In this document: piece by piece, positions 1-64,000 of the stretch | Numbering within the stretch: the stretch's first letter is position 1 | Layout: each line of letters begins with the position of its first letter | Virus record (IMG/VR): IMGVR_UViG_3300037400_005963 | Location: 32,001 to 96,000 of that record | DNA length: 64,000 bases | Reading direction: 5' to 3' (one strand) | DNA from: a virus | Lineage: Duplodnaviria; Caudoviricetes | Made by a program: the position numbers and the translations under genes | The notes under the pieces: generated by a model | What the model was told of the DNA's origin: nothing | Database searches by the model: none | The model's input: only the letters and a program-made list of their open reading frames with translations

Positions 1-197
1 CCAGTTGCCCTAATTACATTATCCTCTCCCTTATTATACAATAATGCAATCTGTGAGAATCCCCTACCAATATTTCTAAGATACATAACGGGAGAGTCGT
101 TTAAGAGACCATTCTTTTCTTCAAACGATAAAAAAGAGTGATATACTTGCATATTATCTTCTAAGGTAGAGAATTCTTTTTGTCTAAACTGTATCAA
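1..197 (-). CDS. Partial ORF (runs off the left edge) carrying the shared N-terminal leader
   Basis: Not in ORF track; read by hand from TTG at 197: (M)IQFRQKEFSTLEDNMQ..., open to base 1. Confidence 0.7.
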   Translation of the reverse strand, partial: MIQFRQKEFSTLEDNMQVYHSFLSFEEKNGLLNDSPVMYLRNIGRGFSQIALLYNKGEDNVIRAT

Positions 198-216
198 TTT
201 CTTTCTATTTTATTAA

Positions 217-248
217 AGAACTCCCCCACTTTATTACGGAGGAGTTCT
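217..248 (-). terminator. Intergenic hairpin, probable terminator
   Basis: AGAACTCC...GGAGTTCT inverted repeat just after the stop of 255..680. Confidence 0.55.
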
Positions 249-254
249 ATTTTT

Positions 255-680
255 TTACCAACGATAAGAATTATATCCCATAGATTCCATTGCGCGTGTT
301 TTTCTTTCTTCACGTGCAGCCTTTTCTTCAGCTTCTTTCTTTCTTCTTAAGTAAGCTCGATCTTTTGGGCTAGCTTTCTTATATCTTTTAATTTCATGAT
401 CAACTCTTTCCTCGGTATTTTTTTTGTGCTTCTTTCCAGCAAAATATCCTGCAGTAGCACCAAGACCTGCACCAATCGTACTACCAATTAAGGCACCTCT
501 GCTTGGATTTTTGGGGCTTGCTGCAAGACCAATAGACAAACCTGGAAGTGCACCTAATACACCACCACCAATACTTCCAGTGCGTTTAGCATGACGAACA
601 GATCTTTTCTCCTTCAGTCGATCTTCTAGATAATCTTCATCCTCCATTTTAGAGAAGAGGTTTCTTTTTAGTATAATCAT
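255..680 (-). CDS. Leader-tagged glycine-zipper protein, putative internal virion protein
   Basis: Starts MIILKRNLFS; two GxxxG-rich hydrophobic segments; basic C-terminus. Confidence 0.6.
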   Translation of the reverse strand: MIILKRNLFSKMEDEDYLEDRLKEKRSVRHAKRTGSIGGGVLGALPGLSIGLAASPKNPSRGALIGSTIGAGLGATAGYFAGKKHKKNTEERVDHEIKRYKKASPKDRAYLRRKKEAEEKAAREERKTRAMESMGYNSYRW

Positions 681-682
681 AT

Positions 683-949
683 CTATTTCTCGTTTTGAAA
701 TTTTTTACAGTATTTTAAATTTTCTCTATACCACTCATCCCTTGTCATCTTATCCTTAAAAATTTCATCATAAGCTCTATCAATGTTACAGATAAGAGGA
801 CGATCTTCATAAATAGTACAGAGATTTGTATCTGGATCTAGGTATTTACACCAACCAGTTTCTGGATCTACTAATTCAGGTGCAATTAAACCTATTCGCT
901 TACAACATTCCCCACACTTTGAACAAGGGAATTTTCTAGGTATATTCAT
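683..949 (-). CDS. YkgJ-family cysteine-cluster (Zn/Fe-chelating) protein
   Basis: CSKCGECC...CKYL...CTIYEDRPLIC pattern typical of the family. Confidence 0.85.
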   Translation of the reverse strand: MNIPRKFPCSKCGECCKRIGLIAPELVDPETGWCKYLDPDTNLCTIYEDRPLICNIDRAYDEIFKDKMTRDEWYRENLKYCKKFQNEK

Positions 950-955
950 ATTACT

Positions 956-1147
956 TTATAAATTTTTTTTTCCTATAGATCCAAAAGATTTGCAGTATGA
1001 TTTATTATCTTTATTGATAAAAGTCTCCCCAAAGCTTTTTTCATAGGAACTAGAAGATTCATAGGTTTGGATATCTTCTCCATTATCGCCAATGATATGT
1101 TTATATTTTTTATGGGAAGTTATTTTTGGTTTTCTTTTTATTAACAT
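956..1147 (-). CDS. Small hypothetical protein with partial leader
   Basis: Likely start is ATG at 1147 (MLIKRKPK), which avoids overlap with the upstream gene. Confidence 0.5.
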   Translation of the reverse strand: MLIKRKPKITSHKKYKHIIGDNGEDIQTYESSSSYEKSFGETFINKDNKSYCKSFGSIGKKNL

Positions 1148-1148
1148 C

Positions 1149-1577
1149 TTAGAATTCCTCCTTCCTATCACTACATAATCCGAAAAGATAGCGATATTTT
1201 TGAGAATCTTGCATAAAAGTCTCAGTCTCACCACATAATCCTTTAAACTCTGGACCTTGTGGAATTCTTTGATAGAACTTAGTAGTCTCCTCTATGACGT
1301 GATCTATGAATTTCATAAAATCTTCATCGCCACACTCCACACACTGAACATCAGAGGGACCCATTTTTCCTAGGATTCCCATATATCCTTCAGCTATTGC
1401 ATCCTGAAAATCACTCATCAATTTGTGATATTCATCCAAGTATACGTGGATATCTTTTTTAGGTGCGGCCCAGTGAAGATTCTTACATTTATTAAGAAAT
1501 CCTGTTAAACTGCTCAAATAAGACAGAAATACGTGACGATCTTCTTCACTGTATTCCTTCTGCTTAAATTGTATCAT
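1149..1577 (-). CDS. Ferritin/Dps-like four-helix-bundle protein (DUF5856-like) with leader
   Basis: LHW...HVYLDEYH...FQDAIAEG pattern resembles Dps-type ferroxidase helices; starts MIQFKQKEYS. Confidence 0.65.
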   Translation of the reverse strand: MIQFKQKEYSEEDRHVFLSYLSSLTGFLNKCKNLHWAAPKKDIHVYLDEYHKLMSDFQDAIAEGYMGILGKMGPSDVQCVECGDEDFMKFIDHVIEETTKFYQRIPQGPEFKGLCGETETFMQDSQKYRYLFGLCSDRKEEF

Positions 1578-1719
1578 ATCTAATATATATGTTGGACCTC
1601 AAATATAATTTTAAATATAATTATAAGTGAGGATAAATTCATAACCTTCTCTATTAAAGAGGGGGAGACTTAGTATAACAGAAATGTCACTGCTCCCCCA
1701 ATTAATAGAAATTTTAATT

Positions 1720-2307
1720 TTAGAGGTTATTCTCTTCTCTGTGATAGTGCTCGAAACTCATAGACAGAGAAACATCTGCACGATCAGTCTCACTAGCTTC
1801 CTCACCATTTTCATTAATAGGTGCATCCTGATACAGGAGGTTATAGAAGTAGAGAGTCTTAACAGCGATACGAGATGAGTTGGTGATAGTCAGCTTAGCA
1901 TCCATAACTAAGTCAGCCTTTCTGAACGAATATCTAGTATCGGGGTCAGAGATTTTGTTACGCCAGTCAGTTACCCAATAAGTAATGGCTGTATCCTCAC
2001 GGTCAACGAATTGAAGGGTGAGGGTACCACTAGTATTCTGAGAAGTTCTTTGTGCAATGTTGAAGCCACCACGCATTCTCTTCTCAATACCAGTAGTAGA
2101 GTAGTCAATACCTACTTGAACTGAATTAAGACGTGCATTAATCAGGTCATCGCCCGGATAATAAACAATCTTAGGGGCGTTAGTGACACTGAATTCCCAC
2201 ATATCGCCACGAAGGAATTCCCTATTGTTGTCGCGATAGGTGTTCTCGTAATCAATAAAGTGCATTAAGCCCTTTCCAGAGCGCACTAGATCAGCTACTT
2301 TTGCCAT
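1720..2307 (-). CDS. Putative tail tube protein (T4 gp19-like)
   Basis: 195 aa, beta-rich, GTLTLQFVDRED...W...KADLVMD pattern; adjacent to a sheath-like gene. Confidence 0.6.
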   Translation of the reverse strand: MAKVADLVRSGKGLMHFIDYENTYRDNNREFLRGDMWEFSVTNAPKIVYYPGDDLINARLNSVQVGIDYSTTGIEKRMRGGFNIAQRTSQNTSGTLTLQFVDREDTAITYWVTDWRNKISDPDTRYSFRKADLVMDAKLTITNSSRIAVKTLYFYNLLYQDAPINENGEEASETDRADVSLSMSFEHYHREENNL

Positions 2308-2309
2308 AA

Positions 2310-4523
2310 TTAAGTTTGATTTTTATTATAATTAAGTATTATATCGAAGCTAACATCCTCGGAAATAAGGTCACTCATCTTCGTAAGTATATTAGCTTGT
2401 ATTGTTTGTGTTAGTTTATTTAATTCAAAACTAATCACCTGAATTGATCGTATAATAGTAAAATCTTCTGATATTTTTGTCAGGGTTCTCTCAAAACTTT
2501 TTCGAATAGTGGGATTATTCATTTTTTCTCCAATAATCCTCCACTTCCAACGTTCCAGTTCTCTACTAACTCGACTGATGACAAATCTAACTAGAGGAAA
2601 AGTTTCGGGATCATCACCTGGATAATACATATCATAGAAATAACTATGATCATTAGATTTTAAAACATTTGATTTATACTCTAACTCTAAAATTTTATCA
2701 TTATACTCTTCATTTAGATCTTCTTTTAGTACTGGATAGAGAACTTCACTCGTTTGCGGTAAATAATTATTCTGAAATAATCCTCTTAAAAATAAGTCAT
2801 ATCCGGGTCTCCACTCTAAATCATCTCCGTAGAAAAAATTTCCGAAAAAGTAAATCAATCTATTTTCTGGATCATCTTTTACTAAATTGGTATCTAAATC
2901 ATTTCCCTGATTTACTATTAGTGCTTGACAATTACATTTTTTTGTGGCTTCTAATATTTGGTAGTCAGATAATCCTGTTTTTTCCGGAACTAATATAAAG
3001 TCCGTAAATTCATTATTATCAGTTAATTGATCTAATGAATATTGATAATTCCAATTTTCTGCATTCTCATACATACCGCCACTAAGTGTCCAATCACCCA
3101 ATACCCAACCATTTTCGGGCTCATCTTCTACTAAGATTTCAAATCTTACTAATTTAGATTCCCTTGAAACTAATTCATCCAATCTTTCTTCGCCTACCGC
3201 TGAAGTTAGGGAACCTTCAAAGGTTTCCTCGTAATCAAATCTTAAAACAGTAAGAGTATAAATATCTTTATATAATTCTGATTCTTCGAGAATGACTTCT
3301 ATTTCTCCATCATCACCTCCAGTACCAATTGTCTTTGACTCAAATCTATAAAGCTCACAAGGTTTTACGTAAGTCTCATAAATATCTTTCTGATTTTCAA
3401 GATCATCTGAGTAATAGTTAAATGTCTCTGGCATATTGCAAGGAAAACTTAAATATATCTCATCGCCAAGCTTGAATTTTTTTTGATTTTCATCAGATCT
3501 TAATCCCAGAAGTTGCTTTAGTTGAGCCACACTGTCAAAGTAATATATATTTCCCGTAGGAGTGATCATATCAACTTTAGCAGTAAAGTCGTCATTGGGA
3601 CAACTTAATATCTCTATATCATAAAAATGTTCGGCTGGTCTATAGAAATAATAATCATATTCATATATTTTTCCATCAGCTAAAGTCTCAAGTCCCGAAT
3701 CTCTTGGAATAGCAAAATAATTAGTGAGGAGTATTTTTGTTTCCCAACCTCCTTCTACTAGAATAAAGTCAACACACTTCAAATCTTCATCTTTCAATTC
3801 ACCGAATTCTAGCAATATATTACTACCAACAGTAATATCATAATTTACCTTATCACTAAATTCATCGAACGATGAAAATTTTTCAGTAAGTTCGGAAATA
3901 CTTACTAAGTGTCTGTCTGATTCTTCTACTATAGGATCATCTAAAAGTGGATAAGAACAGTATGCTTCATTTTCTCCAACGGACAGCCTATCCCTATTCC
4001 TATTTGATCTACTAGTTATAGGAATATCTAGTTCCTCTAAAAATGCATCATAAGATTCTTTAAATCTATAATAGGAAAAGAGGCAGTTAGACTCCGCGTC
4101 TCGAAATGGACCAGTCTCAGTTAATACTTTGTAAAGAATGTTCGGATTTTTTTCTTGCCTTACTAAAAGATTTTCATCACTAAGTAAATTTTCTACATTC
4201 CTCAATAAAGAAATACTACTTTCCGTTTGTGGAGAAATATCTTCCAGAAAATAATATCCTTCTGCTATATCTAACCCAATATCACATAAAGTGGGTCGGA
4301 AAAGATATAGAGTAATATTTCCTAAATTTAAAAGAAATTCTAGATATTCATACTCAGTGAAATCTTTTCCAAAACAAGCCTGAAGTTCTCGAAAATCATT
4401 TATAAGTATAGGTTTCTCGTAGGATAAATCGGCATTAACAACCTCTGTTAAAACTAAATTCCTTAGTAGAGTTTCGCTTTGTGTTCCATAATCTATCCAA
4501 GAATTTCCTGCTGTAATTTTCAT
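2310..4523 (-). CDS. Tail sheath-like protein (divergent second copy)
   Basis: N-terminal PILINDFRELQACFG and C-terminal SRELERWKWRIIGE...SFDIIL resemble sheath termini; very acidic. Confidence 0.5.
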   Translation of the reverse strand: MKITAGNSWIDYGTQSETLLRNLVLTEVVNADLSYEKPILINDFRELQACFGKDFTEYEYLEFLLNLGNITLYLFRPTLCDIGLDIAEGYYFLEDISPQTESSISLLRNVENLLSDENLLVRQEKNPNILYKVLTETGPFRDAESNCLFSYYRFKESYDAFLEELDIPITSRSNRNRDRLSVGENEAYCSYPLLDDPIVEESDRHLVSISELTEKFSSFDEFSDKVNYDITVGSNILLEFGELKDEDLKCVDFILVEGGWETKILLTNYFAIPRDSGLETLADGKIYEYDYYFYRPAEHFYDIEILSCPNDDFTAKVDMITPTGNIYYFDSVAQLKQLLGLRSDENQKKFKLGDEIYLSFPCNMPETFNYYSDDLENQKDIYETYVKPCELYRFESKTIGTGGDDGEIEVILEESELYKDIYTLTVLRFDYEETFEGSLTSAVGEERLDELVSRESKLVRFEILVEDEPENGWVLGDWTLSGGMYENAENWNYQYSLDQLTDNNEFTDFILVPEKTGLSDYQILEATKKCNCQALIVNQGNDLDTNLVKDDPENRLIYFFGNFFYGDDLEWRPGYDLFLRGLFQNNYLPQTSEVLYPVLKEDLNEEYNDKILELEYKSNVLKSNDHSYFYDMYYPGDDPETFPLVRFVISRVSRELERWKWRIIGEKMNNPTIRKSFERTLTKISEDFTIIRSIQVISFELNKLTQTIQANILTKMSDLISEDVSFDIILNYNKNQT

Positions 4524-4534
4524 AATACCTCTTA

Positions 4535-7500
4535 TTAATCCATTGCAAGACCTCCCTTAGAAGTCTTTCCTCGAGGCGGAGTTCTATAAGTTCCACCATG
4601 TTTCTGTGAAGAATCACGATATCTATTAGTCTCCTTCTTCTTTGGCTTGGTTTGGTTATCTCTCTTACTTGGTTTCTTGGTAGAAGGTTTCTTCTGATCT
4701 TTCTTCTGATCTTTCTTCTGATCTTTCTTCTGACTCTCCTTTTTCTTATCCTTCTTCTGTTTCTCCTCCGGCTTTTTCTCCTCTTTCGGTGGAGAGTTTT
4801 TCCAAGCAGCTTCTTCTTGGGTAAATTTACTTCTATCAAGATCCCACCGTGGATTTGGATTTTCTCCAACTATACTGAAAGATAATTCCAATTCATCTCC
4901 ACTTCCTTCTATTGAACCTTTTCGTTCTTCACTCATATCCTTTAAAACACATAATAAATCATATCGATTTATGGTACTTAACTGTGGAGTAAAGACATAT
5001 ATTTTTATTCTAAATGTGATGTTTTTATATAATGCTAGACAGGGAGATGTTTTATCAACCGCCGTAATCATATTTGGATTAGGTATTCCAATCATCCTTG
5101 CACGGTCAAAAATCTCAGGACTAACTTTATAACTAACATCATTTATACGTTTATTTCCACGAGCATTGAAAATCGTATAAGAGCCATCCTTCCCATCTAT
5201 TTTACAATTCTCTACTGTAAAAAGACCATCTGGAAAAGTTTCTTGAATACCTAAAAACTTTTCAGAATTGTCATAACCATAGTACTGACTTTTATGAATT
5301 TCACTGCTATAGACACTAACATACATACTCTTCTCAAAGAACTGCCTGAAAGATTTATAACTATCGTCTACCAAAGTTAAACGAAGTTCATTGGTAAATT
5401 CAATACCTCCGGGAAAGTTAATCTCTCCATCATAAATACCAAGGGACTTCATATTCATCTTTGCGCGACTTAAATCGAAGTCTACAACTGGGAACCATCT
5501 ATTGTAAGAAGTAATTACATTATGCTGAATCCAGTTTTTAGCATTCATTTCCTCAACTGAAGGAAGATATGAGCAGTATCCATTGTCCCAACCTAAATAC
5601 GGTTCAATTGTTACTTCCCAATACGAATTTGAATCTAATGTCCAAACAGTACCGTCATCCATATCGTCCACTAAAGATCTAAATTTAGTGTATTTACCTG
5701 GATGAGACATCAATGAACTATCTATAATAGCCTGATTGAAAGTACTTGGAGTCATTATAGTTTCTTCAGAGTATCCAGAATCAGTTAACTCTTCCAAAGT
5801 AGTCCACATACCGGTTCCCCGCATGTACTGATCTTTGAAGAAATAATTAATTTCTGAATTTAAATCAGCTTTTACATCCGGATTGAATGCTTCTACGAAA
5901 GAACGCTTTAAGATACTTTTTAAATTAACCGTTCCATCTTTATTAGCTAAATTGGAGGTATCTATTTCCTTTGAGATTCTCATATTAGGATCAGTCCAAC
6001 CTAACGTATTTCTCCAGTCATTTCCTGGCGGGGTTGGTCGTTCTTTCTTTTCAAATCTCTCGTTGATAAAATCAGTTACAGTTTTTGTGTAAATATCCTG
6101 AGCTTTCCAAGGATCTTCTGCATCTCTCTTTTTTGGTCTATTAAAGGGTTTAGATTTATCTGGTTTACTCACATAGCGGCCATCATTAAAGTAGGCATTC
6201 AAATTTATAGTCGCATTCTCTACTGTGGATGCCAGAAGTCCTCTCGCATTATCTAAAATATCCCCTTCGGCAGATTTACTAAATTGAGTAACATTTGAAT
6301 CTGGTAATCGAGATCTATTAATCTTTAAGACCTCGTCTCTCATGTCCCTGGCCTTAATAAGTGCCCATAATATCATATCCACGGAATGTTCCTTCATTCC
6401 TGTGAAATTATCTAGAGTTCTCCAGAATTGTCCCTTAGTATTTAGTGCATTATATCCACGTCTAACCTCATCGGCAATAAATCTAAGATAGTCATTAGCA
6501 TTTAACATGGCAGATAAATCACCTGGCATGTGAGAATAGGTTGTATAAATTTTTCCTTCACCCTTATAATATTCCTTTGCCAAGTTTTTTATATCCTCCT
6601 CTATCCTAGTAACCTGAGTAGCAGATAGGTCTGAACTAGTAAATTTACTTAAAAGACTTTGTAATTTTTGTCCCCAACCGCCGAGATCCTTAGAGCTAGC
6701 ATAATTTAATAGATAGGAACTATATTTTTGTACGTGATGTTCCGCACGGGCCTTAAATGCATTAGTTAGTACCTCCAGATCCTTTTCTGAATCAGGATCA
6801 AAATAGTAATCGTAGTCACGGGTTTTATCACTTCTTTGACCTGCGACTGGACCCTTTACTGAATATTCCGTTCTAGGTGCGAGAGATTTAGGGAGTTTTC
6901 CGCCAGTCTTTATTTGTTCTTCTGCCCGTTTAACTAGTAAATCTTCAAAAACTTCCTTCGCCTGTTCTTCAGTTAGTGGCGTTTTTCCTCTTCTAAGATT
7001 ATCTAGAGTTATTGCAACAGAATCAGCGTCACCGTCAATTATAGGAATACCGGAGATTTCACTATTTGCACGATTTTGGATCCAGTAGTTAAACAGGTTC
7101 TCTAATTCTTCTTCGCTAAAGTTTTCACTATCTCGAATAAAATTGTCTAGAATAATGGCCAAGGGATCTACCCCAGGTTTATCCATTCCCAGGGTTCTTC
7201 CAAGCTCATCTCTCGTTTGTTCTGCTCTAGTAAGAAGTAAATTATTATATAGTTGTTCGGCTTGCTCGTCAGTTAAACTACCATTATCTCTGGCATAATT
7301 ATCTAGAGTTACCGCCAGTGGATCTATTTGAGGTTTATCCGTTCCTATAGTCGGACGAATTTTTCCATCTTCTTCTAAAGGCAAATCGGTTAGGGGGAAG
7401 TCTCTATTCTCCTCATTCCTTAACCTATCCTTAGCATCGGTATTTGGATTTTGATCGGATATAGTTCCCTGATAATCCTGTTGGGCTCTTTTTAATAGAA

Positions 7501-10500
7501 GTTCATTGAAAAGTTCTTTTAAACCGCCTACACTCAGGTCTCCATTCCTAACTAAATCGTCTAATATGACTGCCAGTTGATCTATGCCCGGTTTTTCTGG
7601 ACCTACTGTTCGAACAGTCTTACCATCATCTTCTAAAGTGTGGCGAAGACTCTCTACTTTATCGGGATCATCTAAGACATTTCCGTCCTTATCATAAACC
7701 TCTCCTCTCCTGACTCCTAATACCGCATCGGGTAGGGGTTCGTGATCTGGATCAAACTGCTTACCAATCGTACCATCGACACTATACCTTATTTGATCCT
7801 CCCTGACCCGTTCTTTTGCAGCTTCTCCTCTAAAATCAAGGAAAAAATCATAGAGTGATTTTAACTGTGATTCACTGAGCTCTCCATAGGCTCCCCTAGC
7901 TAAATCATCCAGTATAACCGCAAGTTGATTTATTTGAGGTTTTTCTGGACCGGCCGTTGGAACAGTTTTTCCATCTTCCTCTAGAGAATCCCTTAATATT
8001 CCAGAATTTAAATCATCTTTTATAGCTGAAGTGATGTGATCCACTTCCGTTTTTCCATCTTCCTCCAGAGAATCTCTTAATATTCCAGAATTTAAATCAT
8101 CTTTTATAGATGACGTAGTGTGATCCTGTTCAATAAGTCCACCAGTTTCTAGATAGTCTCTTAATTGATCCCTTTCATATAGATCTTCTTTTATTTTTGT
8201 ATCTGGATTCTGGTCTGACCTGATATACTGTTTTTGTTCCTCAGCTCTTTTGAGTATGAGCTCATCATACAATGATTTAGACGAACCTTCATCTAATGAT
8301 TCACTATCTCTTGCAAGATCGTCAAAAGCTATCGCAACTGCATCACCTTCGGGATTAGTTTGTATAGTTTTTCCATCCTCCTCTAGAGAATCCCTTAATA
8401 TTCCAGAATTTAAATCATCTTTTATTGAAGAGGAAGTATGGTCTCTTTCTATTAAACCATCTGACGCTAACTCATCTCTTAGTATTCCCGAATTAAAATC
8501 ATCTTTTATGGAAGAAGTAGTGTGATCTTCTTCTATTAGACCATCTAGTTCTAATTCATCCCTGAGTTTTCCGGAATTTAAGTCATCTTTTATGGGAGAT
8601 GTGGTATAATCTTCTCCTACTATACCATCGGATTCTAGCTCATCCCTTAGTTTTCCAGAATTTAGGTCATTTTTTATAGAAGAAGGATCACTTTGATCCT
8701 CAAGTACAAGACCGTCCAGTTCTAATTCATTCCTGAGTTTTCCAGAATTTAGATCAGTTTTTATAGAAGAAGGTTGACTTTGATCTTCTAATACAAGACC
8801 ATCAGTTTCTAGATTTTCCCTTAATTTTCCAGAATCTAAATCAGTCTTTATAGGAGAAGGTTGATTTTGATCTTCTAATACGTGGCCATCTAACTCTAGC
8901 TCTGATCTTAAACCATCACGTTCAAAGAAATTTTTTTGATCCGTATTTGAATTTTGATCACTTAATATATAGCCATCAGATTTTAAATTACTTTCAAGGT
9001 GACCATGACGGAGTTGAGATTTCTGTTTTTCATCGGATAACTGATCCTCCGTGATTAATCCGTCTGTTTCCAGTTCAGTTTTTAATCCGGTATTTCTAAG
9101 ATATTTCTTTTCTTCTGTTCCAGAATCCTGATCTTCGATAGATAATTCTTGTGAGGTTAATTCTTTAGCTAATCCTTCTTCTTTCAGCCTCCTTTTTTCT
9201 TGAGTCTCTATTTCCTGATCTTTGAGAGTATAACCATCTTCAGGCAATTTCTTTTTTAATCCTTTATCATGATATCTACCTTCATAGTTAAGAAACTCTT
9301 TCTCAGGGGTATTCGAATCTTGATCAGCAATAATCTTTCCCTCTTTAGATAATTCTTTTCTTAATCCACGCCCATTACCTTCATAATTAAAATACTCTTT
9401 TTCTGGAGTATTTGAATTTTGATCAGATATGGATTTACCAGTAGGATCTAATTCATCCCTTAACCTACCAGACTTTAGATCAATTTTAATGGGAGAATTT
9501 TCTGATTGATCTATAATATAACCATCCCAGGAGATTTCTTGGGTTAACTCATCTCTAGCAAGTTTATTTTTATCTGGTGTATCTAAATTCTGGTCTTTGA
9601 TAGACTTCTCAGTCTCTCTTAATTTTTTTTCTAAACCTTCCTCCCTTAGTATATATTTTTCTCTTGTTTTCGGTTCTTGATCGACCAATACTTTTTCGTC
9701 TTTACTCAACTTTTTTGGTAAACGAGAATTTTTCAGTAACTCTTTTAAATCCGTATGAGAGTTCTGATCTCGTAGAACCAATGCTTCTGGGAGAAATTCT
9801 TTTCTAAATAATCCCTTCTGCAGTTTATGTTTTTCTTTAGTACTGTTTCGATCTCCTGATCTTTTTCCTAATTTAGGTAAAATTTCAGATAAACCATTTA
9901 CTTTATATTTACGTTTTTCTTCAGTTGTCTCATCATCTTCTCTAGGCTTACCGTACTTTTCTAGACTAGACGTTAATCCCTTATCGTTTAAACTGATTTC
10001 ATAATTTAAAATCTTTTTTGGGTCGGTATCAGGTCTTTGATCTGAAATGACCGTTCCATCGCCTGGAATTGAATCGCCTAGTATTTTTTCAGTTTCAAGT
10101 CGATACTTTTCTTCGGTCCTTATTGAATCTTTTTCAATAAAACCATCTTTGTTTAATTTTGTTTTAAAACCTTTTTCCTCAAGATATGATTTTTCAACTG
10201 AATTTATTAAATCTATTAATAATGTTCCACCTTCCGGAAGAACTTTCCTCAAGCCACGGTCATTTAATCCATTATCATCCAGATATAGTTTTTCTTCTGT
10301 ATTCGGATCTTGATCGCTTTGAAGTAAACCATCTTTCTCCAGAGAATCCTCTAACCTATTTTTCTCATTGACTTGATGTTTTTGAGCAGTTAGATAACGG
10401 TCTTCTTCAAGCTCTCCGTCGGGTACCAATGTATCGATTAAACCCTCACGACGAAAATATCTCTTCTCTTCAGTATTAAAATCTTTATCTGAACCGGGCT

Positions 10501-13500
10501 TTCCTTGTAGACTCAAATCCTTTCTTAGTCCACCGTGTTTTTCATCATTAAGAAAATCTTTTTCTTCGGTGAACGGTAATCGATCTTTTCTAATGTAACC
10601 AAGTCGAGTTAATCTCTTCCTAAGTCCTCTATCTCTTCGTAATCTTCCTTCATAGTGAAAGAATAATTTTTCTAGAGTATATGGATCCTGGTCAGATATT
10701 GTTTTCCCATCAGATAGTATAAAATCTCTTAGACCCTCCTCACTGAAATAAATTTTCTCTTCGGTATCAGTTTCTTGATCATAGATTACATAACCATCAT
10801 CTAAGAGTTCATACCTAAGACCTTCTTTGGTATAAAAGAATTTCTCTTCAGTGTTCGAGTCTTGATCTTTTATAGCATGTCCATCTTTTAGGAGAGTATC
10901 ACGTAAACCCTCATCCTTTAGATAGTTTTTTTCCTCAGTATTCGAGTCTTGATCCTTTTTGGGGTATCCATCCTCTGGGAGAGTATCACGTAAACCTTCT
11001 TCCGAGAATAAAACTTTTTCTTCTGTACCTGCGGCTTGATCATAGATAGTATAACCATCTTTTTGAAGTTCATATCTAAGACCTTCCTTGGTATAAAATA
11101 TTTTCTGATCCGCGTTCGGTTCTTGATCGGGAAGAATATATCCATCACGGACTAGTAATTCCTTAAGACCTTTTTCTGCGAATTCATATTTTTCTACAGT
11201 TTCTGAATTTTGATCATAAACAATATACCCATCCTTCTGTATTTCAACAACAAACCCTTCTTTATTAAGATAGATTTTACTGTCACTTTGAGAATATTGA
11301 TCATTTAATACAAAACCACTGTCCTTTAGTGACTGAACTAAACCTTCTTCCGAGAAGAAAATTTTCTCTTCAGTTCCTGCATTTTGATCATAGACAATAT
11401 ATCCATCACTTTGAAGTTCATATAATAATCCTTCTTCGCCAAAATATATTTTTCTAGTGGTATCCGATTTTTGATCATATATTGTATATCCATCTTCCTG
11501 AAGTTCATATTTTAAACCATCCTCATCAAAATATATTTTAGAATCAGTCAATGGATTTTGATCACTGATAAAATGACCGTCCGATTCTAAAGCATTTCTA
11601 AGGTGTTCTGGTTCTTGAACAGAAGATTCTACTGGAGAATCTACGTAACTAGACAAATCTAATGGATTTTCTCCGAGTGATAATTTATCTATCTCATCCG
11701 AGAGTTGATCTTCTCTAGGATTGTTCAGAATTTCATCTTTTGATAAATTAGTTGGTAAGATTGTGGTTTTTTCATCAACATCTATTTTATCTAAAACATT
11801 ATCTAAGTCTAAATCCTCTTCACTATCATCTAATTTATCTAATACGTCGCTTAGACTAACTTCCTCTGAACTTTCTCTCAGCTTATCGAGAGTTAATCCC
11901 AGGGTTAATGAATCATCGTCAACGTTTGTTATTCCATCTAATACAGTCTCTAAACTATTAATACCTGAATCAGGAATATCCAAACTATCAACAGATTTGT
12001 CTAACTTCGACTCAGAATCGTCTATTACATAGCTGATTTTATTTTTGTCTAATTCTATATCAGAATCTACATTATTTAAATCAACCCTCTCGTCTCCAAG
12101 AGATAAATTTAATTTTTTATCTCCTTTTGGGAAATCTGGTGAAGCTGCATCTAATGGTGGATCTATAGTATCCCCAATAGGCTTGTCTACAAAAGAATCT
12201 AAATCTTTAACTCCAGTATCAATTAATTTTCCAGACTTATCTAAAAATTTGTCTAACTCTACCTGTTTACTATTCTCTATAGTTCCTTCTTTAGAAATTT
12301 TATTTTCTAATTCCAGATCTGATTTTTTAGTATTTGGTATTATTTCTTTATTTTCTTCAAGACTAGATCCCTTATCTGCTTTAATTGATTCCCGATATCT
12401 TGAAAGTTCTTCTTCAACTTCGTGTCGAAAGGGGACTTCTTGTCTCTCCTCCCCGAGAGACGCGTCTTTTTTAGGTATATCTATAGTATCGAGGGTATCA
12501 CTAAGATTCACCTCGTCATTTTGTGACATCTCAATTGGACTATCTAAGAACGAATTGAGTTGTGTTTCTTGAATAGTTCCTCGTACTATCTCTTTATCAC
12601 CGTTAAGCTTATCTATTTTTTCAACTCCGCGGATTTTATTAAGAATTCGTTTTCCCAAAGATTGTTCTTTTGGTGGATTTTCAATAAATTCCTTATTTTT
12701 TGGTAACTCATTGAAAGAATTCTCAACATTATCAACTTTTTCTAAATCACTGGATAATTTTTGGGGAGTTTGATCCTCAGACTTAATAATATTATCTAGA
12801 TAAGACGATAAATCTACTTTCCCCGAAGGCTTAAAATCAACTGTTTCTAAAGTTTGACTTAATTTTTCTGGTTTTTTAAAAGGATCGTGGATTCTTTCCA
12901 AACTTTTTCCTAATTCAGTTTCCTTCTCATCCTTCAGAACTTTATCCAATGTATTACTTAACGTGATCTCCTCAAGGGGATTTTTAATTTTATCTACTTC
13001 ACTTGATAAAACTGTTTTTTCTTTTACCCCACCTATTTTATCTAAGTCATTGGTAAGAACGACTTTCTTCTCTTCTCCAGAAAGACGATCCACTTCCTCA
13101 GATAAAACGTTTTCCTCCCCTGATAATTTTAAATTTTCAATCGATTTAGATAAAGAATCACTTTTCTTCTCTCCGCGAATCTTCTCTAAAGAATTAGATA
13201 AGATTTCTGAATCAGTTTTCTTATTTAATTTTTCAACTGAATCGGATAAGGTGGGATTTTTTTCTACGGCGGATATTTTCTCAACCGTACTTGATAACTT
13301 CTGTGATTCTTTAGTATTTCCTCCTATTTTCTCTACGTTGTTGGATAGAGAATTGGATTCCTTATTTCCTCCTATCTTCTCTACGTTGTTGGATAGAGAA
13401 TCGGATTCCTTATTTTCTCCTGAAATCTTAATCAGTTCATTGGTTAAAGATTCTTCTCCACTAAGAAACTGAATCTTATCAATAGAACTACTAAGTGATT

Positions 13501-13816
13501 CCAAGCTATCATTATTTCCTTCGAGCCTTACCCGCATCTGATCCAAGCGACTAAGTTTCTCGACGTCGATGGTTTCTTTCGTACCGGGCAAGTTTAAAAG
13601 GGGATTCTCACCTCCCATAAGTTTTTCCCTACTGGTATCTAGATGAGCTTTTTCTTCCCGATACGAAGGATCCATCATTTGACTCTCAGTTTCAAGCTCA
13701 GTTCTTTCTTCGAGATCTTCTTTTAGTGCACGAAGATATTTCTTTAAAGCACTAATCTCTTCTGGCTTGGTAAACTGATCACAATTCTCAGTATTATTCT
13801 TCTGTTCTTCTGTCAT
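4535..13816 (-). CDS. 3093-aa acidic repeat protein with a C-terminal tube/baseplate-like domain
   Basis: Continuous ORF; several classes of 16-27 aa repeats, then a globular domain and a Lys-rich tail. Confidence 0.6.
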   Translation of the reverse strand: MTEEQKNNTENCDQFTKPEEISALKKYLRALKEDLEERTELETESQMMDPSYREEKAHLDTSREKLMGGENPLLNLPGTKETIDVEKLSRLDQMRVRLEGNNDSLESLSSSIDKIQFLSGEESLTNELIKISGENKESDSLSNNVEKIGGNKESNSLSNNVEKIGGNTKESQKLSSTVEKISAVEKNPTLSDSVEKLNKKTDSEILSNSLEKIRGEKKSDSLSKSIENLKLSGEENVLSEEVDRLSGEEKKVVLTNDLDKIGGVKEKTVLSSEVDKIKNPLEEITLSNTLDKVLKDEKETELGKSLERIHDPFKKPEKLSQTLETVDFKPSGKVDLSSYLDNIIKSEDQTPQKLSSDLEKVDNVENSFNELPKNKEFIENPPKEQSLGKRILNKIRGVEKIDKLNGDKEIVRGTIQETQLNSFLDSPIEMSQNDEVNLSDTLDTIDIPKKDASLGEERQEVPFRHEVEEELSRYRESIKADKGSSLEENKEIIPNTKKSDLELENKISKEGTIENSKQVELDKFLDKSGKLIDTGVKDLDSFVDKPIGDTIDPPLDAASPDFPKGDKKLNLSLGDERVDLNNVDSDIELDKNKISYVIDDSESKLDKSVDSLDIPDSGINSLETVLDGITNVDDDSLTLGLTLDKLRESSEEVSLSDVLDKLDDSEEDLDLDNVLDKIDVDEKTTILPTNLSKDEILNNPREDQLSDEIDKLSLGENPLDLSSYVDSPVESSVQEPEHLRNALESDGHFISDQNPLTDSKIYFDEDGLKYELQEDGYTIYDQKSDTTRKIYFGEEGLLYELQSDGYIVYDQNAGTEEKIFFSEEGLVQSLKDSGFVLNDQYSQSDSKIYLNKEGFVVEIQKDGYIVYDQNSETVEKYEFAEKGLKELLVRDGYILPDQEPNADQKIFYTKEGLRYELQKDGYTIYDQAAGTEEKVLFSEEGLRDTLPEDGYPKKDQDSNTEEKNYLKDEGLRDTLLKDGHAIKDQDSNTEEKFFYTKEGLRYELLDDGYVIYDQETDTEEKIYFSEEGLRDFILSDGKTISDQDPYTLEKLFFHYEGRLRRDRGLRKRLTRLGYIRKDRLPFTEEKDFLNDEKHGGLRKDLSLQGKPGSDKDFNTEEKRYFRREGLIDTLVPDGELEEDRYLTAQKHQVNEKNRLEDSLEKDGLLQSDQDPNTEEKLYLDDNGLNDRGLRKVLPEGGTLLIDLINSVEKSYLEEKGFKTKLNKDGFIEKDSIRTEEKYRLETEKILGDSIPGDGTVISDQRPDTDPKKILNYEISLNDKGLTSSLEKYGKPREDDETTEEKRKYKVNGLSEILPKLGKRSGDRNSTKEKHKLQKGLFRKEFLPEALVLRDQNSHTDLKELLKNSRLPKKLSKDEKVLVDQEPKTREKYILREEGLEKKLRETEKSIKDQNLDTPDKNKLARDELTQEISWDGYIIDQSENSPIKIDLKSGRLRDELDPTGKSISDQNSNTPEKEYFNYEGNGRGLRKELSKEGKIIADQDSNTPEKEFLNYEGRYHDKGLKKKLPEDGYTLKDQEIETQEKRRLKEEGLAKELTSQELSIEDQDSGTEEKKYLRNTGLKTELETDGLITEDQLSDEKQKSQLRHGHLESNLKSDGYILSDQNSNTDQKNFFERDGLRSELELDGHVLEDQNQPSPIKTDLDSGKLRENLETDGLVLEDQSQPSSIKTDLNSGKLRNELELDGLVLEDQSDPSSIKNDLNSGKLRDELESDGIVGEDYTTSPIKDDLNSGKLRDELELDGLIEEDHTTSSIKDDFNSGILRDELASDGLIERDHTSSSIKDDLNSGILRDSLEEDGKTIQTNPEGDAVAIAFDDLARDSESLDEGSSKSLYDELILKRAEEQKQYIRSDQNPDTKIKEDLYERDQLRDYLETGGLIEQDHTTSSIKDDLNSGILRDSLEEDGKTEVDHITSAIKDDLNSGILRDSLEEDGKTVPTAGPEKPQINQLAVILDDLARGAYGELSESQLKSLYDFFLDFRGEAAKERVREDQIRYSVDGTIGKQFDPDHEPLPDAVLGVRRGEVYDKDGNVLDDPDKVESLRHTLEDDGKTVRTVGPEKPGIDQLAVILDDLVRNGDLSVGGLKELFNELLLKRAQQDYQGTISDQNPNTDAKDRLRNEENRDFPLTDLPLEEDGKIRPTIGTDKPQIDPLAVTLDNYARDNGSLTDEQAEQLYNNLLLTRAEQTRDELGRTLGMDKPGVDPLAIILDNFIRDSENFSEEELENLFNYWIQNRANSEISGIPIIDGDADSVAITLDNLRRGKTPLTEEQAKEVFEDLLVKRAEEQIKTGGKLPKSLAPRTEYSVKGPVAGQRSDKTRDYDYYFDPDSEKDLEVLTNAFKARAEHHVQKYSSYLLNYASSKDLGGWGQKLQSLLSKFTSSDLSATQVTRIEEDIKNLAKEYYKGEGKIYTTYSHMPGDLSAMLNANDYLRFIADEVRRGYNALNTKGQFWRTLDNFTGMKEHSVDMILWALIKARDMRDEVLKINRSRLPDSNVTQFSKSAEGDILDNARGLLASTVENATINLNAYFNDGRYVSKPDKSKPFNRPKKRDAEDPWKAQDIYTKTVTDFINERFEKKERPTPPGNDWRNTLGWTDPNMRISKEIDTSNLANKDGTVNLKSILKRSFVEAFNPDVKADLNSEINYFFKDQYMRGTGMWTTLEELTDSGYSEETIMTPSTFNQAIIDSSLMSHPGKYTKFRSLVDDMDDGTVWTLDSNSYWEVTIEPYLGWDNGYCSYLPSVEEMNAKNWIQHNVITSYNRWFPVVDFDLSRAKMNMKSLGIYDGEINFPGGIEFTNELRLTLVDDSYKSFRQFFEKSMYVSVYSSEIHKSQYYGYDNSEKFLGIQETFPDGLFTVENCKIDGKDGSYTIFNARGNKRINDVSYKVSPEIFDRARMIGIPNPNMITAVDKTSPCLALYKNITFRIKIYVFTPQLSTINRYDLLCVLKDMSEERKGSIEGSGDELELSFSIVGENPNPRWDLDRSKFTQEEAAWKNSPPKEEKKPEEKQKKDKKKESQKKDQKKDQKKDQKKPSTKKPSKRDNQTKPKKKETNRYRDSSQKHGGTYRTPPRGKTSKGGLAMD
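4689..4732 (+). repeat. 12-bp tandem repeat (CTTTCTTCTGAT, ~3.5 copies) encoding KKDQ
   Basis: Visible directly in DNA and as QKKDQKKDQKKDQKK. Confidence 0.85.
13319..13415 (+). repeat. 48-bp near-identical tandem duplication within the giant ORF
   Basis: Two copies of ...TCTCTACGTTGTTGGATAGAGAAT.GGATTCCTTATTT, encoding NKES.SLSNNVEKIGG. Confidence 0.8.
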
Positions 13817-14244
13817 GCAAGTGTTTCTATGATACTCATCAAGGTGTAAGCAAAGATAGTATCCGCAGTTTCACTGTAACCCTGTTTTAGGGATATTTTA
13901 AAACGGAATGTTCTCCCTGCTCTCGTATATTGTAATTCATCACCAACTTCTAATGACCCATCGTCTGTTATCGCCTCCAATGAATCTCTATTTCGATTCC
14001 AAACATCCTTCATGTCATTCATGTTTATTAAGAGAGTCGTAGTTAGTTGGTCATAATCATTCTCTAGCGTACTTTCAGAACTATATGAACCTCCAAAGAC
14101 ATTCTTCCATTTCGAGTTATCTTTAGGTCTAAGAACAACGAAATTTGTCCCTATTAAAGCTAATTGGGCCTTAATAGTTCCTAGAGCAGCCTGATAAAAT
14201 TTCCCAGACTTATCTAAAAGCTGAGAGGCCATATTTTCTGCCAT
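13813..14244 (-). CDS. Putative head-closure/head-tail joining protein
   Basis: Size, LEVGDELQY...FRFKI beta pattern and position in the structural module. Confidence 0.4.
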   Translation of the reverse strand: MAENMASQLLDKSGKFYQAALGTIKAQLALIGTNFVVLRPKDNSKWKNVFGGSYSSESTLENDYDQLTTTLLINMNDMKDVWNRNRDSLEAITDDGSLEVGDELQYTRAGRTFRFKISLKQGYSETADTIFAYTLMSIIETLA

Positions 14245-14248
14245 ATTT

Positions 14249-14611
14249 TTATTGAATATCTACTATTGCACAAAAATCCGCCTCATCAATAATAAAATCA
14301 ACTAATTTAACATATTGTGAAAGCGTAAGGGTCCCCATTATCTCGATAGTTCTTACTTTCTTTTTATCGCTTGAGACACCCAATCTAGTTCGAAGAAACC
14401 TAGCTTCACGTCTTAAGAAATCATCTATCCTATAAAGTTCGTCATCCATTTCTTCTGGGATATAGATAGTTGCGTTTTTAAGATCTCCAGTTATTCCAAT
14501 TACATCACTAGGTATCTTATCATAAACTTCATAGTCATCAATTCTTTCTCGATCTAGTTTATCTGTTATCTTATCTAACATAGAAAAGAATTTATTTCTT
14601 AGGACTATCAT
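14249..14611 (-). CDS. Leader-tagged hypothetical protein
   Basis: Starts MIVLRNKFFS. Confidence 0.65.
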   Translation of the reverse strand: MIVLRNKFFSMLDKITDKLDRERIDDYEVYDKIPSDVIGITGDLKNATIYIPEEMDDELYRIDDFLRREARFLRTRLGVSSDKKKVRTIEIMGTLTLSQYVKLVDFIIDEADFCAIVDIQ

Positions 14612-15825
14612 ACTTTATCTTCGTAAATGTTTGGTTTTCCTAATTTTAAAATTTTTCCGAGAAGTATTCTAAATTCCTGGTCATTTTGAATAGCATAAGT
14701 ATACATTTCAACTTTTCCAAATTCAGACTTATTAAAGTACTTAGAAAGATCTTTCATTTTAATTTTTCCACCCTTTAACACAGTAACAATAAATAAACCT
14801 TGTGAAATGGAAATATTAAAATCAGACTTTTTCTCTCCTCTTGTATAATGGAATCCCTCAATAAATCTAAGCCGTTGTAGTGTATCTAAGAGATATTGAT
14901 TATTTATGTCACCCCTAGCACCAAGAATTCCCAACTTCTGAAGATCATTCTTATGTAATCTATCTAACCCCTGAACTATAACTCCCATTGCAGAATAAGG
15001 GATTATGTTTCTCAATTTGTCAGGAGTGAATCTTCCGACTCCTTTTAATACATTGATCAAATCTTGTTTTTCTATTCCTAGACTGTAAGTTTTTTCAACT
15101 TCACCTTCATTAGTAGTTTCATTAATTGATTCCCTAATTCTAGAATCTACTATTGCATTATTATCCAGGAGATTTACTTTAGTTGATAATGTATTAGCTA
15201 GTTCGATAATAAAATTACTTAAAACATATACATTCGTAAATGCAATATCTGCAGCATACGAATTCACACCAGAGTTAATAGTTCTGGATGAATACTCCAT
15301 TCCAAAATATTTTTTGCAATAGTAATCAAGAATTTCATTAACTTTATCTAGCTCACCGGAAGTAAGTCCTAACGTATACATAGTAACTTGATCTCGATGA
15401 ATGGCAATATTTATTTTATACTTAGATACATCTCGATCATTGAAACTAAACCTATCACTTAATTTAGTTCTTTTATCGAAAGTATCACCTACGGTTACAC
15501 CTGCCATTCTAAAAATACCAAACTGTCTGCGAATATTTCTATCAACGTCCTGATATTTAACCGAAGTCATGGGCTTATGTATATGATTTAAGAACATTTT
15601 GTGAACAATTCCTCCAATACTTCCCCATTTTGCGCCAGACCAAGCGCCTTCCATCATAGAGATATCATCACTTTTGTTCAATTTTCCATAAGCTCCTCCA
15701 ATAACGGTGCCTACTAAAGTATCTTTTCCAATTACTTCAAGAGCTCCTGGAACTTTATCCATATCTTTTGGTCCAGTATAGTGTCCTTCCTGAAGTGTAT
15801 ATTCTTTCTGTCTAAATTTTATCAT
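14608..15825 (-). CDS. Leader-tagged two-module protein
   Basis: Starts MIKFRQKEYT; Gly-rich segment; internal EKTYS between modules. Confidence 0.65.
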   Translation of the reverse strand: MIKFRQKEYTLQEGHYTGPKDMDKVPGALEVIGKDTLVGTVIGGAYGKLNKSDDISMMEGAWSGAKWGSIGGIVHKMFLNHIHKPMTSVKYQDVDRNIRRQFGIFRMAGVTVGDTFDKRTKLSDRFSFNDRDVSKYKINIAIHRDQVTMYTLGLTSGELDKVNEILDYYCKKYFGMEYSSRTINSGVNSYAADIAFTNVYVLSNFIIELANTLSTKVNLLDNNAIVDSRIRESINETTNEGEVEKTYSLGIEKQDLINVLKGVGRFTPDKLRNIIPYSAMGVIVQGLDRLHKNDLQKLGILGARGDINNQYLLDTLQRLRFIEGFHYTRGEKKSDFNISISQGLFIVTVLKGGKIKMKDLSKYFNKSEFGKVEMYTYAIQNDQEFRILLGKILKLGKPNIYEDKV

Positions 15826-15830
15826 AATAT

Positions 15831-16385
15831 TTAATTCACCATTATTGACGATAATACGGGAACACCTGCAGATGCACCCAAAAGCATCTTTCCTGCATCT
15901 TCTATAGCCGAAGGTACATTATATCTCCAAAATCTCTTTCCCCTTGAAACTAAAGGACTAGAATTTTCTACAGTTATTGGTGGAGTTTTTAGAGGTTTTC
16001 TGATAAGACTTCCTGCACCCTTAGTCACATTGCTATAAGCAGGAACACTTTTCTTTAATGCATTTTCAACGGGCTTTGCTACAAGTGCAGTTCCTGGAAG
16101 AGGCACAGCTAATCCAGCAGTTGCAATGGGATTTTCAACGACGGTAGCTATGGTATTTCTAGCTGCCTGTTTAGGATCAGTTATAACTAAATTCTTAGCG
16201 TACTTAATCTTATTTTTCTGTTCAATGGTCTTTCTCATTACCCCTACCCTGCTTAAAGCAGTCTTTTCTTTTGAGGCAGGTAAAAATGCATCCTTAATCT
16301 TGGCTCCCAAGTTTCCAATTTGATTTTTCTTAAATAGTAACTTAGTGCCAAGGGAAGAATATTCTTTTTGTCTAAATTTTATCAT
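15831..16385 (-). CDS. Leader-tagged basic protein
   Basis: Starts MIKFRQKEYS. Confidence 0.65.
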   Translation of the reverse strand: MIKFRQKEYSSLGTKLLFKKNQIGNLGAKIKDAFLPASKEKTALSRVGVMRKTIEQKNKIKYAKNLVITDPKQAARNTIATVVENPIATAGLAVPLPGTALVAKPVENALKKSVPAYSNVTKGAGSLIRKPLKTPPITVENSSPLVSRGKRFWRYNVPSAIEDAGKMLLGASAGVPVLSSIMVN

Positions 16386-16400
16386 ACTATAGCAATTAAA

Positions 16401-17201
16401 TTAATATAATAATTCACCGTACCAACCTGATTGAAGTGCATATTGATCACACCTCGCTCTTAATTCTTGGTAAGCTACGTCAACATTCGCTAATACGTCA
16501 ACTGACATATTTGGTAACTGTAACGCAGCCTTAAGTTGTCGAATATAGTCTAGTAGATGAACCATAACTAGATCCATAAAATAATTTCCACGGGCACCAC
16601 CAGTCTCTACATCCATCCAATAAATTGCTCCACGTTCTGAGGCACTATTGAATTTTTTATCTTTTGTAAAATCAGGAACAATGGGACGAGCACAACAACC
16701 TTTAATATAAATATTAGATAACATTGTATTACCTGTTCCCCACATCATACCAAGGTCTCCTACGTAAACATAAGGGGCTTGATAGTCTGTAAAACTGGTA
16801 TATGCATTAGGAAGAGGTGTTGATGCTCCACCATAGTAATTATTTAAATTAGTGGTTACTCCTACATCACCAACTCTCCAAGATGGTAATGATGTTGGGA
16901 GTAAAATAATTTGATGTTCTGAGATAATACAATCAAGGTATAATGTAAAATTGGGTTTAATTTCTGCCCAACCAGGCCTACCATAACAGGTACATAATTG
17001 TGCAGCATTAACCGGCATCTCTAAGATTAGTGGACAGGTTAATTCAAATTCACGAAGCGCTTTTTTGTATATCTCAAGAAGCACCTCATCACCTGTAATT
17101 CCTTCATTTATACTCAAAAAGGAATCTAGTCCGGTAATTCCTAAGAGGGTGCTTCGAATATGGACCTTCTTAGTTAAGTCCGAAAGTGATGTTTTAAGCA
17201 T
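16401..17201 (-). CDS. Putative neck/head-completion protein (T4 gp13-like position)
   Basis: 266 aa directly downstream of the sheath gene; helical termini; call rests mainly on context. Confidence 0.4.
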   Translation of the reverse strand: MLKTSLSDLTKKVHIRSTLLGITGLDSFLSINEGITGDEVLLEIYKKALREFELTCPLILEMPVNAAQLCTCYGRPGWAEIKPNFTLYLDCIISEHQIILLPTSLPSWRVGDVGVTTNLNNYYGGASTPLPNAYTSFTDYQAPYVYVGDLGMMWGTGNTMLSNIYIKGCCARPIVPDFTKDKKFNSASERGAIYWMDVETGGARGNYFMDLVMVHLLDYIRQLKAALQLPNMSVDVLANVDVAYQELRARCDQYALQSGWYGELLY

Positions 17202-17211
17202 ATAATTAAAA

Positions 17212-17251
17212 TAGAGTAGTGCCTAAAGATTGACTCAAAAGACACTACTCT
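17212..17251 (-). terminator. Hairpin after the sheath gene
   Basis: AGAGTAGTG...CACTACTCT inverted repeat. Confidence 0.55.
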
Positions 17252-17271
17252 TTAATATTGATTAAAGTTCT

Positions 17272-20157
17272 TTAAATTTCACCGGTAAACTCCATACCCA
17301 TATCGATAGCATCAGAGTACACGATGATATACTTAAGTGAACGAGCAAAGCGGCACTCAACGAGAACATACATCTTGTTCTGACGTCTTGCCTCATCGTC
17401 GTTTTCATCCAAACCTGAGATAGTAATTCTGTAATCATCTACAGTATACTGCATAGGTTGGATAGTTCTCTTGAACCAATATTTCAAGATATCCTCAGCG
17501 TCTGCATAAGTTACATCATTGATCTTTCTACCAATGAGGGGCTTGAGCAGAGTAGGAATAGCTTTATTAATTCTGATAAAGAGACGAGAGTTACCATCCT
17601 CGTTAAGAATATGATTTTCGCTAGTCATTGTATAGCAGTCATTCATATTCCAAGTCTGGCTCTGAGTATTCCACATAGCGGTATTGATTTGCTTGCTAAG
17701 CAAGAGCTGACGCTGTTTCTTGGTGAACTCAGTAACTGGCTTAGTATAAAGAACTTGACCAGTTGAATTGAAACCAAATACCGAAGCAAACTCACGATCC
17801 ATTGAACGGTTCTTTGCAACTGCCTCCCAATAGATTACACTAGGAGAAGCATAGTACTTGAAGCCAACTGTACCGGTATCGATATCCCAAGGAGCGCTAG
17901 TATAGAGCTTATAAGAATCCTGTGCCAATTTAGATCTGAAGTTAGCAATAGCAAGGTAGTTAGTGCTATTAACAGTAGAAATTGGATAGAAGTAATTCTC
18001 ATTCTTAGCCATATTGCAGAGATAACTTTGGAAATCGAGAGATGTGTTACCGAGATCGGTAAGACCTTCTACAGTGTAGATTTCATCCTCAGTAATTGAG
18101 CTAATTGACTTCTTAAGGTCATCATCCGATACGGTGAGAATATAAGACTTATTTTCTCCCTTAGTTGGTAAGGTAAGATTTGCAAAAATCTGAGCAGTTT
18201 CGTCCTCGACTTTATCATACCATACTGCAACGCCTTCGAAACCATCCTCATTGTATTCAGTTGAGGTCAAAGTATTCCTGAGAACATAAGTACCCTCTTC
18301 TCCAATAGTTCCAAAGCTCTCTACAGTTACTTCAGTTAAATTCTCTACCTCAACCTTGTGATCTGCAGCATTATACTCAGTTTCACTAGACTCAACAACG
18401 GCAGCAGCTGTACCAGCAATTTCTGATACTATATAATAAACTGGATTGTCAGTGCCAACCTTAATTACATAACCTACATGTTCCGCATTAGCATAGGTTT
18501 CTGTTAACGATTCGAGAGAAGTTCCAGCTTCAACAGTAATTTGTTGAGCAGTAACAGCAGTTCCAAATGCTCTTTCGTCAGATTCATCTAAACGATAGGT
18601 AGTTTCTACTGCAGGTACATATTTCCAATACTCGTAATCATCCATGTGGATACTAACATTATCAGGTACGAGTAAAACTTTCTCATACTGGCTACCAATA
18701 TTGGCAGCAATACTTGAAGGAAGTGAATGATTAGCGTCATTCTCGGGAGCACCGTTTACAACATAAACTCCTTCAAGACTATCACCTCTAAAGAAAGTAT
18801 CGCCTGTATACTTCCAACTCGATGCAAATCCCCAGTAATTGAGATCCAGTTCATGGAGATCGTCAGGAAGATTGAGATTGATCATCTTAAGAGCCTCATT
18901 AACTTCTTCTACAGTCATATCACCACGACCGGGGATATTACCGATATTGAAGTATAGAGGATCAGAATCAAGACTAGGATCAAGCACGGCTACCTCATAG
19001 AAATCTCTTTCATAATACTTCTGCTTATCAGCTTCCTCGGCACTCTCAATAATTTGTAAAACCTTAGGAAGTACGCGATAAGGAGACTTACCAGATATTT
19101 CAATAGTAGGTTCAGAGTCTCTTGTAACCACGGCATCGTGATTAAATCTTCTAATTCTTACTTTAAGCTCTGTATTAGAGTTGTAAACGTTAGTAGCATA
19201 GTAGTCAACATTTACAAAGCCTGATGTGCCAGAATAAGCACTTCCATTAAGATCTATGGTCTGCTGATCTACGTTACTTTCCTCTGTCCAATCTAATTCA
19301 GCTGCAGTCATATAAGCAAGGCCGTCATATTTACTACCGGCATTAATTTCTTTTGGAACGTTAAGTATCTTTCTAGTATCACCCTTAATATAGGATGCAT
19401 TCTTGAATCCGCCCTTATCTAAGAAGTTCTCAGCAAGATAAACCTCCTCAAATACAACGCAATTAGCAACGTCACCCGATACTGATTTAGCCTCTGGATT
19501 GGGCTCTTCACCGGGAATATCTACGTAAGCATCTTCATAGAATGAATACTTAGGCGAGAAGAACTTAGAGGTATCATTAAGAGCCTCAACAAGCTCACCT
19601 AAAGTACGTACATAGTAATCGTACTCGGGACCCTTGTCTGAAGTAAGATTACCAATAATACCTACTTCATTAACACTGATCGCCCAACCACGTTCGGGAT
19701 GTTGTGACTGATCATCTAATTCGTCAATAACTAACTTGAAAGAGGGAACTCTCTTAAGAAGTTGACCGTCACGAATAATATAGATATCATCTGTACCACC
19801 AACTACAAGTGGCTTAACATAGCTAAGATCGGCACCCTTAGATGCACGAACAATTAACATGTTGGTTGATCCAGCTAGACGATAAGCATTTAACCACATA
19901 GTAGAGGCTAAAGTTTTGTCCTCGCCTAAATACAGATCATTAAGAGAATTTACATAGTTCTTAGAAAGATCACGGCTAGCATAGGTGTTAAGAAAATCCT
20001 TTTGACTAGTGATCAATACTGGAGTAGTGGGACCTGAATCTGAAATAATAGTAGCACCAATAATTAGGTCTTCCCCAGCAGTAGGAACTATAGTAGCAGT
20101 TTTAATACGCTCATAGACTTTAATATAGGGCTCGAGCGTTTCTTTCCATTGTGCCAT
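17272..20157 (-). CDS. Tail sheath protein
   Basis: N-terminal GPTTPVLITSQKDFLNTY and C-terminal RLFIRINKAI...LIGRKIN...DDYRI...NKMYVLVECRFARSLKYI match contractile sheath termini; large central insertion. Confidence 0.8.
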   Translation of the reverse strand: MAQWKETLEPYIKVYERIKTATIVPTAGEDLIIGATIISDSGPTTPVLITSQKDFLNTYASRDLSKNYVNSLNDLYLGEDKTLASTMWLNAYRLAGSTNMLIVRASKGADLSYVKPLVVGGTDDIYIIRDGQLLKRVPSFKLVIDELDDQSQHPERGWAISVNEVGIIGNLTSDKGPEYDYYVRTLGELVEALNDTSKFFSPKYSFYEDAYVDIPGEEPNPEAKSVSGDVANCVVFEEVYLAENFLDKGGFKNASYIKGDTRKILNVPKEINAGSKYDGLAYMTAAELDWTEESNVDQQTIDLNGSAYSGTSGFVNVDYYATNVYNSNTELKVRIRRFNHDAVVTRDSEPTIEISGKSPYRVLPKVLQIIESAEEADKQKYYERDFYEVAVLDPSLDSDPLYFNIGNIPGRGDMTVEEVNEALKMINLNLPDDLHELDLNYWGFASSWKYTGDTFFRGDSLEGVYVVNGAPENDANHSLPSSIAANIGSQYEKVLLVPDNVSIHMDDYEYWKYVPAVETTYRLDESDERAFGTAVTAQQITVEAGTSLESLTETYANAEHVGYVIKVGTDNPVYYIVSEIAGTAAAVVESSETEYNAADHKVEVENLTEVTVESFGTIGEEGTYVLRNTLTSTEYNEDGFEGVAVWYDKVEDETAQIFANLTLPTKGENKSYILTVSDDDLKKSISSITEDEIYTVEGLTDLGNTSLDFQSYLCNMAKNENYFYPISTVNSTNYLAIANFRSKLAQDSYKLYTSAPWDIDTGTVGFKYYASPSVIYWEAVAKNRSMDREFASVFGFNSTGQVLYTKPVTEFTKKQRQLLLSKQINTAMWNTQSQTWNMNDCYTMTSENHILNEDGNSRLFIRINKAIPTLLKPLIGRKINDVTYADAEDILKYWFKRTIQPMQYTVDDYRITISGLDENDDEARRQNKMYVLVECRFARSLKYIIVYSDAIDMGMEFTGEI

Positions 20158-20188
20158 ATTAAAATTTCCTTTATTTAAAAATATTTAT

Positions 20189-20932
20189 TTAACCTACTTC
20201 TACAATGTAAACAGGGTATTTATTCTCAACGAAGGATTTTATAATTGAGCTAACTTGTTTAACATTCTTAGAAGCATTCTTCTCCGTTGTTATAGTAATC
20301 TCGTTAAATCGATTATTCTGTGTACTAGTTTGAATTCTTCCACCGCTTTGTTTTACTATTTTATTAACTAAGTTCTTGAGATTTTTATCATCTATAGAAT
20401 TTATAACGGTTTGTAATTCTCCACTAGCTGAGGATAATACTATACATACCTTAGTAGGTAGTTCGTTTGCTTTCTTAGGATCAAAAGTATAATCTTGTCC
20501 TTCTTTATAACCTAGATACTTAAGCTCTCGTTCAAGGGGCTTGGTTAATCTTTGATTAGTATGTTTTTGACTCCACTTTTCATTTAATGTTTTAACCATA
20601 CCAACTACTGAACCTAAAGCAGCACCAAGTAAAGTAGTGCCGGCTATAAATAAAAACTTCTGATCACTAGATGTTTTCCTGCCAGGTACTTCATTATAGG
20701 TCTTTTTAATATTTCCTTGCTTATCTGGATTAGTAGTTCCGGTATATACCCTTTTAGTGCTATGTTCGTAAAGAGAATTATATTTTTTTGATCCAGGTAC
20801 AAATTTAGGAACCCTTGAGGGAATCAATTTAGAGGAAGATCCCACTAAACCAATGCCGGCACCCATAGTAGCACCCTTTCTCATATCCTCCAGAATATAA
20901 TTACTAAAATCCTTCTGTCGGAATATAATCAT
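20189..20932 (-). CDS. Leader-tagged protein with Gly-rich hydrophobic segments
   Basis: Starts MIIFRQKDFS; GATMGAGIGLVG and FLFIAGTTLLGAALGSVVG. Confidence 0.65.
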   Translation of the reverse strand: MIIFRQKDFSNYILEDMRKGATMGAGIGLVGSSSKLIPSRVPKFVPGSKKYNSLYEHSTKRVYTGTTNPDKQGNIKKTYNEVPGRKTSSDQKFLFIAGTTLLGAALGSVVGMVKTLNEKWSQKHTNQRLTKPLERELKYLGYKEGQDYTFDPKKANELPTKVCIVLSSASGELQTVINSIDDKNLKNLVNKIVKQSGGRIQTSTQNNRFNEITITTEKNASKNVKQVSSIIKSFVENKYPVYIVEVG

Positions 20933-20946
20933 CGTTTAAAAAATTT

Positions 20947-21486
20947 TTAGAGAGTACTAGTAAAAGTAGCAGTAACAGTTACATTGCTCTCAGGCATTGT
21001 GAACTTATTCTCTGATACAGTAACATCGTTATCACTTGCATCCTTAACTACCCAAGCAGTGAAAGTAAAGTTCTCAGCTGGAGTAGCAGTCAATGTAATT
21101 TCTGTATTCTTAGCTGCACTTTCAGCACTTGCGCTAATAGTACCACCTTCAGCGGGTTGATTTACTGTAATTGTGTAGGTAGTAGGTGTAGTCTCGCCAC
21201 CTTGGTTGCCACCTTCATTACCACCTTCGTTTCCACCTTCAGAAGCATTCTCCTGTGCAGCAGCCTGACCCTTTTGAGTAGTAGTGTCGGGAAGACCTAC
21301 CAAGTCCTCTGCATTGTATGGGAACTTGTCTGGATCCTGTGCATTAAGCATGTCTACAGGAAAATAATCCTCTACAAAAACCTCAGGAGTTGCGAAGAAA
21401 TCGTTAACCTCTACAGTCTCTACTGTAGTCTCTGGAGTAGTGTTCTCTGCTCCACCATTTTCAATGTTATCAATGTTATCAGCCAT
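20947..21486 (-). CDS. Protein with C-terminal InlB B-repeat-like (Ig-like) domain; possible virion surface decoration
   Basis: YTITV...GGTISAS...ITLTATPAENFTFTAW...FTMPESNVTVTATF preceded by an EGGN-repeat linker. Confidence 0.7.
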   Translation of the reverse strand: MADNIDNIENGGAENTTPETTVETVEVNDFFATPEVFVEDYFPVDMLNAQDPDKFPYNAEDLVGLPDTTTQKGQAAAQENASEGGNEGGNEGGNQGGETTPTTYTITVNQPAEGGTISASAESAAKNTEITLTATPAENFTFTAWVVKDASDNDVTVSENKFTMPESNVTVTATFTSTL

Positions 21487-21505
21487 TGTAATAAAAATTT
21501 TAAAT

Positions 21506-22204
21506 TTAAATTATTGCGTTTAACTTGAAACCTTCCTCCATTAAGTTTTTGGGAATTTCAAGTTCTGTTCCTATTTTTACTTTTAATTCTACGTGAAATA
21601 TATTGTTCCCCGGTTGAGTAGCAATATATCCAGTTTCATTTTCATACTTATCGCAGTATGAATCAAGTATCTTATCTATTTTTCTAACTTCATTCGATCT
21701 AGGATTAACAAATAATATCTCTAATAATCCTTGATGATAAAGAAGATTTACTACATATTTATGTGGATTCTGACCTCCCGCTATATCTAAATCTTGCAGG
21801 AGATTCGTAGTAGAGTACTCAGAGTCTCCGTGGAAATCGGAGTCTTCTGCTTTTTTAACTAACCACGACTTAACTTCACCTTCATTGCCTAGAATACCTT
21901 CGAGCGAACTTGAAGATTTATTATCTCTTAAAGAAAAAGTTTTCATCTTAGTGAAAATACTCTTAGGTTGAGTTCGTTTAATTGTCTTATTATTTTCCAT
22001 ATTTAAACTACTTAATTCCTCAGTTGCATTTTTTAAACTGCCAGTCAACCTTCTCATCTCTTTAAGTTGCTCTTCTTGATATTTTCTATCACTATTTCGT
22101 CTTTTTGTATTTATAATGAGGTTAGTTCCGGCAATTCCCAAAGAGGCGGCTGGTACTCCATATTTTATCCCCTTATCTATATATCTTTTAGTACGAGTAT
22201 CCAT
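21506..22204 (-). CDS. Hypothetical protein with an internal KTFS site
   Basis: Hydrophobic N-terminal helix, KMKTFS, then a domain resembling part of 14608..15825. Confidence 0.6.
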   Translation of the reverse strand: MDTRTKRYIDKGIKYGVPAASLGIAGTNLIINTKRRNSDRKYQEEQLKEMRRLTGSLKNATEELSSLNMENNKTIKRTQPKSIFTKMKTFSLRDNKSSSSLEGILGNEGEVKSWLVKKAEDSDFHGDSEYSTTNLLQDLDIAGGQNPHKYVVNLLYHQGLLEILFVNPRSNEVRKIDKILDSYCDKYENETGYIATQPGNNIFHVELKVKIGTELEIPKNLMEEGFKLNAII

Positions 22205-22619
22205 CTCTTTGAGTCATATTTGTTTTCCAATCAGCACGCTCTCTCCTCTTTGCCTGTTTTTGAGCATAAACTAATCGTTTATTATAAAAAGCGTTATCTT
22301 CGGCTTCTTTTTTTCGTTGGGATTGAGTATACAGACCTCCACCTATTGCACCAAGGTACGCTCCGGTTTTTGCTCCACCAGCAAAACCATTAAGACGTTT
22401 ACTAGCCCAGTTTCCAGTACCTCTACCTGCAACAGTTCCTAGAATACTTCCAGCAGCACCAAGAGCAATTGCTCCTGTGGCAGCAGATCTAAGCGTTGGA
22501 CCTACAAATGCAGTTTTTTTCTTCTTCTCAGCTAGGATATCAGAATCTTTCATCCTCTTAAGATTATCAGTATCATCCCAACGAGTGAAGTTTTTTCGTT
22601 TTAATATATAAATTGCCAT
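22188..22619 (-). CDS. Leader-tagged glycine-zipper protein
   Basis: Starts MAIYILKRKNFT; two Gly/Ala-rich segments. Confidence 0.65.
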   Translation of the reverse strand: MAIYILKRKNFTRWDDTDNLKRMKDSDILAEKKKKTAFVGPTLRSAATGAIALGAAGSILGTVAGRGTGNWASKRLNGFAGGAKTGAYLGAIGGGLYTQSQRKKEAEDNAFYNKRLVYAQKQAKRRERADWKTNMTQRDGYSY

Positions 22620-22624
22620 AGATC

Positions 22625-23971
22625 CTAGTTATTAATTTCATTACCTCCCTGTTTAGGTTGGACTGCCTTTTCTTTAGAGTTCTGATACTTATATGCATCA
22701 GGATCTATTTTTTCCATCCCCTTTCTCATAGTATTCATAGCTTTAGTGTAAAGAACACTTCCTATTCCAATTGCAGGAGCTAATGCAACTATATTTGCCT
22801 TGGTGGGATGATTTTTTATCCAATTTCCAGCCTTGCTCAGAGAACTAATATTAGAATTTCCAAGACTCTTTCCAAAATTTTGTACATTCTTTGTCCCAAA
22901 TGAACCGAAAGAGCCTATTTTCATAGCACCGCCAGAAAGTGTCCTGCCCCTATGAGAGTTGAATGTTTGCCAACCAGATTTAGTTTTCTGTGGAATACTT
23001 TTTATTGTGCTTCCAATACCTGACAAAATACTAAACTGTTTTTGTCCTTGTCCTGGTTTTAAGGGCTTTTTTAATTTAGGACTTGGTTGAGATGTCGCTG
23101 CTATTTGATTCTTCAGCTGCTTTTTCTCGGCTTGATAAGATAAAAGACGTGGTGCTTCGAAACCAAATGTGATCGCAGGACCTAAAGCTTTTCCTAAAAC
23201 ACTATAAGCTCTTTGTTGACTATTCTGTTGAACTAGGTTTCCAGAATTATCTACTCCGAGATTATTCTTTTTCATATCTCGCTGAATAAATTTATTAACT
23301 AAATAACCGGCTGCAGTAATTTTAGCAGCTCCTTTAATAGTTCCTTTTATGGAGGAATTTATACCAGCAGCTTTACATGCTTTTCCCAAATCTCTACCTG
23401 CAACTCTCAGCTTTGCCCAATTCGGATTCAGAGATGCATAATTTCTTTGTGAAAATAGAAATTCGCTTTCTTTTTTCTTCTTCTTTTGTTGCTCTATTGC
23501 TTGTTGATCTGGTGGAAGTAAAACTTCAGCAGCTTTCTGGGCTGTATCAGGACTATTCTTCTCTGCTATTTTATTTAGTAGCTCATTTTGTTTTTGAACC
23601 GCTCTAGTTTGTCGATCCTGTGCAGCAACCTGTTTTCCATTCATTTTCTCCTGTTTCTTCATCTGATTGCTACTTTGTATCATCTGAGCGCCAGTTGTAC
23701 CAACCATAAGAGCTCCACTAGCTAATGCAATAGGAATACCAAAAGACTTTTCATACTGTCTACTTAATTCCCTAGTCTTCGCATTCATGGCCCTGGTTAC
23801 TTTATCCATTTCCTCTATCGTAGCCTTTCCCTGCTTTTCTGCTTCTTTCCCCTCTTTATGAGTTTGAATCATTCCATATGCAGGCAAGCCAACGAGAAGA
23901 CCATTTACGGCTAGATTTCCAGCAGACATTTTAGGGGATGCACTGAATATCTTTTTTCTAAATTTAGTCAT
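22625..23971 (-). CDS. Leader-tagged putative polyprotein (448 aa)
   Basis: Start moved to ATG 23971 (MTKFRKKIFS), removing overlap; internal KSFG, RNYA, RAYS, KQFS sites. Confidence 0.65.
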   Translation of the reverse strand: MTKFRKKIFSASPKMSAGNLAVNGLLVGLPAYGMIQTHKEGKEAEKQGKATIEEMDKVTRAMNAKTRELSRQYEKSFGIPIALASGALMVGTTGAQMIQSSNQMKKQEKMNGKQVAAQDRQTRAVQKQNELLNKIAEKNSPDTAQKAAEVLLPPDQQAIEQQKKKKKESEFLFSQRNYASLNPNWAKLRVAGRDLGKACKAAGINSSIKGTIKGAAKITAAGYLVNKFIQRDMKKNNLGVDNSGNLVQQNSQQRAYSVLGKALGPAITFGFEAPRLLSYQAEKKQLKNQIAATSQPSPKLKKPLKPGQGQKQFSILSGIGSTIKSIPQKTKSGWQTFNSHRGRTLSGGAMKIGSFGSFGTKNVQNFGKSLGNSNISSLSKAGNWIKNHPTKANIVALAPAIGIGSVLYTKAMNTMRKGMEKIDPDAYKYQNSKEKAVQPKQGGNEINN

Positions 23972-23993
23972 CACCTTTAAATTAAGTAATATT

Positions 23994-24296
23994 TTATTGA
24001 TCTTCGTAGCCTGAAGCTCTCTTAAGACCTTTACCAAGACCTTTTGTAGCGGCTGCACCAATACCGGCACCTATCAGCCAACCAAGGGGACCTCCAATTG
24101 CACTACCGATAACTCCAGTTCCCTGAAGAGCAGTTCCAATTGCACCTCCCAAATAGTGTCCGCCGAGAAGTCCACCACCAATAGCAGCAGGGGTAGAATC
24201 TAGTGCATTACCTACACCACCTGCTACGCCACCTGCAGTATCCTTCACGCCCTCTACAAGACTATAAGTCTTTCTTTTTAAAATATAAGTTGCCAT
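23994..24296 (-). CDS. Leader-tagged glycine-zipper protein
   Basis: Starts MATYILKRKTYS; almost entirely GxxxG repeats. Confidence 0.7.
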   Translation of the reverse strand: MATYILKRKTYSLVEGVKDTAGGVAGGVGNALDSTPAAIGGGLLGGHYLGGAIGTALQGTGVIGSAIGGPLGWLIGAGIGAAATKGLGKGLKRASGYEDQ

Positions 24297-24302
24297 ATTA
24301 TA

Positions 24303-24515
24303 TTAATCGTCTTTTAAATCACTCCATCTAATTCCCCTGGATACTTCTAAACTCAATTTTCTTTGTTCCTTCCTAAGATCCCCTATTTTTGATAGCTCTC
24401 TATGAGAAGTTTCCATTCTTCCAAGTCTATCGAGATCTGTATCATATTTTCTTCCTCGAATAAAACCAGGAGAATTTGTATTTAGAATTTTTTGAGAGAA
24501 TCTTTTAATTATCAT
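24303..24515 (-). CDS. Small protein with short leader variant
   Basis: Starts MIIKRFS. Confidence 0.55.
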   Translation of the reverse strand: MIIKRFSQKILNTNSPGFIRGRKYDTDLDRLGRMETSHRELSKIGDLRKEQRKLSLEVSRGIRWSDLKDD

Positions 24516-25084
24516 GCATCCAGAAGTTTTATACTATAATTTAGTCCAAAGGGTAGATAATTAAGTGCATCTATTGCATCCCTAATAGTCTTAAACTCTA
24601 GAACTAGTGATCGTTTTGTCTTCGAATACTCAATGGCTTCACCTAGAATTTCTTGAACTTTTCTTCTAAATTCTATATTAGTGTAACCATCAGTACTAAA
24701 TGTGGGTGGTGCACCACCCTTTTTATTATTATTATTGCCAAAAGTTTTTTCTCTTTCTGGCATTAAACTACCTTTCAGATTTAAAGATAAATTACCTAAT
24801 TTTTGATCATAAACTTTCAAGCTAGGTAATCTAACCTCGTCAGGTAATTTTGCCTTCGCACCTATTTTCAAATACATTCGATATTTTTCCCTTCCGAACA
24901 TAGAGGTGCTAATCGTAAATTTCTCAACTACGACATTATTTCCTCTTAAAATAGGAATCAATGCACTGCGGTTAATGATCGGAAATTTTTTTTGTCGATC
25001 ACCGCCAGTCAATTTTAGAATTTCCTGATAGAGGGACTTCATTGCGTCGTATTCTGAGAACGTCTTTTCTCTGAAATGTATCAT
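24512..25084 (-). CDS. Leader-tagged hypothetical protein
   Basis: Starts MIHFREKTFS; internal REKTFG. Confidence 0.65.
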   Translation of the reverse strand: MIHFREKTFSEYDAMKSLYQEILKLTGGDRQKKFPIINRSALIPILRGNNVVVEKFTISTSMFGREKYRMYLKIGAKAKLPDEVRLPSLKVYDQKLGNLSLNLKGSLMPEREKTFGNNNNKKGGAPPTFSTDGYTNIEFRRKVQEILGEAIEYSKTKRSLVLEFKTIRDAIDALNYLPFGLNYSIKLLDA

Positions 25085-25461
25085 CTTTTCTTATCTACTA
25101 TCGAAAGGTTATATTTTGTTCCTAAAACCGATATAACATCTAGAGCAATCCCAAGATGATCAGTTTCTGCAGTAACCGTTCTTTCTTTTTTATCAGTATT
25201 GGTAATTCTCATGCTACACAAATCACCTAGAAGCTTCTGTGTATAGGAATAAAATTCTTTATCCTTAACCGTAATCTGATAGTATCCATATTCATTTTGA
25301 ACAAACTCCATAAGTACCATAGCTTTAGAGTTTATCCTACTAATCGGTTCTGCTTCTCTAGGAGTTATCGAATTATATGAAACGCCCTCTTTATCGAGAT
25401 AATCTTTAGCGTCCTCAATAAGATTTACCTCTTTTGATTTTTTTGGTCTAAACGTTATCAT
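25081..25461 (-). CDS. Hypothetical protein with partial leader
   Basis: Starts MITFRPKK; 4-bp overlap with next gene. Confidence 0.6.
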   Translation of the reverse strand: MITFRPKKSKEVNLIEDAKDYLDKEGVSYNSITPREAEPISRINSKAMVLMEFVQNEYGYYQITVKDKEFYSYTQKLLGDLCSMRITNTDKKERTVTAETDHLGIALDVISVLGTKYNLSIVDKKR

Positions 25462-25476
25462 TCGTTTCTCCTATTT

Positions 25477-26559
25477 TTAATTTGATTCTAATTTAGATAC
25501 TATTTCTCCTAAGAATTTGTATCTAGTGTCGGGAACTTCATAAAAATAAAGTTCACACCTAAATTGACACTGTTCTGCAAAATTAGAATTATCATCTGCT
25601 TGGTACGTATGATTAAAATCTTCAGTAATTCCTTGCCATTTAACTGCTGCAGACCATCTCTCTCCGTACCTATCTGATGTCTTAAATTCCGTAAAGTTTG
25701 TCAGGAAGGTTACATTTTCATATCTATTTTTAAAGTCATGAAAAAGAACCATATCAGTAGTGTGAAGAGTAAATTCTACTGGTTGCTTATGACTAATTAT
25801 ATCACTGTCGTTTCTTCTAGGGTGACTATAATTAACAGGAGTCTGAATGAATTGATAAGTTATATAAGAAGTCTTACTTAAAGTCTGTTCTTTATTTAAC
25901 CTAACTAATTCTATCCCATACTTCTCCAGCCTTCTTCTCAACTCTAAGATAAATTGATCTTGATAGTCTATTGATCTTATTCTATAATCATCATATCTTC
26001 TTCTCAATGAATAAATTGAAGTATTTTCCGATGTCAAAGTTATAGGTGAATCTTTTATGATGATTTTCGGAAAATTTCTCAATTCCCACTCTTTCCCTAT
26101 CCTTTTTCCAACTGGTTTAAGGTAAAGAAGTTGGCCTGAATAAAAAAGATATTGAATAAATTCAGAATTTTTATAGTCATCCTTAGATATTACGAATACA
26201 GTCGAATCATACGTCTGAACTACCCGAGATTCACTATCATCAACTATTATTATATTAACTATATGTGAATCATGGGTTAATTTCTCCAGTTTTAGCCCAT
26301 TAAGTTCAACGGTAGTTTTCCCCTGAGATATTTTTTTTGTTCCGGAGGTTGGAATCATTTTCATATCTCCCGAACCTACTAAGGGTATTCCTAGAGATAC
26401 AGAAAGAGACTTCGCTGAGCTACCTGGAGAATATTGTATCTCTAAAACAGAAGATCCCGGATTCTCCATCATAGAATCATAAGAACCCTCCTTCACCTGA
26501 AAATAGTTACATTTAGAGGATGATATTCGAAGTCCCCTGTAAATTATCTCATTGAACAT
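25477..26559 (-). CDS. Hypothetical structural protein (possible tail-terminator-like C-terminal domain)
   Basis: 360-aa ORF in the structural module; function from context only. Confidence 0.4.
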   Translation of the reverse strand: MFNEIIYRGLRISSSKCNYFQVKEGSYDSMMENPGSSVLEIQYSPGSSAKSLSVSLGIPLVGSGDMKMIPTSGTKKISQGKTTVELNGLKLEKLTHDSHIVNIIIVDDSESRVVQTYDSTVFVISKDDYKNSEFIQYLFYSGQLLYLKPVGKRIGKEWELRNFPKIIIKDSPITLTSENTSIYSLRRRYDDYRIRSIDYQDQFILELRRRLEKYGIELVRLNKEQTLSKTSYITYQFIQTPVNYSHPRRNDSDIISHKQPVEFTLHTTDMVLFHDFKNRYENVTFLTNFTEFKTSDRYGERWSAAVKWQGITEDFNHTYQADDNSNFAEQCQFRCELYFYEVPDTRYKFLGEIVSKLESN

Positions 26560-26602
26560 AAATATTTTATTTTTAGAAACTATTAATAATTTCTACAATA
26601 CA

Positions 26603-27157
26603 TTAAGGGGTTGGAGGTGTAGCATTTATCTGCACCATTCGCTGCAACCTATCCTTCATTTTGGTATTTACTGCAGAATTATCTAGCTTAGACACCTTAT
26701 CTCCTACTTCTATGGAAGATTTAGTGAGATCTGCCTTTGCTTTATTAACCTCAGCTGAATTCCTCATGACAGATTGAACATCTTTTCCCCATAAACTTGT
26801 ACCATTTACCTTTTCCAATTGGTTTTTTGCAAAAAGTTGGCCCGATCTTTTCGCTGCCTCGTCTGTTACGGTTTTTCCTGCAGCTGCTGCACTATCTTTT
26901 ATAATGTTTGTTTGAGCATTAGCAAGACCCTTCATTCCGGCATTTTGCATCCCAGCACTATTTAAAGTCTTACCAGCACGCATTAAGAAAGTATTTGAAC
27001 TTTTCTGAAGACCTGAGCCTAACATTCCTTTCTGTGCACCCATAAAACCAAGTGCGGCAGTTCCAGCAAGTGCTCCACCAATGGCAAGTTTTTTACCTAA
27101 TCCCGAATTCTTATCATCACTCGAGAAGGTTCGTCTTTTCAATATATAAATTGCCAT
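26603..27157 (-). CDS. Leader-tagged basic protein with hydrophobic helix
   Basis: Starts MAIYILKRRTFS; GKKLAIGGALAGTAALGFMGAQKG; paralog of the next ORF. Confidence 0.7.
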   Translation of the reverse strand: MAIYILKRRTFSSDDKNSGLGKKLAIGGALAGTAALGFMGAQKGMLGSGLQKSSNTFLMRAGKTLNSAGMQNAGMKGLANAQTNIIKDSAAAAGKTVTDEAAKRSGQLFAKNQLEKVNGTSLWGKDVQSVMRNSAEVNKAKADLTKSSIEVGDKVSKLDNSAVNTKMKDRLQRMVQINATPPTP

Positions 27158-27172
27158 AATTACGTAATATTA

Positions 27173-27598
27173 TTAATTAAGCCACCTATTTAATTGTATA
27201 TCACCGGCTCTTTGTCCTATAGCAGTAGCTTTTTTTGTCAATTCTCCTGTGGTTAACTTTTTTGGATTATTAGTCTGTAATCTTTTTAGTGCAAAACTAG
27301 TATTTCCTTTTCCATAGCCTACAGAAGCAGTAGACATAGCATTATCACCAAATTTCTGAAGAGTTTTGTTATTATACTTTTGGCCAAATTTATTTATTGA
27401 AGATCCAATATTACCTAGGGCTTTATTTGTTCCTATCTGAGCTTTTGCACCAAATACTCCTCTCTGTGCACCGTATGCAGCAAGAGCAGTTCCACCGAGT
27501 ACACCAGCACCAACTGCTAATTTCTTTCCAAAACTAGATTTTTTATTCTCTTGTGCAGGTTCAGTATAGACTTTTCTTTTTAAAATATAAGTTGCCAT
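27173..27598 (-). CDS. Leader-tagged basic protein with hydrophobic helix
   Basis: Starts MATYILKRKVYT; GKKLAVGAGVLGGTALAAYGAQRG. Confidence 0.7.
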   Translation of the reverse strand: MATYILKRKVYTEPAQENKKSSFGKKLAVGAGVLGGTALAAYGAQRGVFGAKAQIGTNKALGNIGSSINKFGQKYNNKTLQKFGDNAMSTASVGYGKGNTSFALKRLQTNNPKKLTTGELTKKATAIGQRAGDIQLNRWLN

Positions 27599-27601
27599 AT
27601 A

Positions 27602-27775
27602 TTAATCATCTTCATCTTTTCCTTTTCCTGTAAGGAAATTTCCTAGGCTTTTTCCTGCCTTTTTTATTTTTGTTTGTGTTGGTAGGGGGACAGGACTGAT
27701 ATCGTCAACCATCCCATCAATTCCCTCTCGAAGATCACCAACCATACCAAACTTTTTTGTCCTTTTTACTAACAT
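27602..27775 (-). CDS. 57-aa leader-tagged protein (below ORF-track cutoff)
   Basis: Hand translation MLVKRTKKFGMVGDLREGIDG...GKDEDD*; same leader as the neighbour. Confidence 0.7.
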   Translation of the reverse strand: MLVKRTKKFGMVGDLREGIDGMVDDISPVPLPTQTKIKKAGKSLGNFLTGKGKDEDD

Positions 27776-27777
27776 GG

Positions 27778-28026
27778 TTAATCCTCTTCTTCTTTATTCC
27801 CCATATTTCCGGTTAAAGCATCTTTCGTAGCACCGGCAACCTTAGCGGTACCAATTCCTGCACCGATAAGAGCAGCTGTGCCCGTTAACGCAGCAGTACC
27901 TTTTGTGCCTGCCCAAATTCTTTGTCCAGTATTCATGGTAGCGCCCTTGCCATAACCCATCGATCGTCCAATGCTTTTAAGACCAAAAGTTGGTATACCG
28001 AAATTCTTTGTTCTTTTTACCAACAT
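27778..28026 (-). CDS. Leader-tagged small Gly/Ala-rich protein
   Basis: Starts MLVKRTKNFG. Confidence 0.7.
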   Translation of the reverse strand: MLVKRTKNFGIPTFGLKSIGRSMGYGKGATMNTGQRIWAGTKGTAALTGTAALIGAGIGTAKVAGATKDALTGNMGNKEEED

Positions 28027-28047
28027 ATTTAAATATTTAAAAATTTA

Positions 28048-28099
28048 GGGAGAGAAATAGAATATTTTGTATAAATTTTAGTATTCTTATTTCTCTCCC
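28048..28099 (-). terminator. Long hairpin downstream of the major capsid gene
   Basis: GGGAGAGAAATAGAATA...TATTCTTATTTCTCTCCC. Confidence 0.6.
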
Positions 28100-28146
28100 A
28101 GATTAGATTAAATCAATCTTATGTAATATTCTTCTTGAGAGAAATA

Positions 28147-29568
28147 TTAAAGACCTAAACCAAAGGTTACTTTCTGAACGAGTTCAGGAGCCATGTAGCG
28201 AACACCTTCCTGATAGTAAATACCACTTGCCATTTGAGTTGGGTTGTTGTAGTTACCAATAGTTGGGGTGTCAGTCAAAGGCATATAGATACCACGAGCC
28301 AGAGGAGCCATTTGGCCGTCCTGAGTCTTGTGAATAGCATAGAATGTACCCTTGCCTTCTTCTTCCTGGATGTCAGTTGAACGAAGTACTGGAATACCAT
28401 TGTACCAGCCAAGGAGGTCATTGATGTAAGTCATCTTAGTGTTCTTCTCCCACTTGCCGATGATACCACCCTTTTGGAACTGATTTGAAGCCTGGTTACC
28501 AGCTACATAAGCAGTAGTGTTAACACCCTTAACGGCCTTAGTTGCCAAAGAAGTTTCAACGTTGATCAGATAAGCATCGAACAAGTCTACTCTTGAACGA
28601 TAATCGTAGAAAGTAGCCTGCATTTCAGCCTTAGTAAGATCAAGGTCAGTCATAACATCGCCACGATAACCATCCTCAAGAGTCTTAACCAACTTGTAGT
28701 TAATAGTCTTGGTGTAGATCTCGCGGAGCTTAGTGAACAAGAAGGTAGCCATGTCAGAACCAGTGGCCTTCTTCATTGCGCCGAGAGCTGCAATGTTATA
28801 CTCAGCAACGAGCATATCAGGAACTGTGTTAAGAGCAATCTGTTGCATCTTAGCAATGAATCTCTTATCGTTTGCATGTGGACTGTCAGCACCCTTAGTG
28901 CAGCTAGGAGTACCAGTTACGTCTTCCTTACCTACGATCTTAATTGAAGTAGGAGCAGCAGCTAAATTGAACTCAACCTTACCGTTGAGGTAATTAACAG
29001 TACCGCTAGTCATAACGCCAGCAACTGCCATGAAAGAACCCTGACCATTATCGATCAATTCAGCCTTGCTACCGTCACCGTTCTCGATCTTAACGCGAAT
29101 AGTACCGGGGATAAGCTTTCTACCAATGATAGAAGTAACCTGCTGAGCAGCATCTACATCGAGTTCAAAGTAACCCATAGTGTTGATGTCCTGATAGTTA
29201 TCTGGACCCAGGTTAGGAATAACCTCACGAAGATCGGTTACACCAAGAACGTCGAACCAGTAGAACAGACCGTTAGGCTGATCAAAGTCGCGCTCAATTG
29301 ACATATAGCCAGCAAAAGAGCTAACATAAGAAGCAACTGAAGCGTTGAAGTACTGAGTGCTCAGAAGTGGAGTCTCTGCATAGCCAGAGAAGGTCTTCTG
29401 GAAAAGGTTACCTTCGCCCATACCGAGCATTTCTCTCATCTCGTCATTACGAGAGAACATCTTTGCGTATTCACGGCCACGAAGATTAGCGTCTTCGTTA
29501 GAAACCGAGCTAGCCCTCAAAGCCGAAGCCATCTGAGGGGTATTCATAAGTTCATTATAGTAATTCAT
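28147..29568 (-). CDS. Major capsid protein (T4 gp23-like, HK97 fold)
   Basis: 473 aa directly after protease and scaffold; DQPNGLFYW and GIYMPL...NPTQMASGIYY resemble gp23 motifs; strongly biased codon use. Confidence 0.8.
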   Translation of the reverse strand: MNYYNELMNTPQMASALRASSVSNEDANLRGREYAKMFSRNDEMREMLGMGEGNLFQKTFSGYAETPLLSTQYFNASVASYVSSFAGYMSIERDFDQPNGLFYWFDVLGVTDLREVIPNLGPDNYQDINTMGYFELDVDAAQQVTSIIGRKLIPGTIRVKIENGDGSKAELIDNGQGSFMAVAGVMTSGTVNYLNGKVEFNLAAAPTSIKIVGKEDVTGTPSCTKGADSPHANDKRFIAKMQQIALNTVPDMLVAEYNIAALGAMKKATGSDMATFLFTKLREIYTKTINYKLVKTLEDGYRGDVMTDLDLTKAEMQATFYDYRSRVDLFDAYLINVETSLATKAVKGVNTTAYVAGNQASNQFQKGGIIGKWEKNTKMTYINDLLGWYNGIPVLRSTDIQEEEGKGTFYAIHKTQDGQMAPLARGIYMPLTDTPTIGNYNNPTQMASGIYYQEGVRYMAPELVQKVTFGLGL

Positions 29569-29609
29569 TGTGTAAATTAAGTAATTAATTCGTTTATGTT
29601 TTATATAAT

Positions 29610-29639
29610 GAAGGCTCCTTGATTTCTCTCAGAGCCTTC
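29610..29639 (-). other. Hairpin between scaffold and capsid genes
   Basis: GAAGGCTC...GAGCCTTC; contains CTGAGA on the minus strand. Confidence 0.5.
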
Positions 29640-29648
29640 GGGTTTATA

Positions 29649-32597
29649 TTATTTCTTGAAATTGAGCCAAGTAGCTAATGTGTCTTCTGAGTCTGAGAAA
29701 GATTTCTCAGTAAACTGAGCTTCCTGAAGGTCTGGCTCTGCATCCTCTGCAGGAGCGGCTTTAGCTTCCATAATAGTAGCGGCAGCTTCCTCTGCAGCAG
29801 CCTTAATACTTTGAACAGCGGCAAGAGCTTTATCCTCTACCTCTTCTACAGTATGAGCAGCTGGAGCAACAGGATTACCGTTCTCGTCTACTTCTGCAGG
29901 TGCCTGAGCAGAAACTTCTTCAGCTGGAGCCTGTGGAGCAACAACGGGTTGAGCTACGGGAACAGCAACTGGTTTAACTGGAGCAGCCTGTGAGGCTTGT
30001 ACATCAGCAAAGAACTTATCTAAGGTAGAATAGTGCTTCTCCTCAGATTCATAATTGTTCCACTCCTCTTTTGAAATGAAACCATCATGGTTCTTGTCGA
30101 TTCTATCAAACTCATCAGTGCTCTTACCAGCTTTTCTCCACTCTTCCTTAGAAATTTGACCGTCCTTGTCCTCATCAACCTTGTCAAACTTATCTTCATC
30201 AACGTCTTCCTTATCCTCTACGGCAAGGTCTTCAGTCAACTTGTCAGCTTCCTCCTCAGAGATCTTAGTGAGTTCCATATCCTCTTCATCCTTAAGAACT
30301 GCCTTGGTGAATTCGCCAGTTTCTTTATCTTCTACTACAGCAGTTTCTGAATCTACTGGAGTAATTACTTCAGTATCATTCTCAATCTGCTCACCTTCCT
30401 CGATAGCCTTTTCAATTTCCTCTTGATCAGCTTCCTCAGAGAAGATTCTTTCCATGTAGGCAGTAAATTCCTCACCTTTAGAGAAGAATCTGGTTTCAGC
30501 TTCGTTACAGAAACTGTATTCCTTTTCCTCTTCCTTCTCGTCTTCATCAACGTCTTCCTTATCCTCTACGGCAAGGTCTTCAGTCAACTTGTCAGCCTCT
30601 TTCTCTGATATCTTAGTGAGTTCCATATCGTCCTCATCTTTAAGGACGGCTTTAGTGAATTCACCAGTCTCTTTATCTTCTACTACGGCAGTCTCAGCAT
30701 CTACTGGAGTAATTACTTCAGTGTCATTCTCGATCTGTTCGCCATCCTCAATAGCTTTTTCGATTTCGTCCTGATCGGCTTCCTCAGAGAAGATTCTTTC
30801 CATGTAGGCAGTAAATTCCTCACCTTTAGAGAAGAATCTGGTTTCAGCTTCGTTACAGAAAATACTGTATTCCTTTTCCTCTTCCTTCTCGTCTTCATCA
30901 ACTGCACTATCCTCATCAACTGCAATATCCTGAGTTAAGTTCTCAGCTTCTTCTTCACTAATTGGATGAACATTGATAGTATCTTCGTCAATGATCTTAA
31001 CCTTAGAGAAATCACCGTTCTCTTTATCTTCTACAACTGCAGTCTTAGAGTCAATTGGGGTAATGATTTCAGTGTCAGTCTCAATTTCATCTCCATTTTC
31101 GATTGCATCCTCGATTGCATTTTGTTCAGATTGCTCATTAAAGAGACGTTCCATGTAAGCATTTATTTCCTTACCTCTAGAGAAGAATTTAGTTTCAGTC
31201 TCATCACAGAAAACACTGTATTCTTTTTCTTCCTCATCATCTTTGGGGCACTCACATTCAGCCTTACCACACTCTGGGCAAGTTTCTTCCTCATCATCAT
31301 CTGCGAGAGGCTTAAACTCGTCTGACTCTACCTCCATTACTTTGAGGTCACTGGTAAGATCATCAAACTCTTCTTCATCAATCTGCTCAAGGCGAACATC
31401 ATCACCTGAAATAGTAGCCTTGGTAAACTCATCATTTACTTTATCCTCTACTACTGCAGTCTGAGCATCGACTGGAGTGATTATTAATTCATCTGTTTCA
31501 ATCTCATCTCCCTCACGAACAGCATCCTCAATTTCATCTTGAAGATCAGAAATTGAATTAACTGCGTCAGAGAATAATTTGCACATAACGGCAGTATTAT
31601 TCGAGAAAATTCTAGTTGCAAATACTGGTGCACCTACAAAATCCGAATATTCCTTCTGAAGCTCTGGTTCCTCTTCAGGATCAACATTGGCACCAAGACC
31701 ATCAATTAAACGCATGGCATAATCACGAGCATCTTCTTGATTATCAAAAATCTCAACTGCATCTACACCATCCTCAGTTAACTGATTTTTAAGTTGCTCT
31801 GCGCTATCTTCGTCGTACTCCTGAGCATCAACAATAATGTGATCGTAAGGTTGAACACCAACTACAAAGAGGGGCATGTAACCTTCTGGAGCATCTTCAT
31901 TGCTAAAATTCTTGCTATCTAATTCAGTTACAGTCATATCATCATCATCTAAAACAACCTTTGCCTGATCACCAGTAGTTTCATTGGTAACCACTACAGC
32001 ATTGTCCTCATCTTCTAGTTTTTCAATCTTAAGATCACCTACTTTTGCAGTTTCCTCTGATTCAATTACCTCAGAGAAAATTCTTTCGCAGAACTCCTGA
32101 TCACTAAAGATCTTGCTAACTACAGCATTGTTTGTTATTACGCTAAACTCTCTCTCCTCATCCTGATGTTCTTCATCAGTTTCAACAATAGACTTCTCAT
32201 GACCTGCTTCAGGATTGAGACCGCCGCATTCTAGATTAGGAGAAATAACGCAACCTTCTTTGAAATGGTCTTCTACATGTTCGTCAGGAGCACCAACCTG
32301 ATTACCCTCATGAACTCCATCCTCTGACGGGTGAAGGAACTTTTCCAGTTGTTCATCCGGAACAGCGATCAAGTCATAGGTATCAGCTTCGTCAGTAGCC
32401 TTCTGAGCAATAGTAACTTCACCATTTTCCTTGTCGGTAATAGCAACATCGCCATTGTCGTTAGCTCTTTCATATCTTACTTCTTCGGTATCAACTACGC
32501 CATTTTTCTGTGCATTCTTGATATCGTTATCTACTTGATTAGCCAGTTCTTCGTCTTTATTCGAGAACATGACTTCCATAAATCTTGTTAAAGCCAT
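29649..32597 (-). CDS. Acidic repeat protein, putative prohead core/scaffold
   Basis: Between protease and capsid genes; very D/E-rich; ~117-aa repeats; ~17 [KR]x[FY]S sites; EF-hand pair. Confidence 0.7.
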   Translation of the reverse strand: MALTRFMEVMFSNKDEELANQVDNDIKNAQKNGVVDTEEVRYERANDNGDVAITDKENGEVTIAQKATDEADTYDLIAVPDEQLEKFLHPSEDGVHEGNQVGAPDEHVEDHFKEGCVISPNLECGGLNPEAGHEKSIVETDEEHQDEEREFSVITNNAVVSKIFSDQEFCERIFSEVIESEETAKVGDLKIEKLEDEDNAVVVTNETTGDQAKVVLDDDDMTVTELDSKNFSNEDAPEGYMPLFVVGVQPYDHIIVDAQEYDEDSAEQLKNQLTEDGVDAVEIFDNQEDARDYAMRLIDGLGANVDPEEEPELQKEYSDFVGAPVFATRIFSNNTAVMCKLFSDAVNSISDLQDEIEDAVREGDEIETDELIITPVDAQTAVVEDKVNDEFTKATISGDDVRLEQIDEEEFDDLTSDLKVMEVESDEFKPLADDDEEETCPECGKAECECPKDDEEEKEYSVFCDETETKFFSRGKEINAYMERLFNEQSEQNAIEDAIENGDEIETDTEIITPIDSKTAVVEDKENGDFSKVKIIDEDTINVHPISEEEAENLTQDIAVDEDSAVDEDEKEEEKEYSIFCNEAETRFFSKGEEFTAYMERIFSEEADQDEIEKAIEDGEQIENDTEVITPVDAETAVVEDKETGEFTKAVLKDEDDMELTKISEKEADKLTEDLAVEDKEDVDEDEKEEEKEYSFCNEAETRFFSKGEEFTAYMERIFSEEADQEEIEKAIEEGEQIENDTEVITPVDSETAVVEDKETGEFTKAVLKDEEDMELTKISEEEADKLTEDLAVEDKEDVDEDKFDKVDEDKDGQISKEEWRKAGKSTDEFDRIDKNHDGFISKEEWNNYESEEKHYSTLDKFFADVQASQAAPVKPVAVPVAQPVVAPQAPAEEVSAQAPAEVDENGNPVAPAAHTVEEVEDKALAAVQSIKAAAEEAAATIMEAKAAPAEDAEPDLQEAQFTEKSFSDSEDTLATWLNFKK
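30200..30902 (-). repeat. ~350-bp near-identical tandem duplication inside the scaffold gene
   Basis: Two copies of DEDEKEEEKEYS..FCNEAETRFFSKGEEFTAYMERIFS...LAVEDKEDV; more diverged copies upstream. Confidence 0.85.
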
Positions 32598-32599
32598 TA

Positions 32600-33400
32600 T
32601 TATTTATTAATTATTATTTGATTACCATTTAAAATAATTACACCATTATCTACCAAGATATCTATAATATTCTCGGGAGCATCTGGGTAACGATTTCTTA
32701 AGATATCCATGAATTGCTTAATTCCCATACTCTTATTTCCATATTCATAATGAAGATCAGAAATAATACTAGAATCTTCAACCCACGAAGTATCACAGAA
32801 CTGACTCTCACGTGGAATAATACCATGAGCTTTCTTAATTAAAATAATGCCCTTTTCTGGTATATTTCCTCCTGCTTCAAGTCGTTCAATTATATCGGGT
32901 TTTGGATAATTTCCTTCAACAATATCTTTGTCTAAGTCCATTATCTTAGTAACCTGAACTATTAATTTAGAAAAAGTTTTTTCCATAGCATATGCAGATC
33001 CAGAAATTTCTACTTTATCTCCCTGCATATTAGCAAAACCCTTTTCTAACATATATTCAGATTTATCACTGAATGTTTTTTCAAATTCAGCTTTTGTCAT
33101 TGATTTGCCTGAAAATTCCTTAAGACTTTTCTCATAAGGGCTAAGGAAAATGCTAAACTCTCTTTCCTCTGTTCTAACTGGTTCTGGTACCTGTGGCTCC
33201 GAGTAAGGAATAAACTTAATCCTCATCCTTGTTCCTCCACAGTTTGGGCAAATCATGTGAGAAGGGTGTTCTGCACTTTCAACCTGTGCGCCGCAGTCTT
33301 GACAAATTAAAGTTCTCAACTGCATTCCCTCTTCCCCATTTCTTTCCTCGGAGAATAATTTCTTTCGAGGAGTTGTACTAAATAATTTCAATCTTTTCAT
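32600..33400 (-). CDS. Zn-ribbon protein with multiple KxFS sites, probable prohead core component
   Basis: CQDC...CPNC; KLFS x2, REFS, KEFS, KTFS x2. Confidence 0.6.
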   Translation of the reverse strand: MKRLKLFSTTPRKKLFSEERNGEEGMQLRTLICQDCGAQVESAEHPSHMICPNCGGTRMRIKFIPYSEPQVPEPVRTEEREFSIFLSPYEKSLKEFSGKSMTKAEFEKTFSDKSEYMLEKGFANMQGDKVEISGSAYAMEKTFSKLIVQVTKIMDLDKDIVEGNYPKPDIIERLEAGGNIPEKGIILIKKAHGIIPRESQFCDTSWVEDSSIISDLHYEYGNKSMGIKQFMDILRNRYPDAPENIIDILVDNGVIILNGNQIIINK

Positions 33401-34656
33401 TCCTTTCCTTCCTCCTCGTTTTCAATGTTTTCTTCTACATCCAAGTTTTCAGGCATGGGTGAAGATCCAAATACTTCATCCACCATTGATTGTGTAAATT
33501 CTGTATATGCCTCTTGAAGTTTCTTCATGCGCATAGGACTGAGATAACCTTTTTTATTTATCTCAATCATTGCCATCTTATAGGGAATCTGCAACTTCTG
33601 GGCTGCTACTCTCACCTGTTTTCCTAAAGAACTGCCACCAATTAAAACATTGATTTGCTTTCCATTAGTTACATCACTAGTAATCTGTTTAAAAATATCC
33701 AAACAGTCAGATGTAAACATGGATTTTAAAATCCTAAGTTCTTCTGGATCCATTCTCTCTTGACCACCTAATTGTTTAACTAATTGTTTGTAGTCTAAGA
33801 AAAGACGACGGAATCTCATTCTTGGTGAGAATTTAGCAAAACGAAGTCTTTCTCTAACTGTTGCAGCAGAGAAGGTCTTTTCTTCCTCCACCTTCTCATC
33901 CGATACTTCCCCAATGAATTCTGCGCTACTATTTGCACTAAATTCCTTTGCTTTAAGGATTGTATATTTTCCTTCTATCTTACTCGACTTAGCAATATCC
34001 TGTACACCGAACTGAGAGAGATCTGAGAAAGTTTTAACCTTCATTCCTTCATATTTAACATCTTCATTTCCCTCAGAAAAAGTCCTAACTCGGTCCTCTA
34101 CATCGGCGATCAAGTTACCTTCATCATCCTCAACAGAAACAACCTGAGCTTTCTTCCAAGAAGGATTAAGAGTTAAATCGAATCCCTTTAGGTTTACCAT
34201 TTTCTTAAGAATATCTCCATTTGTTGTACTATCCCAATATCCTAAGATAACAGCAGAACATCCAATTAAGCAACCACTTGAGAGAAGTCCCTTGAGACGC
34301 TTAATATTCTCTGCTGCTTGAGTATCAAAATTCTTTTCATCTAAAGTTTTAGCATAAGCGTACAACCAACCATCACTACCACATTCAAGACCAGTGACAT
34401 AGTGAGTTGGAGCAGCTTCGCCAACAATTATCATCAAATCATCCTTTCCGACCGTCTTCGATACTGCCGGATTAAGATTTTTCGTACCTGTTCCCACGTT
34501 TCTAGGATAATGACTCATAGTACCAAGCATAGAATGAGAAGCTATGGCATTTTTATAAGTCTCTGTTGCCATAAATTGCTCAACTATCTCTCGGCTTATC
34601 CTACTAGAATCACTTGCGGGTTCATTAAACGAAAGAAGTTTTACTTTAAATTGCAT
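33397..34656 (-). CDS. Prohead maturation protease (T4 gp21-like) with C-terminal extension
   Basis: LGTMSHYP...PTHYV...LKGLLSSGCLIGCSAVILG...FDLTLNPS parallels gp21-family motifs; position between portal and scaffold. Confidence 0.75.
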   Translation of the reverse strand: MQFKVKLLSFNEPASDSSRISREIVEQFMATETYKNAIASHSMLGTMSHYPRNVGTGTKNLNPAVSKTVGKDDLMIIVGEAAPTHYVTGLECGSDGWLYAYAKTLDEKNFDTQAAENIKRLKGLLSSGCLIGCSAVILGYWDSTTNGDILKKMVNLKGFDLTLNPSWKKAQVVSVEDDEGNLIADVEDRVRTFSEGNEDVKYEGMKVKTFSDLSQFGVQDIAKSSKIEGKYTILKAKEFSANSSAEFIGEVSDEKVEEEKTFSAATVRERLRFAKFSPRMRFRRLFLDYKQLVKQLGGQERMDPEELRILKSMFTSDCLDIFKQITSDVTNGKQINVLIGGSSLGKQVRVAAQKLQIPYKMAMIEINKKGYLSPMRMKKLQEAYTEFTQSMVDEVFGSSPMPENLDVEENIENEEEGKE

Positions 34657-34748
34657 ATCTTTGTATGAATTATATCATTAAACAACCTGACTGCTAAGTA
34701 CTATATTTAGTCTTAATCTCGCTAGCCAGTAAATCTTTTTTATTTTGG

Positions 34749-34782
34749 TTCTATATTCTCCAAAGTCAAGGGGAATATAGAA
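34749..34782 (-). terminator. Intergenic hairpin
   Basis: TTCTATATTC...GAATATAGAA. Confidence 0.5.
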
Positions 34783-34793
34783 AACTTTTAATG

Positions 34794-35234
34794 CTAAACT
34801 CTTTTCAATAAGCCTTGTGCAAGTGTCGATAATTTCGACTTTTGAAATACGGGTGCATTCGCCCGGACTGCATCAAGCTTGTTTTTTGCTCTATTCTCTA
34901 GCTGTTTTCTAGTTAAACCTAGTTTTTTTAAATTCCTCTGCCTCAAATTTTGTATTTGATATCTAGATTTTCCAGCTCCAGCATTTTCCAAACCTCTTTG
35001 TGCAATCCACCTTGATTGTTGTATATCACCCTTAATTAAATTGTCATTACTACGAAGACCTCCTTTAGATATCGTTTTATAAAAATCATTAGTAGCTTTT
35101 TGCTCACCACTAGCTATTTCCCGTACAGTAAAACGCGTATCCGGACTTTGTGCTAATACCCCAAGGGTTTTCCCCGGTTTATTTCTCATACGAGTTGCAG
35201 CGTTGCTAAATTCCTTATTTCTTAATATTATCAT
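34794..35234 (-). CDS. Leader-tagged highly basic protein
   Basis: Starts MIILRNKEFS. Confidence 0.65.
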   Translation of the reverse strand: MIILRNKEFSNAATRMRNKPGKTLGVLAQSPDTRFTVREIASGEQKATNDFYKTISKGGLRSNDNLIKGDIQQSRWIAQRGLENAGAGKSRYQIQNLRQRNLKKLGLTRKQLENRAKNKLDAVRANAPVFQKSKLSTLAQGLLKRV

Positions 35235-35368
35235 ATTTTTAATACCCCTCCTCTAAAGGAAATATCGGGGTGTTTTTATTATTAAACGTTTTATTTCATT
35301 GGATATCTCCCTCTCATTAAAGAGAGAAACTTTAAATTATAGTTTCGGGAGATATATAAACAAGAATA

Positions 35369-35893
35369 TTATCTTGCTTGGTTATGTCTGTACCATTTCT
35401 TCTTGAACTCGTCCTTAGACATTTCACCATCAAGCATAGCGAGACGATCAGCCTTTCTTGCATAGTAATCGTCATAAGTACCGCCGCCACCAGACTTGCG
35501 AATCTTATTTCTAAGTGCTCTGGCACCACGATCACCAAAATAGCCAGCAGCTGTACCTGCAGCAGCACCGCCCATAGCACCAAGAGCTGCACCAGACTTG
35601 CCACCAAGCGCGTGACCAATGATACCGCCATGTACTGCACCAACAGCGCCAGTAATACCACCACGAATTTTTGATGATAATTTACCTTTGCCCTTTTCTT
35701 TTGAAAGATGCTCACGACGTGCTTTACGAAGTTTCTTAATAGTGAGTGGGTTCTTATCTTTTACGTTTGCAATAAGATCTGAATAGTTCAATCCCTCGTA
35801 GTTATCTACAGAGTCTTTCTTTGTGGTAGAAAATAATCTCTCCTCACCATTCTCATCAAGAGCAACACTAAAAACTTTTCTTCTAATATACAT
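35369..35893 (-). CDS. Leader-tagged glycine-zipper protein
   Basis: Starts MYIRRKVFSVALDENGEERLFST; GxxxG array. Confidence 0.7.
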   Translation of the reverse strand: MYIRRKVFSVALDENGEERLFSTTKKDSVDNYEGLNYSDLIANVKDKNPLTIKKLRKARREHLSKEKGKGKLSSKIRGGITGAVGAVHGGIIGHALGGKSGAALGAMGGAAAGTAAGYFGDRGARALRNKIRKSGGGGTYDDYYARKADRLAMLDGEMSKDEFKKKWYRHNQAR

Positions 35894-35917
35894 AATTGAT
35901 TTGTTTAGTGGTTTAAA

Positions 35918-36352
35918 TTATTTCTTAAAAACTTTTCTAACGCCCTTCATGATCTTATCGGCAGGCTTTTGGAGACTCTTACCTTGACGCAACATCTTAC
36001 CTGCATCCTTAGAAACATTTTTCATCTTACCAGCAACCTTCAATGCTTTTTCCGCTAATTTAGGGTTGGTCTGAATTTCCTCAAGACGTGCTAATTCTTT
36101 AGAGGTCATACCCTTGACATCACGGTTCAGTAAATTAATAGCCTCACCTAATTGTTGTTTCTTAGCACCGATTTTCTTAGCTCCAGCAATACCAGCTGCG
36201 CCTACACCTGCAAGAGCTCCGGTAGCGATAGCAGCTTTCTTTCCCTTAGGAAGATCCTTCTTCTCTTTAGTAACTACTTCATTTGTAGAAAATAATCTTT
36301 CTTCACCATTCTCGTCAAGAGCAATACTGAAAACTTTTCTTCTAATATACAT
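35918..36352 (-). CDS. Leader-tagged basic protein with hydrophobic helix
   Basis: Starts MYIRRKVFSIALDENGEERLFST. Confidence 0.7.
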   Translation of the reverse strand: MYIRRKVFSIALDENGEERLFSTNEVVTKEKKDLPKGKKAAIATGALAGVGAAGIAGAKKIGAKKQQLGEAINLLNRDVKGMTSKELARLEEIQTNPKLAEKALKVAGKMKNVSKDAGKMLRQGKSLQKPADKIMKGVRKVFKK

Positions 36353-36454
36353 ATTAAATACACTGTTTAGTTGGGATCTTTTTGTTATATAAATTAAATC
36401 ATTTAGACCCTTATCCCAACTAAATTAAATCTATAATAGAGCCTAAATGAAAAA

Positions 36455-36919
36455 TTATCTTAAATTACTATTTACATTACTTCTTGGCATTCCAACAGGT
36501 TGAATTGCTTTTGGACGAGTTTTATATAAAGAGGTATTTTTAACACCTGCCTCGTTATTATTTCTATTCTCTTCCTTTCTTGCTTGAATTCTTGCTCTAT
36601 TTTGAGCATCCTTCTCTTCCTGCTCCATCTTTTGCATCTGAACCATACTCCTTCGTCTAGATATTTCATCCTTAAGTAGAAGCTGAGACTTTTGATGCTG
36701 AATTTCAATCTGTTGTCGTCTGAGCCTAGCCTGCTCTAACTGAAGGTCTCTCATAGTTAGTTCACCATTGTTGGTATCCCCAACCATTTGCATTTGCTGA
36801 GGATTATTAACTTGAGTAAGAGATGGATTCTTCTGTTGAGCCTGAGCCATCATCGACTGTTCTTGAACAGTTCCTGGGAGAGTATTAACGGCAAATAATT
36901 TACTTCTCTTTATTAACAT
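36455..36919 (-). CDS. Leader-tagged Gln-rich coiled-coil protein
   Basis: Starts MLIKRSKLFA. Confidence 0.6.
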   Translation of the reverse strand: MLIKRSKLFAVNTLPGTVQEQSMMAQAQQKNPSLTQVNNPQQMQMVGDTNNGELTMRDLQLEQARLRRQQIEIQHQKSQLLLKDEISRRRSMVQMQKMEQEEKDAQNRARIQARKEENRNNNEAGVKNTSLYKTRPKAIQPVGMPRSNVNSNLR

Positions 36920-37190
36920 CCTCTTTTTCCTCCTTTAATCTCTTTTTGAGTTTATGATGAGCATAAGAAGAGACACCTGCCACGCCTAAACCTGCTAGAG
37001 CTGCTGGACCGAGAACTTTATTATGGTGAAGAGTTTTTGTATTTCCCTTAGATTTTAAATACAAATTCATTAGATGCGCTCCACCTGCTATCCCTCCGGT
37101 TGCATACCCGGCAGTTTCAAGGTTTCTAGTTAAATCGAGAAGTTCTTCCCTTCTTTCCCTCTGTTTCTCTTTATCTCTCTTTGTTATCAT
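36900..37190 (-). CDS. Small protein with two Gly/Ala-rich hydrophobic segments
   Basis: Starts MITKR; AGYATGGIAGGA and VLGPAALAGLGVAGV. Confidence 0.6.
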   Translation of the reverse strand: MITKRDKEKQRERREELLDLTRNLETAGYATGGIAGGAHLMNLYLKSKGNTKTLHHNKVLGPAALAGLGVAGVSSYAHHKLKKRLKEEKEDVNKEK

Positions 37191-38875
37191 ATACGTTCTT
37201 CTTCATTTGGTGGAATTAACGTGCTAGGATCAATTCCCTGTTGTTCGCACATTGCACTAAATTTCGCCTGAGCAAAATTAGAGTACATTGTTATAGTTTC
37301 ATCGGTTATCATAGATTCCGTGTTTGGATCGATATCTTTTATTAATCCTTGAATATAACCTAAAAATGATTTTGGATCAATTAAAGGAGTAGCTGCCTCC
37401 ATAACTTGAAGTGCGTTAGTTAAGATACCAGAGATTCCATTAACAAGACCTGATATTGATTCGCTCTGATTGATTTGATTGTTATACTCAACACTAGTTT
37501 TCTCTGATATATGAAGCTGAACACGACCTGGATCTAAATCATCATTATAGAGAATTTTATAAAGATTAATCACCAAATCCTGAACCGACTCTTTTATACC
37601 TACCATAAAACCAGTCACCCTAGAATTAGCTCGTTCTGACTGTTGAAGAATTTGCCATTTCGAACCACTAGTAGAATCAAGTATAGTAGCAGGTATTCCT
37701 AAAGGACTAAGAACCGCAGCTCTACAATTATCAAGAGACTGCATTATATCTAAAAGCTTGTCCGATAATTTGTCTAAGGGAAGCATCGAATTCTTATTTC
37801 CCATAGTTGCATTATAGTCGGGTACAAACTTAGCGGATTGAGATAATGCATTCTCAATAAAAGAGATTGCATCAAACTGGCTTGTTAAGAAAGAGGCTAG
37901 TTCATTTGTATTATTTGCTAACTTAGTAGTTCGAGCACATAGTTCCTTTGCTGTTTCCAAGGGAACTGATTTATCGAACTGAAGTAGAAATAGTTGCGTT
38001 GAACTAAGATCACGAAGAGAAATAAGTGATACTAAGAGCTCTTTTATAATTAACTCTTTTACTTTTAATATTAATGAGTAAAATAAAGGTTCTCCAGCAC
38101 TATATGAATGCTGACTAAGTACTTTTTTTCTATTCGAATTATCTTCCTTCTTTCCAAAAGTCGGCTTTATCTTCTTATCTTGCTTGTTCTTTTCATCCAA
38201 ATCATTAATCAGACGAAGACTGTTTGATCCTAAATTGAAAGCTTCCTCTCTGGGGATTTCATAAATTTTTCCATCTTCTCCCCTGGCTAGGTAAGACTCC
38301 TCCATTTCACCATCTTTATTCCTAGTCTTCTTAGTGACAACAGAAACAGGATCATATAATTCTTCTAATCTAAACTTAAGATGCCCCAGTTCATCTCTCG
38401 ACTTCAAAAGCATCCCAGAGTATTGACCATAGAACACCATCTCTTTTACGTGATCTCTAATATAGGTCAATATATTTAGGTCTTTTATTAAGATCTCATT
38501 AATTCTTTCCGTCTTAGCTTCATCCTGATTGCCTTCCTCATCAACTATTGTAATTAACTGTTTTCCATTATCCTCTAAGAAATTAATTACATAATCAGTA
38601 AAGAAATTAGTGGCTAGCTTAACAACATCTAATAATTGATAACCCTTTAATTCATCAACTCTCTCATAATAGAGGGATAAGAGGTTCGAGGGAGAAGATG
38701 AACCTAATAGTGGACTTCTTCTGTTACCTTGTCCCCACTTTCCCGCTCCACCTGTAGAACCTATCTGAGAGTATCCACCAGATCCACGAAATATGTTAGA
38801 CCTAAGTGGGACTCTGGATGCCCCTACTGCGAAAGAGCCGAATATTTTTTGAAATATTCCTTCACTTTTCTTCAT
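37187..38875 (-). CDS. Portal protein (T4 gp20-like)
   Basis: 562 aa between terminase and protease; EMVFYGQ, GEPLFY and VLSPLGIPATIL resemble portal motifs. Confidence 0.75.
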   Translation of the reverse strand: MKKSEGIFQKIFGSFAVGASRVPLRSNIFRGSGGYSQIGSTGGAGKWGQGNRRSPLLGSSSPSNLLSLYYERVDELKGYQLLDVVKLATNFFTDYVINFLEDNGKQLITIVDEEGNQDEAKTERINEILIKDLNILTYIRDHVKEMVFYGQYSGMLLKSRDELGHLKFRLEELYDPVSVVTKKTRNKDGEMEESYLARGEDGKIYEIPREEAFNLGSNSLRLINDLDEKNKQDKKIKPTFGKKEDNSNRKKVLSQHSYSAGEPLFYSLILKVKELIIKELLVSLISLRDLSSTQLFLLQFDKSVPLETAKELCARTTKLANNTNELASFLTSQFDAISFIENALSQSAKFVPDYNATMGNKNSMLPLDKLSDKLLDIMQSLDNCRAAVLSPLGIPATILDSTSGSKWQILQQSERANSRVTGFMVGIKESVQDLVINLYKILYNDDLDPGRVQLHISEKTSVEYNNQINQSESISGLVNGISGILTNALQVMEAATPLIDPKSFLGYIQGLIKDIDPNTESMITDETITMYSNFAQAKFSAMCEQQGIDPSTLIPPNEEERI

Positions 38876-38964
38876 AAATTTTCAGTATATATTTTACATT
38901 TAGATATCTCCCCCTCATTAAAGAAATAGTCTCTCAGGACAGGGAGAATATAGTTTATTTTTTG

Positions 38965-39075
38965 TTATTTTCCAAACTCACTGAGTCTCTTCTTAGCGTC
39001 TTCAGCAATTTTCTCTTTTGTCTTGAAATCCTCCACTTCTTCCGTGAAAGTTTTCTCTTTTAATTTTCCACACAT
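38965..39075 (-). CDS. 36-aa ORF with leader-like EKTFT
   Basis: Hand translation MCGKLKEKTFTEEVEDFKTKEKIAEDAKKRLSEFGK*; fills the gap between two structured elements. Confidence 0.45.
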   Translation of the reverse strand: MCGKLKEKTFTEEVEDFKTKEKIAEDAKKRLSEFGK

Positions 39076-39154
39076 ATCTTTAAAACTTTATTTATTAGTT
39101 TCTGGATCCCCATTTAAGGGAGAACTCTAAGAGCTCGTCCAGAATTTTCTTTAA

Positions 39155-39412
39155 TTAGCCCTTTGCATATACAAAAGAAAGGATAATTAAAAGGCTAACT
39201 ACAATACCAACAGCTGAGTAAATTACACTACCCCAACTGAACTTAGCCTGTGGGTTTCTGGCATCTGCAATGATATCAGCAACTTCTGCTGAAATGCCAC
39301 TACCCAAAACAGCTACGATACCACCTGCAAGGCCGCCACCAGTATGAAAACCAATTACGCCCCAAAACAGGGTAAGTACGAAAAATACAAGTGCTCTTAA
39401 AATTCCGCTCAT
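39155..39412 (-). CDS. Small membrane protein (2-3 TM), holin candidate
   Basis: 85 aa with three hydrophobic stretches; no endolysin recognised in the window. Confidence 0.45.
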   Translation of the reverse strand: MSGILRALVFFVLTLFWGVIGFHTGGGLAGGIVAVLGSGISAEVADIIADARNPQAKFSWGSVIYSAVGIVVSLLIILSFVYAKG

Positions 39413-39421
39413 AACTTAAAA

Positions 39422-39628
39422 TTATTTATTATTATTAAATTTATTAGCATGATAAGCCGCCAAAGCTTTCTCTGCACTTTCCTTGCTAGAATACTTTGGT
39501 TGCCACCACAGCTTTCTATCTATTGCAATAATTCCCCAATTTCCATCGGGTCTTTTTTGAACTACCCCATCATTTTTTGCCTTTTCGAGATCCTCTTTGC
39601 TGACGGGAAGCCTTCTTTTTACTAACAT
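39422..39628 (-). CDS. Small hypothetical protein with partial leader
   Basis: Starts MLVKRR. Confidence 0.6.
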   Translation of the reverse strand: MLVKRRLPVSKEDLEKAKNDGVVQKRPDGNWGIIAIDRKLWWQPKYSSKESAEKALAAYHANKFNNNK

Positions 39629-40088
39629 ATTTACTATTTAATAATCTGGCACCATCTATGTACCCTTTAACAACAGTTCTAAATCGATGGGTTGATTTTC
39701 TCAACACATCATCACTCTCAAGCTTATTATTAAGATCTTCAATAGGAGAAATTACTTTATCATCTACTACCTGAATACTTTTTACATATGTATTTCCTAA
39801 AACAGGCTGATATGAGAAAGTTTTAGACATTCTGCTCATCCTGTTAGCTGCCATGGTAGCAAGTCTATTCTCTTTTGTAAGATCACCCATAGGAATAGTG
39901 CTATTCAAATTGCCCGTGCTACTAGTAATATCTGGTGCAGGAGGAATTTTGGGACCTCCGCCAGAGGTAGTATTTATGGCGGCAGCATTAGAGGAATTTT
40001 CCTTTGGGGGAGTTGTTTTCATATTTCCCTTTTCAAAATCCGAAGCAGCCGTTGTAACAGTAAATATCTTTCTCCTTTTTATAATCAT
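39570..40088 (-). CDS. Leader-tagged protein with an internal KTFS site
   Basis: Starts MIIKRRKIFT; internal SKTFS. Confidence 0.6.
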   Translation of the reverse strand: MIIKRRKIFTVTTAASDFEKGNMKTTPPKENSSNAAAINTTSGGGPKIPPAPDITSSTGNLNSTIPMGDLTKENRLATMAANRMSRMSKTFSYQPVLGNTYVKSIQVVDDKVISPIEDLNNKLESDDVLRKSTHRFRTVVKGYIDGARLLNSKYVSKKKASRQQRGSRKGKK

Positions 40089-40663
40089 AGCTCTTTATCT
40101 CTATTCTTTTTATATTTTCGCGCAGCAAGAGTTAAACCAGTGCCGGCAGCAGCTATTGCTAAACCAGTCGGAGCTACTTTTTTCAATTTACTAGCTCTTC
40201 TACTTTCCAGAGTCTTAAAATTTTTCTTAAGATTATCTTCTAAGCCTTGAATATACCCAGCTCTTTGTCCATCTGCCTCAGCCTTCTTTTTTAAGAAGTC
40301 GTTGACTAATCTTCTCCTCTTAAAACCTTTAAAGATTCCTTTAGTATTCTGAAGACTTTCATTTAAATTATTACTTTCTTGAAGTATATTCTTGACGTAA
40401 TTATTTTCGTTTTTTCTTAGTGCATTTGTAGCTTCCTGAACTAGTTTGTTCTTCTTTCGCTGCATCCTTGAATTAACTAAGGCTGTCTTTCCAGTATAAT
40501 ATCCCCCAGCCGCTAAAGCTGTTGCACCAAGTCCAGCCGCAGTCATTTCATTAGTTCTTCTCTTTCTCTTCTTTTGCTCTTCGTAAGGAATATAAGACTT
40601 TCCTAACTCTGCGAGCTTAGTTTCGGAAGTATTAGAATAACTTTTTCGTCTTAACGTTATCAT
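40085..40663 (-). CDS. Leader-tagged basic protein with two hydrophobic helices
   Basis: Likely start MITLRRKSYS (ATG at 40663). Confidence 0.65.
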   Translation of the reverse strand: MITLRRKSYSNTSETKLAELGKSYIPYEEQKKRKRRTNEMTAAGLGATALAAGGYYTGKTALVNSRMQRKKNKLVQEATNALRKNENNYVKNILQESNNLNESLQNTKGIFKGFKRRRLVNDFLKKKAEADGQRAGYIQGLEDNLKKNFKTLESRRASKLKKVAPTGLAIAAAGTGLTLAARKYKKNRDKEL

Positions 40664-40723
40664 ATTTATCAATGTAAAGTTTAACGGCTATTTCACTTAC
40701 AATAAAGTAAGATGAAATAGAGA

Positions 40724-41029
40724 TTAATTTTTATTTTCTTTTTTCTTACTAATAAAGTGATTAGCAAGTGCGGCACCTGTACCTATTGCAGCAAGACCAA
40801 TACCTGCATTTCGACCAACCTTTATATTTCGTTTAAGGATCTCTGGACTAATCTTTCCAGCCTTTGCTAAATTCAGGGCAGTCTTCTTAGACGTGTGATA
40901 CATTGATAGTCCGCCTAATCCAGCAGCTCCTACGTAACCTGCAGTTTTGAGGTTTCTCTTTGTGTTTTGCGATAGTCCCTTTTTCTCTTCTTCTCCTAAT
41001 GCAAAACACTTATTTCTTAATACTATCAT
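40724..41029 (-). CDS. Leader-tagged small Gly/Ala-rich protein
   Basis: Starts MIVLRNKCFA. Confidence 0.65.
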   Translation of the reverse strand: MIVLRNKCFALGEEEKKGLSQNTKRNLKTAGYVGAAGLGGLSMYHTSKKTALNLAKAGKISPEILKRNIKVGRNAGIGLAAIGTGAALANHFISKKKENKN

Positions 41030-41040
41030 TTCTTTTTATT

Positions 41041-42918
41041 TTAAAATATACTTTCTAACATACTCTGAATCGCCTGACCTGATTCTTCTCTGGCTGAACG
41101 ATATAAAGAATTAATAGCAGATAACTGTTTCTTAACACCACCGCCACCTTCTTCTAAGTATTCAGAATATTTCTCATAACAGGCCCAGAGAGAACCAACC
41201 ACTGCATCTGCTATATCTTTTGTACCTGGTTTTTCACCAACTCGATCAGAATAATCAAACTCAAATGAAGAGCTAAATTCTGGATGGTCGATTTTTATGT
41301 GAGACCCATCTTTTCCATTCGACACTATTTTAAGTTCAGAACATTCACGCAAGAGAGTTTTATTATATACCATAGTAGCTCTCTCTGAATTCACAATATT
41401 CTTAAACATAAAATAAGGTTCAGTTGTTTTATCAACGGAAATCACTTTATACTTTATACCCGCTCTTTCACAGCTCTGGAATAAACCGGCGCTAGCAAAA
41501 CCATCGGCACTGACATGAATATCATAATCAAGCGAAAGTCTCTGAACTAACTGGAATAAGTGGTCAAGTGAGGTTTTCTGTCCATCTTTTCTACTTAGAC
41601 CTAAGATAATAGGGAATCTAAATTTAGGGTAAGGTGTTTTATCAAACTTATCCTTACTAATTACTTCCCCATCGTAATGACAGATACTAATACCCGTTAT
41701 ATCCTTCACTAGACCAATATCGAAGTGAATAAATAACGTCAATCCCTTTGGCACACGGAATAGCATGTGTGATATTCTATTATACAGACTATCGGATAGG
41801 TCAAAGAAATCGATGTCCTTTATAATGTCATCACATAAATTAGGAATGGTACAACAATTAACGAGATGAGATATCGAACCGTTGAAGAAGAGTTCCTTCC
41901 CTGAATATGGAAAACCGGCCAAGTCTTGAAGTGACCTAACTGGATCTAACATGAAGTTTCTCTTAACCTGAATTGGACAACTAATTATTCTATCCTTATC
42001 AAGTTCTTTCCTATCTTCTTCCTCTTCGATGACATGCGGAGATCTAACCGAATCACCACGATAGAAATCAAAAGTTAATCCTTCGCTCTCATTATATAGT
42101 TCAGGTCTAGCTACCCAATGTGAAAATTTAGCAAGGAACAATTCATCCTCGGGAACAGCCTCTTCAAATTTATCCGCCACCGAATGATCTGCATCTTTCG
42201 CCGACGAGTCAAGTACCACCGATCCAAAAGTAAAACGTTTGGCAATGAAACGAGATTGATAACGGATCAGAGTTTCACTCATCTTAGACATCGCATCGGA
42301 AGGTTTCCAGAATCCAATCTCACTTAGAACTGAGAAGATTAGCTGAGTACCTATGACGCTACCCACTGCCTTAGGGCCGCTTGAGATAAATCGAATAGCG
42401 GGATTATGATATAAATTCTTAAAATAAGGACTAACATCAAAAATTCCCCTAAAATACTGAACAAAGTCTTTATGAGCCGTTTGTTCATTAGCATGGAAGA
42501 AACCAAATGCCAACTTAACACCACCTGCCAAACCAAGAGATCTAAGACAATCAACACAACAATCAAGTCTATGATAAGTATAAAGACCCATTAATTTTGC
42601 CATAGTTGATTTACCAGATCCAATACAACCACCAAATGACACATATGGAGTTTTTGTTGTAATAGGAGTTGGGTAAATTTCTTTTCCACAGTCTTTCCAA
42701 ATTTGAAAGATTGATTTCCCCTGATTTGTTATTTGTGGTGAACCTAGAAAATAGTCATCACATAAGAATTGTTCAAATGTACAAGGGAGATGATCCATTC
42801 CTAGAAGTTTTGCACCCACTAAGAGTTTTTCACTCTCAGTTAACTTTGTATATTGTGCCTTTATATTCATAGACCCCAAGGACTTTGTAGGGTCCGTGTG
42901 ATCTACAAAATTATTCAT
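41041..42918 (-). CDS. terL: Terminase large subunit
   Basis: Walker A GCIGSGKST, coupling motif LDSS, RNase H-like FIHFDIG and C-terminal KDIADAVVG; upstream of portal. Confidence 0.85.
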   Translation of the reverse strand: MNNFVDHTDPTKSLGSMNIKAQYTKLTESEKLLVGAKLLGMDHLPCTFEQFLCDDYFLGSPQITNQGKSIFQIWKDCGKEIYPTPITTKTPYVSFGGCIGSGKSTMAKLMGLYTYHRLDCCVDCLRSLGLAGGVKLAFGFFHANEQTAHKDFVQYFRGIFDVSPYFKNLYHNPAIRFISSGPKAVGSVIGTQLIFSVLSEIGFWKPSDAMSKMSETLIRYQSRFIAKRFTFGSVVLDSSAKDADHSVADKFEEAVPEDELFLAKFSHWVARPELYNESEGLTFDFYRGDSVRSPHVIEEEEDRKELDKDRIISCPIQVKRNFMLDPVRSLQDLAGFPYSGKELFFNGSISHLVNCCTIPNLCDDIIKDIDFFDLSDSLYNRISHMLFRVPKGLTLFIHFDIGLVKDITGISICHYDGEVISKDKFDKTPYPKFRFPIILGLSRKDGQKTSLDHLFQLVQRLSLDYDIHVSADGFASAGLFQSCERAGIKYKVISVDKTTEPYFMFKNIVNSERATMVYNKTLLRECSELKIVSNGKDGSHIKIDHPEFSSSFEFDYSDRVGEKPGTKDIADAVVGSLWACYEKYSEYLEEGGGGVKKQLSAINSLYRSAREESGQAIQSMLESIF

Positions 42919-42924
42919 ATTTTC

Positions 42925-43308
42925 TTAAACTACACTATTTAATACACTTTCTCGTATTGCCTTTTTTGCCTTTGCTGAATTTTCTAGCAAGTTTTCCCTA
43001 CAGCGTCTTCTGTGATAGGCTAAATCTTGGGGTCTCATATTCAAAAATCCATGGATTGGCCCTAAAATACGTCTACCCGAATGTATCTTTCCTTCCAAAA
43101 CTCCCTCAGTAAAAGGAAGACGATAAGAAGATTTTATAGCCTTTACATTCCCCTTTCTCCAAAGAAACTCTGTTCTATTTACCATGTCATTATCTAGTCC
43201 CCTTAACTGAACTGCAAGATATCTTCGTTTATCTCTTAGTGCTTTTTGTTGAGCAGGAGTTAATCCCCTGTAGTCAGCAAAAGTAAATAATTTTCTCTTT
43301 ACTATCAT
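42925..43308 (-). CDS. Leader-tagged basic protein
   Basis: Starts MIVKRKLFT; N-terminal half resembles 45928..46242 (DY.G....Q...LR..R..LA..L). Confidence 0.6.
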   Translation of the reverse strand: MIVKRKLFTFADYRGLTPAQQKALRDKRRYLAVQLRGLDNDMVNRTEFLWRKGNVKAIKSSYRLPFTEGVLEGKIHSGRRILGPIHGFLNMRPQDLAYHRRRCRENLLENSAKAKKAIRESVLNSVV

Positions 43309-43352
43309 AATATATTATTCAAATAAATAAGTCCTAAAACTCCCAAATTTTA

Positions 43353-45143
43353 TCATCTACGGTATGGAATTCGTGGATCAGCATACGAGGGATAATATGA
43401 AGAATATGGATAATTATATCTCAAATACCTTGTAATATCCATAACATATGGTGAATGAGAAAGTCTATTAGATAATAATGGGGCATTTCTTAATTGACGA
43501 CCGCCCCCCATATTAGATCTCGGAGGCCTTGTTTTAATTAAATTTATTAATCGATTAGTAAGCGCATAATCATGACGTCTATCTCCAGTATTAGGATTAT
43601 AGTAACGATTACCGTTAGGATTGCCATATAATCTAGTATTAATTTCCGGCGCAATCCACCTATAAGGAGAAAGATTCATGGCGCCTTTAAGATCTGCATA
43701 ATTCATTGTCAGATAGGCAGAAACCATATTACTACTACCAGCCTTAGGGGCAGAGTTCACGTATTTATGATACCAACCCTTACTTTTGTCTAACAAATTA
43801 AGCGATTCATTAGAGGCCCATTCCCTTGTCCAAGTTTTTGGTTTAAGATTGGCGGCCTTATTCATTTCATGAGCTAGTCTCGGATAATGAATAAGTGGTC
43901 TCGATACGTATTTTTTGAGCGGCTCACGAACATACGGAGTTACAATTTTATTAGTAAAAGGTTGAGCTATTTTTTCCTCAAACAGACCTTTGCCACTATT
44001 TATATATGTCGATCCTTTGCTAGCTAGGTTAGTTACCGTAGGTCTTACTCCACTCGTTAATCCTCGAGCACCAGCTTCCGCATAAAGATATGGCTTTACA
44101 ACAAGCTTATCAACGCCCTTGTTGAACGCGTTCTTTGCATAATTAGTAGCAGCACCGGGAAGACGGGTTAGGATTGCCGCTTGAGCCGGATTTAAAAATT
44201 TTCCAAATTGGGTAGATATCTTACCACCTATATACTTTCTTGCTTGATTAGTATATTTACTAACATATCCACCTGTAGCATCAATGATAGATCCTATTCC
44301 ACTATTTATTTTACTGAATGTATTAGGTGCAATACTATTTCCTAGATAACGCATAGTATTTCCTGTCTGCTTCCAAGCCCATTTACCAAACTTTGGGCCA
44401 AGAATATCAGCCAGGCCTGTTACAGTAGCATCTTTTGCAAATCCGGATAATCCAGTGTCTACTTTTATCTCCTTCATTTCAGAGAGAGACGTATCATTTA
44501 ATATATTACTAAGATACTTTGCCATTTCACGATCAGTGGCTGACCAAGTAGACTGACGCTTTCTCAGATCCGACAAATCTTTGCTTGCCTGTGTTCTAAT
44601 ATTCTCTCTCCACCAATTTTCTCTTTTATCGTAATTAACTCCACGTGTATTATTATATAAATCTTTTCCCCAATGCCAGCCCAAACCAGCAGCAACAGAT
44701 TTTGAATTTTTTGACCAAACTGCTATATCTGCTAAAACATTGATACCCTTATTTGCATAATCAAGCATCGTATGCAAAAATCCCGGATCTTTATATTTAT
44801 TATAGGTCTGATAATATACACTGTTTAAAAGTCCTGCTTTTTTAAGAAGATCCATATTTACCTTCTGATTGGGACTAAATAACTTAGGAGTAGGTACCGC
44901 CGGAGATGATGAACTCGTAGGAAGTTTCAAAGCCCCCCGATTCTTTCCAGGAGTGTTAAAAACAACTTTATTTGTTTTTGGATCTATGTAATAAATCGGG
45001 TTTTGGGGCGCAGCTTTTTTTCTATTCCAAGGTAAATAAGGATTATTGTTGAAACTATTTCTACTGTTATTCATCAGTTGGGCATTTTTCCAAGCCTGAG
45101 TACCTGGGATCGCCCACCCATAAGGATTTCTTGGAACTGCCAT
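43353..45143 (-). CDS. 596-aa very basic Asn/Pro/Tyr-rich protein of unknown function
   Basis: Long ORF with few acidic residues. Confidence 0.6.
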   Translation of the reverse strand: MAVPRNPYGWAIPGTQAWKNAQLMNNSRNSFNNNPYLPWNRKKAAPQNPIYYIDPKTNKVVFNTPGKNRGALKLPTSSSSPAVPTPKLFSPNQKVNMDLLKKAGLLNSVYYQTYNKYKDPGFLHTMLDYANKGINVLADIAVWSKNSKSVAAGLGWHWGKDLYNNTRGVNYDKRENWWRENIRTQASKDLSDLRKRQSTWSATDREMAKYLSNILNDTSLSEMKEIKVDTGLSGFAKDATVTGLADILGPKFGKWAWKQTGNTMRYLGNSIAPNTFSKINSGIGSIIDATGGYVSKYTNQARKYIGGKISTQFGKFLNPAQAAILTRLPGAATNYAKNAFNKGVDKLVVKPYLYAEAGARGLTSGVRPTVTNLASKGSTYINSGKGLFEEKIAQPFTNKIVTPYVREPLKKYVSRPLIHYPRLAHEMNKAANLKPKTWTREWASNESLNLLDKSKGWYHKYVNSAPKAGSSNMVSAYLTMNYADLKGAMNLSPYRWIAPEINTRLYGNPNGNRYYNPNTGDRRHDYALTNRLINLIKTRPPRSNMGGGRQLRNAPLLSNRLSHSPYVMDITRYLRYNYPYSSYYPSYADPRIPYRR

Positions 45144-45144
45144 A

Positions 45145-45840
45145 TTAACTATTCTCCTTTCTAAATAATTTCATAAACTCATCTATGGTTCTTTGTGCAT
45201 CGGGATCACCAAGATCGACATCAGTTTCATCCTCTGCTATTTTCTTTAATTCTAGACTATCACCAGTTATTTCTATTTCATTCTTCAATTGACTAAGTTG
45301 ATCAATATACTGAATTAACTTCTCAACTACTATGAAATAATCTGCACTAGATAATCCTTCATTTCCAAATAATCTCTGTGGATCTAATACCCAATCGATG
45401 GTAAGGGATAGTTTTTGAATTAAATGAAGATATAAGATGGGTTTTATTGATTTATATAGTTTCGATACATATAATTCAAGAATTCGGCGAGATTTATCAT
45501 CACTAACTAGGACTAAGGATTTTGATAAGTCCTGGAGATTTAAATGAAGATTAAGGCCGTATTCTTTATTGTAATTTGATAAAACTTGATTCAATGAATT
45601 TTCCATCTCTTTAACTTTAAGAGATGTTTGATTCTTTGCTATTGCACTCGCATCTAAGATCATATTCTTAGCAGCACTAGGAAGAATTGGTGCTCCAGTG
45701 ACTATTGATTTTAACTCGCCGGGATCCATTTCCTCTACTACTGCATCATCTATATAATCACCTTGGACATCAACCTTCCCTTCTTTTTGAAGCAGTTCCT
45801 TTTTAAATTCAGGATCTGCAAAAGGATTGATTGCTTCCAT
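45145..45840 (-). CDS. Helical hypothetical protein (small terminase candidate by position)
   Basis: 231 aa, upstream of terL; no motif recognised. Confidence 0.35.
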   Translation of the reverse strand: MEAINPFADPEFKKELLQKEGKVDVQGDYIDDAVVEEMDPGELKSIVTGAPILPSAAKNMILDASAIAKNQTSLKVKEMENSLNQVLSNYNKEYGLNLHLNLQDLSKSLVLVSDDKSRRILELYVSKLYKSIKPILYLHLIQKLSLTIDWVLDPQRLFGNEGLSSADYFIVVEKLIQYIDQLSQLKNEIEITGDSLELKKIAEDETDVDLGDPDAQRTIDEFMKLFRKENS

Positions 45841-45927
45841 ACACTTTAATAATTATTTTATATAATTAGACCTACCCCTCCCATTGAAAGGAAGTCCCAA
45901 AATTAGACGGGGAAGGTTATATATTGA

Positions 45928-46242
45928 TTAGCGCTTACTGTTTCTAAGTACTAGGTTTTTCAATCTAGTGAAACCTTTATTATATTTCTTTGCTATTGAT
46001 CTCTCAGCATCTTTTGCTAAGTTATCATAAAACATTTGAGATCTCCAAGCAGTATTTGCGCGATAATGTGAATCACCAACTTTTTTGGCAATTTGAGCAG
46101 TTTCATTAATGGCTTGTCTAGACTGATTTAAACCCTGTGCTAGATTATTTCTTCTAACCCTTAATTCCTCGGCAGCCTGATTTCCATACCTTTTCGCAAA
46201 ATCTCCATAATTGAAGAATAATTTATTTCTTAATACTATCAT
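45928..46242 (-). CDS. Leader-tagged basic protein
   Basis: Starts MIVLRNKLFF. Confidence 0.6.
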   Translation of the reverse strand: MIVLRNKLFFNYGDFAKRYGNQAAEELRVRRNNLAQGLNQSRQAINETAQIAKKVGDSHYRANTAWRSQMFYDNLAKDAERSIAKKYNKGFTRLKNLVLRNSKR

Positions 46243-46637
46243 ATTAATCCCTCCTGCAATGCTTGTCGTCTAGCAGCATTTAAACTTCTCTTATTTTGAA
46301 CAGCAATGGTATTTTTCCCCATTCCATCAACTACCTTACTTAATCCATTCTGTGTACCATTCTGGATATTTCTAGCAGCCTCTCGAATATTTTTTATAGT
46401 ATGTCTTGCTTGAACTCTATCTGCAATTCCCTCAATATTGTTTAATGAATTGCTTATATTTCTTTGACCGCCTCTTTTTAAACCAGCAACAACACCACGA
46501 AGACCCCTTCGACTACCTGGCTCTAATGCAGTTTGTTCTAGGGAAGGCAATAATTTAAGCCCATACTTTAGATTTGCTTTCTTTAATGCCCCTCTTCTAG
46601 CTGCACAGGTAAAATTTTTATTTCTCAGTATAATCAT
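46239..46637 (-). CDS. Leader-tagged basic protein
   Basis: Starts MIILRNKNFT. Confidence 0.65.
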   Translation of the reverse strand: MIILRNKNFTCAARRGALKKANLKYGLKLLPSLEQTALEPGSRRGLRGVVAGLKRGGQRNISNSLNNIEGIADRVQARHTIKNIREAARNIQNGTQNGLSKVVDGMGKNTIAVQNKRSLNAARRQALQEGLI

Positions 46638-46662
46638 CTTTCCTCTATTAAATTTTGTAGTT

Positions 46663-46825
46663 AAATAAAAGGTGTCTCAATGCAGGAGTCGGGTGAAAAA
46701 GGGAATAACCTATATCCCTAATCCAATTCCTCAAGCTAGACCTGCATTGGACACTCCCCTGAAAATCTATGATTTCATATTGTAGAGGAAAAAATGAAAA
46801 ATATATGTTTCCTCTGTATATAAGG
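46663..46825 (-). ncRNA. Candidate small RNA unit 1
   Basis: CCTTATATAC motif (46816-46825), TTTTCATTTT segment, long hairpin GTGTCCAATGCAGG...CCTGCATTGAGACAC, then T-rich tract. Confidence 0.45.
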
Positions 46826-47135
46826 AAAAATTAAAAATAAGGGAAAAAAGATGGGGGATTTAACGTTAAAAAATGTTTCAAATGTTAATAAAACATAGAA
46901 TTTAGCATCTAAGTGTTAAAATGGAAGAAAAGTTTTATCAAGTTAGGAGAAACCCCGAAGAAGAATTTAAGGAAATTTCGGGTAATTTAGGGACAAAATT
47001 AAAAAGAAAACTGGAGATTTAATAAAAACAAAATCTAAAATTAAGAGATTTTGTCCAGATTCCGATAAAATGAATTCAATAGAGGAAATTTGTAGAGAAA
47101 TATAAATATAGTTAAATTTTTATTTTCCTCACTTT

Positions 47136-47145
47136 CCTTATATAT
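47136..47145 (+). promoter_or_regulatory. CCTTATA promoter-like motif
   Basis: One of ~11 intergenic copies. Confidence 0.55.
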
Positions 47146-47439
47146 ATGATACAGCCAGGAAAAAATATAATTTATGATTCAAGTCAAGAAAGAGTAAGTT
47201 TAGAATATCTTTTAGCTCATACCAATAAAAGATATAGTGAACTCTTAAAAACTATTAAGCATGTAGATACAAGTTTAAACTTACAGGGAACTACTTGGAG
47301 AATACAAGGCTATATTCCCCTAGAAGACTTCAAAGATATCGGTGGGGGATTGAGTTTAATTTTAAAATTCTCTGCTTACATCGGAATAACAAAAGAGGGA
47401 TTAGAAATATGGTCACTGGAACTAGAATATGTCCCGTGA
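47146..47439 (+). CDS. Hypothetical protein
   Basis: First plus-strand ORF after the strand switch. Confidence 0.55.
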   Translation: MIQPGKNIIYDSSQERVSLEYLLAHTNKRYSELLKTIKHVDTSLNLQGTTWRIQGYIPLEDFKDIGGGLSLILKFSAYIGITKEGLEIWSLELEYVP

Positions 47440-47442
47440 TAC

Positions 47443-47528
47443 CCTTATAAGTAACAGATAGTTTCATTTTAGGTAAATTTGTAAAACTAACTCGGATCTG
47501 AGAAAGATGTGAGTTAGTTATTTTTTTT
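47443..47528 (+). ncRNA. Candidate small RNA unit 2
   Basis: CCTTATAAGT, GTTTCATTTT segment, AACTAACTC..TCTGAGAAAGA..GAGTTAGTT hairpin, T8 tract. Confidence 0.5.
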
Positions 47529-47556
47529 CTATCCGCTAAATCTAAAATCCTATCAT

Positions 47557-47580
47557 ACCCTTATATGCAGAGATAATTAA
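47557..47580 (+). promoter_or_regulatory. Promoter-like motif, 24-bp identical copy at 49012
   Basis: ACCCTTATATGCAGAGATAATTAA. Confidence 0.65.
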
Positions 47581-47612
47581 AACTTATTATATTAATGAAA
47601 CTTTTTTATTAA

Positions 47613-48944
47613 ATGAGCAAAAAAACATCAACAAAGAAGAGTTATGTTTACTTGGCAGCAGAGGTAGATAAAAAAGGCAACCACATACACTACAAGATCG
47701 GTTGCTCTACCCAAGTAGAAAAGCGAGTAAATGGAAAAATCACGAGTGACAACGGGAATGACATCATCCTGTTGAAAAAGAAAGAAGGTGATCGCGAATT
47801 AGAGAGATACCTGATCTACACTCGATATAAAAAGTATCGAATCCACGGAGAATGGTTTTTACCAGATAAATTTATTTTCGCGGATTTTGATTCGGTCATC
47901 AAACCAGACGATGCAAAAGTTCTTATTGAGAATTATGAAAATGCACTGGACGAGAGTGGCCGAAGGCAGAAAGTTGAAAAAATTACTAAGATCTCCAAGA
48001 GAGAGATCAAGAAAGTGATGAAGAACTGCGGAGGATACACGTTGAAGCTTGAGGGCGGAGCACGTCATTTTATTGACATTAAGAAAGCCGTCAAGAATAA
48101 CGTTCCCCTGCTTACACCTTCATACAACCGCGTGCACGGTCCCGATCAACAGAGGACCGGCAAGAGTATAAGTCTGTATGGATCACAAGGTCCACTGATG
48201 GTTATTACGCCTATCATGGCGGATGCAGCCGGAATAGAATACAGACATTTTGATGGAACCAAGTGTTCCGCATCAGATAAGAAGACAGGTTTGGTCATCG
48301 TCGATGGTAATGGACGAGTAGATTACTTACTCAAAGTCCCATTTGAATATTGGCCAAAAACCTTAATCGCGAGCTTTCCTGTAGAAGATTGTTTGGGCTA
48401 TTACGATATTGCAAAAATAATTCAGGAAGTTAACGTAAACACGAAGCCCTGGCATACCGCAGATTATAATTTAATGAGAGCGATTGAAAGGGGCCCACAT
48501 CCGATGTTTGATTCAATCCAAGAAGCAAGAGCTAAAGGATATCCTTATAGCACAGCTTGTATAATCTATACGCTGAGGGATAATATTAAGAAGAGCACTA
48601 TTCTTGGAACGAAAGACAACGACGAACTTGCTGAAAACTATAAATACGCATTAATCGTCCACGAAGAGATGGTTAAGAAGTTTGGCGAGGGAAAAGACGG
48701 AGTGATTAAATCCATTAAGATATCTAAGTTAATTAGAGATCAATGGAATAAGTTTGTGGCATCTAGCGATGCCGATACAGCAACTAAGAGGATCTGTGAG
48801 TTCATAAGATCCATTTCTAAAGATGTAGTTGAGAGAATGCGAGAAGCAACTCCAACGACTACCAAGGAAGGGTTGAGAGTAACTCGAGATGAGGTACGTG
48901 AAAAAGAATTTTCGGTTGCCTTTGATATGTTCATTCATAAATAG
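47613..48944 (+). CDS. T5orf172/MUG113 (GIY-YIG-like) domain fused to a ParB-N-like domain
   Basis: YVYLA...YKIGCS...KRV...LERYL...RIHGEWF; then LVIVDGNGR...EVNVNTKPW. Confidence 0.7.
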   Translation: MSKKTSTKKSYVYLAAEVDKKGNHIHYKIGCSTQVEKRVNGKITSDNGNDIILLKKKEGDRELERYLIYTRYKKYRIHGEWFLPDKFIFADFDSVIKPDDAKVLIENYENALDESGRRQKVEKITKISKREIKKVMKNCGGYTLKLEGGARHFIDIKKAVKNNVPLLTPSYNRVHGPDQQRTGKSISLYGSQGPLMVITPIMADAAGIEYRHFDGTKCSASDKKTGLVIVDGNGRVDYLLKVPFEYWPKTLIASFPVEDCLGYYDIAKIIQEVNVNTKPWHTADYNLMRAIERGPHPMFDSIQEARAKGYPYSTACIIYTLRDNIKKSTILGTKDNDELAENYKYALIVHEEMVKKFGEGKDGVIKSIKISKLIRDQWNKFVASSDADTATKRICEFIRSISKDVVERMREATPTTTKEGLRVTRDEVREKEFSVAFDMFIHK

Positions 48945-48966
48945 ATCTTCTAAAGTTTAGCTTAAG

Positions 48967-48999
48967 GAAGGAGGGATTCGTATTATCCCCCTTCTTTTT
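48967..48999 (+). terminator. Intrinsic terminator
   Basis: GAAGGAGGGAT...ATCCCCCTTC plus T-tract. Confidence 0.7.
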
Positions 49000-49011
49000 C
49001 TTTCCCCCTAC

Positions 49012-49035
49012 ACCCTTATATGCAGAGATAATTAA
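49012..49035 (+). promoter_or_regulatory. Promoter-like motif
   Basis: ACCCTTATATGCAGAGATAATTAA, identical to 47557. Confidence 0.65.
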
Positions 49036-49062
49036 TAATTTACTAATAAAAACAAAAATACT

Positions 49063-49296
49063 ATGACGACAACAATTAATCTAATTGCAGCCGGAGCTGC
49101 CGGTGCACACGTTGGTCAATACAGTGTTGCCAATAAGAAGGATCTCATTCTTGCTATTCAACAGGGATGGGATTATGCCCAAAGCGATCCCTCAATGTGG
49201 GACGCTCAGGAGATGGAAGTCCACGTTCCTGGTAAGGGATACGTAGGAAGTGATTGGAACATCCCAGCAATCTGTGAGAAGCTGGGACTTGAATAA
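49063..49296 (+). CDS. Hypothetical protein, monocistronic
   Basis: Bracketed by promoter motif and terminator-like hairpin at ~49300-49328. Confidence 0.7.
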   Translation: MTTTINLIAAGAAGAHVGQYSVANKKDLILAIQQGWDYAQSDPSMWDAQEMEVHVPGKGYVGSDWNIPAICEKLGLE

Positions 49297-49391
49297 AAAA
49301 AGTGGGGAATTAACTCCCTTCTTTTTTTATTTCACTCATGAGGGTTTTGAAAGAAAACCACAATACTAAGGAGTTTCCCTGAGCGAAAGCA

Positions 49392-49485
49392 ATAAAAAAA
49401 TAAAAAGAATTCCTATCTATCTCAGACTGGAATTCTACTTTGGCAAACATTAGAAAAAATTTTCAATGATTCTTCATATATAAGA
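49392..49485 (-). ncRNA. Candidate small RNA unit 3
   Basis: TCTTATATATG motif, AATCATTG segment, AGAATTCC.GTCTGAGATAGAT.GGAATTCT hairpin, T-tract. Confidence 0.5.
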
Positions 49486-49576
49486 GTATGAAGGGATTTA
49501 ATTACGAAGTCGAGTTTTCCGATAATGAACCTCACCTCGAAGCTCAAGCGAGAGAGGTGATGGTGAATAGGAAAAT

Positions 49577-49736
49577 GAGTTAAATGAAGAGGTTCTAACG
49601 AGACTTTGAGTGAAACGAAAAGGGGAGTAGGTTCTCTGAATGAATTATAAAGAAAAGAATTATAATATTCCATTCAAAGAACCTTAACAGATCCTCATTT
49701 CATTCGGATCCTTATAAGAACCTTTTCATTCAACTC
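49577..49736. repeat. Nested inverted repeats upstream of the helicase-like gene
   Basis: 49577-49596 pairs with 49717-49736 (18/20); 49630-49648 pairs with 49661-49683. Confidence 0.7.
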
Positions 49737-49971
49737 TTCCTTCTATTTTTCTTATCTGTCCTCTTTGAGAGAGGCCAGGAAAAATATCAGAAAGAGGCTT
49801 CGCGAATAAAATAAAAAGATTTTCTAAAAAATATGATATATATATATTATATAAGTATTTCCCTCAAAGTTCCAATAAAATTAGAAAAATTTACTAAAAA
49901 AGGAGGTCATTTCCTAATACATAATTAGGGATACTCCTAACTTAATTTGATTAATTTTTAATATAAATTTT

Positions 49972-51984
49972 ATGAACAAAACAGTAATACAAATACCGAA
50001 GGGAATAAGATACATCTCGGATTTTGAAGAAAAGTATGGATTTCACTTAGAAGAATACCCATATATTTTAGATAAAAAATTGCCAGGTTGTGGGTTTACT
50101 ACTTGGGTTCTCACTAACTCTCAAAATATCATTCTAGCTAGTCCTAGAAAGATGTTAATGAGAAATAAAAAGGATCAGTTAGGCGATAGTATTTTCTTAG
50201 TAAATCTTCAATCGGTTGAACTAGATATAGACAAGGATTTAAATAAAAATACAAAAAGTAGTCAATCCAATAATTATATTCCAGTTTATGATAGAGCAGA
50301 ATTAAAAGCAAATCTATCAGAGTATATGTTGAAACGACAAGCAAAACAACTCCCTTGGAAAATAGTAGTAACTTATGATTCTTATCGAAAAGTAAAGGAA
50401 CTTTTGGAGGAGTTAAATATATTTCAAGAGTTCTATACTATCGTCGATGAGATGCAGAGTTTATGGGTTGATGTACGTTTTAAGCCTAGCACTGAGATAG
50501 AGTTTGTTGAATTACTAAAGACTGTTCAAAGGGTATGCTATGTTTCTGCTACCCCCATGATGGAAGAATATTTAGATTTAGTAGACTATTTCAATGTATT
50601 ACCTTATCATGAATTCGATTGGATTACCTTGGAACCGGATAGAGTAAAGGTTCCTAATATAATACCTAGAACACTTAAAAGCATTAACTTAGCTGCAAAA
50701 TCTATTATCCTTCCATATAAAGAAGGAAAATTTGAAAGTAAACTTCTGGAGAATCCTGAAACGGGGGAGATGGTAAATATAGAGTCTAGGGAGGCAGTTA
50801 TATATATTAATTCTGTCACTAATATAATAGGTATCATTAAAGCCTGTGGATTAAAACCGGAAGAAGTAAATATTCTCTGCTCTGATACACCTAATAATGT
50901 AAAAAGAATTGAAACTAGATTGAATAAAAAGAGACAGGGAATAATATATAGCATTGGTCGTGTTCCTACTAGAAATGAACCTAGGAAGATGTTTACTTTC
51001 TGCACCAGAACTGTTTATCTTGGGGCTGATTTTTACAGTGACAATGCTAGGACATTTATTTTCAGTGACGCCAATATAGATACATTAGCAGTGGATGTTG
51101 TTCTCGATCTTCCTCAAATCTTAGGTAGACAAAGGTTAATAGAAAATCCATGGAAAGATGAAGCGACTATCTATGTAAAGCCGACTATGAGATATAAAGC
51201 GATGAGTGAAGAAGATTTTAATAAAGAACTAGAAAGAAAATTAAAAGAAACACAGGATTTATTGACTTCTTATGAGAACACTCCCGATGACGCAAAGTTA
51301 AGTTTAGTTAGTCGTCTTGAAACTATAGCTAAAGATTATAATTATCGAGATGACTATGTATCCGTCAATCGTCACGCAGGATCTCAGCCAGTCCCTGTCT
51401 TTAATAATCTTGTTGCTATTGCAGAGAAAAGAGCCTTCGATATTCAACAAAAGGATTATGTTGATCGTGTTATGATTCTTAATAGAATAGCATCCAGTGG
51501 TTTTAATATAGTTACTAGACATAATGATACAATTCAAGATTTTCTTTATAGGCTTAACGAAATAAAGGGAACACGAAATAGACTCGAATTCATCTGTAAT
51601 AACTGTTCTAAGTTTTCTAAATCAGAACAGGAGGCTATTTTTGCCGAAATTTCAACCTTTTATAGAAACTTTTATTTGGGATTAGGTCCAGACAGATGTA
51701 AAGCGCTTAGTTATAATTATACACTTCTAAATAAAGAGTATAATACTAAGTTCTTTGATGTGGATTTAGTGAAGGAAAAGATTTTAGGAAAATTTCTAGA
51801 GGGGAGTAAATATTCGACGTCGAATATAAAATCAATCCTAAAAGATCTCTACTCTGAATTAGGTTATAAAAAGACACCTAAAGCCAGTGATCTAGAGGAG
51901 TATTTTGAATTGAAAAAGATTAAGACTAAAGATCAATCTGGGAAATGGGTTAATGGTTTTGAATTATTAAAAAAGAGACTGTGA
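49972..51984 (+). CDS. Superfamily-2 helicase-like protein (origin-binding/UL9-like architecture)
   Basis: PGCGFTT (degenerate motif I), IVDEMQ (II), SAT (III), TRTVYLGADF (V), QILGRQR (VI). Confidence 0.7.
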   Translation: MNKTVIQIPKGIRYISDFEEKYGFHLEEYPYILDKKLPGCGFTTWVLTNSQNIILASPRKMLMRNKKDQLGDSIFLVNLQSVELDIDKDLNKNTKSSQSNNYIPVYDRAELKANLSEYMLKRQAKQLPWKIVVTYDSYRKVKELLEELNIFQEFYTIVDEMQSLWVDVRFKPSTEIEFVELLKTVQRVCYVSATPMMEEYLDLVDYFNVLPYHEFDWITLEPDRVKVPNIIPRTLKSINLAAKSIILPYKEGKFESKLLENPETGEMVNIESREAVIYINSVTNIIGIIKACGLKPEEVNILCSDTPNNVKRIETRLNKKRQGIIYSIGRVPTRNEPRKMFTFCTRTVYLGADFYSDNARTFIFSDANIDTLAVDVVLDLPQILGRQRLIENPWKDEATIYVKPTMRYKAMSEEDFNKELERKLKETQDLLTSYENTPDDAKLSLVSRLETIAKDYNYRDDYVSVNRHAGSQPVPVFNNLVAIAEKRAFDIQQKDYVDRVMILNRIASSGFNIVTRHNDTIQDFLYRLNEIKGTRNRLEFICNNCSKFSKSEQEAIFAEISTFYRNFYLGLGPDRCKALSYNYTLLNKEYNTKFFDVDLVKEKILGKFLEGSKYSTSNIKSILKDLYSELGYKKTPKASDLEEYFELKKIKTKDQSGKWVNGFELLKKRL

Positions 51985-51996
51985 CACCCATAGAAT

Positions 51997-52075
51997 CCTT
52001 ATATATGAAGCATATTCACTTTGTTAATACAATTTCCTAACCAAACCTGAGATGGGCTAGGTTAGGTCTTTTTTT
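51997..52075 (+). ncRNA. Candidate small RNA unit 4
   Basis: CCTTATATATG, ATTCACTTTG segment, CCTAACC..CCTGAGATGG..GGTTAGG hairpin, T7 tract. Confidence 0.5.
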
Positions 52076-52088
52076 GTCCCTCCCATAC

Positions 52089-52099
52089 CCTTATATATG
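52089..52099 (+). promoter_or_regulatory. CCTTATATATG promoter-like motif
   Basis: Intergenic copy ~45 bp upstream of 52143. Confidence 0.6.
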
Positions 52100-52142
52100 T
52101 GATAATTAAATTATTCTAAAAACAAACTAAAAAATAAGAAAA

Positions 52143-52706
52143 ATGAAAGAAGAATTAGCTTGGAAAATTTATAATTTTATAAATTCCTGGAAAGCAGGCA
52201 AGTTTGGAGAAATTAGCCTACAAGAGGCTTTAGACTCAAATACAGACTTTGACATTACAATTATGGGGTCAAGTATGTTGCGAGTAATTCCTTTTAAAGA
52301 ACTACTGGATTTAGTCGCAAACGTGGATTATATAGTTCACGAATCTTATCCTATTCGCTTTAAAGTAAAAAATAATGAAGAGATAGTTAATTACGAGTGT
52401 GGTATAGCTGTTTGTGACAAAAACGTAAGTGAAGATTTAATAAATGACGAACTAGAAGCACAGTATTTAACTCGTCTTGAAAATATAAAAGAGAGATCTG
52501 TACTATTGGCACAGAATCCTGATGACATGTACTATGAAGAGATAGAGAAAGACTTGAGAGAGAAATGTAATATAACGGACGATTCCATTATTATCTTTGA
52601 AGATGATGTGAGTTTTACGGGAGAAAGGCCGTACTTACTTTATGGATCAAATAAAGAATTACAGTTAATTTATGACCCGGATGACGACGAAGATATTGAG
52701 TCTTGA
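52143..52706 (+). CDS. Acidic hypothetical protein
   Basis: ORF between promoter motif and terminator. Confidence 0.7.
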   Translation: MKEELAWKIYNFINSWKAGKFGEISLQEALDSNTDFDITIMGSSMLRVIPFKELLDLVANVDYIVHESYPIRFKVKNNEEIVNYECGIAVCDKNVSEDLINDELEAQYLTRLENIKERSVLLAQNPDDMYYEEIEKDLREKCNITDDSIIIFEDDVSFTGERPYLLYGSNKELQLIYDPDDDEDIES

Positions 52707-52712
52707 TAGGAG

Positions 52713-52749
52713 AAGAGGAGAGGGTTTAAACTTCTCCTTTTCTTTTTTT
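52713..52749 (+). terminator. Intrinsic terminator
   Basis: AGGAGAG...TTCTCCT plus T-tract. Confidence 0.6.
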
Positions 52750-52762
52750 CATCCCCACATAT

Positions 52763-52773
52763 CCTTATAAATG
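52763..52773 (+). promoter_or_regulatory. CCTTATAAATG motif heading the small-gene operon
   Basis: Directly upstream of the tightly packed 52797-63482 array. Confidence 0.6.
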
Positions 52774-52796
52774 AATTAATTATAAATATTTTACAC

Positions 52797-53183
52797 ATGA
52801 AAGAAGATTTTATATACAAATTTAGTGAGGAAGATTATTTTCAGAATCACATAGATGTTTGTCATCTGAAGGAAGTTTACACGTTCGATAAGTACCTCCC
52901 AATCGATAAGATTCTTGAGATCTTCGAGGGAATTAAGAAAGAGTGGGAAGGAAAAGATGCAGAGTTTTGTTTCGATTTCTACGATACCGATGACAGTGTG
53001 ACGCTTAGTGCTAAATACTGGGAACCGGAAACAGAGGAACAATTCACTAATAGACGAGCGAAAGAACTTTTTGATAAGCAGCAGGAGATTAATAAATTGA
53101 AATATCTAATGCTGACTTATCCAGATTATGCAGAAAATTTTATGAAAACTATTAAATCTGAGAAAGATGAAGATAACAATTAA
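52797..53183 (+). CDS. Hypothetical protein
   Basis: ORF track; first in operon. Confidence 0.65.
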   Translation: MKEDFIYKFSEEDYFQNHIDVCHLKEVYTFDKYLPIDKILEIFEGIKKEWEGKDAEFCFDFYDTDDSVTLSAKYWEPETEEQFTNRRAKELFDKQQEINKLKYLMLTYPDYAENFMKTIKSEKDEDNN

Positions 53184-53352
53184 ACTTCAGGTTGAAATGG
53201 AATTCGACAGCTCTTTATCAGCTTTCCTTGATTTTGACGAACCAGGGAAAGAGGAGTTAAAAGAGATGGTAAAAGATTCCGTTGAGGATTATTTCTTATC
53301 TGAATGCATTGGCTATCAGAATGAGAATAAACTTAAAGTAACTGTGACGTAA
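53167..53352 (+). CDS. Small hypothetical protein
   Basis: Overlapping start/stop with neighbours. Confidence 0.55.
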   Translation: MKITIKLQVEMEFDSSLSAFLDFDEPGKEELKEMVKDSVEDYFLSECIGYQNENKLKVTVT

Positions 53353-53615
53353 TGGTCCTATACTTTATAATATCCCTGATAAACGTATTCTTACATATAG
53401 TTAGAAGTATTTTAGTAATTAAAGCAGGAAAATTCGTAGCTTCTCTGTCTAATTGCATCTGTTATACCTTCTCGGCTGTGGTAATAAAATTCATTGCCGA
53501 AAGTGACTTAATGGTTGCAATAATAGTACAGGCGACAACTAACTTCTTTGGTTGTTACTTAGCTATGATATTCTGCGATAAAATATTAAAGAAAAAACAC
53601 AATGAAGAATTTTAA
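53352..53615 (+). CDS. Small multi-pass membrane protein (DUF5698/DUF2179 N-terminal-like)
   Basis: INVFLHIVRSILVIK...NFFGCYLAM; three hydrophobic helices. Confidence 0.55.
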   Translation: MVLYFIISLINVFLHIVRSILVIKAGKFVASLSNCICYTFSAVVIKFIAESDLMVAIIVQATTNFFGCYLAMIFCDKILKKKHNEEF

Positions 53616-53913
53616 AGATTTTAAAGAGCGATTGAAAGTATGTTGGCATGTGCTAACTAAACAGAATTACGCATTTTTTGCAGTAAATGAAAATGCACTG
53701 GTCTTTGATGATAATGGTAACTACGATCACGTTCATGAAAGTGGAGTAGCGTCATATTCAAGTGTCCTTAACTCTTGGTTTTATAAGACTAGTGATGGAA
53801 AAAAGAAAACCTTCGGGTGGTTTTTCTGGGGATCTATTAAAGATTTCGCACAGTCGGAGGAACAAAAATACGAAGAGTCCGATGGAAACAGACGATCTGA
53901 AGAATCTGATTGA
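53602..53913 (+). CDS. Hypothetical protein
   Basis: ORF track; packed operon. Confidence 0.6.
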   Translation: MKNFKDFKERLKVCWHVLTKQNYAFFAVNENALVFDDNGNYDHVHESGVASYSSVLNSWFYKTSDGKKKTFGWFFWGSIKDFAQSEEQKYEESDGNRRSEESD

Positions 53914-54232
53914 TGAACTTTGGGAACGACGACAATCTGAGCCGAAAACATCAATAAAGATCGAAGATGGCGAGGAAGAGAGTAGATTAAAAGTTATCTA
54001 TGCCGCAGGAGTGATTGATTACTTGATAAAGAGTAGTAAAGAAAATCGAATTCGTGAAGAGAAGATCATTCAAGCTACCTGCGATTGGATAAGGAAGCAT
54101 GATTATTTTGGAAAAGATCATGCTAAAACAGTAATCGAAGTCTACAAAAATTACATTCGAGAGATAATTAATTGTCTATTGAATGAAATTAAAGTACAAG
54201 GAGATCTAAGAGATGATAAGGAAAGACGATGA
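53882..54232 (+). CDS. Hypothetical protein
   Basis: Likely start METDDLK at 53882 rather than 53762. Confidence 0.55.
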   Translation: METDDLKNLIDELWERRQSEPKTSIKIEDGEEESRLKVIYAAGVIDYLIKSSKENRIREEKIIQATCDWIRKHDYFGKDHAKTVIEVYKNYIREIINCLLNEIKVQGDLRDDKERR

Positions 54233-54341
54233 ATATTTCGGACTATCATAGAAAACAAAACGAAAGAGAAGAACGGCAGGGATTATCTTGCTTAGGTTGG
54301 ATTTTCCTTGCTTTCCTAGTATACTGTTTAATTATATTATT

Positions 54342-54572
54342 ATGAAAAATAAAAAGAAAAGAGATAGAGGAATAGCTTTTGGAAAGATATGGACAAAAGA
54401 GGATGATGGATTTTGGAGTATCGAATTCCGCTTCCTACCTAGCATCACATTATATCTGAACGGCTATAAATTTAAAGGCGGCGTTGATGATTATCAGCTT
54501 ACCTTTAGTTGGCTGTTATGGTATGTACAGCTCTACTCATTTGAAGTAGAAGATTGGGAGGACGAGGTATGA
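54342..54572 (+). CDS. Hypothetical protein
   Basis: Likely start MKNKKKRD. Confidence 0.5.
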   Translation: MKNKKKRDRGIAFGKIWTKEDDGFWSIEFRFLPSITLYLNGYKFKGGVDDYQLTFSWLLWYVQLYSFEVEDWEDEV

Positions 54573-54657
54573 ATGATTACAAAAAGATCATTAAGTGTAT
54601 AGGATTTTTCCTCTTGGGATTATTAATTGGTTATTTAATAATTAATCTAATAATATT

Positions 54658-55464
54658 ATGACAGAAGAAGAAAGAAAATTAGTACTTAAGGATATATGTT
54701 CGAGGTTACCGTATGATATTATTGTTAAAGATGAGTATGGCGACTATATAGAAGTAAACATCTATACAGCAAATCTTGAACATTTAATAGATAGAGTGTC
54801 AGAAGGTATTGTTAAAATGGTTCTTCGCCCAATGTCAAGCATGACGGATGAGGAAAAGAAAGAATTTGAAGAGATTTTTAAAGGTTCTTTTCAATATTTC
54901 AATAGCAGTATAATATCTGACAGCCGAATATATGATAGAAATGAGGCAGTATTTGTCGGAGAGGAAAAATGTGGAGAACTTATTGATTGGCTCAATAAGA
55001 AAATGTTTGATTTCAGAAGACTTATCCTTAAAGATCTTGCATTAAGTACAGAAGAGTATAACCCTTATGTTGAAAATAAAGATATGAAACAAGAACATAA
55101 ATTTAAAGTTGGTGACCGAATTACTAATGGTCGATATACAAGACTTGTTGTGGGTATTAATTCTGATCATCCTTGGTATATGTTCAAAGATGGCACATCA
55201 AAGCGTATAAGGGATATTGATAAAAAATATTATCTAATAGAAAATAAAGATTTAAAGACTATGGATAAAGAAACCGCACTCCAGGCAGCAAATCTTATGT
55301 ATGACATTGAACATACCGAAGAATTAATTGATGATCTTAACGATATGATAGCAACTAAGGAGTATTTAAATACTACTTCCTATCTCGTAAGAATTCTCAG
55401 TGATGCTTGTCAGAGATGTAGAGAGTATAAAAAACAATTAGAAGAAGAACTTGAAAAATTATAG
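54658..55464 (+). CDS. Paralog family A protein fused to two further modules
   Basis: KDICSRLPY...LRPMSSM...NKKMFDFRRLILKDLALSTEEYNPY, then KFKVGD module, then a coiled-coil module. Confidence 0.7.
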   Translation: MTEEERKLVLKDICSRLPYDIIVKDEYGDYIEVNIYTANLEHLIDRVSEGIVKMVLRPMSSMTDEEKKEFEEIFKGSFQYFNSSIISDSRIYDRNEAVFVGEEKCGELIDWLNKKMFDFRRLILKDLALSTEEYNPYVENKDMKQEHKFKVGDRITNGRYTRLVVGINSDHPWYMFKDGTSKRIRDIDKKYYLIENKDLKTMDKETALQAANLMYDIEHTEELIDDLNDMIATKEYLNTTSYLVRILSDACQRCREYKKQLEEELEKL

Positions 55465-55466
55465 AT

Positions 55467-55685
55467 ATGACGGAGAAAGATAAAAAAGCAAAACAGAGAG
55501 TAGACGATGAAGTAGATCTTAGAATAAAAATATCTAAACTTCTAAGAGACTTCTCGAAAAAATACGATGTTGAATTAACTCACATTGATATAAGAAAAAA
55601 TGAGTTCTATCCAAGTACATCGGGTTCACAACCTCCGATGTATGTTATGGATCTATACTGGAGATTCGATTATCTTGGTCATTAA
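55467..55685 (+). CDS. Hypothetical protein
   Basis: ORF track. Confidence 0.6.
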   Translation: MTEKDKKAKQRVDDEVDLRIKISKLLRDFSKKYDVELTHIDIRKNEFYPSTSGSQPPMYVMDLYWRFDYLGH

Positions 55686-55699
55686 AGAAGAAACTTTAT

Positions 55700-56140
55700 A
55701 TGAAATCAGAAGAAAGCATGAAACTAGAAGAAAAAGAACTATTACTTCGAGACCTTTGTGGGAGATTACCTTATCAAGTTAAAGTAAGTGTAAATGGCGG
55801 TAAAGAGCCATGGACTTTAAGGGGCATGTTTGAAGGTGATCATACTGGTATGGTGTTAATTTTAGAGCCGCCATTTCCATCAAAAGATGTGTATCCAAAA
55901 ACATCAAATTGGCAGTTATCACAATGTAAACCCTACCTCCGTCCAATGGAAAGTATGAAGTTGGAAGAATATTATGAACTTGAAGAATTAGTTAGAACAG
56001 AAAATTCAAATTTAAATCTTGATGATACTACTGCAAGAGTTACAATTGACTGGTTCAACAAGAATATGTTTGATTACCGAGGTCTCATTCCTAAAGACCT
56101 TGCATTAAGTACAGAAGAGTATAACCCTTATAAAAAATAA
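55700..56140 (+). CDS. Paralog family A protein
   Basis: RDLCGRLPY...KPYLRPMESM...NKNMFDYRGLIPKDLALSTEEYNPY. Confidence 0.75.
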   Translation: MKSEESMKLEEKELLLRDLCGRLPYQVKVSVNGGKEPWTLRGMFEGDHTGMVLILEPPFPSKDVYPKTSNWQLSQCKPYLRPMESMKLEEYYELEELVRTENSNLNLDDTTARVTIDWFNKNMFDYRGLIPKDLALSTEEYNPYKK

Positions 56141-56144
56141 AATT

Positions 56145-56621
56145 ATGGGAAAAGAAGTTAAAATAACCCCTCCAGAGGGATATGAAATTGATAAAGAAAA
56201 CTCTACTTTTGAGTGTATTAAATTTAAACCTGTTGCAAAAAAGAAGTGGAGAGGTGCTTATGACTCATTAGTTAGCGGATATCTTATAGAGACTGATTCT
56301 AATATACGTCATTGGACAGATCTTAGTGAAGGTGGCGAGAATATTAATATCTTTGCTACCGAGAAACAAGCCAAGTCTGCCCTTGCTATGGCACAAATTA
56401 GTCAAATCATGGCTAATGATGATAGATTTGGTGGTGTTGTTACTGAAGAAGAGTGGAAAGATACAACTCTTAAATTTGTAATTAATAGAGTAAGAAACAC
56501 AATAAATAAAGCTGCTTTTGGAGATAGCTATGAGTTTCTTTCTTTTCACACTCAAGAACAACGTGATTTATTCCTCGAAGAAAACGAGGACTTGATTAAA
56601 GATTATTTAATGATTGATTAA
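56145..56621 (+). CDS. Hypothetical phage protein
   Basis: ORF track; PPEGYEIDKENSTFECIKFK N-terminus. Confidence 0.7.
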   Translation: MGKEVKITPPEGYEIDKENSTFECIKFKPVAKKKWRGAYDSLVSGYLIETDSNIRHWTDLSEGGENINIFATEKQAKSALAMAQISQIMANDDRFGGVVTEEEWKDTTLKFVINRVRNTINKAAFGDSYEFLSFHTQEQRDLFLEENEDLIKDYLMID

Positions 56622-56622
56622 T

Positions 56623-57051
56623 ATGAGACCAAGAGAATTAATGATTGGAGATTATGTCATTCGTAAGAATGTACCGAATGAAATCTTGATAGTTGACACG
56701 ATAGATTCAATCAGAGATATAGTGTATCTTGATTTGGATGGGTTGGGTATAACTGAAAAGATAGAAAACATTGAACCTATTCCGCTCACAGCTGAAATCC
56801 TTGAGAAGAATGGGTTTACAGGAGGTGAGTATAAAAGTTGGACGGGAGACGTTTGGTACTTAGAAGAGGAGGGATTCAGAAAAATAGGCTTGACTATGAG
56901 CAGAAAAGAGTCAACGTTGTGGGGAGAGAAAATAAAACCCCTCTATCCAGATTCTATCGGCCATAAGTTTGCAGTACCAAATATCAAATTTGTTCATCAA
57001 CTTCAACACTCGCTAAGGCTGTGTGGTATTAATAAGGAGATTGAGATATGA
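56623..57051 (+). CDS. Paralog family B protein (YopX-like)
   Basis: ELMIGDYV...IEPIPLTAEILEKN...VHQLQHSLRLCGINKEI; likely start MRPRE. Confidence 0.65.
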   Translation: MRPRELMIGDYVIRKNVPNEILIVDTIDSIRDIVYLDLDGLGITEKIENIEPIPLTAEILEKNGFTGGEYKSWTGDVWYLEEEGFRKIGLTMSRKESTLWGEKIKPLYPDSIGHKFAVPNIKFVHQLQHSLRLCGINKEIEI

Positions 57052-57213
57052 AACTATTACAAATTATTTGTGGATTATTTGGACATAAGTGGGCATTCTA
57101 CACTAAAGGACAGATGTGTAAGCGATGCGGCAAAAAGAAAAACATGGATAAATGGTACTACGAAATTAAAGAAGACAATAAACAAAACGAACAGATTATT
57201 AAACTTCAAGATT

Positions 57214-57978
57214 ATGGAGAAATTTAATGTAGCAAATTTTTTAGAGAACGCTCCTATAGGACTTGTACTATATTCAAAGTTCTTAGGTGAGCAGGTAGAG
57301 TTCAATAAGGTTATTCTTCATGAGTTCTCAGAGTATGAAGGTTCTCAGCATATCATTGAGTGTCTCAAGTATGATAATGATGGCAATCTTGATGATGAGA
57401 AGGTATTCTTTGATGCTTATGGGAGAATTAAGACAAGTTTCTACGGGAATATCATTGGTACTGATGTTGACCTGATGCCTGACGATGTAAATGAATGGAA
57501 TGATGCTGGTATCTGCGCACTTATTAGTGAAAATTCTATGTGTGTCGACAAGGTGCTCATGGATAGGTTTGACCCAGATGATGATTTAGAATCTCCTTGG
57601 TTCATTGGTAATACTGCTATGTGGAGTTTTGATAATGCATTCGACAATGACTGGTCAAGTGTAAGATTCCATAAGTTTGACTTTAGCAATGTTCGCTTTG
57701 CCACTGAAGAGGAGACTCAAGAATTTTTTGATATATTACATAAGTATGGTTCTGATTTCAAGGATGGTAAGCCAATTAAAGATGGTAAGGATGCTGAACC
57801 AGAATGCAGAAATGCTGATAAAGAACAATTCTTTAATGCGCTGACCGATATATGTGACGCTTGGAAAGGAACAATTCCTGACCATGACTTCCAGGAAGTA
57901 CTATTCAAATTTGATACAGAGGTGGTTTTACCGGAACTTAAGAAAGCATTTGGTTGGAACTCTGAAATCATAAAATAA
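57214..57978 (+). CDS. Hypothetical protein
   Basis: Likely start MEKFNVANFL. Confidence 0.65.
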   Translation: MEKFNVANFLENAPIGLVLYSKFLGEQVEFNKVILHEFSEYEGSQHIIECLKYDNDGNLDDEKVFFDAYGRIKTSFYGNIIGTDVDLMPDDVNEWNDAGICALISENSMCVDKVLMDRFDPDDDLESPWFIGNTAMWSFDNAFDNDWSSVRFHKFDFSNVRFATEEETQEFFDILHKYGSDFKDGKPIKDGKDAEPECRNADKEQFFNALTDICDAWKGTIPDHDFQEVLFKFDTEVVLPELKKAFGWNSEIIK

Positions 57979-57988
57979 AGATTGAGAT

Positions 57989-58225
57989 ATGACATTTATA
58001 ATTATTTCATTAGCAATTGGTGTTGCATATTTTGGCCTTTACTGGTTAATTTCAGAGGAGATTAAAGACCATAAATATGAAGTTATGAATAAGCTCAAAT
58101 TGATTGAGAAACAGAATAATCTGTTACGAGAAGAAGTCAACGAGTTACGATCCCAGCTTGATGACACGTGGACAGATGTAAAGGTGATTAAGAATAATGT
58201 TAAGAATAATATTAATAAGGAATGA
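57989..58225 (+). CDS. Single-TM coiled-coil protein
   Basis: N-terminal hydrophobic helix, then heptads. Confidence 0.6.
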   Translation: MTFIIISLAIGVAYFGLYWLISEEIKDHKYEVMNKLKLIEKQNNLLREEVNELRSQLDDTWTDVKVIKNNVKNNINKE

Positions 58226-58398
58226 CACAAGAACAAAAAGAAAAAATACGCAATATATTATATAATAACAAGTGTATTGCTGATTATAAAGAAGAAGATC
58301 CCTTTGTTGGAATATACTTCAGTGACTTGATTGACTTATTAGAAGATTATAAACTTGACTTAATAAATGCGATAGATTATGAACCAAGACCAATTTAA
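58222..58398 (+). CDS. 58-aa hypothetical protein (below track cutoff)
   Basis: Hand translation MTQEQKEKIRNILY...EPRPI*; ATGA overlap. Confidence 0.55.
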   Translation: MTQEQKEKIRNILYNNKCIADYKEEDPFVGIYFSDLIDLLEDYKLDLINAIDYEPRPI

Positions 58399-58416
58399 TG
58401 AAATAAAGATTGAGAT

Positions 58417-58656
58417 ATGAAACTTATAACATATATATATGCTATAATTATATGTTCTATATTATCTCTTATTGTAATAATGCTTCTTATTATCGGCTTT
58501 CCATTTGCTGTTATTGTTGAAGTTATAACTTTTATTAAAGAAGCTATTTCAGAGGATGGATTTGAACATGGTGTTTGGCTTAAGCTATGTAAAGATTGTT
58601 TTATGTACATTAAACACGTGTATTGTTTAATTATTAATAGTCCTTATGAAGATTAA
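58417..58656 (+). CDS. Small membrane protein
   Basis: Long N-terminal hydrophobic stretch. Confidence 0.55.
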   Translation: MKLITYIYAIIICSILSLIVIMLLIIGFPFAVIVEVITFIKEAISEDGFEHGVWLKLCKDCFMYIKHVYCLIINSPYED

Positions 58657-58659
58657 GAT

Positions 58660-59043
58660 ATGAAAAGTTATACTAACATAGAAGAATCAAAGAAGTTGGC
58701 TGAGATACTGCCACCTGAGAGTGCAGATATGTGTTGGGGCATAAGTGATGAAACATTAAAATGGAAAACATTTCCATATTTATTGCCTTGGCGTGATTAT
58801 ACAGCAAAGGAACATTATCTTCCCTGTTGGTCACTTGCTGCACTGCTTGACCAATTAGATGATGTGATATGTGACAAAAATGGATATGAATATAAATTAG
58901 AGATCATTAAAGAAGGTGTGCAGTATTATTTAGTTTATGAGGGGATGCTTGATGCTGCATGTTATGAAACTTCTGTATTTGATGATCTCATTGATGCTTG
59001 CATTGAAATGATTTTTATACTTAAAGAAAAAGATTTAATATGA
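58660..59043 (+). CDS. Paralog family C protein
   Basis: YTNIEESKKL...SADMCW...PCWSLAALL...LKEKDLI. Confidence 0.7.
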   Translation: MKSYTNIEESKKLAEILPPESADMCWGISDETLKWKTFPYLLPWRDYTAKEHYLPCWSLAALLDQLDDVICDKNGYEYKLEIIKEGVQYYLVYEGMLDAACYETSVFDDLIDACIEMIFILKEKDLI

Positions 59044-59215
59044 AGATAAAATACATGAAAGGTAAAAGAAACAGATATAAATTTCCAATAGGTATTTATA
59101 TTTCTAAAATTCCTATTTATCCTTTAAATGATGGTAAGATTGAAAGTTATCATAAAAATATGAGAACAATAAACTTTAGAATTAAAAGAAATGTTTATAC
59201 TATTTTTATAAAAAT

Positions 59216-59566
59216 ATGAACAAGATTTGCACAGACATAGAACAATCTAAGAAACTTATTGAGTTAGGCATTGATGTCAATACTGCGGATATGATGTGGG
59301 ATGATTGGAGTCTTATTGATGAAGGATGGAAATCAATTGTTGGTTACTATCCTGAAATCGAAAAAGATTATGGAAGAAAATGCTATCCTGCTTGGTCGCT
59401 TGCGGCATTGCTTGAACAATTTGAAGATACAGTGGGATTAGCAAAAGATTATGGATTATGGTTTTGCTATGATAACAGAAAATCATATTGTTCAAAGCAT
59501 TATGATAACCCTGTTGATGCTGCTGTTGAAATGTTTAATAAACTCAAAGAAAAAGATTTGTTATGA
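59216..59566 (+). CDS. Paralog family C protein
   Basis: CTDIEQSKKL...TADMMW...PAWSLAALL...LKEKDLL. Confidence 0.7.
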   Translation: MNKICTDIEQSKKLIELGIDVNTADMMWDDWSLIDEGWKSIVGYYPEIEKDYGRKCYPAWSLAALLEQFEDTVGLAKDYGLWFCYDNRKSYCSKHYDNPVDAAVEMFNKLKEKDLL

Positions 59567-59735
59567 AACCAGAAGAAGAAATCAAACAAGAACAGGATAA
59601 TATTGCCCGTGCTAGAATTATGGCATGTAAACAGTGCAGATATTATTATACTGGATGCATGTTTTTTGGCTGTTGTGCAATTTATAATTATCATATGCAA
59701 CAGATTCATGAACTTGAAAAAGAAAGAAAATCAAA

Positions 59736-60137
59736 ATGACAAGAGAAGAAAAAGACTTGGTACTCCATGACCTCTGTGCGAGGTTGCCTTATAGGGTAAT
59801 TGGAGAATATTCTTGGAAAGGAAATGAACCTTATAATAGAGAATTAACAGGTTCTCTATTTGACGAATTAAAATCTTCATGGGATTCGACGGAAGACAGT
59901 GAATTTTTGCCTTACCTCCGTCCAATGTCAAGTATGACCGAGGAAGAGAAGAAAGAATATCAATCTCTATGTGTAATACATTCTGACCATGATGCTGATG
60001 ATAATGTCACTTATTATTATTTTGATACCGTTGAGTCGTTTGACTATCTTAATAAGAATATGTTTGACTACCGAGGTCTCATTGATAAAGACCTTGCATT
60101 AAGTACTGAGATATATAACCCTTATTATAAAGATTGA
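59736..60137 (+). CDS. Paralog family A protein
   Basis: HDLCARLPY...PYLRPMSSM...NKNMFDYRGLIDKDLALSTEIYNPY. Confidence 0.75.
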   Translation: MTREEKDLVLHDLCARLPYRVIGEYSWKGNEPYNRELTGSLFDELKSSWDSTEDSEFLPYLRPMSSMTEEEKKEYQSLCVIHSDHDADDNVTYYYFDTVESFDYLNKNMFDYRGLIDKDLALSTEIYNPYYKD

Positions 60138-60140
60138 ATT

Positions 60141-60344
60141 ATGGATGATGATTGGAACGTTAAACAAATTGTAGGTTTTGTGCTTATGATTTTCAGTGGG
60201 TTGGTAGGACTTGTAGCACTTATAGTTCTCTTATGCAAATTTTTAAGAGGAGAAATTGTTGGAGGTATATTGCTTGTGTTGATGATGATAACAGGAATCT
60301 ATCTCTGGAAGAAAGGTTCAAAAGAAAATAATAAAAAAGATTGA
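60141..60344 (+). CDS. Small 2-TM membrane protein
   Basis: Two hydrophobic helices, basic tail. Confidence 0.6.
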   Translation: MDDDWNVKQIVGFVLMIFSGLVGLVALIVLLCKFLRGEIVGGILLVLMMITGIYLWKKGSKENNKKD

Positions 60345-60347
60345 GAA

Positions 60348-60557
60348 ATGGTAAGCAAAGAAAAACGAGATGAGGTTTTTGAACATAACAAACCTTATCT
60401 GAAGGACAAGGATACAATGGAAGACTTGCTTCCAATCTGTGAGAGGTGTGAACAATGGTGTGGCAAGGAGCACGACTTTGAGGATTGCCGAAATCAACCA
60501 TGTTTTGAACTGTGGTTGAGTAACGAATACTTGGAGTGGTGTGAATCATTTAAATAA
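60348..60557 (+). CDS. Small Cys-rich protein
   Basis: CERCEQWC...DCRNQPC. Confidence 0.6.
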   Translation: MVSKEKRDEVFEHNKPYLKDKDTMEDLLPICERCEQWCGKEHDFEDCRNQPCFELWLSNEYLEWCESFK

Positions 60558-60577
60558 TCCCAATTAAAATTGATATT

Positions 60578-61636
60578 ATGGACTACGAAAGAAAATACAA
60601 AGAGGCTCTTGAGAGAGCATCAAAGATTTGTAATAGTGATTTTGAACCAAATGATAAATCAATATTATGTTCTATTATCTTCCCCGAACTCAAAGAGAGC
60701 GAGGACGAGAAGACAAGGAAAGACCTTACTGAATTTATTAAGAGTGCTTCAGGTGGATTCTTAAACTCTACAATACCGTGCAAAACATTCGGAGAATGGC
60801 TCGAATGGCTTGAAAAGCAAGGTAAAAAGTCTGTAAATATAGATGTTGAATCTATGGTAAGTTCATATGAACAAAGACTTGAAAGTCAAGGTGGTACAAA
60901 GTATACTCCTCTTGTTAATATGCGCTTAACTGCTTTTAGACATGGTGTTGAAAATGTATTAGATGAACTAAATTTAAAGAAACTTGAAAAGCAAGCTGAA
61001 AAAAAGCCTGCTGATAAGGTTGAACCAAAGTTTAAGGTTGGTGATTGGATTATTGCCACCGGTGAAGTGGTTTATCAAATAAAAGATATTCAAGGTCCAA
61101 ATGTTACTCTTATAGAGCCAAACGGAGATGAAAGTATTTTTGACATAAGTGTTTTAGATGACGCAAAGTTATGGACAATCGCTGACGTAAAAGATGGCGA
61201 TGTGCTTGTTGATGAGGACAATAACATAGGTCTTTATTTAGAAGAAAAGGATGATGTATATTGGCATTCTTGCATTTATCTTGGTTGCGATAATTGTCTT
61301 CGTGGCTTTAGTATAGGCGGTTATCATAAGCATAAAAATACTAAACCAGCAACTAAAGAGCAACGTGACCTGTTATTTCAGAAAATGAAAGAAGCGGGTT
61401 ACGAATGGGACAGTGAGAAGAAAGAATTGAAGAAAATTGAGCCAAAGAAAGTTAATGCCAATAAGGTAATTAATTGGGTTAATCCCGATAAGGTAATTGA
61501 ATGGCTGAAAGGTAGGATAAGAGAGACGAAAGAATATTTTGGTGAACATGGTGTATATTACGATACCCATTTGACATTACCTTATAGTTCTATTGAAGAC
61601 CTTATTAATGATTTTAAGGAAGATTTCGGACTATGA
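60578..61636 (+). CDS. Modular hypothetical phage protein
   Basis: IFPELKESEDE and EPKFKVGDWI modules. Confidence 0.7.
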   Translation: MDYERKYKEALERASKICNSDFEPNDKSILCSIIFPELKESEDEKTRKDLTEFIKSASGGFLNSTIPCKTFGEWLEWLEKQGKKSVNIDVESMVSSYEQRLESQGGTKYTPLVNMRLTAFRHGVENVLDELNLKKLEKQAEKKPADKVEPKFKVGDWIIATGEVVYQIKDIQGPNVTLIEPNGDESIFDISVLDDAKLWTIADVKDGDVLVDEDNNIGLYLEEKDDVYWHSCIYLGCDNCLRGFSIGGYHKHKNTKPATKEQRDLLFQKMKEAGYEWDSEKKELKKIEPKKVNANKVINWVNPDKVIEWLKGRIRETKEYFGEHGVYYDTHLTLPYSSIEDLINDFKEDFGL

Positions 61637-62040
61637 CAGAAGAAGAATTAATGATTGGTGACCTTGTACAAGTAAATGACGAAGTATGTAAGGTTATATC
61701 AATATCGTATTTTGACATTGGGATATCTGACAGTAAAGAAGATTTCTACAATGAGCATATTGATAACATTAAGCCCATTCCTCTTACCACAGAAATCTTG
61801 GAGAAAAACTTCGACTCCGAGAAAGTTGACTTCGAGGGACGTCATATCAGCACACGATACACTGACCGCAATGAGTTCCGTGACATCGTGATTGCTGAAT
61901 ATACTGACGGGATGTGGGAAGTTAAGATTGACGATGTAGATTTCAGTGACCCTCCGACCTGGAAGGTATATGTCTGTGACGTCCACGAATTGCAACACGC
62001 ATTGAGACTATGTAGTATTAATAAAGAAATTAAATTATGA
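61633..62040 (+). CDS. Paralog family B protein (YopX-like)
   Basis: ELMIGDLV...IKPIPLTTEILEKN...VHELQHALRLCSINKEI. Confidence 0.65.
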   Translation: MTEEELMIGDLVQVNDEVCKVISISYFDIGISDSKEDFYNEHIDNIKPIPLTTEILEKNFDSEKVDFEGRHISTRYTDRNEFRDIVIAEYTDGMWEVKIDDVDFSDPPTWKVYVCDVHELQHALRLCSINKEIKL

Positions 62041-62309
62041 AAAAGAAAAAAGACGACAAAACACTTGGATTGCTGGTATGGGCAATTGTTAGTGCCATCA
62101 TAATCGGCTTTTGCTGGTCGTGTGTAGAGAAGAACGCTGACGGCTCCATCCCCCTTAATAAGAACACAGAGGGCAGTTATTCATTGTCCGAATACCGTCA
62201 AATCGTTATTGACTCTTGTGAATATATCGAGGCGAACTATGCTCTATCTCATAAGGGAAATTGCAAGTTCTGTGCTGAGAGAAGAAAGAAAGAGCTTAAA
62301 GAAGAATGA
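62037..62309 (+). CDS. Membrane-anchored or lipoprotein-like small protein
   Basis: Basic N-terminus, hydrophobic helix ending CWSC; IDSCEYI...HKGNCKFC. Confidence 0.6.
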   Translation: MKKKKDDKTLGLLVWAIVSAIIIGFCWSCVEKNADGSIPLNKNTEGSYSLSEYRQIVIDSCEYIEANYALSHKGNCKFCAERRKKELKEE

Positions 62310-62402
62310 TATGACACCAGAAGATGAAGACAAATATTATGATTATTTTAGATATTGGTCAAAGGAACTTAGAAAAGATATTTTAAAAGAGTTATTAAAA
62401 AT

Positions 62403-62879
62403 ATGAATCAAGAAGTTAGACAAAAGTTAGTAGAGAGATGGGTAAATCCCGAGGATGTACAGTATCTAGATGAGGCTATTGAGAGCATCAATAAGCGTCG
62501 TAGTAAACAATATCAACATAAGTATGATATTACCAAGCCTCAGAAAACAAAGAGGTGGGAATACGTCTTCACCGAGAATGATGACCCCTATGATGCAGAT
62601 ATTGATGTTACCGTTGATCACGCCATCACAATGCTAAATCAGTTTAAGACAAAAGGTTATCCATATGTTGGATATGAGGACGAAGAACTAATTGTATATC
62701 GATATGAACTTGAAGCTGCAAGTGAATGGGCAAAGAAGATTAAAGGTGACATCTTACGAGAAATCAGTTCTGTTAAGAAGAGCCACAACACTCGTGAACA
62801 GAAGGTTGCTAAGATTGAAAAATTAGAGAAACAAATAGAAGAACTTAAAAAAGAATTAGAACAAGATAAAGATTCTTAA
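62403..62879 (+). CDS. Hypothetical protein with C-terminal coiled coil
   Basis: ORF track. Confidence 0.65.
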   Translation: MNQEVRQKLVERWVNPEDVQYLDEAIESINKRRSKQYQHKYDITKPQKTKRWEYVFTENDDPYDADIDVTVDHAITMLNQFKTKGYPYVGYEDEELIVYRYELEAASEWAKKIKGDILREISSVKKSHNTREQKVAKIEKLEKQIEELKKELEQDKDS

Positions 62880-62881
62880 TT

Positions 62882-63052
62882 ATGAGTGAGCAGCAGAAAG
62901 ATATGTTAATTGCTTGGTTTGATAATATAAAGCAGATGGCAGATAAGAGACCAAGTAATGACCTGAAAGAAGTATTAGAAGCAATTAGTACCTATGCAGA
63001 GATGTGTAAGGGAGATGTTAAGAATATGTTTTACTCTGACAATTTATCGTAG
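62882..63052 (+). CDS. 56-aa hypothetical protein (below track cutoff)
   Basis: Hand translation MSEQQKDMLIAWFDNIK...SDNLS*. Confidence 0.55.
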   Translation: MSEQQKDMLIAWFDNIKQMADKRPSNDLKEVLEAISTYAEMCKGDVKNMFYSDNLS

Positions 63053-63057
63053 AAATT

Positions 63058-63303
63058 ATGACAGAAAAACAATTTGAAAAGGCACTTAAATTAAGTAATG
63101 CGCTTAATTTAATCAATAAGACTTTAGAAGTTGTACCAGTTCTTAATCCCTCGGGTACTACAAATCACGTTGATCTGCGTTTTACTGATACTTGCGAGAA
63201 TAAAATTATTGCAAAATTAGCATACGACTTATTTCCAGAAGAATTCAAGGAATTACTATATAGGAAGAAAAAAGAACTAGAAGAAGAATTCAAAAAATTA
63301 TGA
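63058..63303 (+). CDS. Hypothetical protein
   Basis: Ends KKELEEEFKKL, similar to the last module of 54658..55464. Confidence 0.6.
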   Translation: MTEKQFEKALKLSNALNLINKTLEVVPVLNPSGTTNHVDLRFTDTCENKIIAKLAYDLFPEEFKELLYRKKKELEEEFKKL

Positions 63304-63482
63304 CAGAAGAACAAAAGAACTTAATAGTAATTAGGTATGAGATCGAGAAAAGAATCGAGCTCTATGAGACAGAAAGAAGAGAAGAAGGTTTGTCTCAAAT
63401 AGATAAAATAAGTCTTGGTGCTAGAATTGCTGCACTTCAAGAATTACTAGTTTTCATAAAAGGATTAGATAAGACTAATTAA
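63300..63482 (+). CDS. Hypothetical protein, last in operon
   Basis: Followed by a GGAGGGCC...GGCTCTCC hairpin and T-tract. Confidence 0.6.
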   Translation: MTEEQKNLIVIRYEIEKRIELYETERREEGLSQIDKISLGARIAALQELLVFIKGLDKTN

Positions 63483-63520
63483 GGGAGGGCCAAAATAAGG
63501 CTCTCCATTTCTTTTTAAAT

Positions 63521-63603
63521 TCTTATATGTGATAAAAAAATTTTTTTCATTTCATTCTTATTTATCTAGTTCATGTTCGGGAGGAATGTGAACTAGATTT
63601 TTT
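63521..63603 (+). ncRNA. Candidate small RNA unit 5
   Basis: TCTTATATGTG, TTTTCATTTCATT segment, ATCTAGTTCATGTTC-GGGAG-GAATGTGAACTAGAT hairpin, T-tract. Confidence 0.5.
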
Positions 63604-63612
63604 CTTTCAAAC

Positions 63613-63624
63613 CCTTATATATAG
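63613..63624 (+). promoter_or_regulatory. CCTTATATATAG promoter-like motif
   Basis: Upstream of the final ORF. Confidence 0.6.
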
Positions 63625-63661
63625 AGAGAAATAACATTTATTTTAATAAAAAAACAAAATT

Positions 63662-64000
63662 ATGATTACAAACAGAATGAGTTATGAGGAAATCTTAGAA
63701 GAAATAAAAAAAGATTTCCCTAATCAAAGAGAGTTTATTAAGAAACTCAGTTATCAATTTGATAAGACCTTTAATAGGAAGACTCAAATGCAGTCAAGAA
63801 TAAAAGGTCTTCGGAAAAGAGGAATCTACAACATCAATGTAGATCTTATTCCCCTAATGCACTATAAATTTAAAAGTGCTAGAGGAAATCAATATTACGC
63901 ACTGCACTTAGTAAGATTAGATGCAGAGTATGGCGAAACTAGAATTTTTGCGGTTCTTCCACCCAAAACATCAAGTGGAATCGGAGAATATGCAAAATTA
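63662..64000 (+). CDS. Partial hypothetical protein (runs off the right edge)
   Basis: MITNRMSYEEILEEIKKDFP..., open to window end. Confidence 0.65.
   Translation, partial: MITNRMSYEEILEEIKKDFPNQREFIKKLSYQFDKTFNRKTQMQSRIKGLRKRGIYNINVDLIPLMHYKFKSARGNQYYALHLVRLDAEYGETRIFAVLPPKTSSGIGEYAKL

Follow-up and report, generated by a model that had tools for sequence, protein, structure and literature searches.

In phage T4, small, basic, otherwise dissimilar head-internal proteins carry an N-terminal peptide of about ten residues, the capsid-targeting sequence (CTS). The first 10 residues of one of them, IPIII, suffice for packaging, and the peptide follows a two-part logic in which early residues target (4 and 7) and the last residues serve processing (8 and 10) (PMC9026906). 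Three T4 internal proteins share the CTS, while processing extends to Alt and a few core proteins. Jumbo phages such as phiKZ and SPN3US have diverged gp21-like proteases (gp175 and gp245, respectively) with many head and ejection substrates and C-terminal self-removal. Proteases of phiKZ-like phages cut after the Glu of a three-residue motif, X-X-Glu, with Ser preferred at P1' in SPN3US, and their N-terminal propeptides are mutually dissimilar and 20-254 residues long; only nine SPN3US substrates are known, while 42 of its head proteins are uncut (PMC10052503). In Staphylococcus phage 80alpha, the host cysteine protease Prp cuts Phe/Ala and removes 13-14 N-terminal residues of CP and SP, and the same short motif occurs on non-homologous proteins of other phages (PMC5744158). 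Phage P1 DarB has an N-terminal signal sufficient for head entry and host delivery, with no evidence that this capsid localisation signal is a protease site (PMC9024508). DarB is a single large client that needs helper proteins, and P1 has no short tag common to many proteins.

Here we analysed a locus with such a tag; it belongs to an uncultured cattle-gut jumbo phage, represented by a partial genome record of 156.5 kb. The window is a stretch of 64,000 nucleotides of this record; its positions 1-46637 correspond to genome 31.8-78.7 kb and hold 48 minus-strand genes, with the other 144 genes in the rest of the record. Twenty-seven of the 48 begin with a ten-residue leader of consensus M-I-x-[FL]-[RK]-x-K-x-[FY]-[STGA], a tag that varies in length from 7 to 12 residues and is otherwise uniform, in contrast to the phiKZ-like propeptides. 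We consider it probable that this leader serves head-internal proteins as an N-terminal propeptide, is equivalent to the T4 CTS and is removed by the phage's own prohead protease. Tag cleavage, the scissile bond, packaging and ejection or injection into the host are all parts of this reading that we infer. The system appears to be a variant of a known principle, seen in the T4 CTS and the Prp-cleaved 80alpha motif, rather than a new kind of system. It differs from the T4 CTS in a probable new protease specificity, with a basic/aromatic motif ending in [FY]-[ST] instead of L/I-x-Glu, and in its 27 clients in a partial genome (16-36 per genome in relatives).

All 28 N-termini listed in the preliminary description were found in the sequence. 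Of these, 26 belong to ATG-initiated ORFs of 57-448 aa and one to an ORF with a TTG start (window 1-197) that extends past the window edge; the 22nd on the list belongs to a doubtful 36-aa mini-ORF (~38965-39075, minus strand). The statement that sequences after the leader are mostly unrelated also holds, as an all-against-all BLASTP search among the tagged proteins returned only three related pairs. Lys at P3 is the most conserved leader residue (25/27), and P1' is restricted to small residues, with Ser/Thr rather than Ala.

We next scored genes with a position matrix derived from the leader sequences themselves, and thus trained on its own hits, at a threshold of at least 8. Scores were clearly bimodal, and 27/48 genes in window 1-46637 reached the threshold compared to 0/144 elsewhere (Fisher p 3.7e-20). 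An untrained regular expression, which looked for the core among residues 1-13, served as an independent control and matched 25/48 genes of positions 1-46637 versus 3/144 elsewhere (p 4e-15). The tagged ORFs, with orthologues in the relatives G004 and G002 where noted, include:

1..197, continuing beyond the window start, minus: 128 aa in the genome, TTG start at 197, matrix score 24.8
255..680, minus: 141 aa, glycine-zipper domain, mature pI 10.0
1149..1577, minus: 142 aa, DUF5856-like (31.7 bits, slightly below the Pfam cut-off of 34.6 bits); G004 orthologue tagged
14249..14611, minus: 120 aa; G004 and G002 orthologues tagged
14608..15825, minus: 405 aa; G004 and G002 orthologues tagged
15831..16385, minus: 184 aa; G004 and G002 orthologues tagged
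20189..20932, minus: 247 aa; best G002 match tagged, best G004 match scoring 6.8, slightly below the tag threshold
22188..22619, minus: 143 aa, 12-residue leader form; G004 and G002 orthologues tagged
22625..23971, minus: 448 aa; four further internal core-motif sites versus 1.1 expected
23994..24296, minus: 100 aa, Gly+Ala 45%
24303..24515, minus: 70 aa, short 7-residue leader form
24512..25084, minus: 190 aa; 8/8 orthologues tagged in the alignment
26603..27157, minus: 184 aa, paralogue of ORF 27173..27598 by BLASTP
27173..27598, minus: 141 aa
27602..27775, minus: 57 aa
27778..28026, minus: 82 aa
34794..35234, minus: 146 aa, pI 11.4, lineage-specific
35369..35893, minus: 174 aa, glycine-zipper 2TM domain
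35918..36352, minus: 144 aa; only the first 23 residues common with ORF 35369..35893
36455..36919, minus: 154 aa
39570..40088, minus: 172 aa, lineage-specific
40085..40663, minus: 192 aa, lineage-specific
40724..41029, minus: 101 aa, lineage-specific
42925..43308, minus: 127 aa, lineage-specific
45928..46242, minus: 104 aa, lineage-specific
46239..46637, minus: 132 aa, pI 11.6, lineage-specific

All tagged genes are co-oriented in a single late transcription block, and no plus-strand gene carries the leader, as had been described. The leader is also absent from a 625-aa Walker-A protein (41041-42918), a candidate terminase, and from 22/22 genes in the block that flanks the window at lower coordinates (genome 1-31.8 kb), a candidate tail module solely because of where it lies. 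The preliminary description had named sheath, tube and terminase genes as leaderless; comparisons with Pfam, PHROG and PDB sequences gave zero identifying matches for these three.

The confinement of the tag to one late block, together with the A/T-rich codons of all leaders, could reflect a nucleic-acid signal (for example, an AT-rich downstream box or an enhancer of translation initiation) or a cassette that recombination had spread among late genes. However, the P1' Ser is encoded by two disjoint codon families in nearly equal use (AGY 8, TCN 7), and codons vary likewise for Phe (TTT 11, TTC 9), Lys (AAA 15, AAG 9), Leu, Ile and Arg. Pairwise leader identity fell from 0.61 at the first codon position to 0.57 at the second and 0.46 at the third, the least conserved of the three, and identity over the 27 nt upstream of the leaders (0.36) was barely above background (0.30). 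We therefore rejected a DNA-level signal; leader conservation acts at the amino-acid level. Moreover, the leader peptide motif also occurs at internal protein positions, and it is missing from the highly expressed untagged capsid and scaffold genes. A nucleic-acid explanation thus has a negligible chance of being correct.

The core of the tag, [KR]-x-[FY]-[SA], recurs within four neighbouring proteins:

28147..29568, minus: putative major capsid protein, 473 aa, leaderless in this clade, assigned by gene order and conservation
29649..32597, minus: acidic scaffold-like protein, 982 aa, pI 4.1, Asp+Glu 30%
32600..33400, minus: Zn-ribbon protein, 266 aa
33397..34656, minus: prohead protease candidate, 419 aa, from an AF2 model and fold comparison

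The scaffold-like protein contains 19 core motifs versus 1.1 expected, as well as EF-hand motifs and three 348-nt tandem repeats (30193-31229). Its internal sites are preceded by acidic residues in place of the hydrophobic-basic half of the leader; full-length leader-like matches are rare at internal positions. At its N-terminus the [ML]-F-[SA] end is present and the P3 Lys usually absent, so the specificity rule is incompletely defined. In the Zn-ribbon protein, two tandem N-terminal core sites are conserved in eight relatives, and five more lie internally (5 versus 0.56 expected). In the putative capsid protein, residues 36-39 and 58-61 form core motifs that are invariant in nine relatives. 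Here a variable N-terminus gives way to a sequence that is near-invariant after residue 61. More distant homologues have a core site in the same N-terminal region, and one distant family member has a weak Pfam Gp23 match, a transitive link that contributes to the capsid assignment.

The 419-aa protease candidate was recognised by fold only, as Pfam Peptidase_S77 did not match it. Residues 1-164 are modelled with the fold of T4 gp21 and herpesvirus assemblin, followed by four core sites (residues 191-263) and a helical C-terminal domain. The model of residues 1-164 aligned to T4 gp21 (5jbl_A) with Z 10.8 and rmsd 3.4 over 129 residues, and to the VZV and HCMV proteases with Z 8.8 and 7.5, respectively; Foldseek matched the candidate's model to 5jbl with probability 1.0. 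His49 and Ser134, which we assume to be catalytic, are invariant, and the model is poor in the loop that follows His49. In an alignment of six full-length relatives, the four core sites directly after the catalytic domain (0.99 expected) are conserved. The T4 system thus shares the protease fold with this phage, which is known here from sequence alone and shows no sequence similarity to gp21.

These observations bear on a host-dependent route, in which the leader would mimic the N-terminal extension that ribosomal protein L27 carries in a Firmicutes host, and would be removed by Prp, as in 80alpha. The leader resembles the L27 extension in length and in ending with an aromatic and a small residue, and the 80alpha motif is likewise short, N-terminal, shared by non-homologous proteins and cut after Phe (PMC5744158). 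The host may also be a Prp-bearing Firmicute. A 376-kb relative contig lies in the bin of a rumen MAG labelled 'Bacilli bacterium', which on a different contig encodes L21-Prp-L27-Obg with an L27 extension ending in L-Q-L-F-A, and a Shine-Dalgarno-like AGGAGG precedes several phage genes. Yet the host link is co-binning only, and the leader has Lys at P3 where both the L27 extension of that MAG and the 80alpha SP site have Gln, as well as Ser/Thr instead of Ala at P1'. Prp acts in 80alpha on one Gln-containing site per protein in two to four clients, without a phage protease. This phage has its own enzyme of serine-protease fold, no phage-encoded Prp was found in its genome, and the 19 scaffold repeats and four protease-linker sites form a pattern that typically goes with a prohead protease encoded by the phage and is not seen in 80alpha. 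We regard removal by Prp as very unlikely.

Propeptide cleavage by the phage protease must also be weighed against a leader that is never cut and acts as a permanent N-terminal signal (for a chaperone, membrane association or assembly order), its likeness to the core sites reflecting a shared binding partner. There are precedents for such a role: the T4 gp23 N-terminus directs proteins to GroEL, as cited in PMC10052503, and the N-terminal peptide of the 80alpha scaffold is required for assembly while its cleavage is dispensable (PMC5744158). One family here is also consistent with it:

25081..25461, minus: half-tag ORF, 126 aa, from orthologue comparison

All orthologues of this ORF have M-I-x-F-[RK]-x-K and none has the [FY]-[ST] core. 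Retention of the first leader half without the core suggests a tag lacking a cleavage site in this family. Against a permanent signal, the core sites match the places of T4-like maturation cleavage (scaffold, after the protease domain, conserved capsid border), and P1' is limited to small residues. In the family of the 190-aa tagged protein (24512..25084), leader-like or core sites also recur in the variable linker that joins two conserved domains. An uncleaved leader therefore seems unlikely, although less so than removal by Prp.

We propose that the phage prohead protease recognises the C-terminal half of the leader, K-x-[FY]-[STGA]. Cuts at the same core site would also fragment the acidic scaffold, shorten the capsid protein by its first ~61 residues and free the protease from its own C-terminal domain; in T4, a common site likewise serves to degrade an acidic scaffold and trim ~60 capsid N-terminal residues. 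The N-terminal half, M-I-[IV]-[LF]-[RK], is specific to leaders and absent from internal sites. Before shell closure, it would most likely help the small basic clients to dock, either within the core of acidic scaffold or on the protease. Such a separate targeting role is suggested only indirectly, by the internal sites without this half and the orthologue family that keeps it without the core. The cut would probably fall between the aromatic and the small residue after assembly, releasing into the head interior, alongside the DNA, 16-36 different mature proteins per genome, which may exit with the DNA at infection.

The interpretation in the preliminary description is partly supported. Its T4 analogy is strengthened by the core repeats in the scaffold and the conserved sites after the protease domain and in the capsid N-terminus, and is further backed by the gp21/assemblin-fold protease and by small basic clients like the T4 internal proteins. 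Its view of a different, basic/aromatic targeting tag on a larger cargo set is upheld for the motif and the number of clients, but the tag appears to be first of all a protease-site propeptide. Mature tagged proteins have a median length of 143 aa and a median pI of 10.1, with 20/27 above pI 9, compared to median pIs of 5.2 for untagged neighbours and 5.8 for the phage's other small genes. Seven are acidic or near-neutral when mature (pI at most 6.5), so electrostatic docking is not the whole explanation.

A comparison with 50,697 phage records matched no cultured relative. In relatives of 183 kb and 401 kb, the orthologues retain the tag. In nine orthologue groups it is kept in every relative with a match, though its sequence drifts, and in one further group it is kept in G002 only. 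Fourteen tagged genes are lineage-specific, and T4 shows a similarly fast turnover of cargo genes between relatives. G004 has ~33-36 tagged genes, all at 5-56 kb, and G002 has ~16, mostly at 150-205 kb.

The preliminary description had proposed that about 28 ORFs of the window share an N-terminal leader that targets them to the capsid. All 28 N-termini are present in the sequence: 26 belong to ORFs of 57–448 aa with an ATG start and one to an ORF with a TTG start (1–197), while the remaining one is a doubtful 36-aa mini-ORF. Aligned on their aromatic residue, the 27 leaders follow the consensus M-I-[IV]-[LF]-[RK]-x-K-x-[FY]-[STGA] and are uniform in length (7–12 residues). With the aromatic residue as P1 and the small residue after it as P1', P1 is Phe or Tyr in 27/27 leaders, P3 is Lys in 25/27, P5 is Arg or Lys in 26/27 and P1' is small in 26/27. 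Positions 1–46637 form a single minus-strand block of 48 genes, and the remainder of the window holds mostly small plus-strand genes. Position-matrix scores were bimodal, reaching at least 8 in 27 of the 48 block genes versus none of the 144 other genes (p = 4 × 10−20). An untrained regular expression matched 25 of 48 block genes versus three of 144 genes elsewhere (p = 4 × 10−15). This confirms, far beyond chance, that the leader is enriched in the minus-strand block rather than in all genes. The sequences that follow it are indeed mostly unrelated, as BLASTP among the tagged proteins revealed just three related pairs.

A nucleic-acid signal could in principle also produce a common 5' end. 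The P1' serines are encoded by both AGY (n = 8) and TCN (n = 7) codons, and the codons for Phe, Lys, Leu, Ile and Arg vary as well. Identity among the leaders is lowest at codon position 3, and the upstream 27 nt are hardly conserved. Because of these mixed codons, weak third positions and unconserved upstream DNA, we place the signal in the protein and reject a DNA-level origin. A nucleic-acid signal is contradicted by the codon comparison and has almost no chance of being the right explanation.

The leader ends in the core [KR]-x-[FY]-[SA], which also occurs away from N-termini. It recurs, conserved, inside scaffold-like, protease and capsid proteins, whose genes are arranged in the order protease, Zn-ribbon protein, scaffold, capsid. 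The 982-aa scaffold-like protein (29649–32597) consists of 30% Asp plus Glu (pI 4.1) and contains 19 core sites, versus 1.1 expected by shuffling. Three 348-nt tandem repeats (30193–31229) contribute three core sites each. Four core sites are present in the 419-aa prohead protease candidate (33397–34656; 0.99 expected) and five in the 266-aa Zn-ribbon protein past its first 14 residues (0.56 expected), with two further tandem core sites within the N-terminal tag of the latter. A tagged 448-aa protein has four internal core sites. We infer that the motif in the scaffold-like, protease and capsid proteins is the cutting site of the prohead protease. The scaffold-like protein also contains two EF-hand motifs at approximately 30057–30194 (Pfam EF-hand_5, E-value of 1.4 × 10−10); a calcium-binding scaffold would be unusual.

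The AlphaFold2 model of the 419-aa protein has a mean pLDDT of 69, exceeding 80 across much of the N-domain core. The top structural match of residues 1–164 is the T4 capsid assembly protease gp21 (5jbl_A; VIA Z 10.8, rmsd 3.4 over 129 residues; Foldseek probability 1.0), followed by the proteases of varicella-zoster virus (Z 8.8) and cytomegalovirus (Z 7.5). The presumed catalytic residues, His49 and Ser134, do not vary among the eight sequences compared, and the loop spanning residues 49–80 has a pLDDT below 50. The peptidase family S77 profile PF03420 matched neither the protein nor a six-frame translation of the record. From the modelled fold, the phage is predicted to encode a gp21/assemblin-fold prohead protease candidate beside the scaffold and capsid genes. 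The four core sites of this protein are conserved in six full-length relatives, where they lie in a variable linker directly after the conserved N-domain. A complex prediction that paired protease residues 1–190 with residues 1–60 of the 190-aa tagged family scored 0.19 (mark 0.32), which speaks neither for nor against binding.

Assemblin-like enzymes prefer Ser at P1' (PMC10052503). Because of this preference, and because P1' is nearly always small in the leaders, our guess by analogy is that the protease cuts just after the aromatic residue, at the P1–P1' bond. The N-terminal β-strand of the protease candidate (residues 1–10) is itself leader-like, with a matrix score of 7.5, just below the threshold, and in two relatives this strand ends in a perfect K-L-F-S. 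A site near the N-terminus of T4 gp21 has been proposed as a self-cleavage site. The leader-like strand could be such a site, or it could be a sign that leaders bind as an added strand.

With a mean column identity of 79%, the 473-aa product of the gene that follows the scaffold-like gene is better conserved than any other protein of the clade; it is putatively the capsid protein. It has invariant core sites at residues 36–39 and 58–61, the second of which marks the exact switch from a variable N-terminus to a near-invariant body. Distant members of the family keep core sites in their N-terminal region and many begin with a short leader whose end is the core; one of them has a weak precomputed Pfam Gp23 match. 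The AlphaFold2 model of this protein was unusable (mean pLDDT of 42). During T4 maturation, the gp22 scaffold is cut into fragments by gp21, which also takes an N-terminal piece off gp23 and trims itself (PMC9026906). By analogy, the order of the protease, scaffold and capsid genes and the placement of the motif in their products is the pattern of T4 head maturation. In the very distant capsid-family contigs L053 and L052, neighbouring small ORFs have longer, basic leaders ending in N-F-S or R-x-F-[SA], and the N-terminal region of the capsid protein keeps x-F-S. The tag and protease therefore seem to be an ancient, co-varying pair.

Searches of Pfam and PHROGs returned nothing for the ten longest proteins of the window, for eight from the block preceding it (genome 1–31.8 kb) and for ten distant capsid homologues, and for two proteins from elsewhere in the genome matched only an ATPase and a VWA/HNH-like family. 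Neither phmmer nor profile searches of PDB sequences with the 625-, 961-, 596- and 473-aa proteins gave a match, and the ESM Atlas had nothing for the 596-aa protein. The profiles Phage_sheath_1C, Peptidase_S77 and Peptidase_Prp had no match in a six-frame translation of the record either. The sheath, tube and portal were thus not identified by these searches, and a 625-aa Walker-A protein is the sole terminase candidate.

The leader might instead be cut by the host protease Prp, which cleaves after Phe in an N-terminal motif common to ribosomal protein L27 and the 80alpha capsid and scaffold proteins (PMC5744158). A Bacilli MAG from water-deer omasum that includes a 376-kb relative contig has a Prp-like gene, on a different contig:

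L046 (contig 25 of the MAG, 73 kb), 1486–2417: Firmicutes operon L21-Prp-L27-Obg, with the Prp-like gene between L21 and L27.

The N-terminal extension of L27 in this MAG reads …L-Q-L-F-A-S-K-K-G. The P3 Lys of 25/27 leaders, their best-conserved residue, and their Ser or Thr at P1' differ from the L27 motif, …L-Q-[FL]-F-A followed by S-K-K-G. Moreover, the phage carries a protease of its own, no Prp gene was found in the record, and the density of core sites inside the scaffold-like protein and along the protease linker favours the phage enzyme. We therefore regard cleavage by Prp as very unlikely. The co-binning of the relative phage with this MAG is the sole, weak clue to the host.

Internal enrichment is confined to the short core: a matrix of all nine leader positions has few matches inside proteins, and the core sites inside the scaffold are preceded by acidic residues. 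The hydrophobic-basic first half is therefore specific to N-termini, and we read the leader as a two-part signal. The orthologue family of 25081–25461 has M-I-x-F-[RK]-x-K in 9/9 genomes examined and the aromatic-small pair in none; three more small ORFs look similar (956–1147, 36900–37190 and 39422–39628). A leader that is never cleaved, acting as a signal instead of a propeptide, seems improbable for the tagged set. A cleaved, two-part tag would be analogous to the ten-residue capsid-targeting sequence (CTS) of T4 IPIII, in which residues 4 and 7 serve targeting and residues 8 and 10 processing, and where changing position 10 stops cleavage with packaging unaffected (PMC9026906).

Mature tagged proteins are small (median 143 aa) and mostly basic, with a median pI of 10.1 and a pI above 9 in 20 of 27, versus median pIs of 5.2 in untagged block genes and 5.8 in the other small genes of the phage. 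The other seven are acidic or near-neutral (pI ≤6.5). Basic T4 internal proteins co-purify with gp22 (PMC9026906), and the basic clients and very acidic scaffold described here suggest electrostatic co-assembly. Pfam matches were limited to glycine-zipper domains in two tagged proteins and DUF5856, just below the Pfam cut-off, in one; two of 46 tagged proteins of two relatives are GNAT acetyltransferases.

The same orthologues carry the same tags in eight IMG/VR loci with capsid proteins 70–80% identical. Of two whole relatives with terminal repeats, G004 (183 kb) has 33–36 tagged genes, all at 5–56 kb, and G002 (401 kb, 100% complete) has approximately 16, mostly at 150–205 kb. In both, the tag is absent from genes matching the block before the window, a tail module candidate by position only. 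Nine orthologue groups are tagged in every relative with a match and one more only in G002. The tag itself drifts, as in a 143-aa protein whose 12-residue form is a 10-residue form in relatives. Fourteen tagged window genes have no detectable orthologue in G004 and G002. This mix of a conserved core and a rapidly changing periphery is reminiscent of the variable internal-protein loci seen in T4-like phages. On the minus strand of G004, at 5–26 kb (L009–L010), approximately 22 consecutive tagged genes share a very uniform leader, M-I-I-L-R-Q-K-x-[FY]-S; this array resembles an expanded island of cargo genes, which the genome of the window lacks. An 820-aa GDSL-lipase protein of G002 was rejected as cargo, its tag being weak and its gene outside the head cluster.

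Once tied to the gp21-fold protease of the phage, a capsid-targeting tag is the best-supported reading of the leader. As in the T4 CTS system, a short N-terminal tag is found on unrelated basic head-module proteins, and a gp21-fold protease lies beside scaffold and capsid. In contrast, phiKZ and SPN3US have long, dissimilar propeptides cleaved after Glu in a short motif (PMC10052503); our leaders are uniform, span 7–12 residues and have no conserved Glu. The system would keep the principle of the T4 CTS while using a new motif, a protease of altered specificity and an unusually large number of clients; it would not form a new category.

More tentatively, and with the odds somewhat against it, widespread uncultured rumen jumbo phages may use this principle as a general loading system. 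A basic/aromatic ten-residue tag would be recognised by a gp21-fold protease with its specificity changed from Glu to aromatic-Ser, and 16–36 different, fast-evolving, mostly basic proteins per genome (including glycine-zipper proteins and, in relatives, GNAT acetyltransferases) would be loaded in the head. Injected together with the DNA, they would form an early arsenal for taking over the host and countering its defences. The first half of the tag would act as a portable signal for packaging that does not depend on cleavage. If the capsid-targeting reading is right, sequence alone would reveal what a highly diverged prohead protease recognises and where capsid, scaffold and protease are processed during maturation, for a large clade of 183–427 kb uncultured jumbo phages from cattle-gut and other ruminant metagenomes. 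It would also provide a full list of head-internal, possibly injected and otherwise unannotatable proteins. These would include prime host-takeover or anti-defence candidates, given how quickly the lineage-specific half of the tagged set changes between relatives. T4-style short capsid-targeting propeptides would then predate and outspread the T4 family, with dozens of clients possible and protease specificity and tag evolving together. The tag and protease are testable in vitro from synthesised genes, with no culture needed.

The window covers bases 32001–96000 of a single IMG/VR record that is 156.5 kb long (35% G+C, CheckV completeness 42%). No cultured relative was found, as tblastn with the putative capsid protein had no match in 50,697 phage records. 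Metagenomic homologues of this protein number more than 637, the contigs that carry them reach 427 kb, and the family forms 137 clusters at 50% identity. Near-identical DNA was found in bovine gut metagenomes from several studies and in some metatranscriptomes. For the head-gene stretch 28147–34656, 51–73% of sampled words occurred in contigs of two bovine gut metatranscriptome runs, which is compatible with active rumen infection. No tRNA genes were found in the window. Two giant ORFs flank the start of the tagged block:

Window 4535–13816, minus strand: giant ORF of 3093 aa.
Genome 19134–30773, minus strand: giant ORF of 3879 aa.

No family was recognised for either, and their best matches in relatives are much shorter (845–1828 aa), covering just 12–20%. 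The plus-strand early region contains several small paralogue families (window 54658–62040 and genome 100590–101394, both plus strand), including one of four members with a common conserved N-terminal region of approximately 130 aa and another of three members.

Follow-up and report, generated by a model that had tools for sequence, protein, structure and literature searches.

A putative head-internal cargo precursor of a tailed phage, with modules joined by candidate prohead protease sites

Results

A Basic 448-Residue Protein Is Encoded Between the Head and Sheath Genes

The window analyzed here, from an uncultured giant phage of the gut, is a stretch of 64,000 nucleotides (positions 32,001 to 96,000 of the Caudoviricetes record IMGVR_UViG_3300037400_005963). 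A single ORF fills positions 22,625 to 23,971, flanked by head genes and sheath genes. Its size and position, 448 aa in one frame, were as the initial annotation had given them, and the strand is the minus strand. The encoded protein starts with MTKFRKKIFS, and its parts are the following:

22625..23971, minus strand: precursor ORF of 448 aa plus stop codon; pI 10.2, net charge about +45
23945..23971, minus strand: N-terminal leader, residues 1-9, ending in site 1 (K7-I-F, then S10); common to about 25-30 minus-strand ORFs of the window
23741..23944, minus strand: module A, residues 10-77, 7.4 kDa, pI 9.4; comprises a Gly-rich segment of weak hydrophobicity and a polar helix
23738..23749, minus strand: site 2, KSFG, residues 75-78; F77 present in 24/24 aligned sequences
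23438..23740, minus strand: module B, residues 78-178, 11.2 kDa, pI 9.7
23435..23446, minus strand: site 3, RNYA, residues 176-179; strict motif in this region in 91/101 family representatives
23204..23437, minus strand: module C, residues 179-256, 8.3 kDa, pI 10.4
23201..23212, minus strand: site 4, RAYS, residues 254-257; Y256 present in 24/25 aligned sequences
23033..23203, minus strand: module D, residues 257-313, 6.2 kDa, pI 10.4; followed by a Pro/Lys/Gln linker of variable length
23030..23041, minus strand: site 5, KQFS, residues 311-314; strict motif in 119/142 and [FY][SGAT] in 132/142 representatives
22628..23032, minus strand: module E, residues 314-448, 14.4 kDa, pI 10.3; helical

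The 448-aa protein had no match in Pfam, even at E values up to 10, and did not exceed the curated cut-off of the glycine-zipper families PF05433, PF13488, and PF13441. No match was found by tblastn against 50,697 phage records, the ESM Atlas returned unnamed viral clusters only, and the one PHROG that matched did so weakly and has no assigned function (phrog_2612, E 0.002). Homologs numbering 28 and 227 cluster representatives were recovered; the family comprises at least 227 clusters, 150 representatives of which were used for the motif statistics.

The Junction Motif Is Kept in Register Across the Family

The protein contains exactly five copies of the pattern [KR]-x-[FY]-[SGAT], namely KIFS (residue 7), KSFG (75), RNYA (176), RAYS (254), and KQFS (311), compared with a mean of 1.16 in composition-preserving shuffles (P = 0.005, for a motif defined after the data had been seen). 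The copies thus lie at the junctions where the initial annotation had placed cleavage-like motifs, and they are preceded, as it had stated, by polar Q/K-rich stretches. All five fall within or at the edge of low-confidence segments of the AlphaFold2 (AF2) model (1-39, 77-105, 171-182, 252-269, and 299-334), between helical modules; since the model of the precursor is poor (pLDDT 60), this placement in flexible linkers is of low confidence.

Conservation of the sites in homologs, which had been proposed as a check, was then found at two depths. In 25 aligned sequences of 26-68% identity, all five sites are in register, with linkers of varying length. In the 150 representatives, 485 sites were counted against 167 expected, and they pile up at profile positions 67, 147, 157, 229, and 299, so that the family places the motif at the same four or five junctions. 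The interiors of the modules are not enriched (77 observed, 110 expected). The family consensus of the junctions is Q-[KR]-x-[YF]-[SAG], with no conserved Glu. At site 4, the strict motif was present in 82/129 representatives and [FY][SGAT] in 99/129; at site 3, relatives frequently have a second site about eight residues upstream, which is degenerate (FLFS) in the window protein. A loose four-residue pattern in a K/Q-rich protein might be expected to recur by chance, and about 1.2 matches are indeed predicted for so degenerate a motif. Nevertheless, the excess is significant in the single sequence, the positions are kept across at least 150 representatives, and the reversed motif is absent from the window protein and gives at most one, scattered, match in 6 of 18 homologs. 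Chance can therefore be regarded as effectively refuted.

The Modules Are Conserved to a Similar Degree

All modules are basic (pI 9.4-10.4) and similarly conserved; module C ranks first in conservation and includes the family's best-conserved segment (Y223, K227, I229, D232-K235, and G244). Module B runs from a Gly/Ala-rich hydrophobic N-terminus (76-95) through a long Q/K/E-rich helix to a variable tail, and module E contains a hydrophobic stretch (389-409) and a near-invariant C-terminal DP-AYKYQ box. Module A is restricted to the clade of the window phage and missing from most family members; in distant relatives, the end of the N-terminal leader aligns onto site 2 of the window protein. 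The comparison of A with B by hhalign (probability 97.9%, E 3.8e-13) indicates that A is a duplicate of B. Only these two modules are duplicates, and sites 3-5 separate unrelated ones.

A Gly/Ala-rich hydrophobic helix had been proposed to follow every site. Moderately hydrophobic uncharged stretches were found behind the leader (residues 15-35), behind site 2 (76-95), and in the last module (389-409), but sites 4 and 5 are followed only by short, weak segments and site 3 by one that is not hydrophobic. Over 19 residues, the Kyte-Doolittle score peaks at 1.55, a marginal value for a membrane helix and one below the usual transmembrane threshold.

The resemblance of each module to stand-alone tagged proteins (that is, those carrying the leader) held for the A/B type alone. 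Profile searches related this type (E about 3e-6) to a stand-alone tagged family that lies, in relatives, two genes further downstream. For C, D, and E, neither the window nor nine related loci contained a stand-alone homolog, and these modules never occurred alone with a leader. When the five modules were compared by BLASTP with all other window proteins, the best E value was 0.014, in a tiny database; as no match was significant, the view that the modules are all copies of stand-alone window genes was rejected. A search for shorter homologs of the precursor (30-245 aa) was empty at E 1e-3, and therefore no simple split genes for the modules of the window were found.

Modules Enter, Leave, and Fuse at the Junctions in Relatives

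The modules behave as separable units in other members of the family. Two genes, P0256 and P0268, consist of the leader joined to C-D-E. In P0013, an insert corresponds to the N-terminus, leader included, of a stand-alone tagged protein of the window (50% identity, E 7e-14):

27173..27598, minus strand: stand-alone tagged Gly-zipper-like protein; its N-terminal 61 residues, including the leader, are found inside polyprotein homologs of relatives

A paralog of this protein, encoded at 26603-27157, matches at E 9e-11. In P0027, a GNAT (acetyltransferase) domain lies between two duplicated Q[KR]QYS sites. The gene calls of P0022 and of the GNAT-fused P0024-P0028 are without a leader, and a search of viral contigs with P0027 found solely a relative lacking GNAT (L009); no GNAT domain was detected in the window's own 156.5-kb record (42% complete). 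In another related locus (L005), two neighboring tagged genes are fused and the internal leader, with its Met, is retained. Together with the A/B duplication, the leader+C-D-E forms and the two inserts bear out the suggestion that the modules would be separable in related phages. At precisely these junctions, relatives have duplicated, fused, and split modules or taken in new ones that bring their own leader, and the motif would make the modules exchangeable. As in a polyprotein, independently conserved modules are linked by conserved protease-type sites in variable linkers, and in relatives they occur as separate genes or in other combinations (C, D, and E never alone).

One part of the original proposal was lost in this comparison. 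Nine complete internal leaders were found in relatives, with 0.5 expected; because several relatives keep these, the notion that one tag delivers all the peptides is not valid family-wide.

The same data bear on a different fate for the N-terminal part. The modules A-D might form a long propeptide for assembly or targeting that is chopped and leaves the head, with only module E (perhaps D+E) being mature. Precedents are the T4 core proteins and SPN3US gp53/gp54. The SPN3US propeptides, which are N-terminal and 111-254 residues long, contain several protease motifs; they are fragmented and mostly undetectable in mature heads (PMC10052503, PMC5694885). Multi-cut N-terminal regions in both phages are usually discarded rather than kept as cargo. 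Module E is also the largest, is free of internal sites in the window protein, and ends in the near-invariant box. However, conservation is as high in B, C, and D as in E, the uniformly basic modules are unlike an acidic scaffold that is expected to leave, and GNAT and Gly-zipper inserts in this part would make little sense in discarded material. We regard such a propeptide as unlikely and favor a cargo whose modules are probably retained.

A Candidate gp21-Like Prohead Protease and Probable Head Proteins Share the Motif

The following genes are also relevant:

33397..34656, minus strand: candidate for the prohead protease, 419 aa, in which residues 1 to about 190 form a domain of gp21/assemblin fold
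29649..32597, minus strand: acidic scaffold-like protein, 982 aa, pI 4.1, with EF-hand matches
28147..29568, minus strand: probable major capsid protein; weakly similar, by tblastn, to the "putative major capsid protein" of a phage

The assignment of 33397..34656 as the prohead protease, already made in the initial annotation, gained support from fold comparison alone: neither the single sequence nor a 32-member profile had any match in the PDB or Pfam. The AF2 model (pLDDT 78) had 5jbl (5jbl_A) as its top Foldseek match (E 1.2e-3); this predicted model superposed on T4 gp21 (5jbl_A) with Z 12.5 and an rmsd of 2.6 over 133 residues, and on herpesvirus assemblins with Z 8-10. Residues H49, S134, and D160 are invariant, and their spacing resembles the His/Ser/Asp triad reported for SPN3US gp245 (PMC5694885). 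The protein contains four motif sites, all at residues 191-260, in a low-confidence linker; its C-terminal domain is helical.

The motif also occurs in the other probable head proteins. The scaffold-like protein has 19 copies (1.1 expected) and the core protein encoded at 32600-33400 has seven (0.7 expected), and the probable capsid protein has sites at residues 36 and 58 that are kept in the orthologs of relatives. On the contrary, a 3093-aa protein is depleted of it, with one copy against 6.3 expected. In 25 ORFs of the window, the motif lies within the first 12 residues, and the tagged proteins have a median pI of 10.2, compared with 6.0 for the untagged ones. The leader is conserved as protein and its DNA varies synonymously; a DNA- or RNA-level signal was ruled out on these grounds. 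Hence, a protease of gp21/assemblin fold in the head module is accompanied by a shared N-terminal leader that ends in the putative recognition motif, and one motif occupies the expected maturation sites of the capsid protein, the scaffold, and the protease.

A purely adhesive role has to be weighed against this distribution. The repeated Q-K-x-Y-S could bind the scaffold, the portal, or the capsid interior multivalently, the protein staying full-length. The T4 capsid-targeting sequence is primarily a binding signal (PMC3012670), the complete internal leaders conserved in relatives could mean repeated docking, and the many copies in the scaffold would fit. Nevertheless, the motif stands where T4-like maturation cuts are expected (toward the N-terminus of the capsid protein and in the protease linker between catalytic and C-terminal domains), it lies in variable linkers and not in module interiors, genes fuse and split exactly at it, and the depletion in the 3093-aa protein is as expected if stray sites were harmful. 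Docking without cleavage is accordingly judged improbable.

A role outside the head was considered as well, in which the leader would be another signal, such as membrane targeting or a translation-start preference. The protein would then be a factor of the membrane or one associated with the tail, and duplication would have left the internal motifs behind. The weakly hydrophobic Gly/Ala segments, the position between head and sheath genes, and the matches of neighboring tagged proteins to Pfam glycine-zipper membrane domains point in this direction; above the Pfam cut-off, the latter are 35369-35893 (PF05433, 26.3 bits) and 255-680 (PF13488, 27.1 bits). On the other hand, the leader is conserved at the protein level with synonymous sites free, the scaffold, the capsid protein, and the protease carry the same motif, duplication accounts for A and B but not for the unrelated modules parted by sites 3-5, and the hydrophobicity stays under the transmembrane threshold. 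This leaves a role outside the head very improbable, and the motif is most likely a cut site of the T4-like head protease.

Discussion

The modules of the precursor are joined by a likely protease motif, and therefore it is probably a small polyprotein, taken up by the head and then cut. On balance, we favor, with some reservation, a head-internal cargo precursor that is cut several times by the phage's own T4-gp21-like prohead protease. The polyprotein reading from which this analysis started thus stands with respect to the conserved sites, the separable modules, and the gp21-fold protease, but not with respect to a single tag for all pieces.

By analogy with the T4 capsid-targeting sequence, the basic nine-residue leader would bring the precursor into the assembling core with the acidic scaffold. 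The protease would then cut at the end of the leader and at the four internal copies of its last residues, following the consensus Q/E-[KR]-x-[FY], then S/G/A, most likely between the aromatic residue (P1) and the small one (P1'). The P3-x-P1 geometry of T4 (L/I-x-E) and of phiKZ/SPN3US (A/S-x-E) would be kept with new residues. Five basic pieces of about 7, 11, 8, 6, and 14 kDa would be freed, two of them starting with a newly exposed hydrophobic Gly/Ala-rich segment. Given their basic character and comparable conservation, the pieces would probably all remain with the DNA and exit the head along with it, unlike the expelled acidic scaffold fragments; this is the weakest step of the proposal.

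In T4 head maturation, gp21 is the protease, IPI/IPII/IPIII and Alt bear the capsid-targeting sequence, and gp22, gp67, and gp68 are cut at multiple sites. The likeness to this system includes the gp21 fold of the protease (Z 12.5), a leader, roughly 10 residues long and with the protease motif at its end, on unrelated basic internal proteins, the same motif many-fold in the scaffold, at the capsid protein N-terminus, and in the protease, and the three-residue P3-x-P1 logic. The window phage differs in the motif itself, which is L/I-x-E in T4 and here Q-[KR]-x-[FY] followed by S/G/A, and in the number of tagged proteins, about 25-30 in one 46-kb stretch. Furthermore, T4 cargo is cut once, N-terminally (Alt also C-terminally), whereas the cargo gene of the window phage strings four or five conserved basic modules between sites, and modules, an enzyme included, move in and out at these sites. 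Since the junctions, being Q-[KR]-x-[FY]-[SAG], lack the conserved Glu of (L/I/A/S)-x-E, the system would work like that of T4 but outside its specificity class. Head processing of the T4/phiKZ type with a different cut-site code is what these comparisons suggest. An aromatic P1 would be unprecedented for the gp21 family, because all of its studied members cut after Glu (PMC10052503, PMC5694885).

With phiKZ gp175 and SPN3US gp245, the window phage shares a jumbo-phage head with many internal proteins (PMC10052503, PMC5694885), several substrates with multiple motifs, and a protease that removes, or in the window phage is predicted to remove, its own C-terminal part. Those enzymes, however, cut after Glu (A/S-x-E), and the regions that they cut several times are N-terminal propeptides, which for the most part are lost; modules with retained internal leaders are not in evidence in those systems. 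No sequence or Pfam relationship was found (no pfam12699-type match), and no similarity of the 448-aa protein to the paralog families of inner-body (ejection) proteins of phiKZ/SPN3US was found with Pfam, PHROGs, or tblastn. The herpesvirus assemblins have the same protease fold (Z 8-10) and cut (V/L/I)-x-A before S, so that the P3-x-P1 arrangement is common to both and Ser at P1' resembles the S/A/G found here; their P1 is Ala and not aromatic, and their substrates are the scaffold and the assemblin itself, without multi-module cargo.

In adenovirus, adenain cuts basic DNA-associated precursors (pVII, pre-Mu/pX, pVI, and pVIII) at short consensus sites inside the capsid, and the membrane-active N-terminal helix of protein VI is exposed only after cleavage. 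The protease fold and the virus lineage are unrelated, and the analogy is one of logic only.

A bolder extension of the cargo reading is possible, and we put it forward tentatively as something that may well not hold in full. Head maturation in the jumbo gut phages of this clade would have become a plug-in route for cargo: any module, enzymes such as GNAT included, could enter the virion through Q-[KR]-x-[FY]/S junctions, and genes could fuse, split, and shuffle there to give true polyproteins. An aromatic P1 would have replaced Glu in the specificity of the gp21-family protease, and the Gly/Ala-rich N-termini laid bare by cleavage would resemble fusion peptides and act on the host envelope at injection.

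Jug phages, to which the window phage is related, account for about 1% of human gut metagenome reads (PMC12880540). Their virion proteins are nearly all unannotated, and a readable code of cut site and leader would predict the head-loaded proteins and their mature products from sequence alone. If true, the protease would be the first of the gp21/assemblin family with aromatic P1 specificity. To our knowledge, a cargo polyprotein that exchanges modules at cut sites has not been described for tailed dsDNA phages. Such an exchange suggests a natural scheme for packaging foreign proteins.

The putative polyprotein gene and its five would-be pieces

The window covers bases 32001-96000 of a viral record of 156.5 kb, about 42% complete. 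A single gene was found where the initial annotation had placed a putative polyprotein of five peptides, but on the minus strand. A longer GTG-started ORF (to 24070) was rejected, as it overlaps the upstream gene and the homologs begin at the Met of the 448-residue product instead. The gene and its would-be products are as follows.

22625-23971, minus strand: putative polyprotein gene, 448 residues, N-terminus MTKFRKKIFS
Residues 10-77: would-be product A, 7.4 kDa
Residues 78-178: would-be product B, 11.2 kDa
Residues 179-256: would-be product C, 8.3 kDa
Residues 257-313: would-be product D, 6.2 kDa
Residues 314-448: would-be product E, 14.4 kDa

All five would-be products were basic (pI 9.4-10.4; summed net charge about +45). 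The motif [KR]-x-[FY]-[SGAT] was indeed present in the five copies described initially (KIFS at 7, KSFG at 75, RNYA at 176, RAYS at 254 and KQFS at 311), versus a mean of 1.16 in shuffled sequences (P = 0.005), and the reversed pattern, used as a control, was absent from this protein and turned up in 6 of 18 homologs, never more than once per sequence and at scattered positions. Clear hydrophobic Gly/Ala-rich stretches, marginal as membrane helices, were limited to residues 15-35, 76-95 and 389-409; hence, the proposal of a hydrophobic helix after every site was only partly right. In the AF2 model of the precursor, all sites fell within, or bordered on, low-confidence segments that separate helices, a placement that is a weak point because the model is poor (pLDDT 60).

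Conservation of the sites

The first search recovered 28 homologs, mostly full length and with identity down to 33%, and nine related loci from viral contigs had the same order as the window from the capsid gene to the sheath gene. The cleavage proposal depended on conservation of the sites in homologs, and all five stayed in register whether 19 or 25 sequences were aligned, with the preceding linkers differing in length and sequence. Furthermore, a profile search over 1.8 billion representatives yielded 227 clusters, 150 of which were used for motif statistics. The motif occurred 485 times in these 150 representatives versus 167 expected and was concentrated at five profile positions (67, 147, 157, 229 and 299), with no enrichment in the module interiors (77 observed versus 110 expected). 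The strict motif occupied site 3 in 91 of 101 sequences, site 4 in 82 of 129 and site 5 in 119 of 142. The junction consensus, Q-[KR]-x-[YF]-[SAG] over positions -3 to +1 with the aromatic at 0, was that of the final five residues of the leader, the N-terminal sequence of the tagged proteins. These conservation data excluded chance matching, an explanation with a negligible probability.

Junctions as exchange points

Most family members (320-400 residues) lacked module A, and their N-terminal leader aligned straight onto site 2 of the window protein. Module A was a duplicate of about the first 58 residues of module B (hhalign 97.9%, E 3.8e-13; BLASTP E 4e-6); therefore, internal site 2 descends from a leader. 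An insert after site 5 was present in six homologs. That of homolog P0013 resembled the N-terminal 61 residues of 27173-27598, a stand-alone tagged protein, with its leader (50% identity, E 7e-14) and also matched 26603-27157 (E 9e-11). Homologs P0024-P0028 carried a GNAT acetyltransferase domain at residues 77-195 (PF13508, E 6.7e-9), bounded exactly by two Q-[KR]-Q-Y-S copies, the second of which belonged to a complete internal leader including Met. This domain is a candidate virion-packaged enzyme, an idea akin to T4 Alt. As called, the genes of P0024-P0028 and P0022 lacked a leader at the N-terminus; their true starts may therefore be further upstream. Complete internal leaders were found 9 times in longer relatives versus 0.5 expected, usually just past a core site.

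A check named at the outset was whether modules are separate genes in relatives: P0256 and P0268 consisted of a leader plus modules C-D-E, and stand-alone tagged homologs of the A/B-type module lay two genes downstream (E about 3e-6). At a relative's locus, the orthologs of the neighbouring tagged genes 21506-22204 and 20189-20932 were fused in a 336-aa ORF (L005:9447-10457, plus strand) that retained a complete internal leader with Met at residue 115. If the motif were cut or removed post-translationally, genes would be expected to fuse, split and gain inserts at this one short sequence; that the motif acts as a docking element without cleavage is rather improbable.

Additionally, the longer family members P0260, P0265, P0282 and P0255 (486-630 aa) had one or two further hydrophobic Gly/Ala-zipper helices between Lys/Arg runs. 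These were inserted at the C-D boundary and past site 5, and they resembled the stand-alone 27173-27598 family.

The candidate protease and the motif elsewhere in the window

Sequence searches with the candidate protease ORF, 33397-34656 (minus strand), gave no match in PDB (single sequence and 32-member profile) or Pfam. The top Foldseek match of its alignment-based AF2 model (pLDDT 78) was T4 gp21, and VIA-align placed T4 gp21 (Z 12.5; 133 residues at rmsd 2.6) ahead of herpesvirus assemblins (Z 8-10), which gave the initial assignment independent backing at the level of the predicted fold. Residues H49, S134 and D160 were unchanged across 32 homologs and form a putative catalytic triad, judging from a spacing like that of the His/Ser/Asp triad of SPN3US gp245 (PMC5694885). 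The four motif sites of this ORF all lay within a low-confidence linker (191-260).

Some 25 ORFs on the minus strand of the window opened with the same leader; this sequence was conserved at the protein level, with free synonymous codon variation, and the median pI was 10.2 for tagged versus 6.0 for untagged proteins. The motif was enriched in the following protein.

29649-32597, minus strand: acidic scaffold-like protein, 982 aa, 19 motif copies versus 1.1 expected

The adjoining 266-aa protein had 7 versus 0.7 expected, and the probable capsid protein had sites at residues 36 and 58, both retained in relatives. A 3093-aa protein (4535-13816, minus strand) had 1 versus 6.3 expected, a scarcity that looks like cut-site avoidance in a very large virion protein. 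A role of the 448-aa protein outside the head is very improbable.

Several other features were observed. The sites of the scaffold-like protein fell mostly in repeated units, and a PF13202 match (E 1.4e-10) placed EF-hand calcium-binding motifs around residues 800-850; calcium binding would be unusual in a scaffold. Another possible polyprotein is a second tagged basic protein (14608-15825, minus strand; 405 aa, pI 9.2), which had internal sites at 100, 172 and 245 and a motif total of 4 versus 1.4 expected (p about 0.06). The minus-strand paralogs 35369-35893 and 35918-36352 had paired N-terminal copies at residues 6 and 19, and 32600-33400 (minus) had copies at 5 and 14, then a zinc-ribbon-like CxxC pair and five further sites. 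Stand-alone tagged proteins 35369-35893 and 255-680 (both minus) exceeded Pfam glycine-zipper cut-offs (PF05433, 26.3 bits; PF13488, 27.1 bits), and similar Gly-rich hydrophobic stretches occurred in many other tagged proteins. A small 63-aa ORF (956-1147, minus) had KSFG at 37 and 53 and, over 13 residues, was 61% identical to the site 2 region of the putative polyprotein.

Proposed processing and its place among known systems

The 448-aa protein is probably a head-loaded precursor cut at most of its five sites. By analogy with T4, whose unrelated internal proteins have only a capsid-targeting sequence in common (PMC3012670), the leader would dock it to the acidic core. The protease would cut directly after the aromatic residue, ahead of the small one. 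This would retain the P3-x-P1 frame found in T4, phiKZ and SPN3US; the enzymes of these phages cleave after Glu, and that of SPN3US prefers Ser at P1' (PMC10052503). In the module-A-less majority, F, V, W or I often followed the leader's aromatic, which fits P3 and P1 as the core determinants. Less confidently, every piece may remain with the DNA, since all are basic and about equally conserved; for a cut, head-loaded precursor, the chances that all fragments are retained are roughly even. The main alternative, a disposable multi-cut propeptide ahead of mature module E, has a precedent in SPN3US gp53/gp54 (PMC10052503, PMC5694885) and is considered unlikely.

A precursor processed in this way would work like T4/phiKZ-type head maturation, but the junctions of the family fail the specificity defining that class, Glu at P1. 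Pfam, PHROGs and tblastn against 50,697 phage records linked the 448-aa protein to none of the known families of internal or ejection proteins, the one PHROG hit being a weak match to a family of unknown function (phrog_2612, E 0.002), and in literature searches no polyprotein-like, exchangeable architecture was described for tailed phages. The 'Jug' phages are phages of Bacteroides/Phocaeicola (PMC12880540). New here are the family-wide junction logo, the descent of an internal site from a leader, the evidence for cassettes, including the GNAT insertion, and the independent confirmation of the predicted protease fold.

Follow-up and report, generated by a model that had tools for sequence, protein, structure and literature searches.

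A probable T4-like head maturation system in an uncultured gut jumbo phage with a protease predicted to cut at K/R-x-F/Y-S and not after Glu

The window, that is the whole stretch of 64,000 nucleotides analysed, belongs to a 156-kb record of an uncultured cattle-gut jumbo phage, which covers ~42% of the genome (~58% is missing). Its head module is present in full and without interruption. A single protease lies in the canonical position, and the genes run from a portal-like gene through small tagged genes to the protease, the Zn-ribbon core protein, the acidic scaffold and the gp23-type capsid protein. Both in the window and in the loci L002-L004, the protease gene sits between the gene of the portal-like 562-aa protein and the scaffold and capsid genes; the order in T4, for comparison, is genes 20-67-68-21-22-23. 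Searches with ten module proteins against Pfam and PHROGs produced zero matches for the capsid protein, the protease, the portal-like protein and the sheath. Two alignment profiles searched against the sequences of the PDB also had no matches. Contigs from RNA libraries spanned most of the stretch, which is no proof of transcription. The features relevant here, all on the minus strand, are the following:

28147-29568, minus strand: major capsid protein, 473 aa, placed in the gp23 family by profiles
29386-29397, minus strand: capsid site 2, KTFS at residues 58-61, the predicted maturation cut with S61 (or G62) as the mature N-terminus
29452-29463, minus strand: capsid site 1, KMFS at residues 36-39, within the predicted propeptide
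29649-32597, minus strand: acidic scaffold-like protein, 982 aa, placed like T4 gene 22 and carrying 17 strict sites
32600-33400, minus strand: Zn-ribbon core protein, 266 aa, with six sites (KLFS 5, KLFS 14, REFS 80, KEFS 94, KTFS 108 and KTFS 141)
33397-34656, minus strand: prohead protease gene, 419 aa, with a gp21/assemblin-fold domain (1-188), a linker (189-264) and a helical C-terminal domain (265-419)
33865-34092, minus strand: four-site linker with RTFS 191 (34075-34086), KTFS 208 (34024-34035), KEFS 237 (33937-33948) and KTFS 260 (33868-33879)
34177-34179, minus strand: Asp160, candidate third triad residue, invariant in 36 homologues and aligned with a T4 gp21 Asp (hhalign)
34255-34257, minus strand: Ser134, candidate nucleophile, invariant in 36 homologues and aligned with T4 gp21 S140 (hhalign)
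34510-34512, minus strand: His49, candidate catalytic histidine, invariant in 36 homologues and aligned with T4 gp21 H85 in the LGxLxH motif (hhalign)

The motif [KR]-x-[FY]-S is common to the capsid protein, the scaffold, the small core protein and the head protease itself: these four head-core proteins contained 29 copies against 1.0 expected from composition-shuffled controls. The acidic protein had 17 copies (0.24 expected) and the Zn-ribbon protein 6 (0.21 expected), with 0 of 5000 shuffles as high in either case, followed by the protease with 4 (0.35 expected, P = 0.0004) and the capsid protein with 2 (0.23 expected, P = 0.02). The count for the acidic protein is inflated by its repeats: three modules of ~116 aa account for roughly 8 of its 17 copies. 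The motif was still far above chance in the non-repeated part and in the other three proteins. By the same shuffle comparison there was no excess in the tail genes, the large virion proteins or the non-structural genes: the tail/baseplate block had 8 copies (7.9 expected), the leaderless large virion proteins 2 (5.8 expected), the plus-strand genes 4 (3.8 expected) and the remaining genome 9 (13.4 expected). A sequence-only reading had located both capsid sites and six copies in the Zn-ribbon protein, counted about 17 in the acidic protein and four after the protease domain, and noted few in the sheath or the 3093-aa protein; it expected more in head than in tail proteins. All of these copies were found at the residues named, the acidic protein having exactly 17 strict ones, and the distribution was confirmed as well, with 1 copy in the 961-aa sheath-like protein (0.63 expected) and 0 in the 3093-aa protein (2.25 expected).

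The composition of the motif was equally distinct. K or R stood two residues upstream in 29 of the 33 [FY]S dipeptides of the four head-core proteins, and an unbiased scan of three-residue patterns returned K.FS (z 23.7) and R.FS (z 18.0) as the two most enriched. None of the four proteins had the Glu-type motifs [LI]-x-E and [SAG]-x-E above expectation, nor was the herpes-type [VLI]-x-A-S enriched in them. With T4 as a positive control, the same test recovered [LI]-x-E in gp22 (16 copies, 5.8 expected), gp21 (7 and 2.6) and gp23 (8 and 4.0), while enrichment was absent in the T4 portal.

The modelled structure marks the 419-aa protein as a serine protease with the gp21/assemblin fold. Its AF2 model (pLDDT 80) had T4 gp21 (5jbl) as the top Foldseek match (E 8e-4, TM 0.60 by target), and VIA-align superimposed it on T4 gp21 with Z 12.2 (133 residues aligned at rmsd 2.5 A), well above the unrelated structures compared, and on the herpes assemblins with Z 8-9.8. 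At the sequence level, hhalign of the protease family against T4 gp21 gave E 5e-4 at 30% probability, the protease (P0004) matched no Pfam family at E up to 0.01 and no PHROG, and the S77 profile (PF03420, Peptidase_S77, in one clan with S80 and herpes S21) found nothing genome-wide at E up to 1, the protease staying below the S77 threshold. The candidate catalytic His, Ser and Asp follow each other in the gp21 order in the sequence alignment, and an H-S-D triad has been reported for this protease family (PMC5694885). With hhalign at only 30% probability, the case for the triad draws on the structural match and on the invariance of the three residues. A tblastn search of GenBank phages with the protease and two of its distant relatives gave no matches, thus leaving no cultured relative with proteomics.

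The linker that follows the protease domain carried 3-5 strict sites in each of 121 homologues, and 120 of the 121 were free of strict sites outside it past the first 15 residues. Across 120 aligned homologues, the positions corresponding to P3 were K/R in at least 98%, to P1 F/Y in at least 99% and to P1' Ser in 86-100%, whereas six or more different residues occupied P2 and the spacers also varied; the mean conservation was 0.92 in the motif columns against 0.47 in the other linker columns. Residues 191-197 and 244-265 had pLDDT below 50. Counting against the cleavage reading, sites 208 and 237 lay in predicted beta-strands of moderate confidence and were not disordered. Complex prediction for capsid residues 25-110 paired with the protease domain was uninformative, with a score of 0.02. 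Clusters of K-x-F-S after the protease domain were kept in distant relatives (E 1e-30 to 1e-56), in split forms of the protease the cluster stood just ahead of the C-terminal domain, and in distant phages the motif was still present on stand-alone gp21-like domains and on C-terminal-domain proteins. Gene order and site counts were likewise retained at loci with proteases of just 44-46% identity.

In the acidic protein, the sites formed doublets or triplets 10-14 residues apart, separating modules of about 57-140 aa. Its N-terminus was leader-like (VMFS 9-12) and an EF-hand pair was located at 802-847. The homologues in L002-L004, 50-57% identical, had 14-20 relaxed sites, most of which lined up in the same columns of the alignment. 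The predicted scaffold fragments of up to about 140 aa count against a T4-like cleavage, since the scaffold peptides expelled by T4 are small. The Zn-ribbon protein gave weak Zn-ribbon Pfam matches at residues 33-60, and the gene neighbours in L002-L004 had 4-8 relaxed sites.

Profile evidence places the 473-aa protein in the gp23 family. The capsid family aligned by hhalign with the capsid protein of E. coli phage IME392 (probability 96%, E 1.8e-9, 171 columns, the C-terminal third only), which itself passes the Pfam Gp23 profile (PF07068) with 26.5 bits at a cut-off of 24.4; IME392 is a gp23-family relative outside the clade, and its head genes lack the motif. In the nearest ESM Atlas clusters (score 0.98), Gp23 was assigned to 22-39% of members. 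PF07068 had no match at E up to 1 in the capsid protein (P0001) and 20 homologues, and the AF2 model was poor (pLDDT 46). Alignment of the family with T4 gp23 itself failed (probability 1.9%), and the predicted cut is thus not alignable with the T4 65/66 site. The identifications as 'capsid' and 'sheath' stood up to checking. K[TN]FS stood immediately before an invariant GY[AS]ETPLLSTQYF core in 121 of 121 capsid homologues, after an upstream spacer that varied from 17 to 22 residues, and site 1 was KMFS, KMFA or KIFS in 118 of the 121. The conservation of KTFS could be structural, since the whole protein is 75-98% conserved.

The same core recurred on genes of the structural module. It was found within the first 14 residues in 24 of the 47 structural-module genes compared with 4 of the 143 other genes, at the end of a leader of ~10 residues with the consensus M-I-[IV]-[LFK]-[RK]-x-K-x-[FY]-[STAG], which is shared by unrelated proteins and finishes in F or Y plus a small residue. 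The earlier proposals of a gp21-like enzyme, of a specificity unlike the Glu of T4, and of one core serving head proteins and leaders alike thus agree with the fold match and aligned H49/S134/D160, with the lack of enriched Glu- and herpes-type motifs and with the leader counts, respectively, the specificity itself being a prediction.

Taken together, the motif is most likely the place where the phage head protease cuts, the cut itself being predicted from sequence. The scissile bond would most likely lie between F/Y (P1) and S (P1'); the alternative is a cut after S. The studied proteases of this fold read P3-x-P1 with P2 free. The substrate code would then be [K/R]-x-[F/Y]-[S, less often T/A/G], compared with x-x-Glu in the studied relatives. 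The locus probably encodes a T4-like maturation system with a protease that cuts at K/R-x-F/Y↓S and not after Glu. By analogy with T4, the protease zymogen would enter the prohead core, held via its helical C-terminal domain, and four self-cuts in the linker would liberate the catalytic domain. This would then fragment the acidic scaffold at its 17 sites and the Zn-ribbon protein at its 6, the capsid protein would lose about 60 N-terminal residues, and the ~10-residue leader would be clipped off some two dozen small cargo proteins.

The motif might instead be a docking signal, uncleaved or cleaved at some copies only, which fits into a pocket of the scaffold, the protease or the inner face of the capsid and so loads scaffold, protease and cargo; encapsulin cargo-loading peptides are comparable docking motifs. 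Its multivalency in the scaffold, in regularly spaced doublets and triplets, and its place at the close of a tag common to otherwise unrelated cargo proteins are consistent with docking, the basic context of the leaders versus the acidic scaffold suggests binding, and the T4 capsid-targeting sequence does direct proteins to the core (PMC9958956). We consider docking in place of cleavage unlikely: it leaves unexplained both the placement at domain boundaries (the junction of capsid propeptide and core, that of protease and C-terminal domain, the split forms) and the intact-looking protease always encoded beside these genes, while P3-x-P1-P1' with a free P2 is the pattern read by proteases of this fold. 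The two functions are moreover compatible and coexist in T4.

Cutting by a host protease, in the manner of Staphylococcus aureus Prp, appears very improbable. A Shine-Dalgarno-like trimer was absent in 127 of the 164 genes and the upstream regions were A/T-rich; both features are typical of Bacteroidota, and the host therefore looks Bacteroidota-like. To our knowledge, Bacteroidota have neither Prp nor the L27 extension. Among the control genomes, Prp was found only in Bacillus, Lactococcus and Thermotoga and not in Bacteroides, and no Prp gene (PF04327) was present in the 156-kb record. Prp cuts ribosomal protein L27 as well as the phage 80alpha capsid and scaffold proteins at an F-A bond, with removal of 13-14 N-terminal residues, and so provides a precedent for an F↓small-residue leader cut on phage head proteins (PMC5744158), to which the F/Y plus small residue of the leaders here is alike. 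Beyond this pair, however, the context differs, with K/R two residues before the aromatic here, the majority of the sites are internal and not N-terminal, and the motif goes along with the phage protease family as far as very distant phages and is found inside the protease as well.

Hardly credible, too, is that another phage protease reads the motif from the missing ~58% of the genome, the gp21-like protein being its substrate or having another specificity: the record is indeed about 42% complete and CLP_protease is among the frequent Pfam domains of the Jug gut jumbo phages (PMC12880540), but no ClpP, S78 or S77 Pfam match was found in the 156 kb, the complete and contiguous head module has its one protease in the canonical position, and the motif persists on the stand-alone gp21-like domains and C-terminal-domain proteins of distant phages.

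Extending the preferred reading, cleavage by the phage's own gp21-like protease, to the whole clade of uncultured gut/rumen jumbo phages (231 protease clusters at 50% identity), we lean towards the view that the gp21 fold there has replaced its P1 preference for Glu by one for an aromatic residue, followed by Ser at P1', and that one code loads and releases some 25 or more small cargo proteins. T4-type prohead proteases would thereby gain their first specificity other than Glu. No studied relative is known to us to cut at a K/R-x-F/Y-S site. A literature search for an aromatic-site prohead protease or for head processing in rumen jumbo phages yielded nothing relevant and no published description of the motif, and the paper on the Jug gut jumbo phages does not discuss leaders or cut sites (PMC12880540). 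Real cuts at these sites would mean that the gp21/assemblin fold allows more change in specificity than is apparent from the studied phage enzymes, which without exception cut after Glu. If true, a simple sequence rule would also identify which proteins of the abundant uncultured gut/rumen jumbo phages lie inside the head and are probably ejected, making their packaged and ejected proteome readable directly from sequence. A peptide substrate would then be at hand as well, and foreign proteins could be loaded into these capsids by means of a ~10-residue tag. The T4 targeting sequence has already been used for loading foreign proteins into capsids.

The recognition codes known for this fold are L/I-x-E for T4, S/A/G-x-E for phiKZ and SPN3US, and V/L-x-A↓S for herpes assemblin. 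The herpes M and R sites have the layout P3-x-P1↓P1' with Ser at P1', matching the motif here. Herpesvirus assemblin (MEROPS S21) also shares the fold (Z 8-9.8), in contrast to its P1 Ala and hydrophobic P3 (here a predicted aromatic P1 and basic P3) and to its third catalytic residue, which is His in herpes and an invariant Asp here, as in the phage enzymes. With S. aureus Prp, the system has in common a short N-terminal leader on several proteins and removal at an F↓small-residue bond, predicted here (PMC5744158). Prp, however, is a cysteine protease of Firmicutes hosts acting on another leader sequence and on N-terminal sites only, while the phage here has its own serine protease, mostly internal sites and a Bacteroidota-like host.

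Closer are the enzymes of other jumbo phages with a gp21-like protease, phiKZ gp175 and SPN3US gp245 (MEROPS S80), in which a single short motif also marks many processed head and ejection proteins (PMC5694885, PMC10052503). C-terminal self-cleavage has been described for both (PMC5694885), and it may occur here at the motif copies just past the catalytic domain. They differ in cutting after Glu (S/A/G-x-E), as do all of the T4, phiKZ, 201phi2-1 and SPN3US proteases, and in propeptides that are mostly >100 aa and without a common leader (PMC5694885); the protease here has no sequence match in GenBank phages.

The resemblance is most extensive to T4, where gp21 (MEROPS S77) removes 65 residues of gp23, degrades gp22, gp67 and gp68, clips capsid-targeting leaders of ~10 aa and cleaves itself (PMC9958956). 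The two systems share the order protease, scaffold, capsid protein, the protease fold with aligned His/Ser/Asp, a gp23-family capsid protein with a propeptide predicted at about 60 residues here versus 65 in T4, a site-dense scaffold, sites within the protease, the same pattern of enrichment over shuffles and N-terminal leaders of ~10 residues ending in a site, predicted here from the genes. They differ in the site itself (K/R-x-F/Y-S versus L/I-x-E, with Glu motifs not enriched here), in the extra 155-aa helical C-terminal domain after the four-site linker of the protease here, in the scaffold (folded modules, a pair of EF-hands and a length of 982 aa here versus 269 aa for gp22), in the number of tagged proteins (about two dozen versus a handful) and in having no Pfam-level sequence similarity. 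The system is an extension of a well-understood system and not a new kind of system.

The window, positions 32001-96000 of an IMG/VR virus record of 156.5 kb (completeness estimate ~42%), carried a long structural module on the minus strand (255-46637), in which four adjacent genes bearing [KR]-x-[FY]-S, the proposed cut site of the phage's own head protease, were arranged in the following order of transcription:

33397-34656, minus strand: 419-aa protein (protease), first
32600-33400, minus strand: Zn-ribbon protein, 266 aa, second
29649-32597, minus strand: very acidic, scaffold-like protein, 982 aa, third
28147-29568, minus strand: capsid protein, 473 aa, fourth

Protease, acidic protein and capsid protein follow one another as genes 21-22-23 do in T4. 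The stretch 28147-34656 was found in bovine-gut metagenomes from about 12 studies, and near-identical contigs spanning it were present in two metatranscriptome libraries, where DNA carry-over is possible. A search of GenBank phages produced no cultured relative, and a literature search found no published description of the motif.

All sites named by the sequence-only reading were present in the translations, and its counts proved correct. Compared to 5000 composition-preserving shuffles, the acidic protein had 17 strict sites (0.24 expected), the Zn-ribbon protein six (0.21), the 419-aa protein four, at 191, 208, 237 and 260 (0.35), and the capsid protein two, KMFS 36 and KTFS 58 (0.23). The proposed enrichment in head over tail proteins was strong: 29 sites vs 1.0 expected in these four head-core proteins, against 8 vs 7.9 in the tail/baseplate block outside the window. 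Plus-strand genes had 4 sites (3.8 expected). Of the two proteins noted as poor in sites, the 961-aa sheath-like protein, whose nearest ESM Atlas clusters have tail-sheath families, had one (0.63 expected). The other, the 3093-aa protein (4535-13816), had none (2.25 expected), and seven large virion proteins that lack a leader had 2 in all (5.8 expected); this deficit, not significant alone, may reflect avoidance of the motif where the protease reaches. An unbiased ranking of every three-residue pattern in these proteins placed K.FS (z 23.7) and R.FS (z 18.0) first and second in the four head-core genes' products, and K/R stood two residues ahead of the [FY]S dipeptide in 29 of 33 cases. The same shuffle test was calibrated on T4, whose code, [LI]-x-E, is experimentally known: the T4 motif was enriched in gp22 (16 vs 5.8), gp21 (7 vs 2.6), gp68 and gp23, with no enrichment in the portal, giving the same ranking of proteins as here with a weaker signal.

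The protease had no match in Pfam or PHROGs. Its AF2 model (36 homologues, pLDDT 80) matched T4 gp21 over residues 1-190 by Foldseek (E 8e-4) and VIA-align (Z 12.2, rmsd 2.5 A, 133 residues; next were herpesvirus assemblins, Z 8-9.8), while residues 265-419 formed a conserved helical bundle. Hhalign to T4 gp21 (E 5e-4) paired the invariant H49, S134 and D160 with T4 H85, S140 and an Asp, which agrees with the order His-Ser-Asp that this protease family is reported to have (PMC5694885), so that the enzyme can indeed be called gp21-like. Each of 121 homologues had 3-5 strict sites in the linker (189-264), and 120 of them had none outside it past the first 15 residues. In the linker motif columns of 120 aligned sequences P3 was K/R in at least 98%, P1 was F/Y in at least 99% and P1' was S in 86-100%, while P2 took six or more different residues; mean conservation was 0.92 vs 0.47 in other linker columns. 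We infer that the scissile bond would follow P1: the family reads P3-x-P1 with P2 free, a pattern matched by K/R at P3, F/Y at P1 and a small residue at P1'. Residues 6-9 (34630-34641), placed with high confidence in the first beta-strand of the model, read KLLS here, and 61/121 homologues start with M..K.KLFS; self-activation of T4 gp21 consists in the loss of nine N-terminal residues (PMC9958956).

Among 1.84 billion representatives, profile searching recovered 231 protease relatives. Full-length ones (E 1e-30 to 1e-56) kept K-x-F-S clusters directly after the protease domain, and in split architectures the C-terminal-domain protein had one site at ~97-107, just ahead of the domain. The helical C-terminal domain (265-419; window 33400-33864) was a separate protein in distant relatives, always with K-x-F-S ahead of it at about residue 100, and protease domains of 160-180 aa also occurred alone; judged by sequence, the two domains are therefore fused into one protease in this clade and split elsewhere.

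The capsid protein, likewise without a match in Pfam and PHROGs, shared 75-98% identity with hundreds of metagenomic proteins on contigs of up to 427 kb. Its family matched an E. coli phage capsid protein, that of IME392 (96% probability, E 1.8e-9), which passes Pfam Gp23, and Gp23 is also carried by the ESM Atlas clusters nearest to the 473-aa protein. In 121/121 capsid homologues K[TN]FS immediately preceded the invariant GY[AS]ETPLLSTQYF, with a spacer of 17-22 residues back to the first capsid site; the mature protein would start at S61. The head genes of IME392, a gp23-family relative outside the clade, had no [KR]-x-[FY]-S motif.

Three further loci (proteases 44-46% identical) kept the gene order; their scaffold had 14-20 relaxed sites, the Zn-ribbon protein 4-8 and the capsid protein 2-3, and N-terminal leaders were present as well. 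Such a leader of ~10 residues, ending in the motif, was present in 24/47 module genes vs 4/143 other genes. In the gene at 22625-24070 the longest ORF starts at GTG, but Met34 is the first residue of a typical leader, MTKFRKKIFS, and two further strict sites are internal; its real start is probably 23971. The portal-like 562-aa protein (37187-38875) has QKIFG at residues 9-13, with KMFS, KLFG or KIFG at that position in the three loci, and this candidate portal may also be trimmed. Two segments of the acidic protein were absent from its three aligned relatives: an EF-hand pair with canonical loops (residues 802-847, 30057-30194; Pfam EF-hand_5 E 1.4e-10) and a Cys-rich insert, CPECGKAECECP (~440-455, 31215-31280).

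An uncleaved docking motif would account for the multivalency and the shared tags, but it leaves the placement at domain boundaries unexplained and is unlikely. Cutting by a host Prp, which cleaves between F and A in leaders of phage 80alpha (PMC5744158), is far less probable. The sites are mostly internal, their sequence context differs, and no Prp is present in the 156-kb record. Furthermore, 127/164 genes of the whole record lacked any Shine-Dalgarno-like trimer upstream of the start and the upstream regions were A/T-rich, which suggests a host of Bacteroidota type, presumably lacking Prp. A second phage protease encoded in the part of the genome missing from the record is equally remote, since ClpP, S78 and S77 types were not seen in the 156 kb examined.

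Cleavage by the phage's own gp21-like protease thus remains the preferred reading. T4 gp21 clips targeting leaders of ~10 aa, degrades the proteins of the core, shortens gp23 by 65 residues and also cuts itself (PMC9958956); self-cleavage at the C-terminus has been described in phiKZ and SPN3US (PMC5694885). K/R-x-F/Y-S occupies the positions of the T4 sites: the capsid propeptide/core junction, the scaffold throughout, the stretch after the protease domain and the leader ends. However, the T4, phiKZ, 201phi2-1 and SPN3US enzymes cut after Glu (PMC5694885), whereas in the four proteins here Glu-type and herpes-type motifs showed no enrichment; given both observations, K/R-x-F/Y-S is read as the putative cleavage code. 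The system is thus predicted to be of the known T4-like kind and a novel variant in its cut code.

Follow-up and report, generated by a model that had tools for sequence, protein, structure and literature searches.

The closest known relatives in kind of the RNAs considered here belong to Bacteroidota, which lack classical RNA chaperones (PMC11697453). FopS comprises paralogous small RNAs (sRNAs) of Bacteroidaceae that bind at start codons; the protein RbpB binds FopS and counteracts it, with a CLIP peak in the FopS 5' portion (PMC11697453). GibS acts at start codons with its 5' 30-50 nt (PMC7366714). Start-codon blocking has been shown for FopS-10 and for GibS, and both kinds of RNA pair with their targets in vitro without protein (PMC11697453; PMC7366714). 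A FopS sequence is also mentioned in one Caudovirales phage (PMC11697453).

The locus set beside these RNAs lies in a window of 64,000 nt (positions 32,001 to 96,000 of IMG/VR record IMGVR_UViG_3300037400_005963), part of a 156-kb linear virus record, G000, that is 42% complete and therefore points to a jumbo phage of about 370 kb. No DNA match was found among GenBank phages. One relative, G002, is complete at 353 kb, and its proteins and those of another, G003, have a median identity of 44% to those of the G000 phage. Assembly names suggest the rumen as the relatives' habitat. Because the hairpin described below is common to phage and host RNAs, and because the phage promoter motif and a homologue of a helicase-like phage gene are present in Bacteroidaceae genome bins, the host is likely to be a member of the Bacteroidales. 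A pattern search of five Bacteroidaceae genome bins carrying the phage promoter found no family unit in them.

Promoter-hairpin units in the window

An earlier note on this DNA had proposed five ORF-free units of promoter, short RNA and terminator (U1-U5), and all five are present. Its reading of (C/T)CTTATA as a promoter is supported by the distribution of the motif: 32 of the 43 genome sites are non-coding (non-coding share of the genome, 13%), 20 sites are no more than 90 nt away from a gene start as against 1 for the reversed motif, and the motif is enriched ahead of genes in three phages.

Four of the units have the same architecture. U2 (47443-47528, + strand) runs from its promoter (47443-47450) through a variable front (about 47452-47484) and a hairpin (47485-47519, loop GAGAA at 47500-47504) to a T-tract (47521-47528). 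U3 (49392-49485, - strand; loop GAGAT, 49419-49423) lies upstream of, and divergent from, the helicase-like gene (670 aa, 49972-51984, + strand), while U4 (51997-52075, + strand; hairpin 52037-52067, loop GAGAT, 52049-52053) follows that gene directly with a promoter of its own. U5 (63521-63603, + strand; hairpin 63564-63598, loop GGGAG, 63579-63583) has a paralogue, U6, just outside the window (G000:C1:96540-96625). A promoter-hairpin-T-tract pattern built from these units matches U2-U5 in the window and nothing in 100 shuffles. Folding z-scores are -3.0 for U2, -1.4 for U3, -0.7 for U4, -4.3 for U5 and -4.0 for U1. An 83-aa ORF (49422-49673, - strand) does overlap U3, but since it stops early in the U3 orthologue of strain L315 it is not conserved and is probably spurious. 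The stems do not "differ completely", as had been thought; their top 4 bp follow the consensus RYYY/RRRY with a conserved G-U pair.

U1 (46663-46825, - strand) is a separate RNA, a structured leader with a promoter (46825-46817), a variable 5' part, a long hairpin and a weak T-run, the next ATG lying 26 nt on. The loop shared by U2-U5 is absent from U1, which has no match to the family model either. G002 and G003 share the 29-nt core of U1 (46742-46770, - strand) letter for letter, and L012, L112, L412 (one change) and L315 almost so; in a comparison of only five sequences, the long stem persists through G-U changes and a small number of two-sided ones. Each homologue precedes, by 20-40 nt, a row of genes with an MI(I/V)LR tag (the frame of the first is broken in G002), as U1 precedes the 132-aa gene carrying this tag at its start (46239-46637, - strand). 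U1 is probably a cis-acting leader controlling a tagged operon of putative virion cargo. T4 leaders lock late-gene translation on early transcripts, and HK022 has its put RNA; U1 resembles these in its position, as a structured RNA that separates a phage promoter from a late or structural gene, and differs from them in sequence and in finding no Rfam match.

The anti-AUG stretch in the 5' part of U1 is absent in homologues. On read-through it could pair with the leader of the next gene, with a predicted pair probability of about 0.98 and 5-7 kcal/mol; among 172 starts this one ranks second (p 0.007). The arrangement is seen in G000 and L315 only. As it is not conserved and a local 5' hairpin competes with it, the pairing is a lead only. 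A search of host genomes with the complement of the U1 core gave matches at three mismatches but no better, in coding regions where inspected, and matches to the U1 stem pattern in IMG/VR were judged unrelated from contig names alone. U1 is an undescribed, highly conserved leader that lends itself to the study of late-gene control in this phage group.

One hairpin family across related phages

U2-U5 and U6 form one family, in which a phage promoter is followed by a U-rich variable front of 30-40 nt, a conserved hairpin and a U-tract. The earlier proposal of a phage small-RNA family is well supported for U2-U5, given homologues in many related phages, covariation and stand-alone context, but not for U1. 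Blind scans of IMG/VR and metagenomes recovered homologues, often several per contig, and U3 is found by the family model with E 9e-9. Across the family the front measures about 20-75 nt. The hairpin consists of a lower stem that covaries, a 4-bp top stem that includes a G-U pair, and a GNGA(N) loop; the loop definition was widened after a covariance model gave further copies with GUGA(N) loops. A gapless alignment of 44 rows shows many two-sided changes in the lower stem, then an often-mismatched pair, the G-U pair (42 rows keep it) and three further pairs below a five-base loop. Two-sided changes occur in 12 of its 13 pairs, and 92% of cells are paired, compared with 63% in shuffled and 36-49% in slid controls. 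The hairpin top was in the search pattern, so conservation of the top stem and loop is partly built in. Matches to the hairpin in non-Bacteroidales genomes may be chance terminators or binned phage DNA.

Context and turnover set the units apart. The motif occurs in 44 of 56 stand-alone promoter-terminator units and in 2 of 115 gene-end terminators, which argues that it is not an ordinary style of terminator. In the complete relative G002 some 30 units stand in rows, one immediately behind another; almost every one has a promoter to itself, and a few come straight after a tRNA or a gene. U2 is identical in L265 and L266 except for T-tract length. Both U3 and U4 are missing from a close relative (L264) whose helicase is 97% identical, and at the U3 site of L011 a nearly identical hairpin carries another front; the units thus behave as accessory cassettes. 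Family units adjoin the helicase-like homologue in G000, G001, G002 and L011, and do not in several other relatives.

This turnover could also fit a reading in which the units are ordinary terminators or insulators beside leftover promoters of deleted genes, with no functional RNA. U2, U4 and U5 do lie directly after genes, cassettes come and go, and next to U3 the G000 strain has lost a gene of 309 aa. Set against this are the near absence of the motif at gene ends, the separate ordinary terminator that precedes U5 and U6, and the back-to-back rows of up to seven or more units, and we regard such an origin as very improbable.

Variable fronts and what they may act upon

The anti-start words quoted earlier are present in the units, and the reverse complement of the U2 front reads as an A-rich leader, ATG and MKLS. 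When an anti-start signature was defined as ATG with A at -3 and an open frame in the reverse complement, 25 of 61 non-redundant fronts carried it, as against 7.9 +- 2.5 expected from dinucleotide shuffles; the largest of 1000 shuffles gave 19 and the sense-strand control 6. The same start, MSIN, is mirrored by fronts of two different phages. The claim of anti-start segments is supported family-wide but not for G000 taken alone, where the excess is not significant (2/5 vs 0.7, p 0.15), and neither U2 nor U3 keeps its anti-AUG word in the closest orthologue. In L315 the U2 orthologue keeps the hairpin and the 3' front, and the U3 orthologue has an altered front, again with the hairpin and the rest of the front kept. 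Given the non-significant result in G000 and these losses, anti-start pairing can be proposed for part of the family only, likely about a third to half rather than every unit; for some fronts the partner is probably leader sequence or another RNA and not the AUG itself.

Target searches yielded no candidate beyond chance. Among self-targets, in G000 and in the complete G002, the best ungapped matches and duplex energies equal those of shuffled controls; host searches, each of 250-350 Bacteroidales genomes, returned chance-level matches only; a U2-derived pattern gave 67 matches in 301 Bacteroidales genomes, about control level; and BLAST of U1, U2 and one G002 row gave scattered matches with no recurring gene. 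One G002 front matches the start of a probable pheS gene (L356) at 25 of 27 positions, which is chance level for 351 genomes and a lead only.

We lean, by a little, toward reading U2-U6 as stand-alone phage genes for trans-acting sRNAs of about 70-85 nt, built by analogy on the FopS/GibS plan and directed at the host. This reading draws on their own promoters, the lack of a conserved ORF, the covarying 3' hairpin with its U-tract, the variable fronts, the gain and loss of cassettes, the roughly 30 tandem copies in G002 and the excess of start-mirroring fronts. The RNAs would be transcribed during infection; the unpaired, U-rich front would cover the leader and start codon of certain host mRNAs by base pairing and, as for FopS-10 and GibS, block ribosome loading; the hairpin would terminate transcription, and a host factor may recognize it, stabilizing or delivering the RNA. 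A role of the loop as a protein handle, suggested in the earlier note, is something we infer only. A bolder and, to our minds, rather unlikely extension is that an RNA-silencing factor of Bacteroidota uses the GNGA(N) hairpin as a general docking handle, and that jumbo phages carry a programmable battery of up to about 30 swappable antisense fronts with which host genes, possibly those of defense, are silenced in an RNA arms race.

Other functions can be envisioned for RNAs of this design. They could be decoys that soak up a host RNA-binding protein (an RbpB-like RRM protein, a nuclease or a defense sensor) through the hairpin or the U-rich front, with the exact front mattering little. High copy number, a conserved hairpin beside varying fronts, the loss of anti-AUG words in the U2 and U3 orthologues, and the precedent of RbpB binding and counteracting FopS (PMC11697453) would all suit decoys; a pure decoy, however, leaves the threefold excess of start-mirroring, open-frame fronts unexplained, and FopS copies that bind RbpB, with the CLIP peak in their 5' portion (PMC11697453), mostly have a different terminal hairpin, so we hold this unlikely. 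Base pairing with main targets other than host start codons, such as host sRNAs, leaders, rRNA or the mRNAs of competing phages and mobile elements, would accommodate the 36 of 61 fronts without an anti-start signature, and the strain-conserved part of the U2 and U3 fronts is indeed that 3' of the anti-AUG; no such match was found in the target searches described above, of the phage's own genome, G002 and Bacteroidales genomes, and we consider this quite unlikely as the main mode.

Guide RNAs, with the hairpin as handle for an undescribed phage or host effector and the variable front steering RNA repression or cutting, would be consistent with tandem rows and with a constant scaffold whose front can be swapped even at one locus (U3 and the L011 unit). 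Against guides stand the variable front length, the protein-free in vitro pairing of FopS and GibS (PMC11697453; PMC7366714), and a neighborhood in which the only shared gene, the helicase-like one, also occurs without units. A search for RRM, cold-shock and bS21 proteins found none in four phages, and guides appear improbable to us. A CRISPR-like or guide array was rejected as well: almost all units are bounded by a promoter and a terminator of their own, their length is not fixed and no effector neighbor was found. Likeness of the loop to lambda boxB or the sarcin-ricin loop was dropped, as the second loop base varies and the stem is canonical.

Comparison with described bacterial and phage RNAs

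The nearest counterparts of U2-U6 are the RNAs with which we began. Like FopS (RF04319), which is about 70 nt long and multicopy with a GuGaa consensus loop, the phage RNAs begin with a U-rich single-stranded 5' part and end in one terminator hairpin with its U-tract, as judged from predicted folds and covariation (PMC11697453). The family model's matches in Bacteroidaceae genomes include FopS copies; of 32 host FopS copies, 7 end in the phage-type hairpin and most others in another. Some phage fronts resemble the FopS 5' part (L114, G002:248021), and in host genomes there are also units that combine a host promoter and a front of their own with the family hairpin (L191, L211, L219). Membership in FopS itself was rejected: the best scores in G000 and G002 are 22-23 bits against a gathering cut-off of 56, U2-U6 give no match, and an Rfam scan of the region returned nothing near cut-off. 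The conserved 5' R1/R1' seed of FopS is absent, the fronts differing among units with only fragments FopS-like. FopS fixes the front and varies the hairpin, whereas the phage RNAs fix the hairpin and vary the front; FopS uses a host housekeeping (sigma-ABfr) promoter, in place of which the phage units have the CTTATA motif (PMC11697453).

In the Rfam consensus, GibS (RF04182) has the same G-U stem with a GuGAu loop, and BTnc231 (RF04180) ends in a GuGA hairpin. The first hairpin of GibS shares the G-U top stem, this loop and an internal loop with the phage family; unlike the phage units, GibS is a single-copy RNA of about 145 nt with R1 and R2 seeds, an internal hairpin and a fixed front (PMC7366714), and no unit, U1 included, has an Rfam match to it. 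The available text of the FopS and GibS papers does not describe the family loop as a determinant (PMC11697453; PMC7366714). The conserved hairpin offers a concrete pull-down bait for sRNA helpers in Bacteroidota and could serve as a natural template for programmable silencing in Bacteroides and Prevotella.

A limited literature search found no published description of phage batteries of such RNAs. New here are the contrast between stand-alone and gene-end hairpins, the family-wide anti-start test with its orthologue counter-examples, and the recognition that U1 is a conserved RNA of a second kind. Should the preferred reading be true, the fronts would name the host genes that the phage needs silenced, and a phage with dozens of RNA genes, all built on a scaffold derived from the host, would represent a new scale of RNA-based host takeover. 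Known host-acting phage sRNAs are single Hfq-dependent cases: PreS of lambda and VpdS of VP882 (PMC12197685; bioRxiv 10.1101/2024.10.31.621285) resemble the proposed RNAs in acting on host mRNAs, but they belong to temperate proteobacterial phages and form no battery of paralogues on one scaffold.

Genes and spacer around U2 and U3

U2 and U3 are putative small-RNA units that stand alone behind phage promoters. Directly 3' of U2 lies a gene (window 47613-48944, plus strand) whose 443-aa product carries a T5orf172/MUG113 domain at its N-terminus. After U3, two near-identical strains carry a 309-aa gene with its own promoter and no Pfam family (L265:2348-3277, minus strand, in a related-phage locus); this gene is deleted in the present phage, leaving a decayed promoter at window 49338-49350 as its remnant.

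The spacer upstream of the helicase-like gene (670 aa, divergent from U3) is AT-rich and hairpin-rich (window 49700-49970) and contains two overlapping promoter motifs forming a two-way pair (49710/49719). It is kept in the related-phage locus L264, and its first part only in L315; it is possibly a replication origin or control region.

Phage-type promoters in Bacteroidaceae genomes

The phage-type promoter, (C/T)CTTATA, is also present near BLAST matches in five Bacteroidaceae genome bins (L344, L352, L350, L351 and L347), where it sits in low-GC islands beside genes resembling toxin-antitoxin, HipA and AbiE-type pairs, the likeness coming from the N-terminus only; one copy precedes a helicase homologue. 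These islands may be satellites or defence loci turned on by a jumbo phage. Separately, the variable front of unit G002:217912, from the complete 353-kb relative, agrees at 25/27 nt with the beginning of what is probably a pheS gene (L356, G128:C53:10916-10942), a match at chance level.

Other candidate RNA units and unit variants

Interspersed in the unit rows of G002 are promoter-terminator units that are longer and GC-rich and lack the family hairpin (G002:C1:102750-102860, 103040-103160, 6980-7090 and about 217700-217870); these are candidates for further RNA classes. In this phage's own record, two promoter motifs face each other across an ORF-free stretch of about 110 nt (G000:C1:119920-120032) and possibly produce a sense/antisense RNA pair.

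Some family units lack a dedicated promoter and sit immediately behind a tRNA gene, which suggests release through tRNA 3' processing; one host copy resembling FopS, a Bacteroides sRNA family, is placed likewise (together, L012:3276-3323, minus strand; G002:C1:189662; L172:5390; L217).
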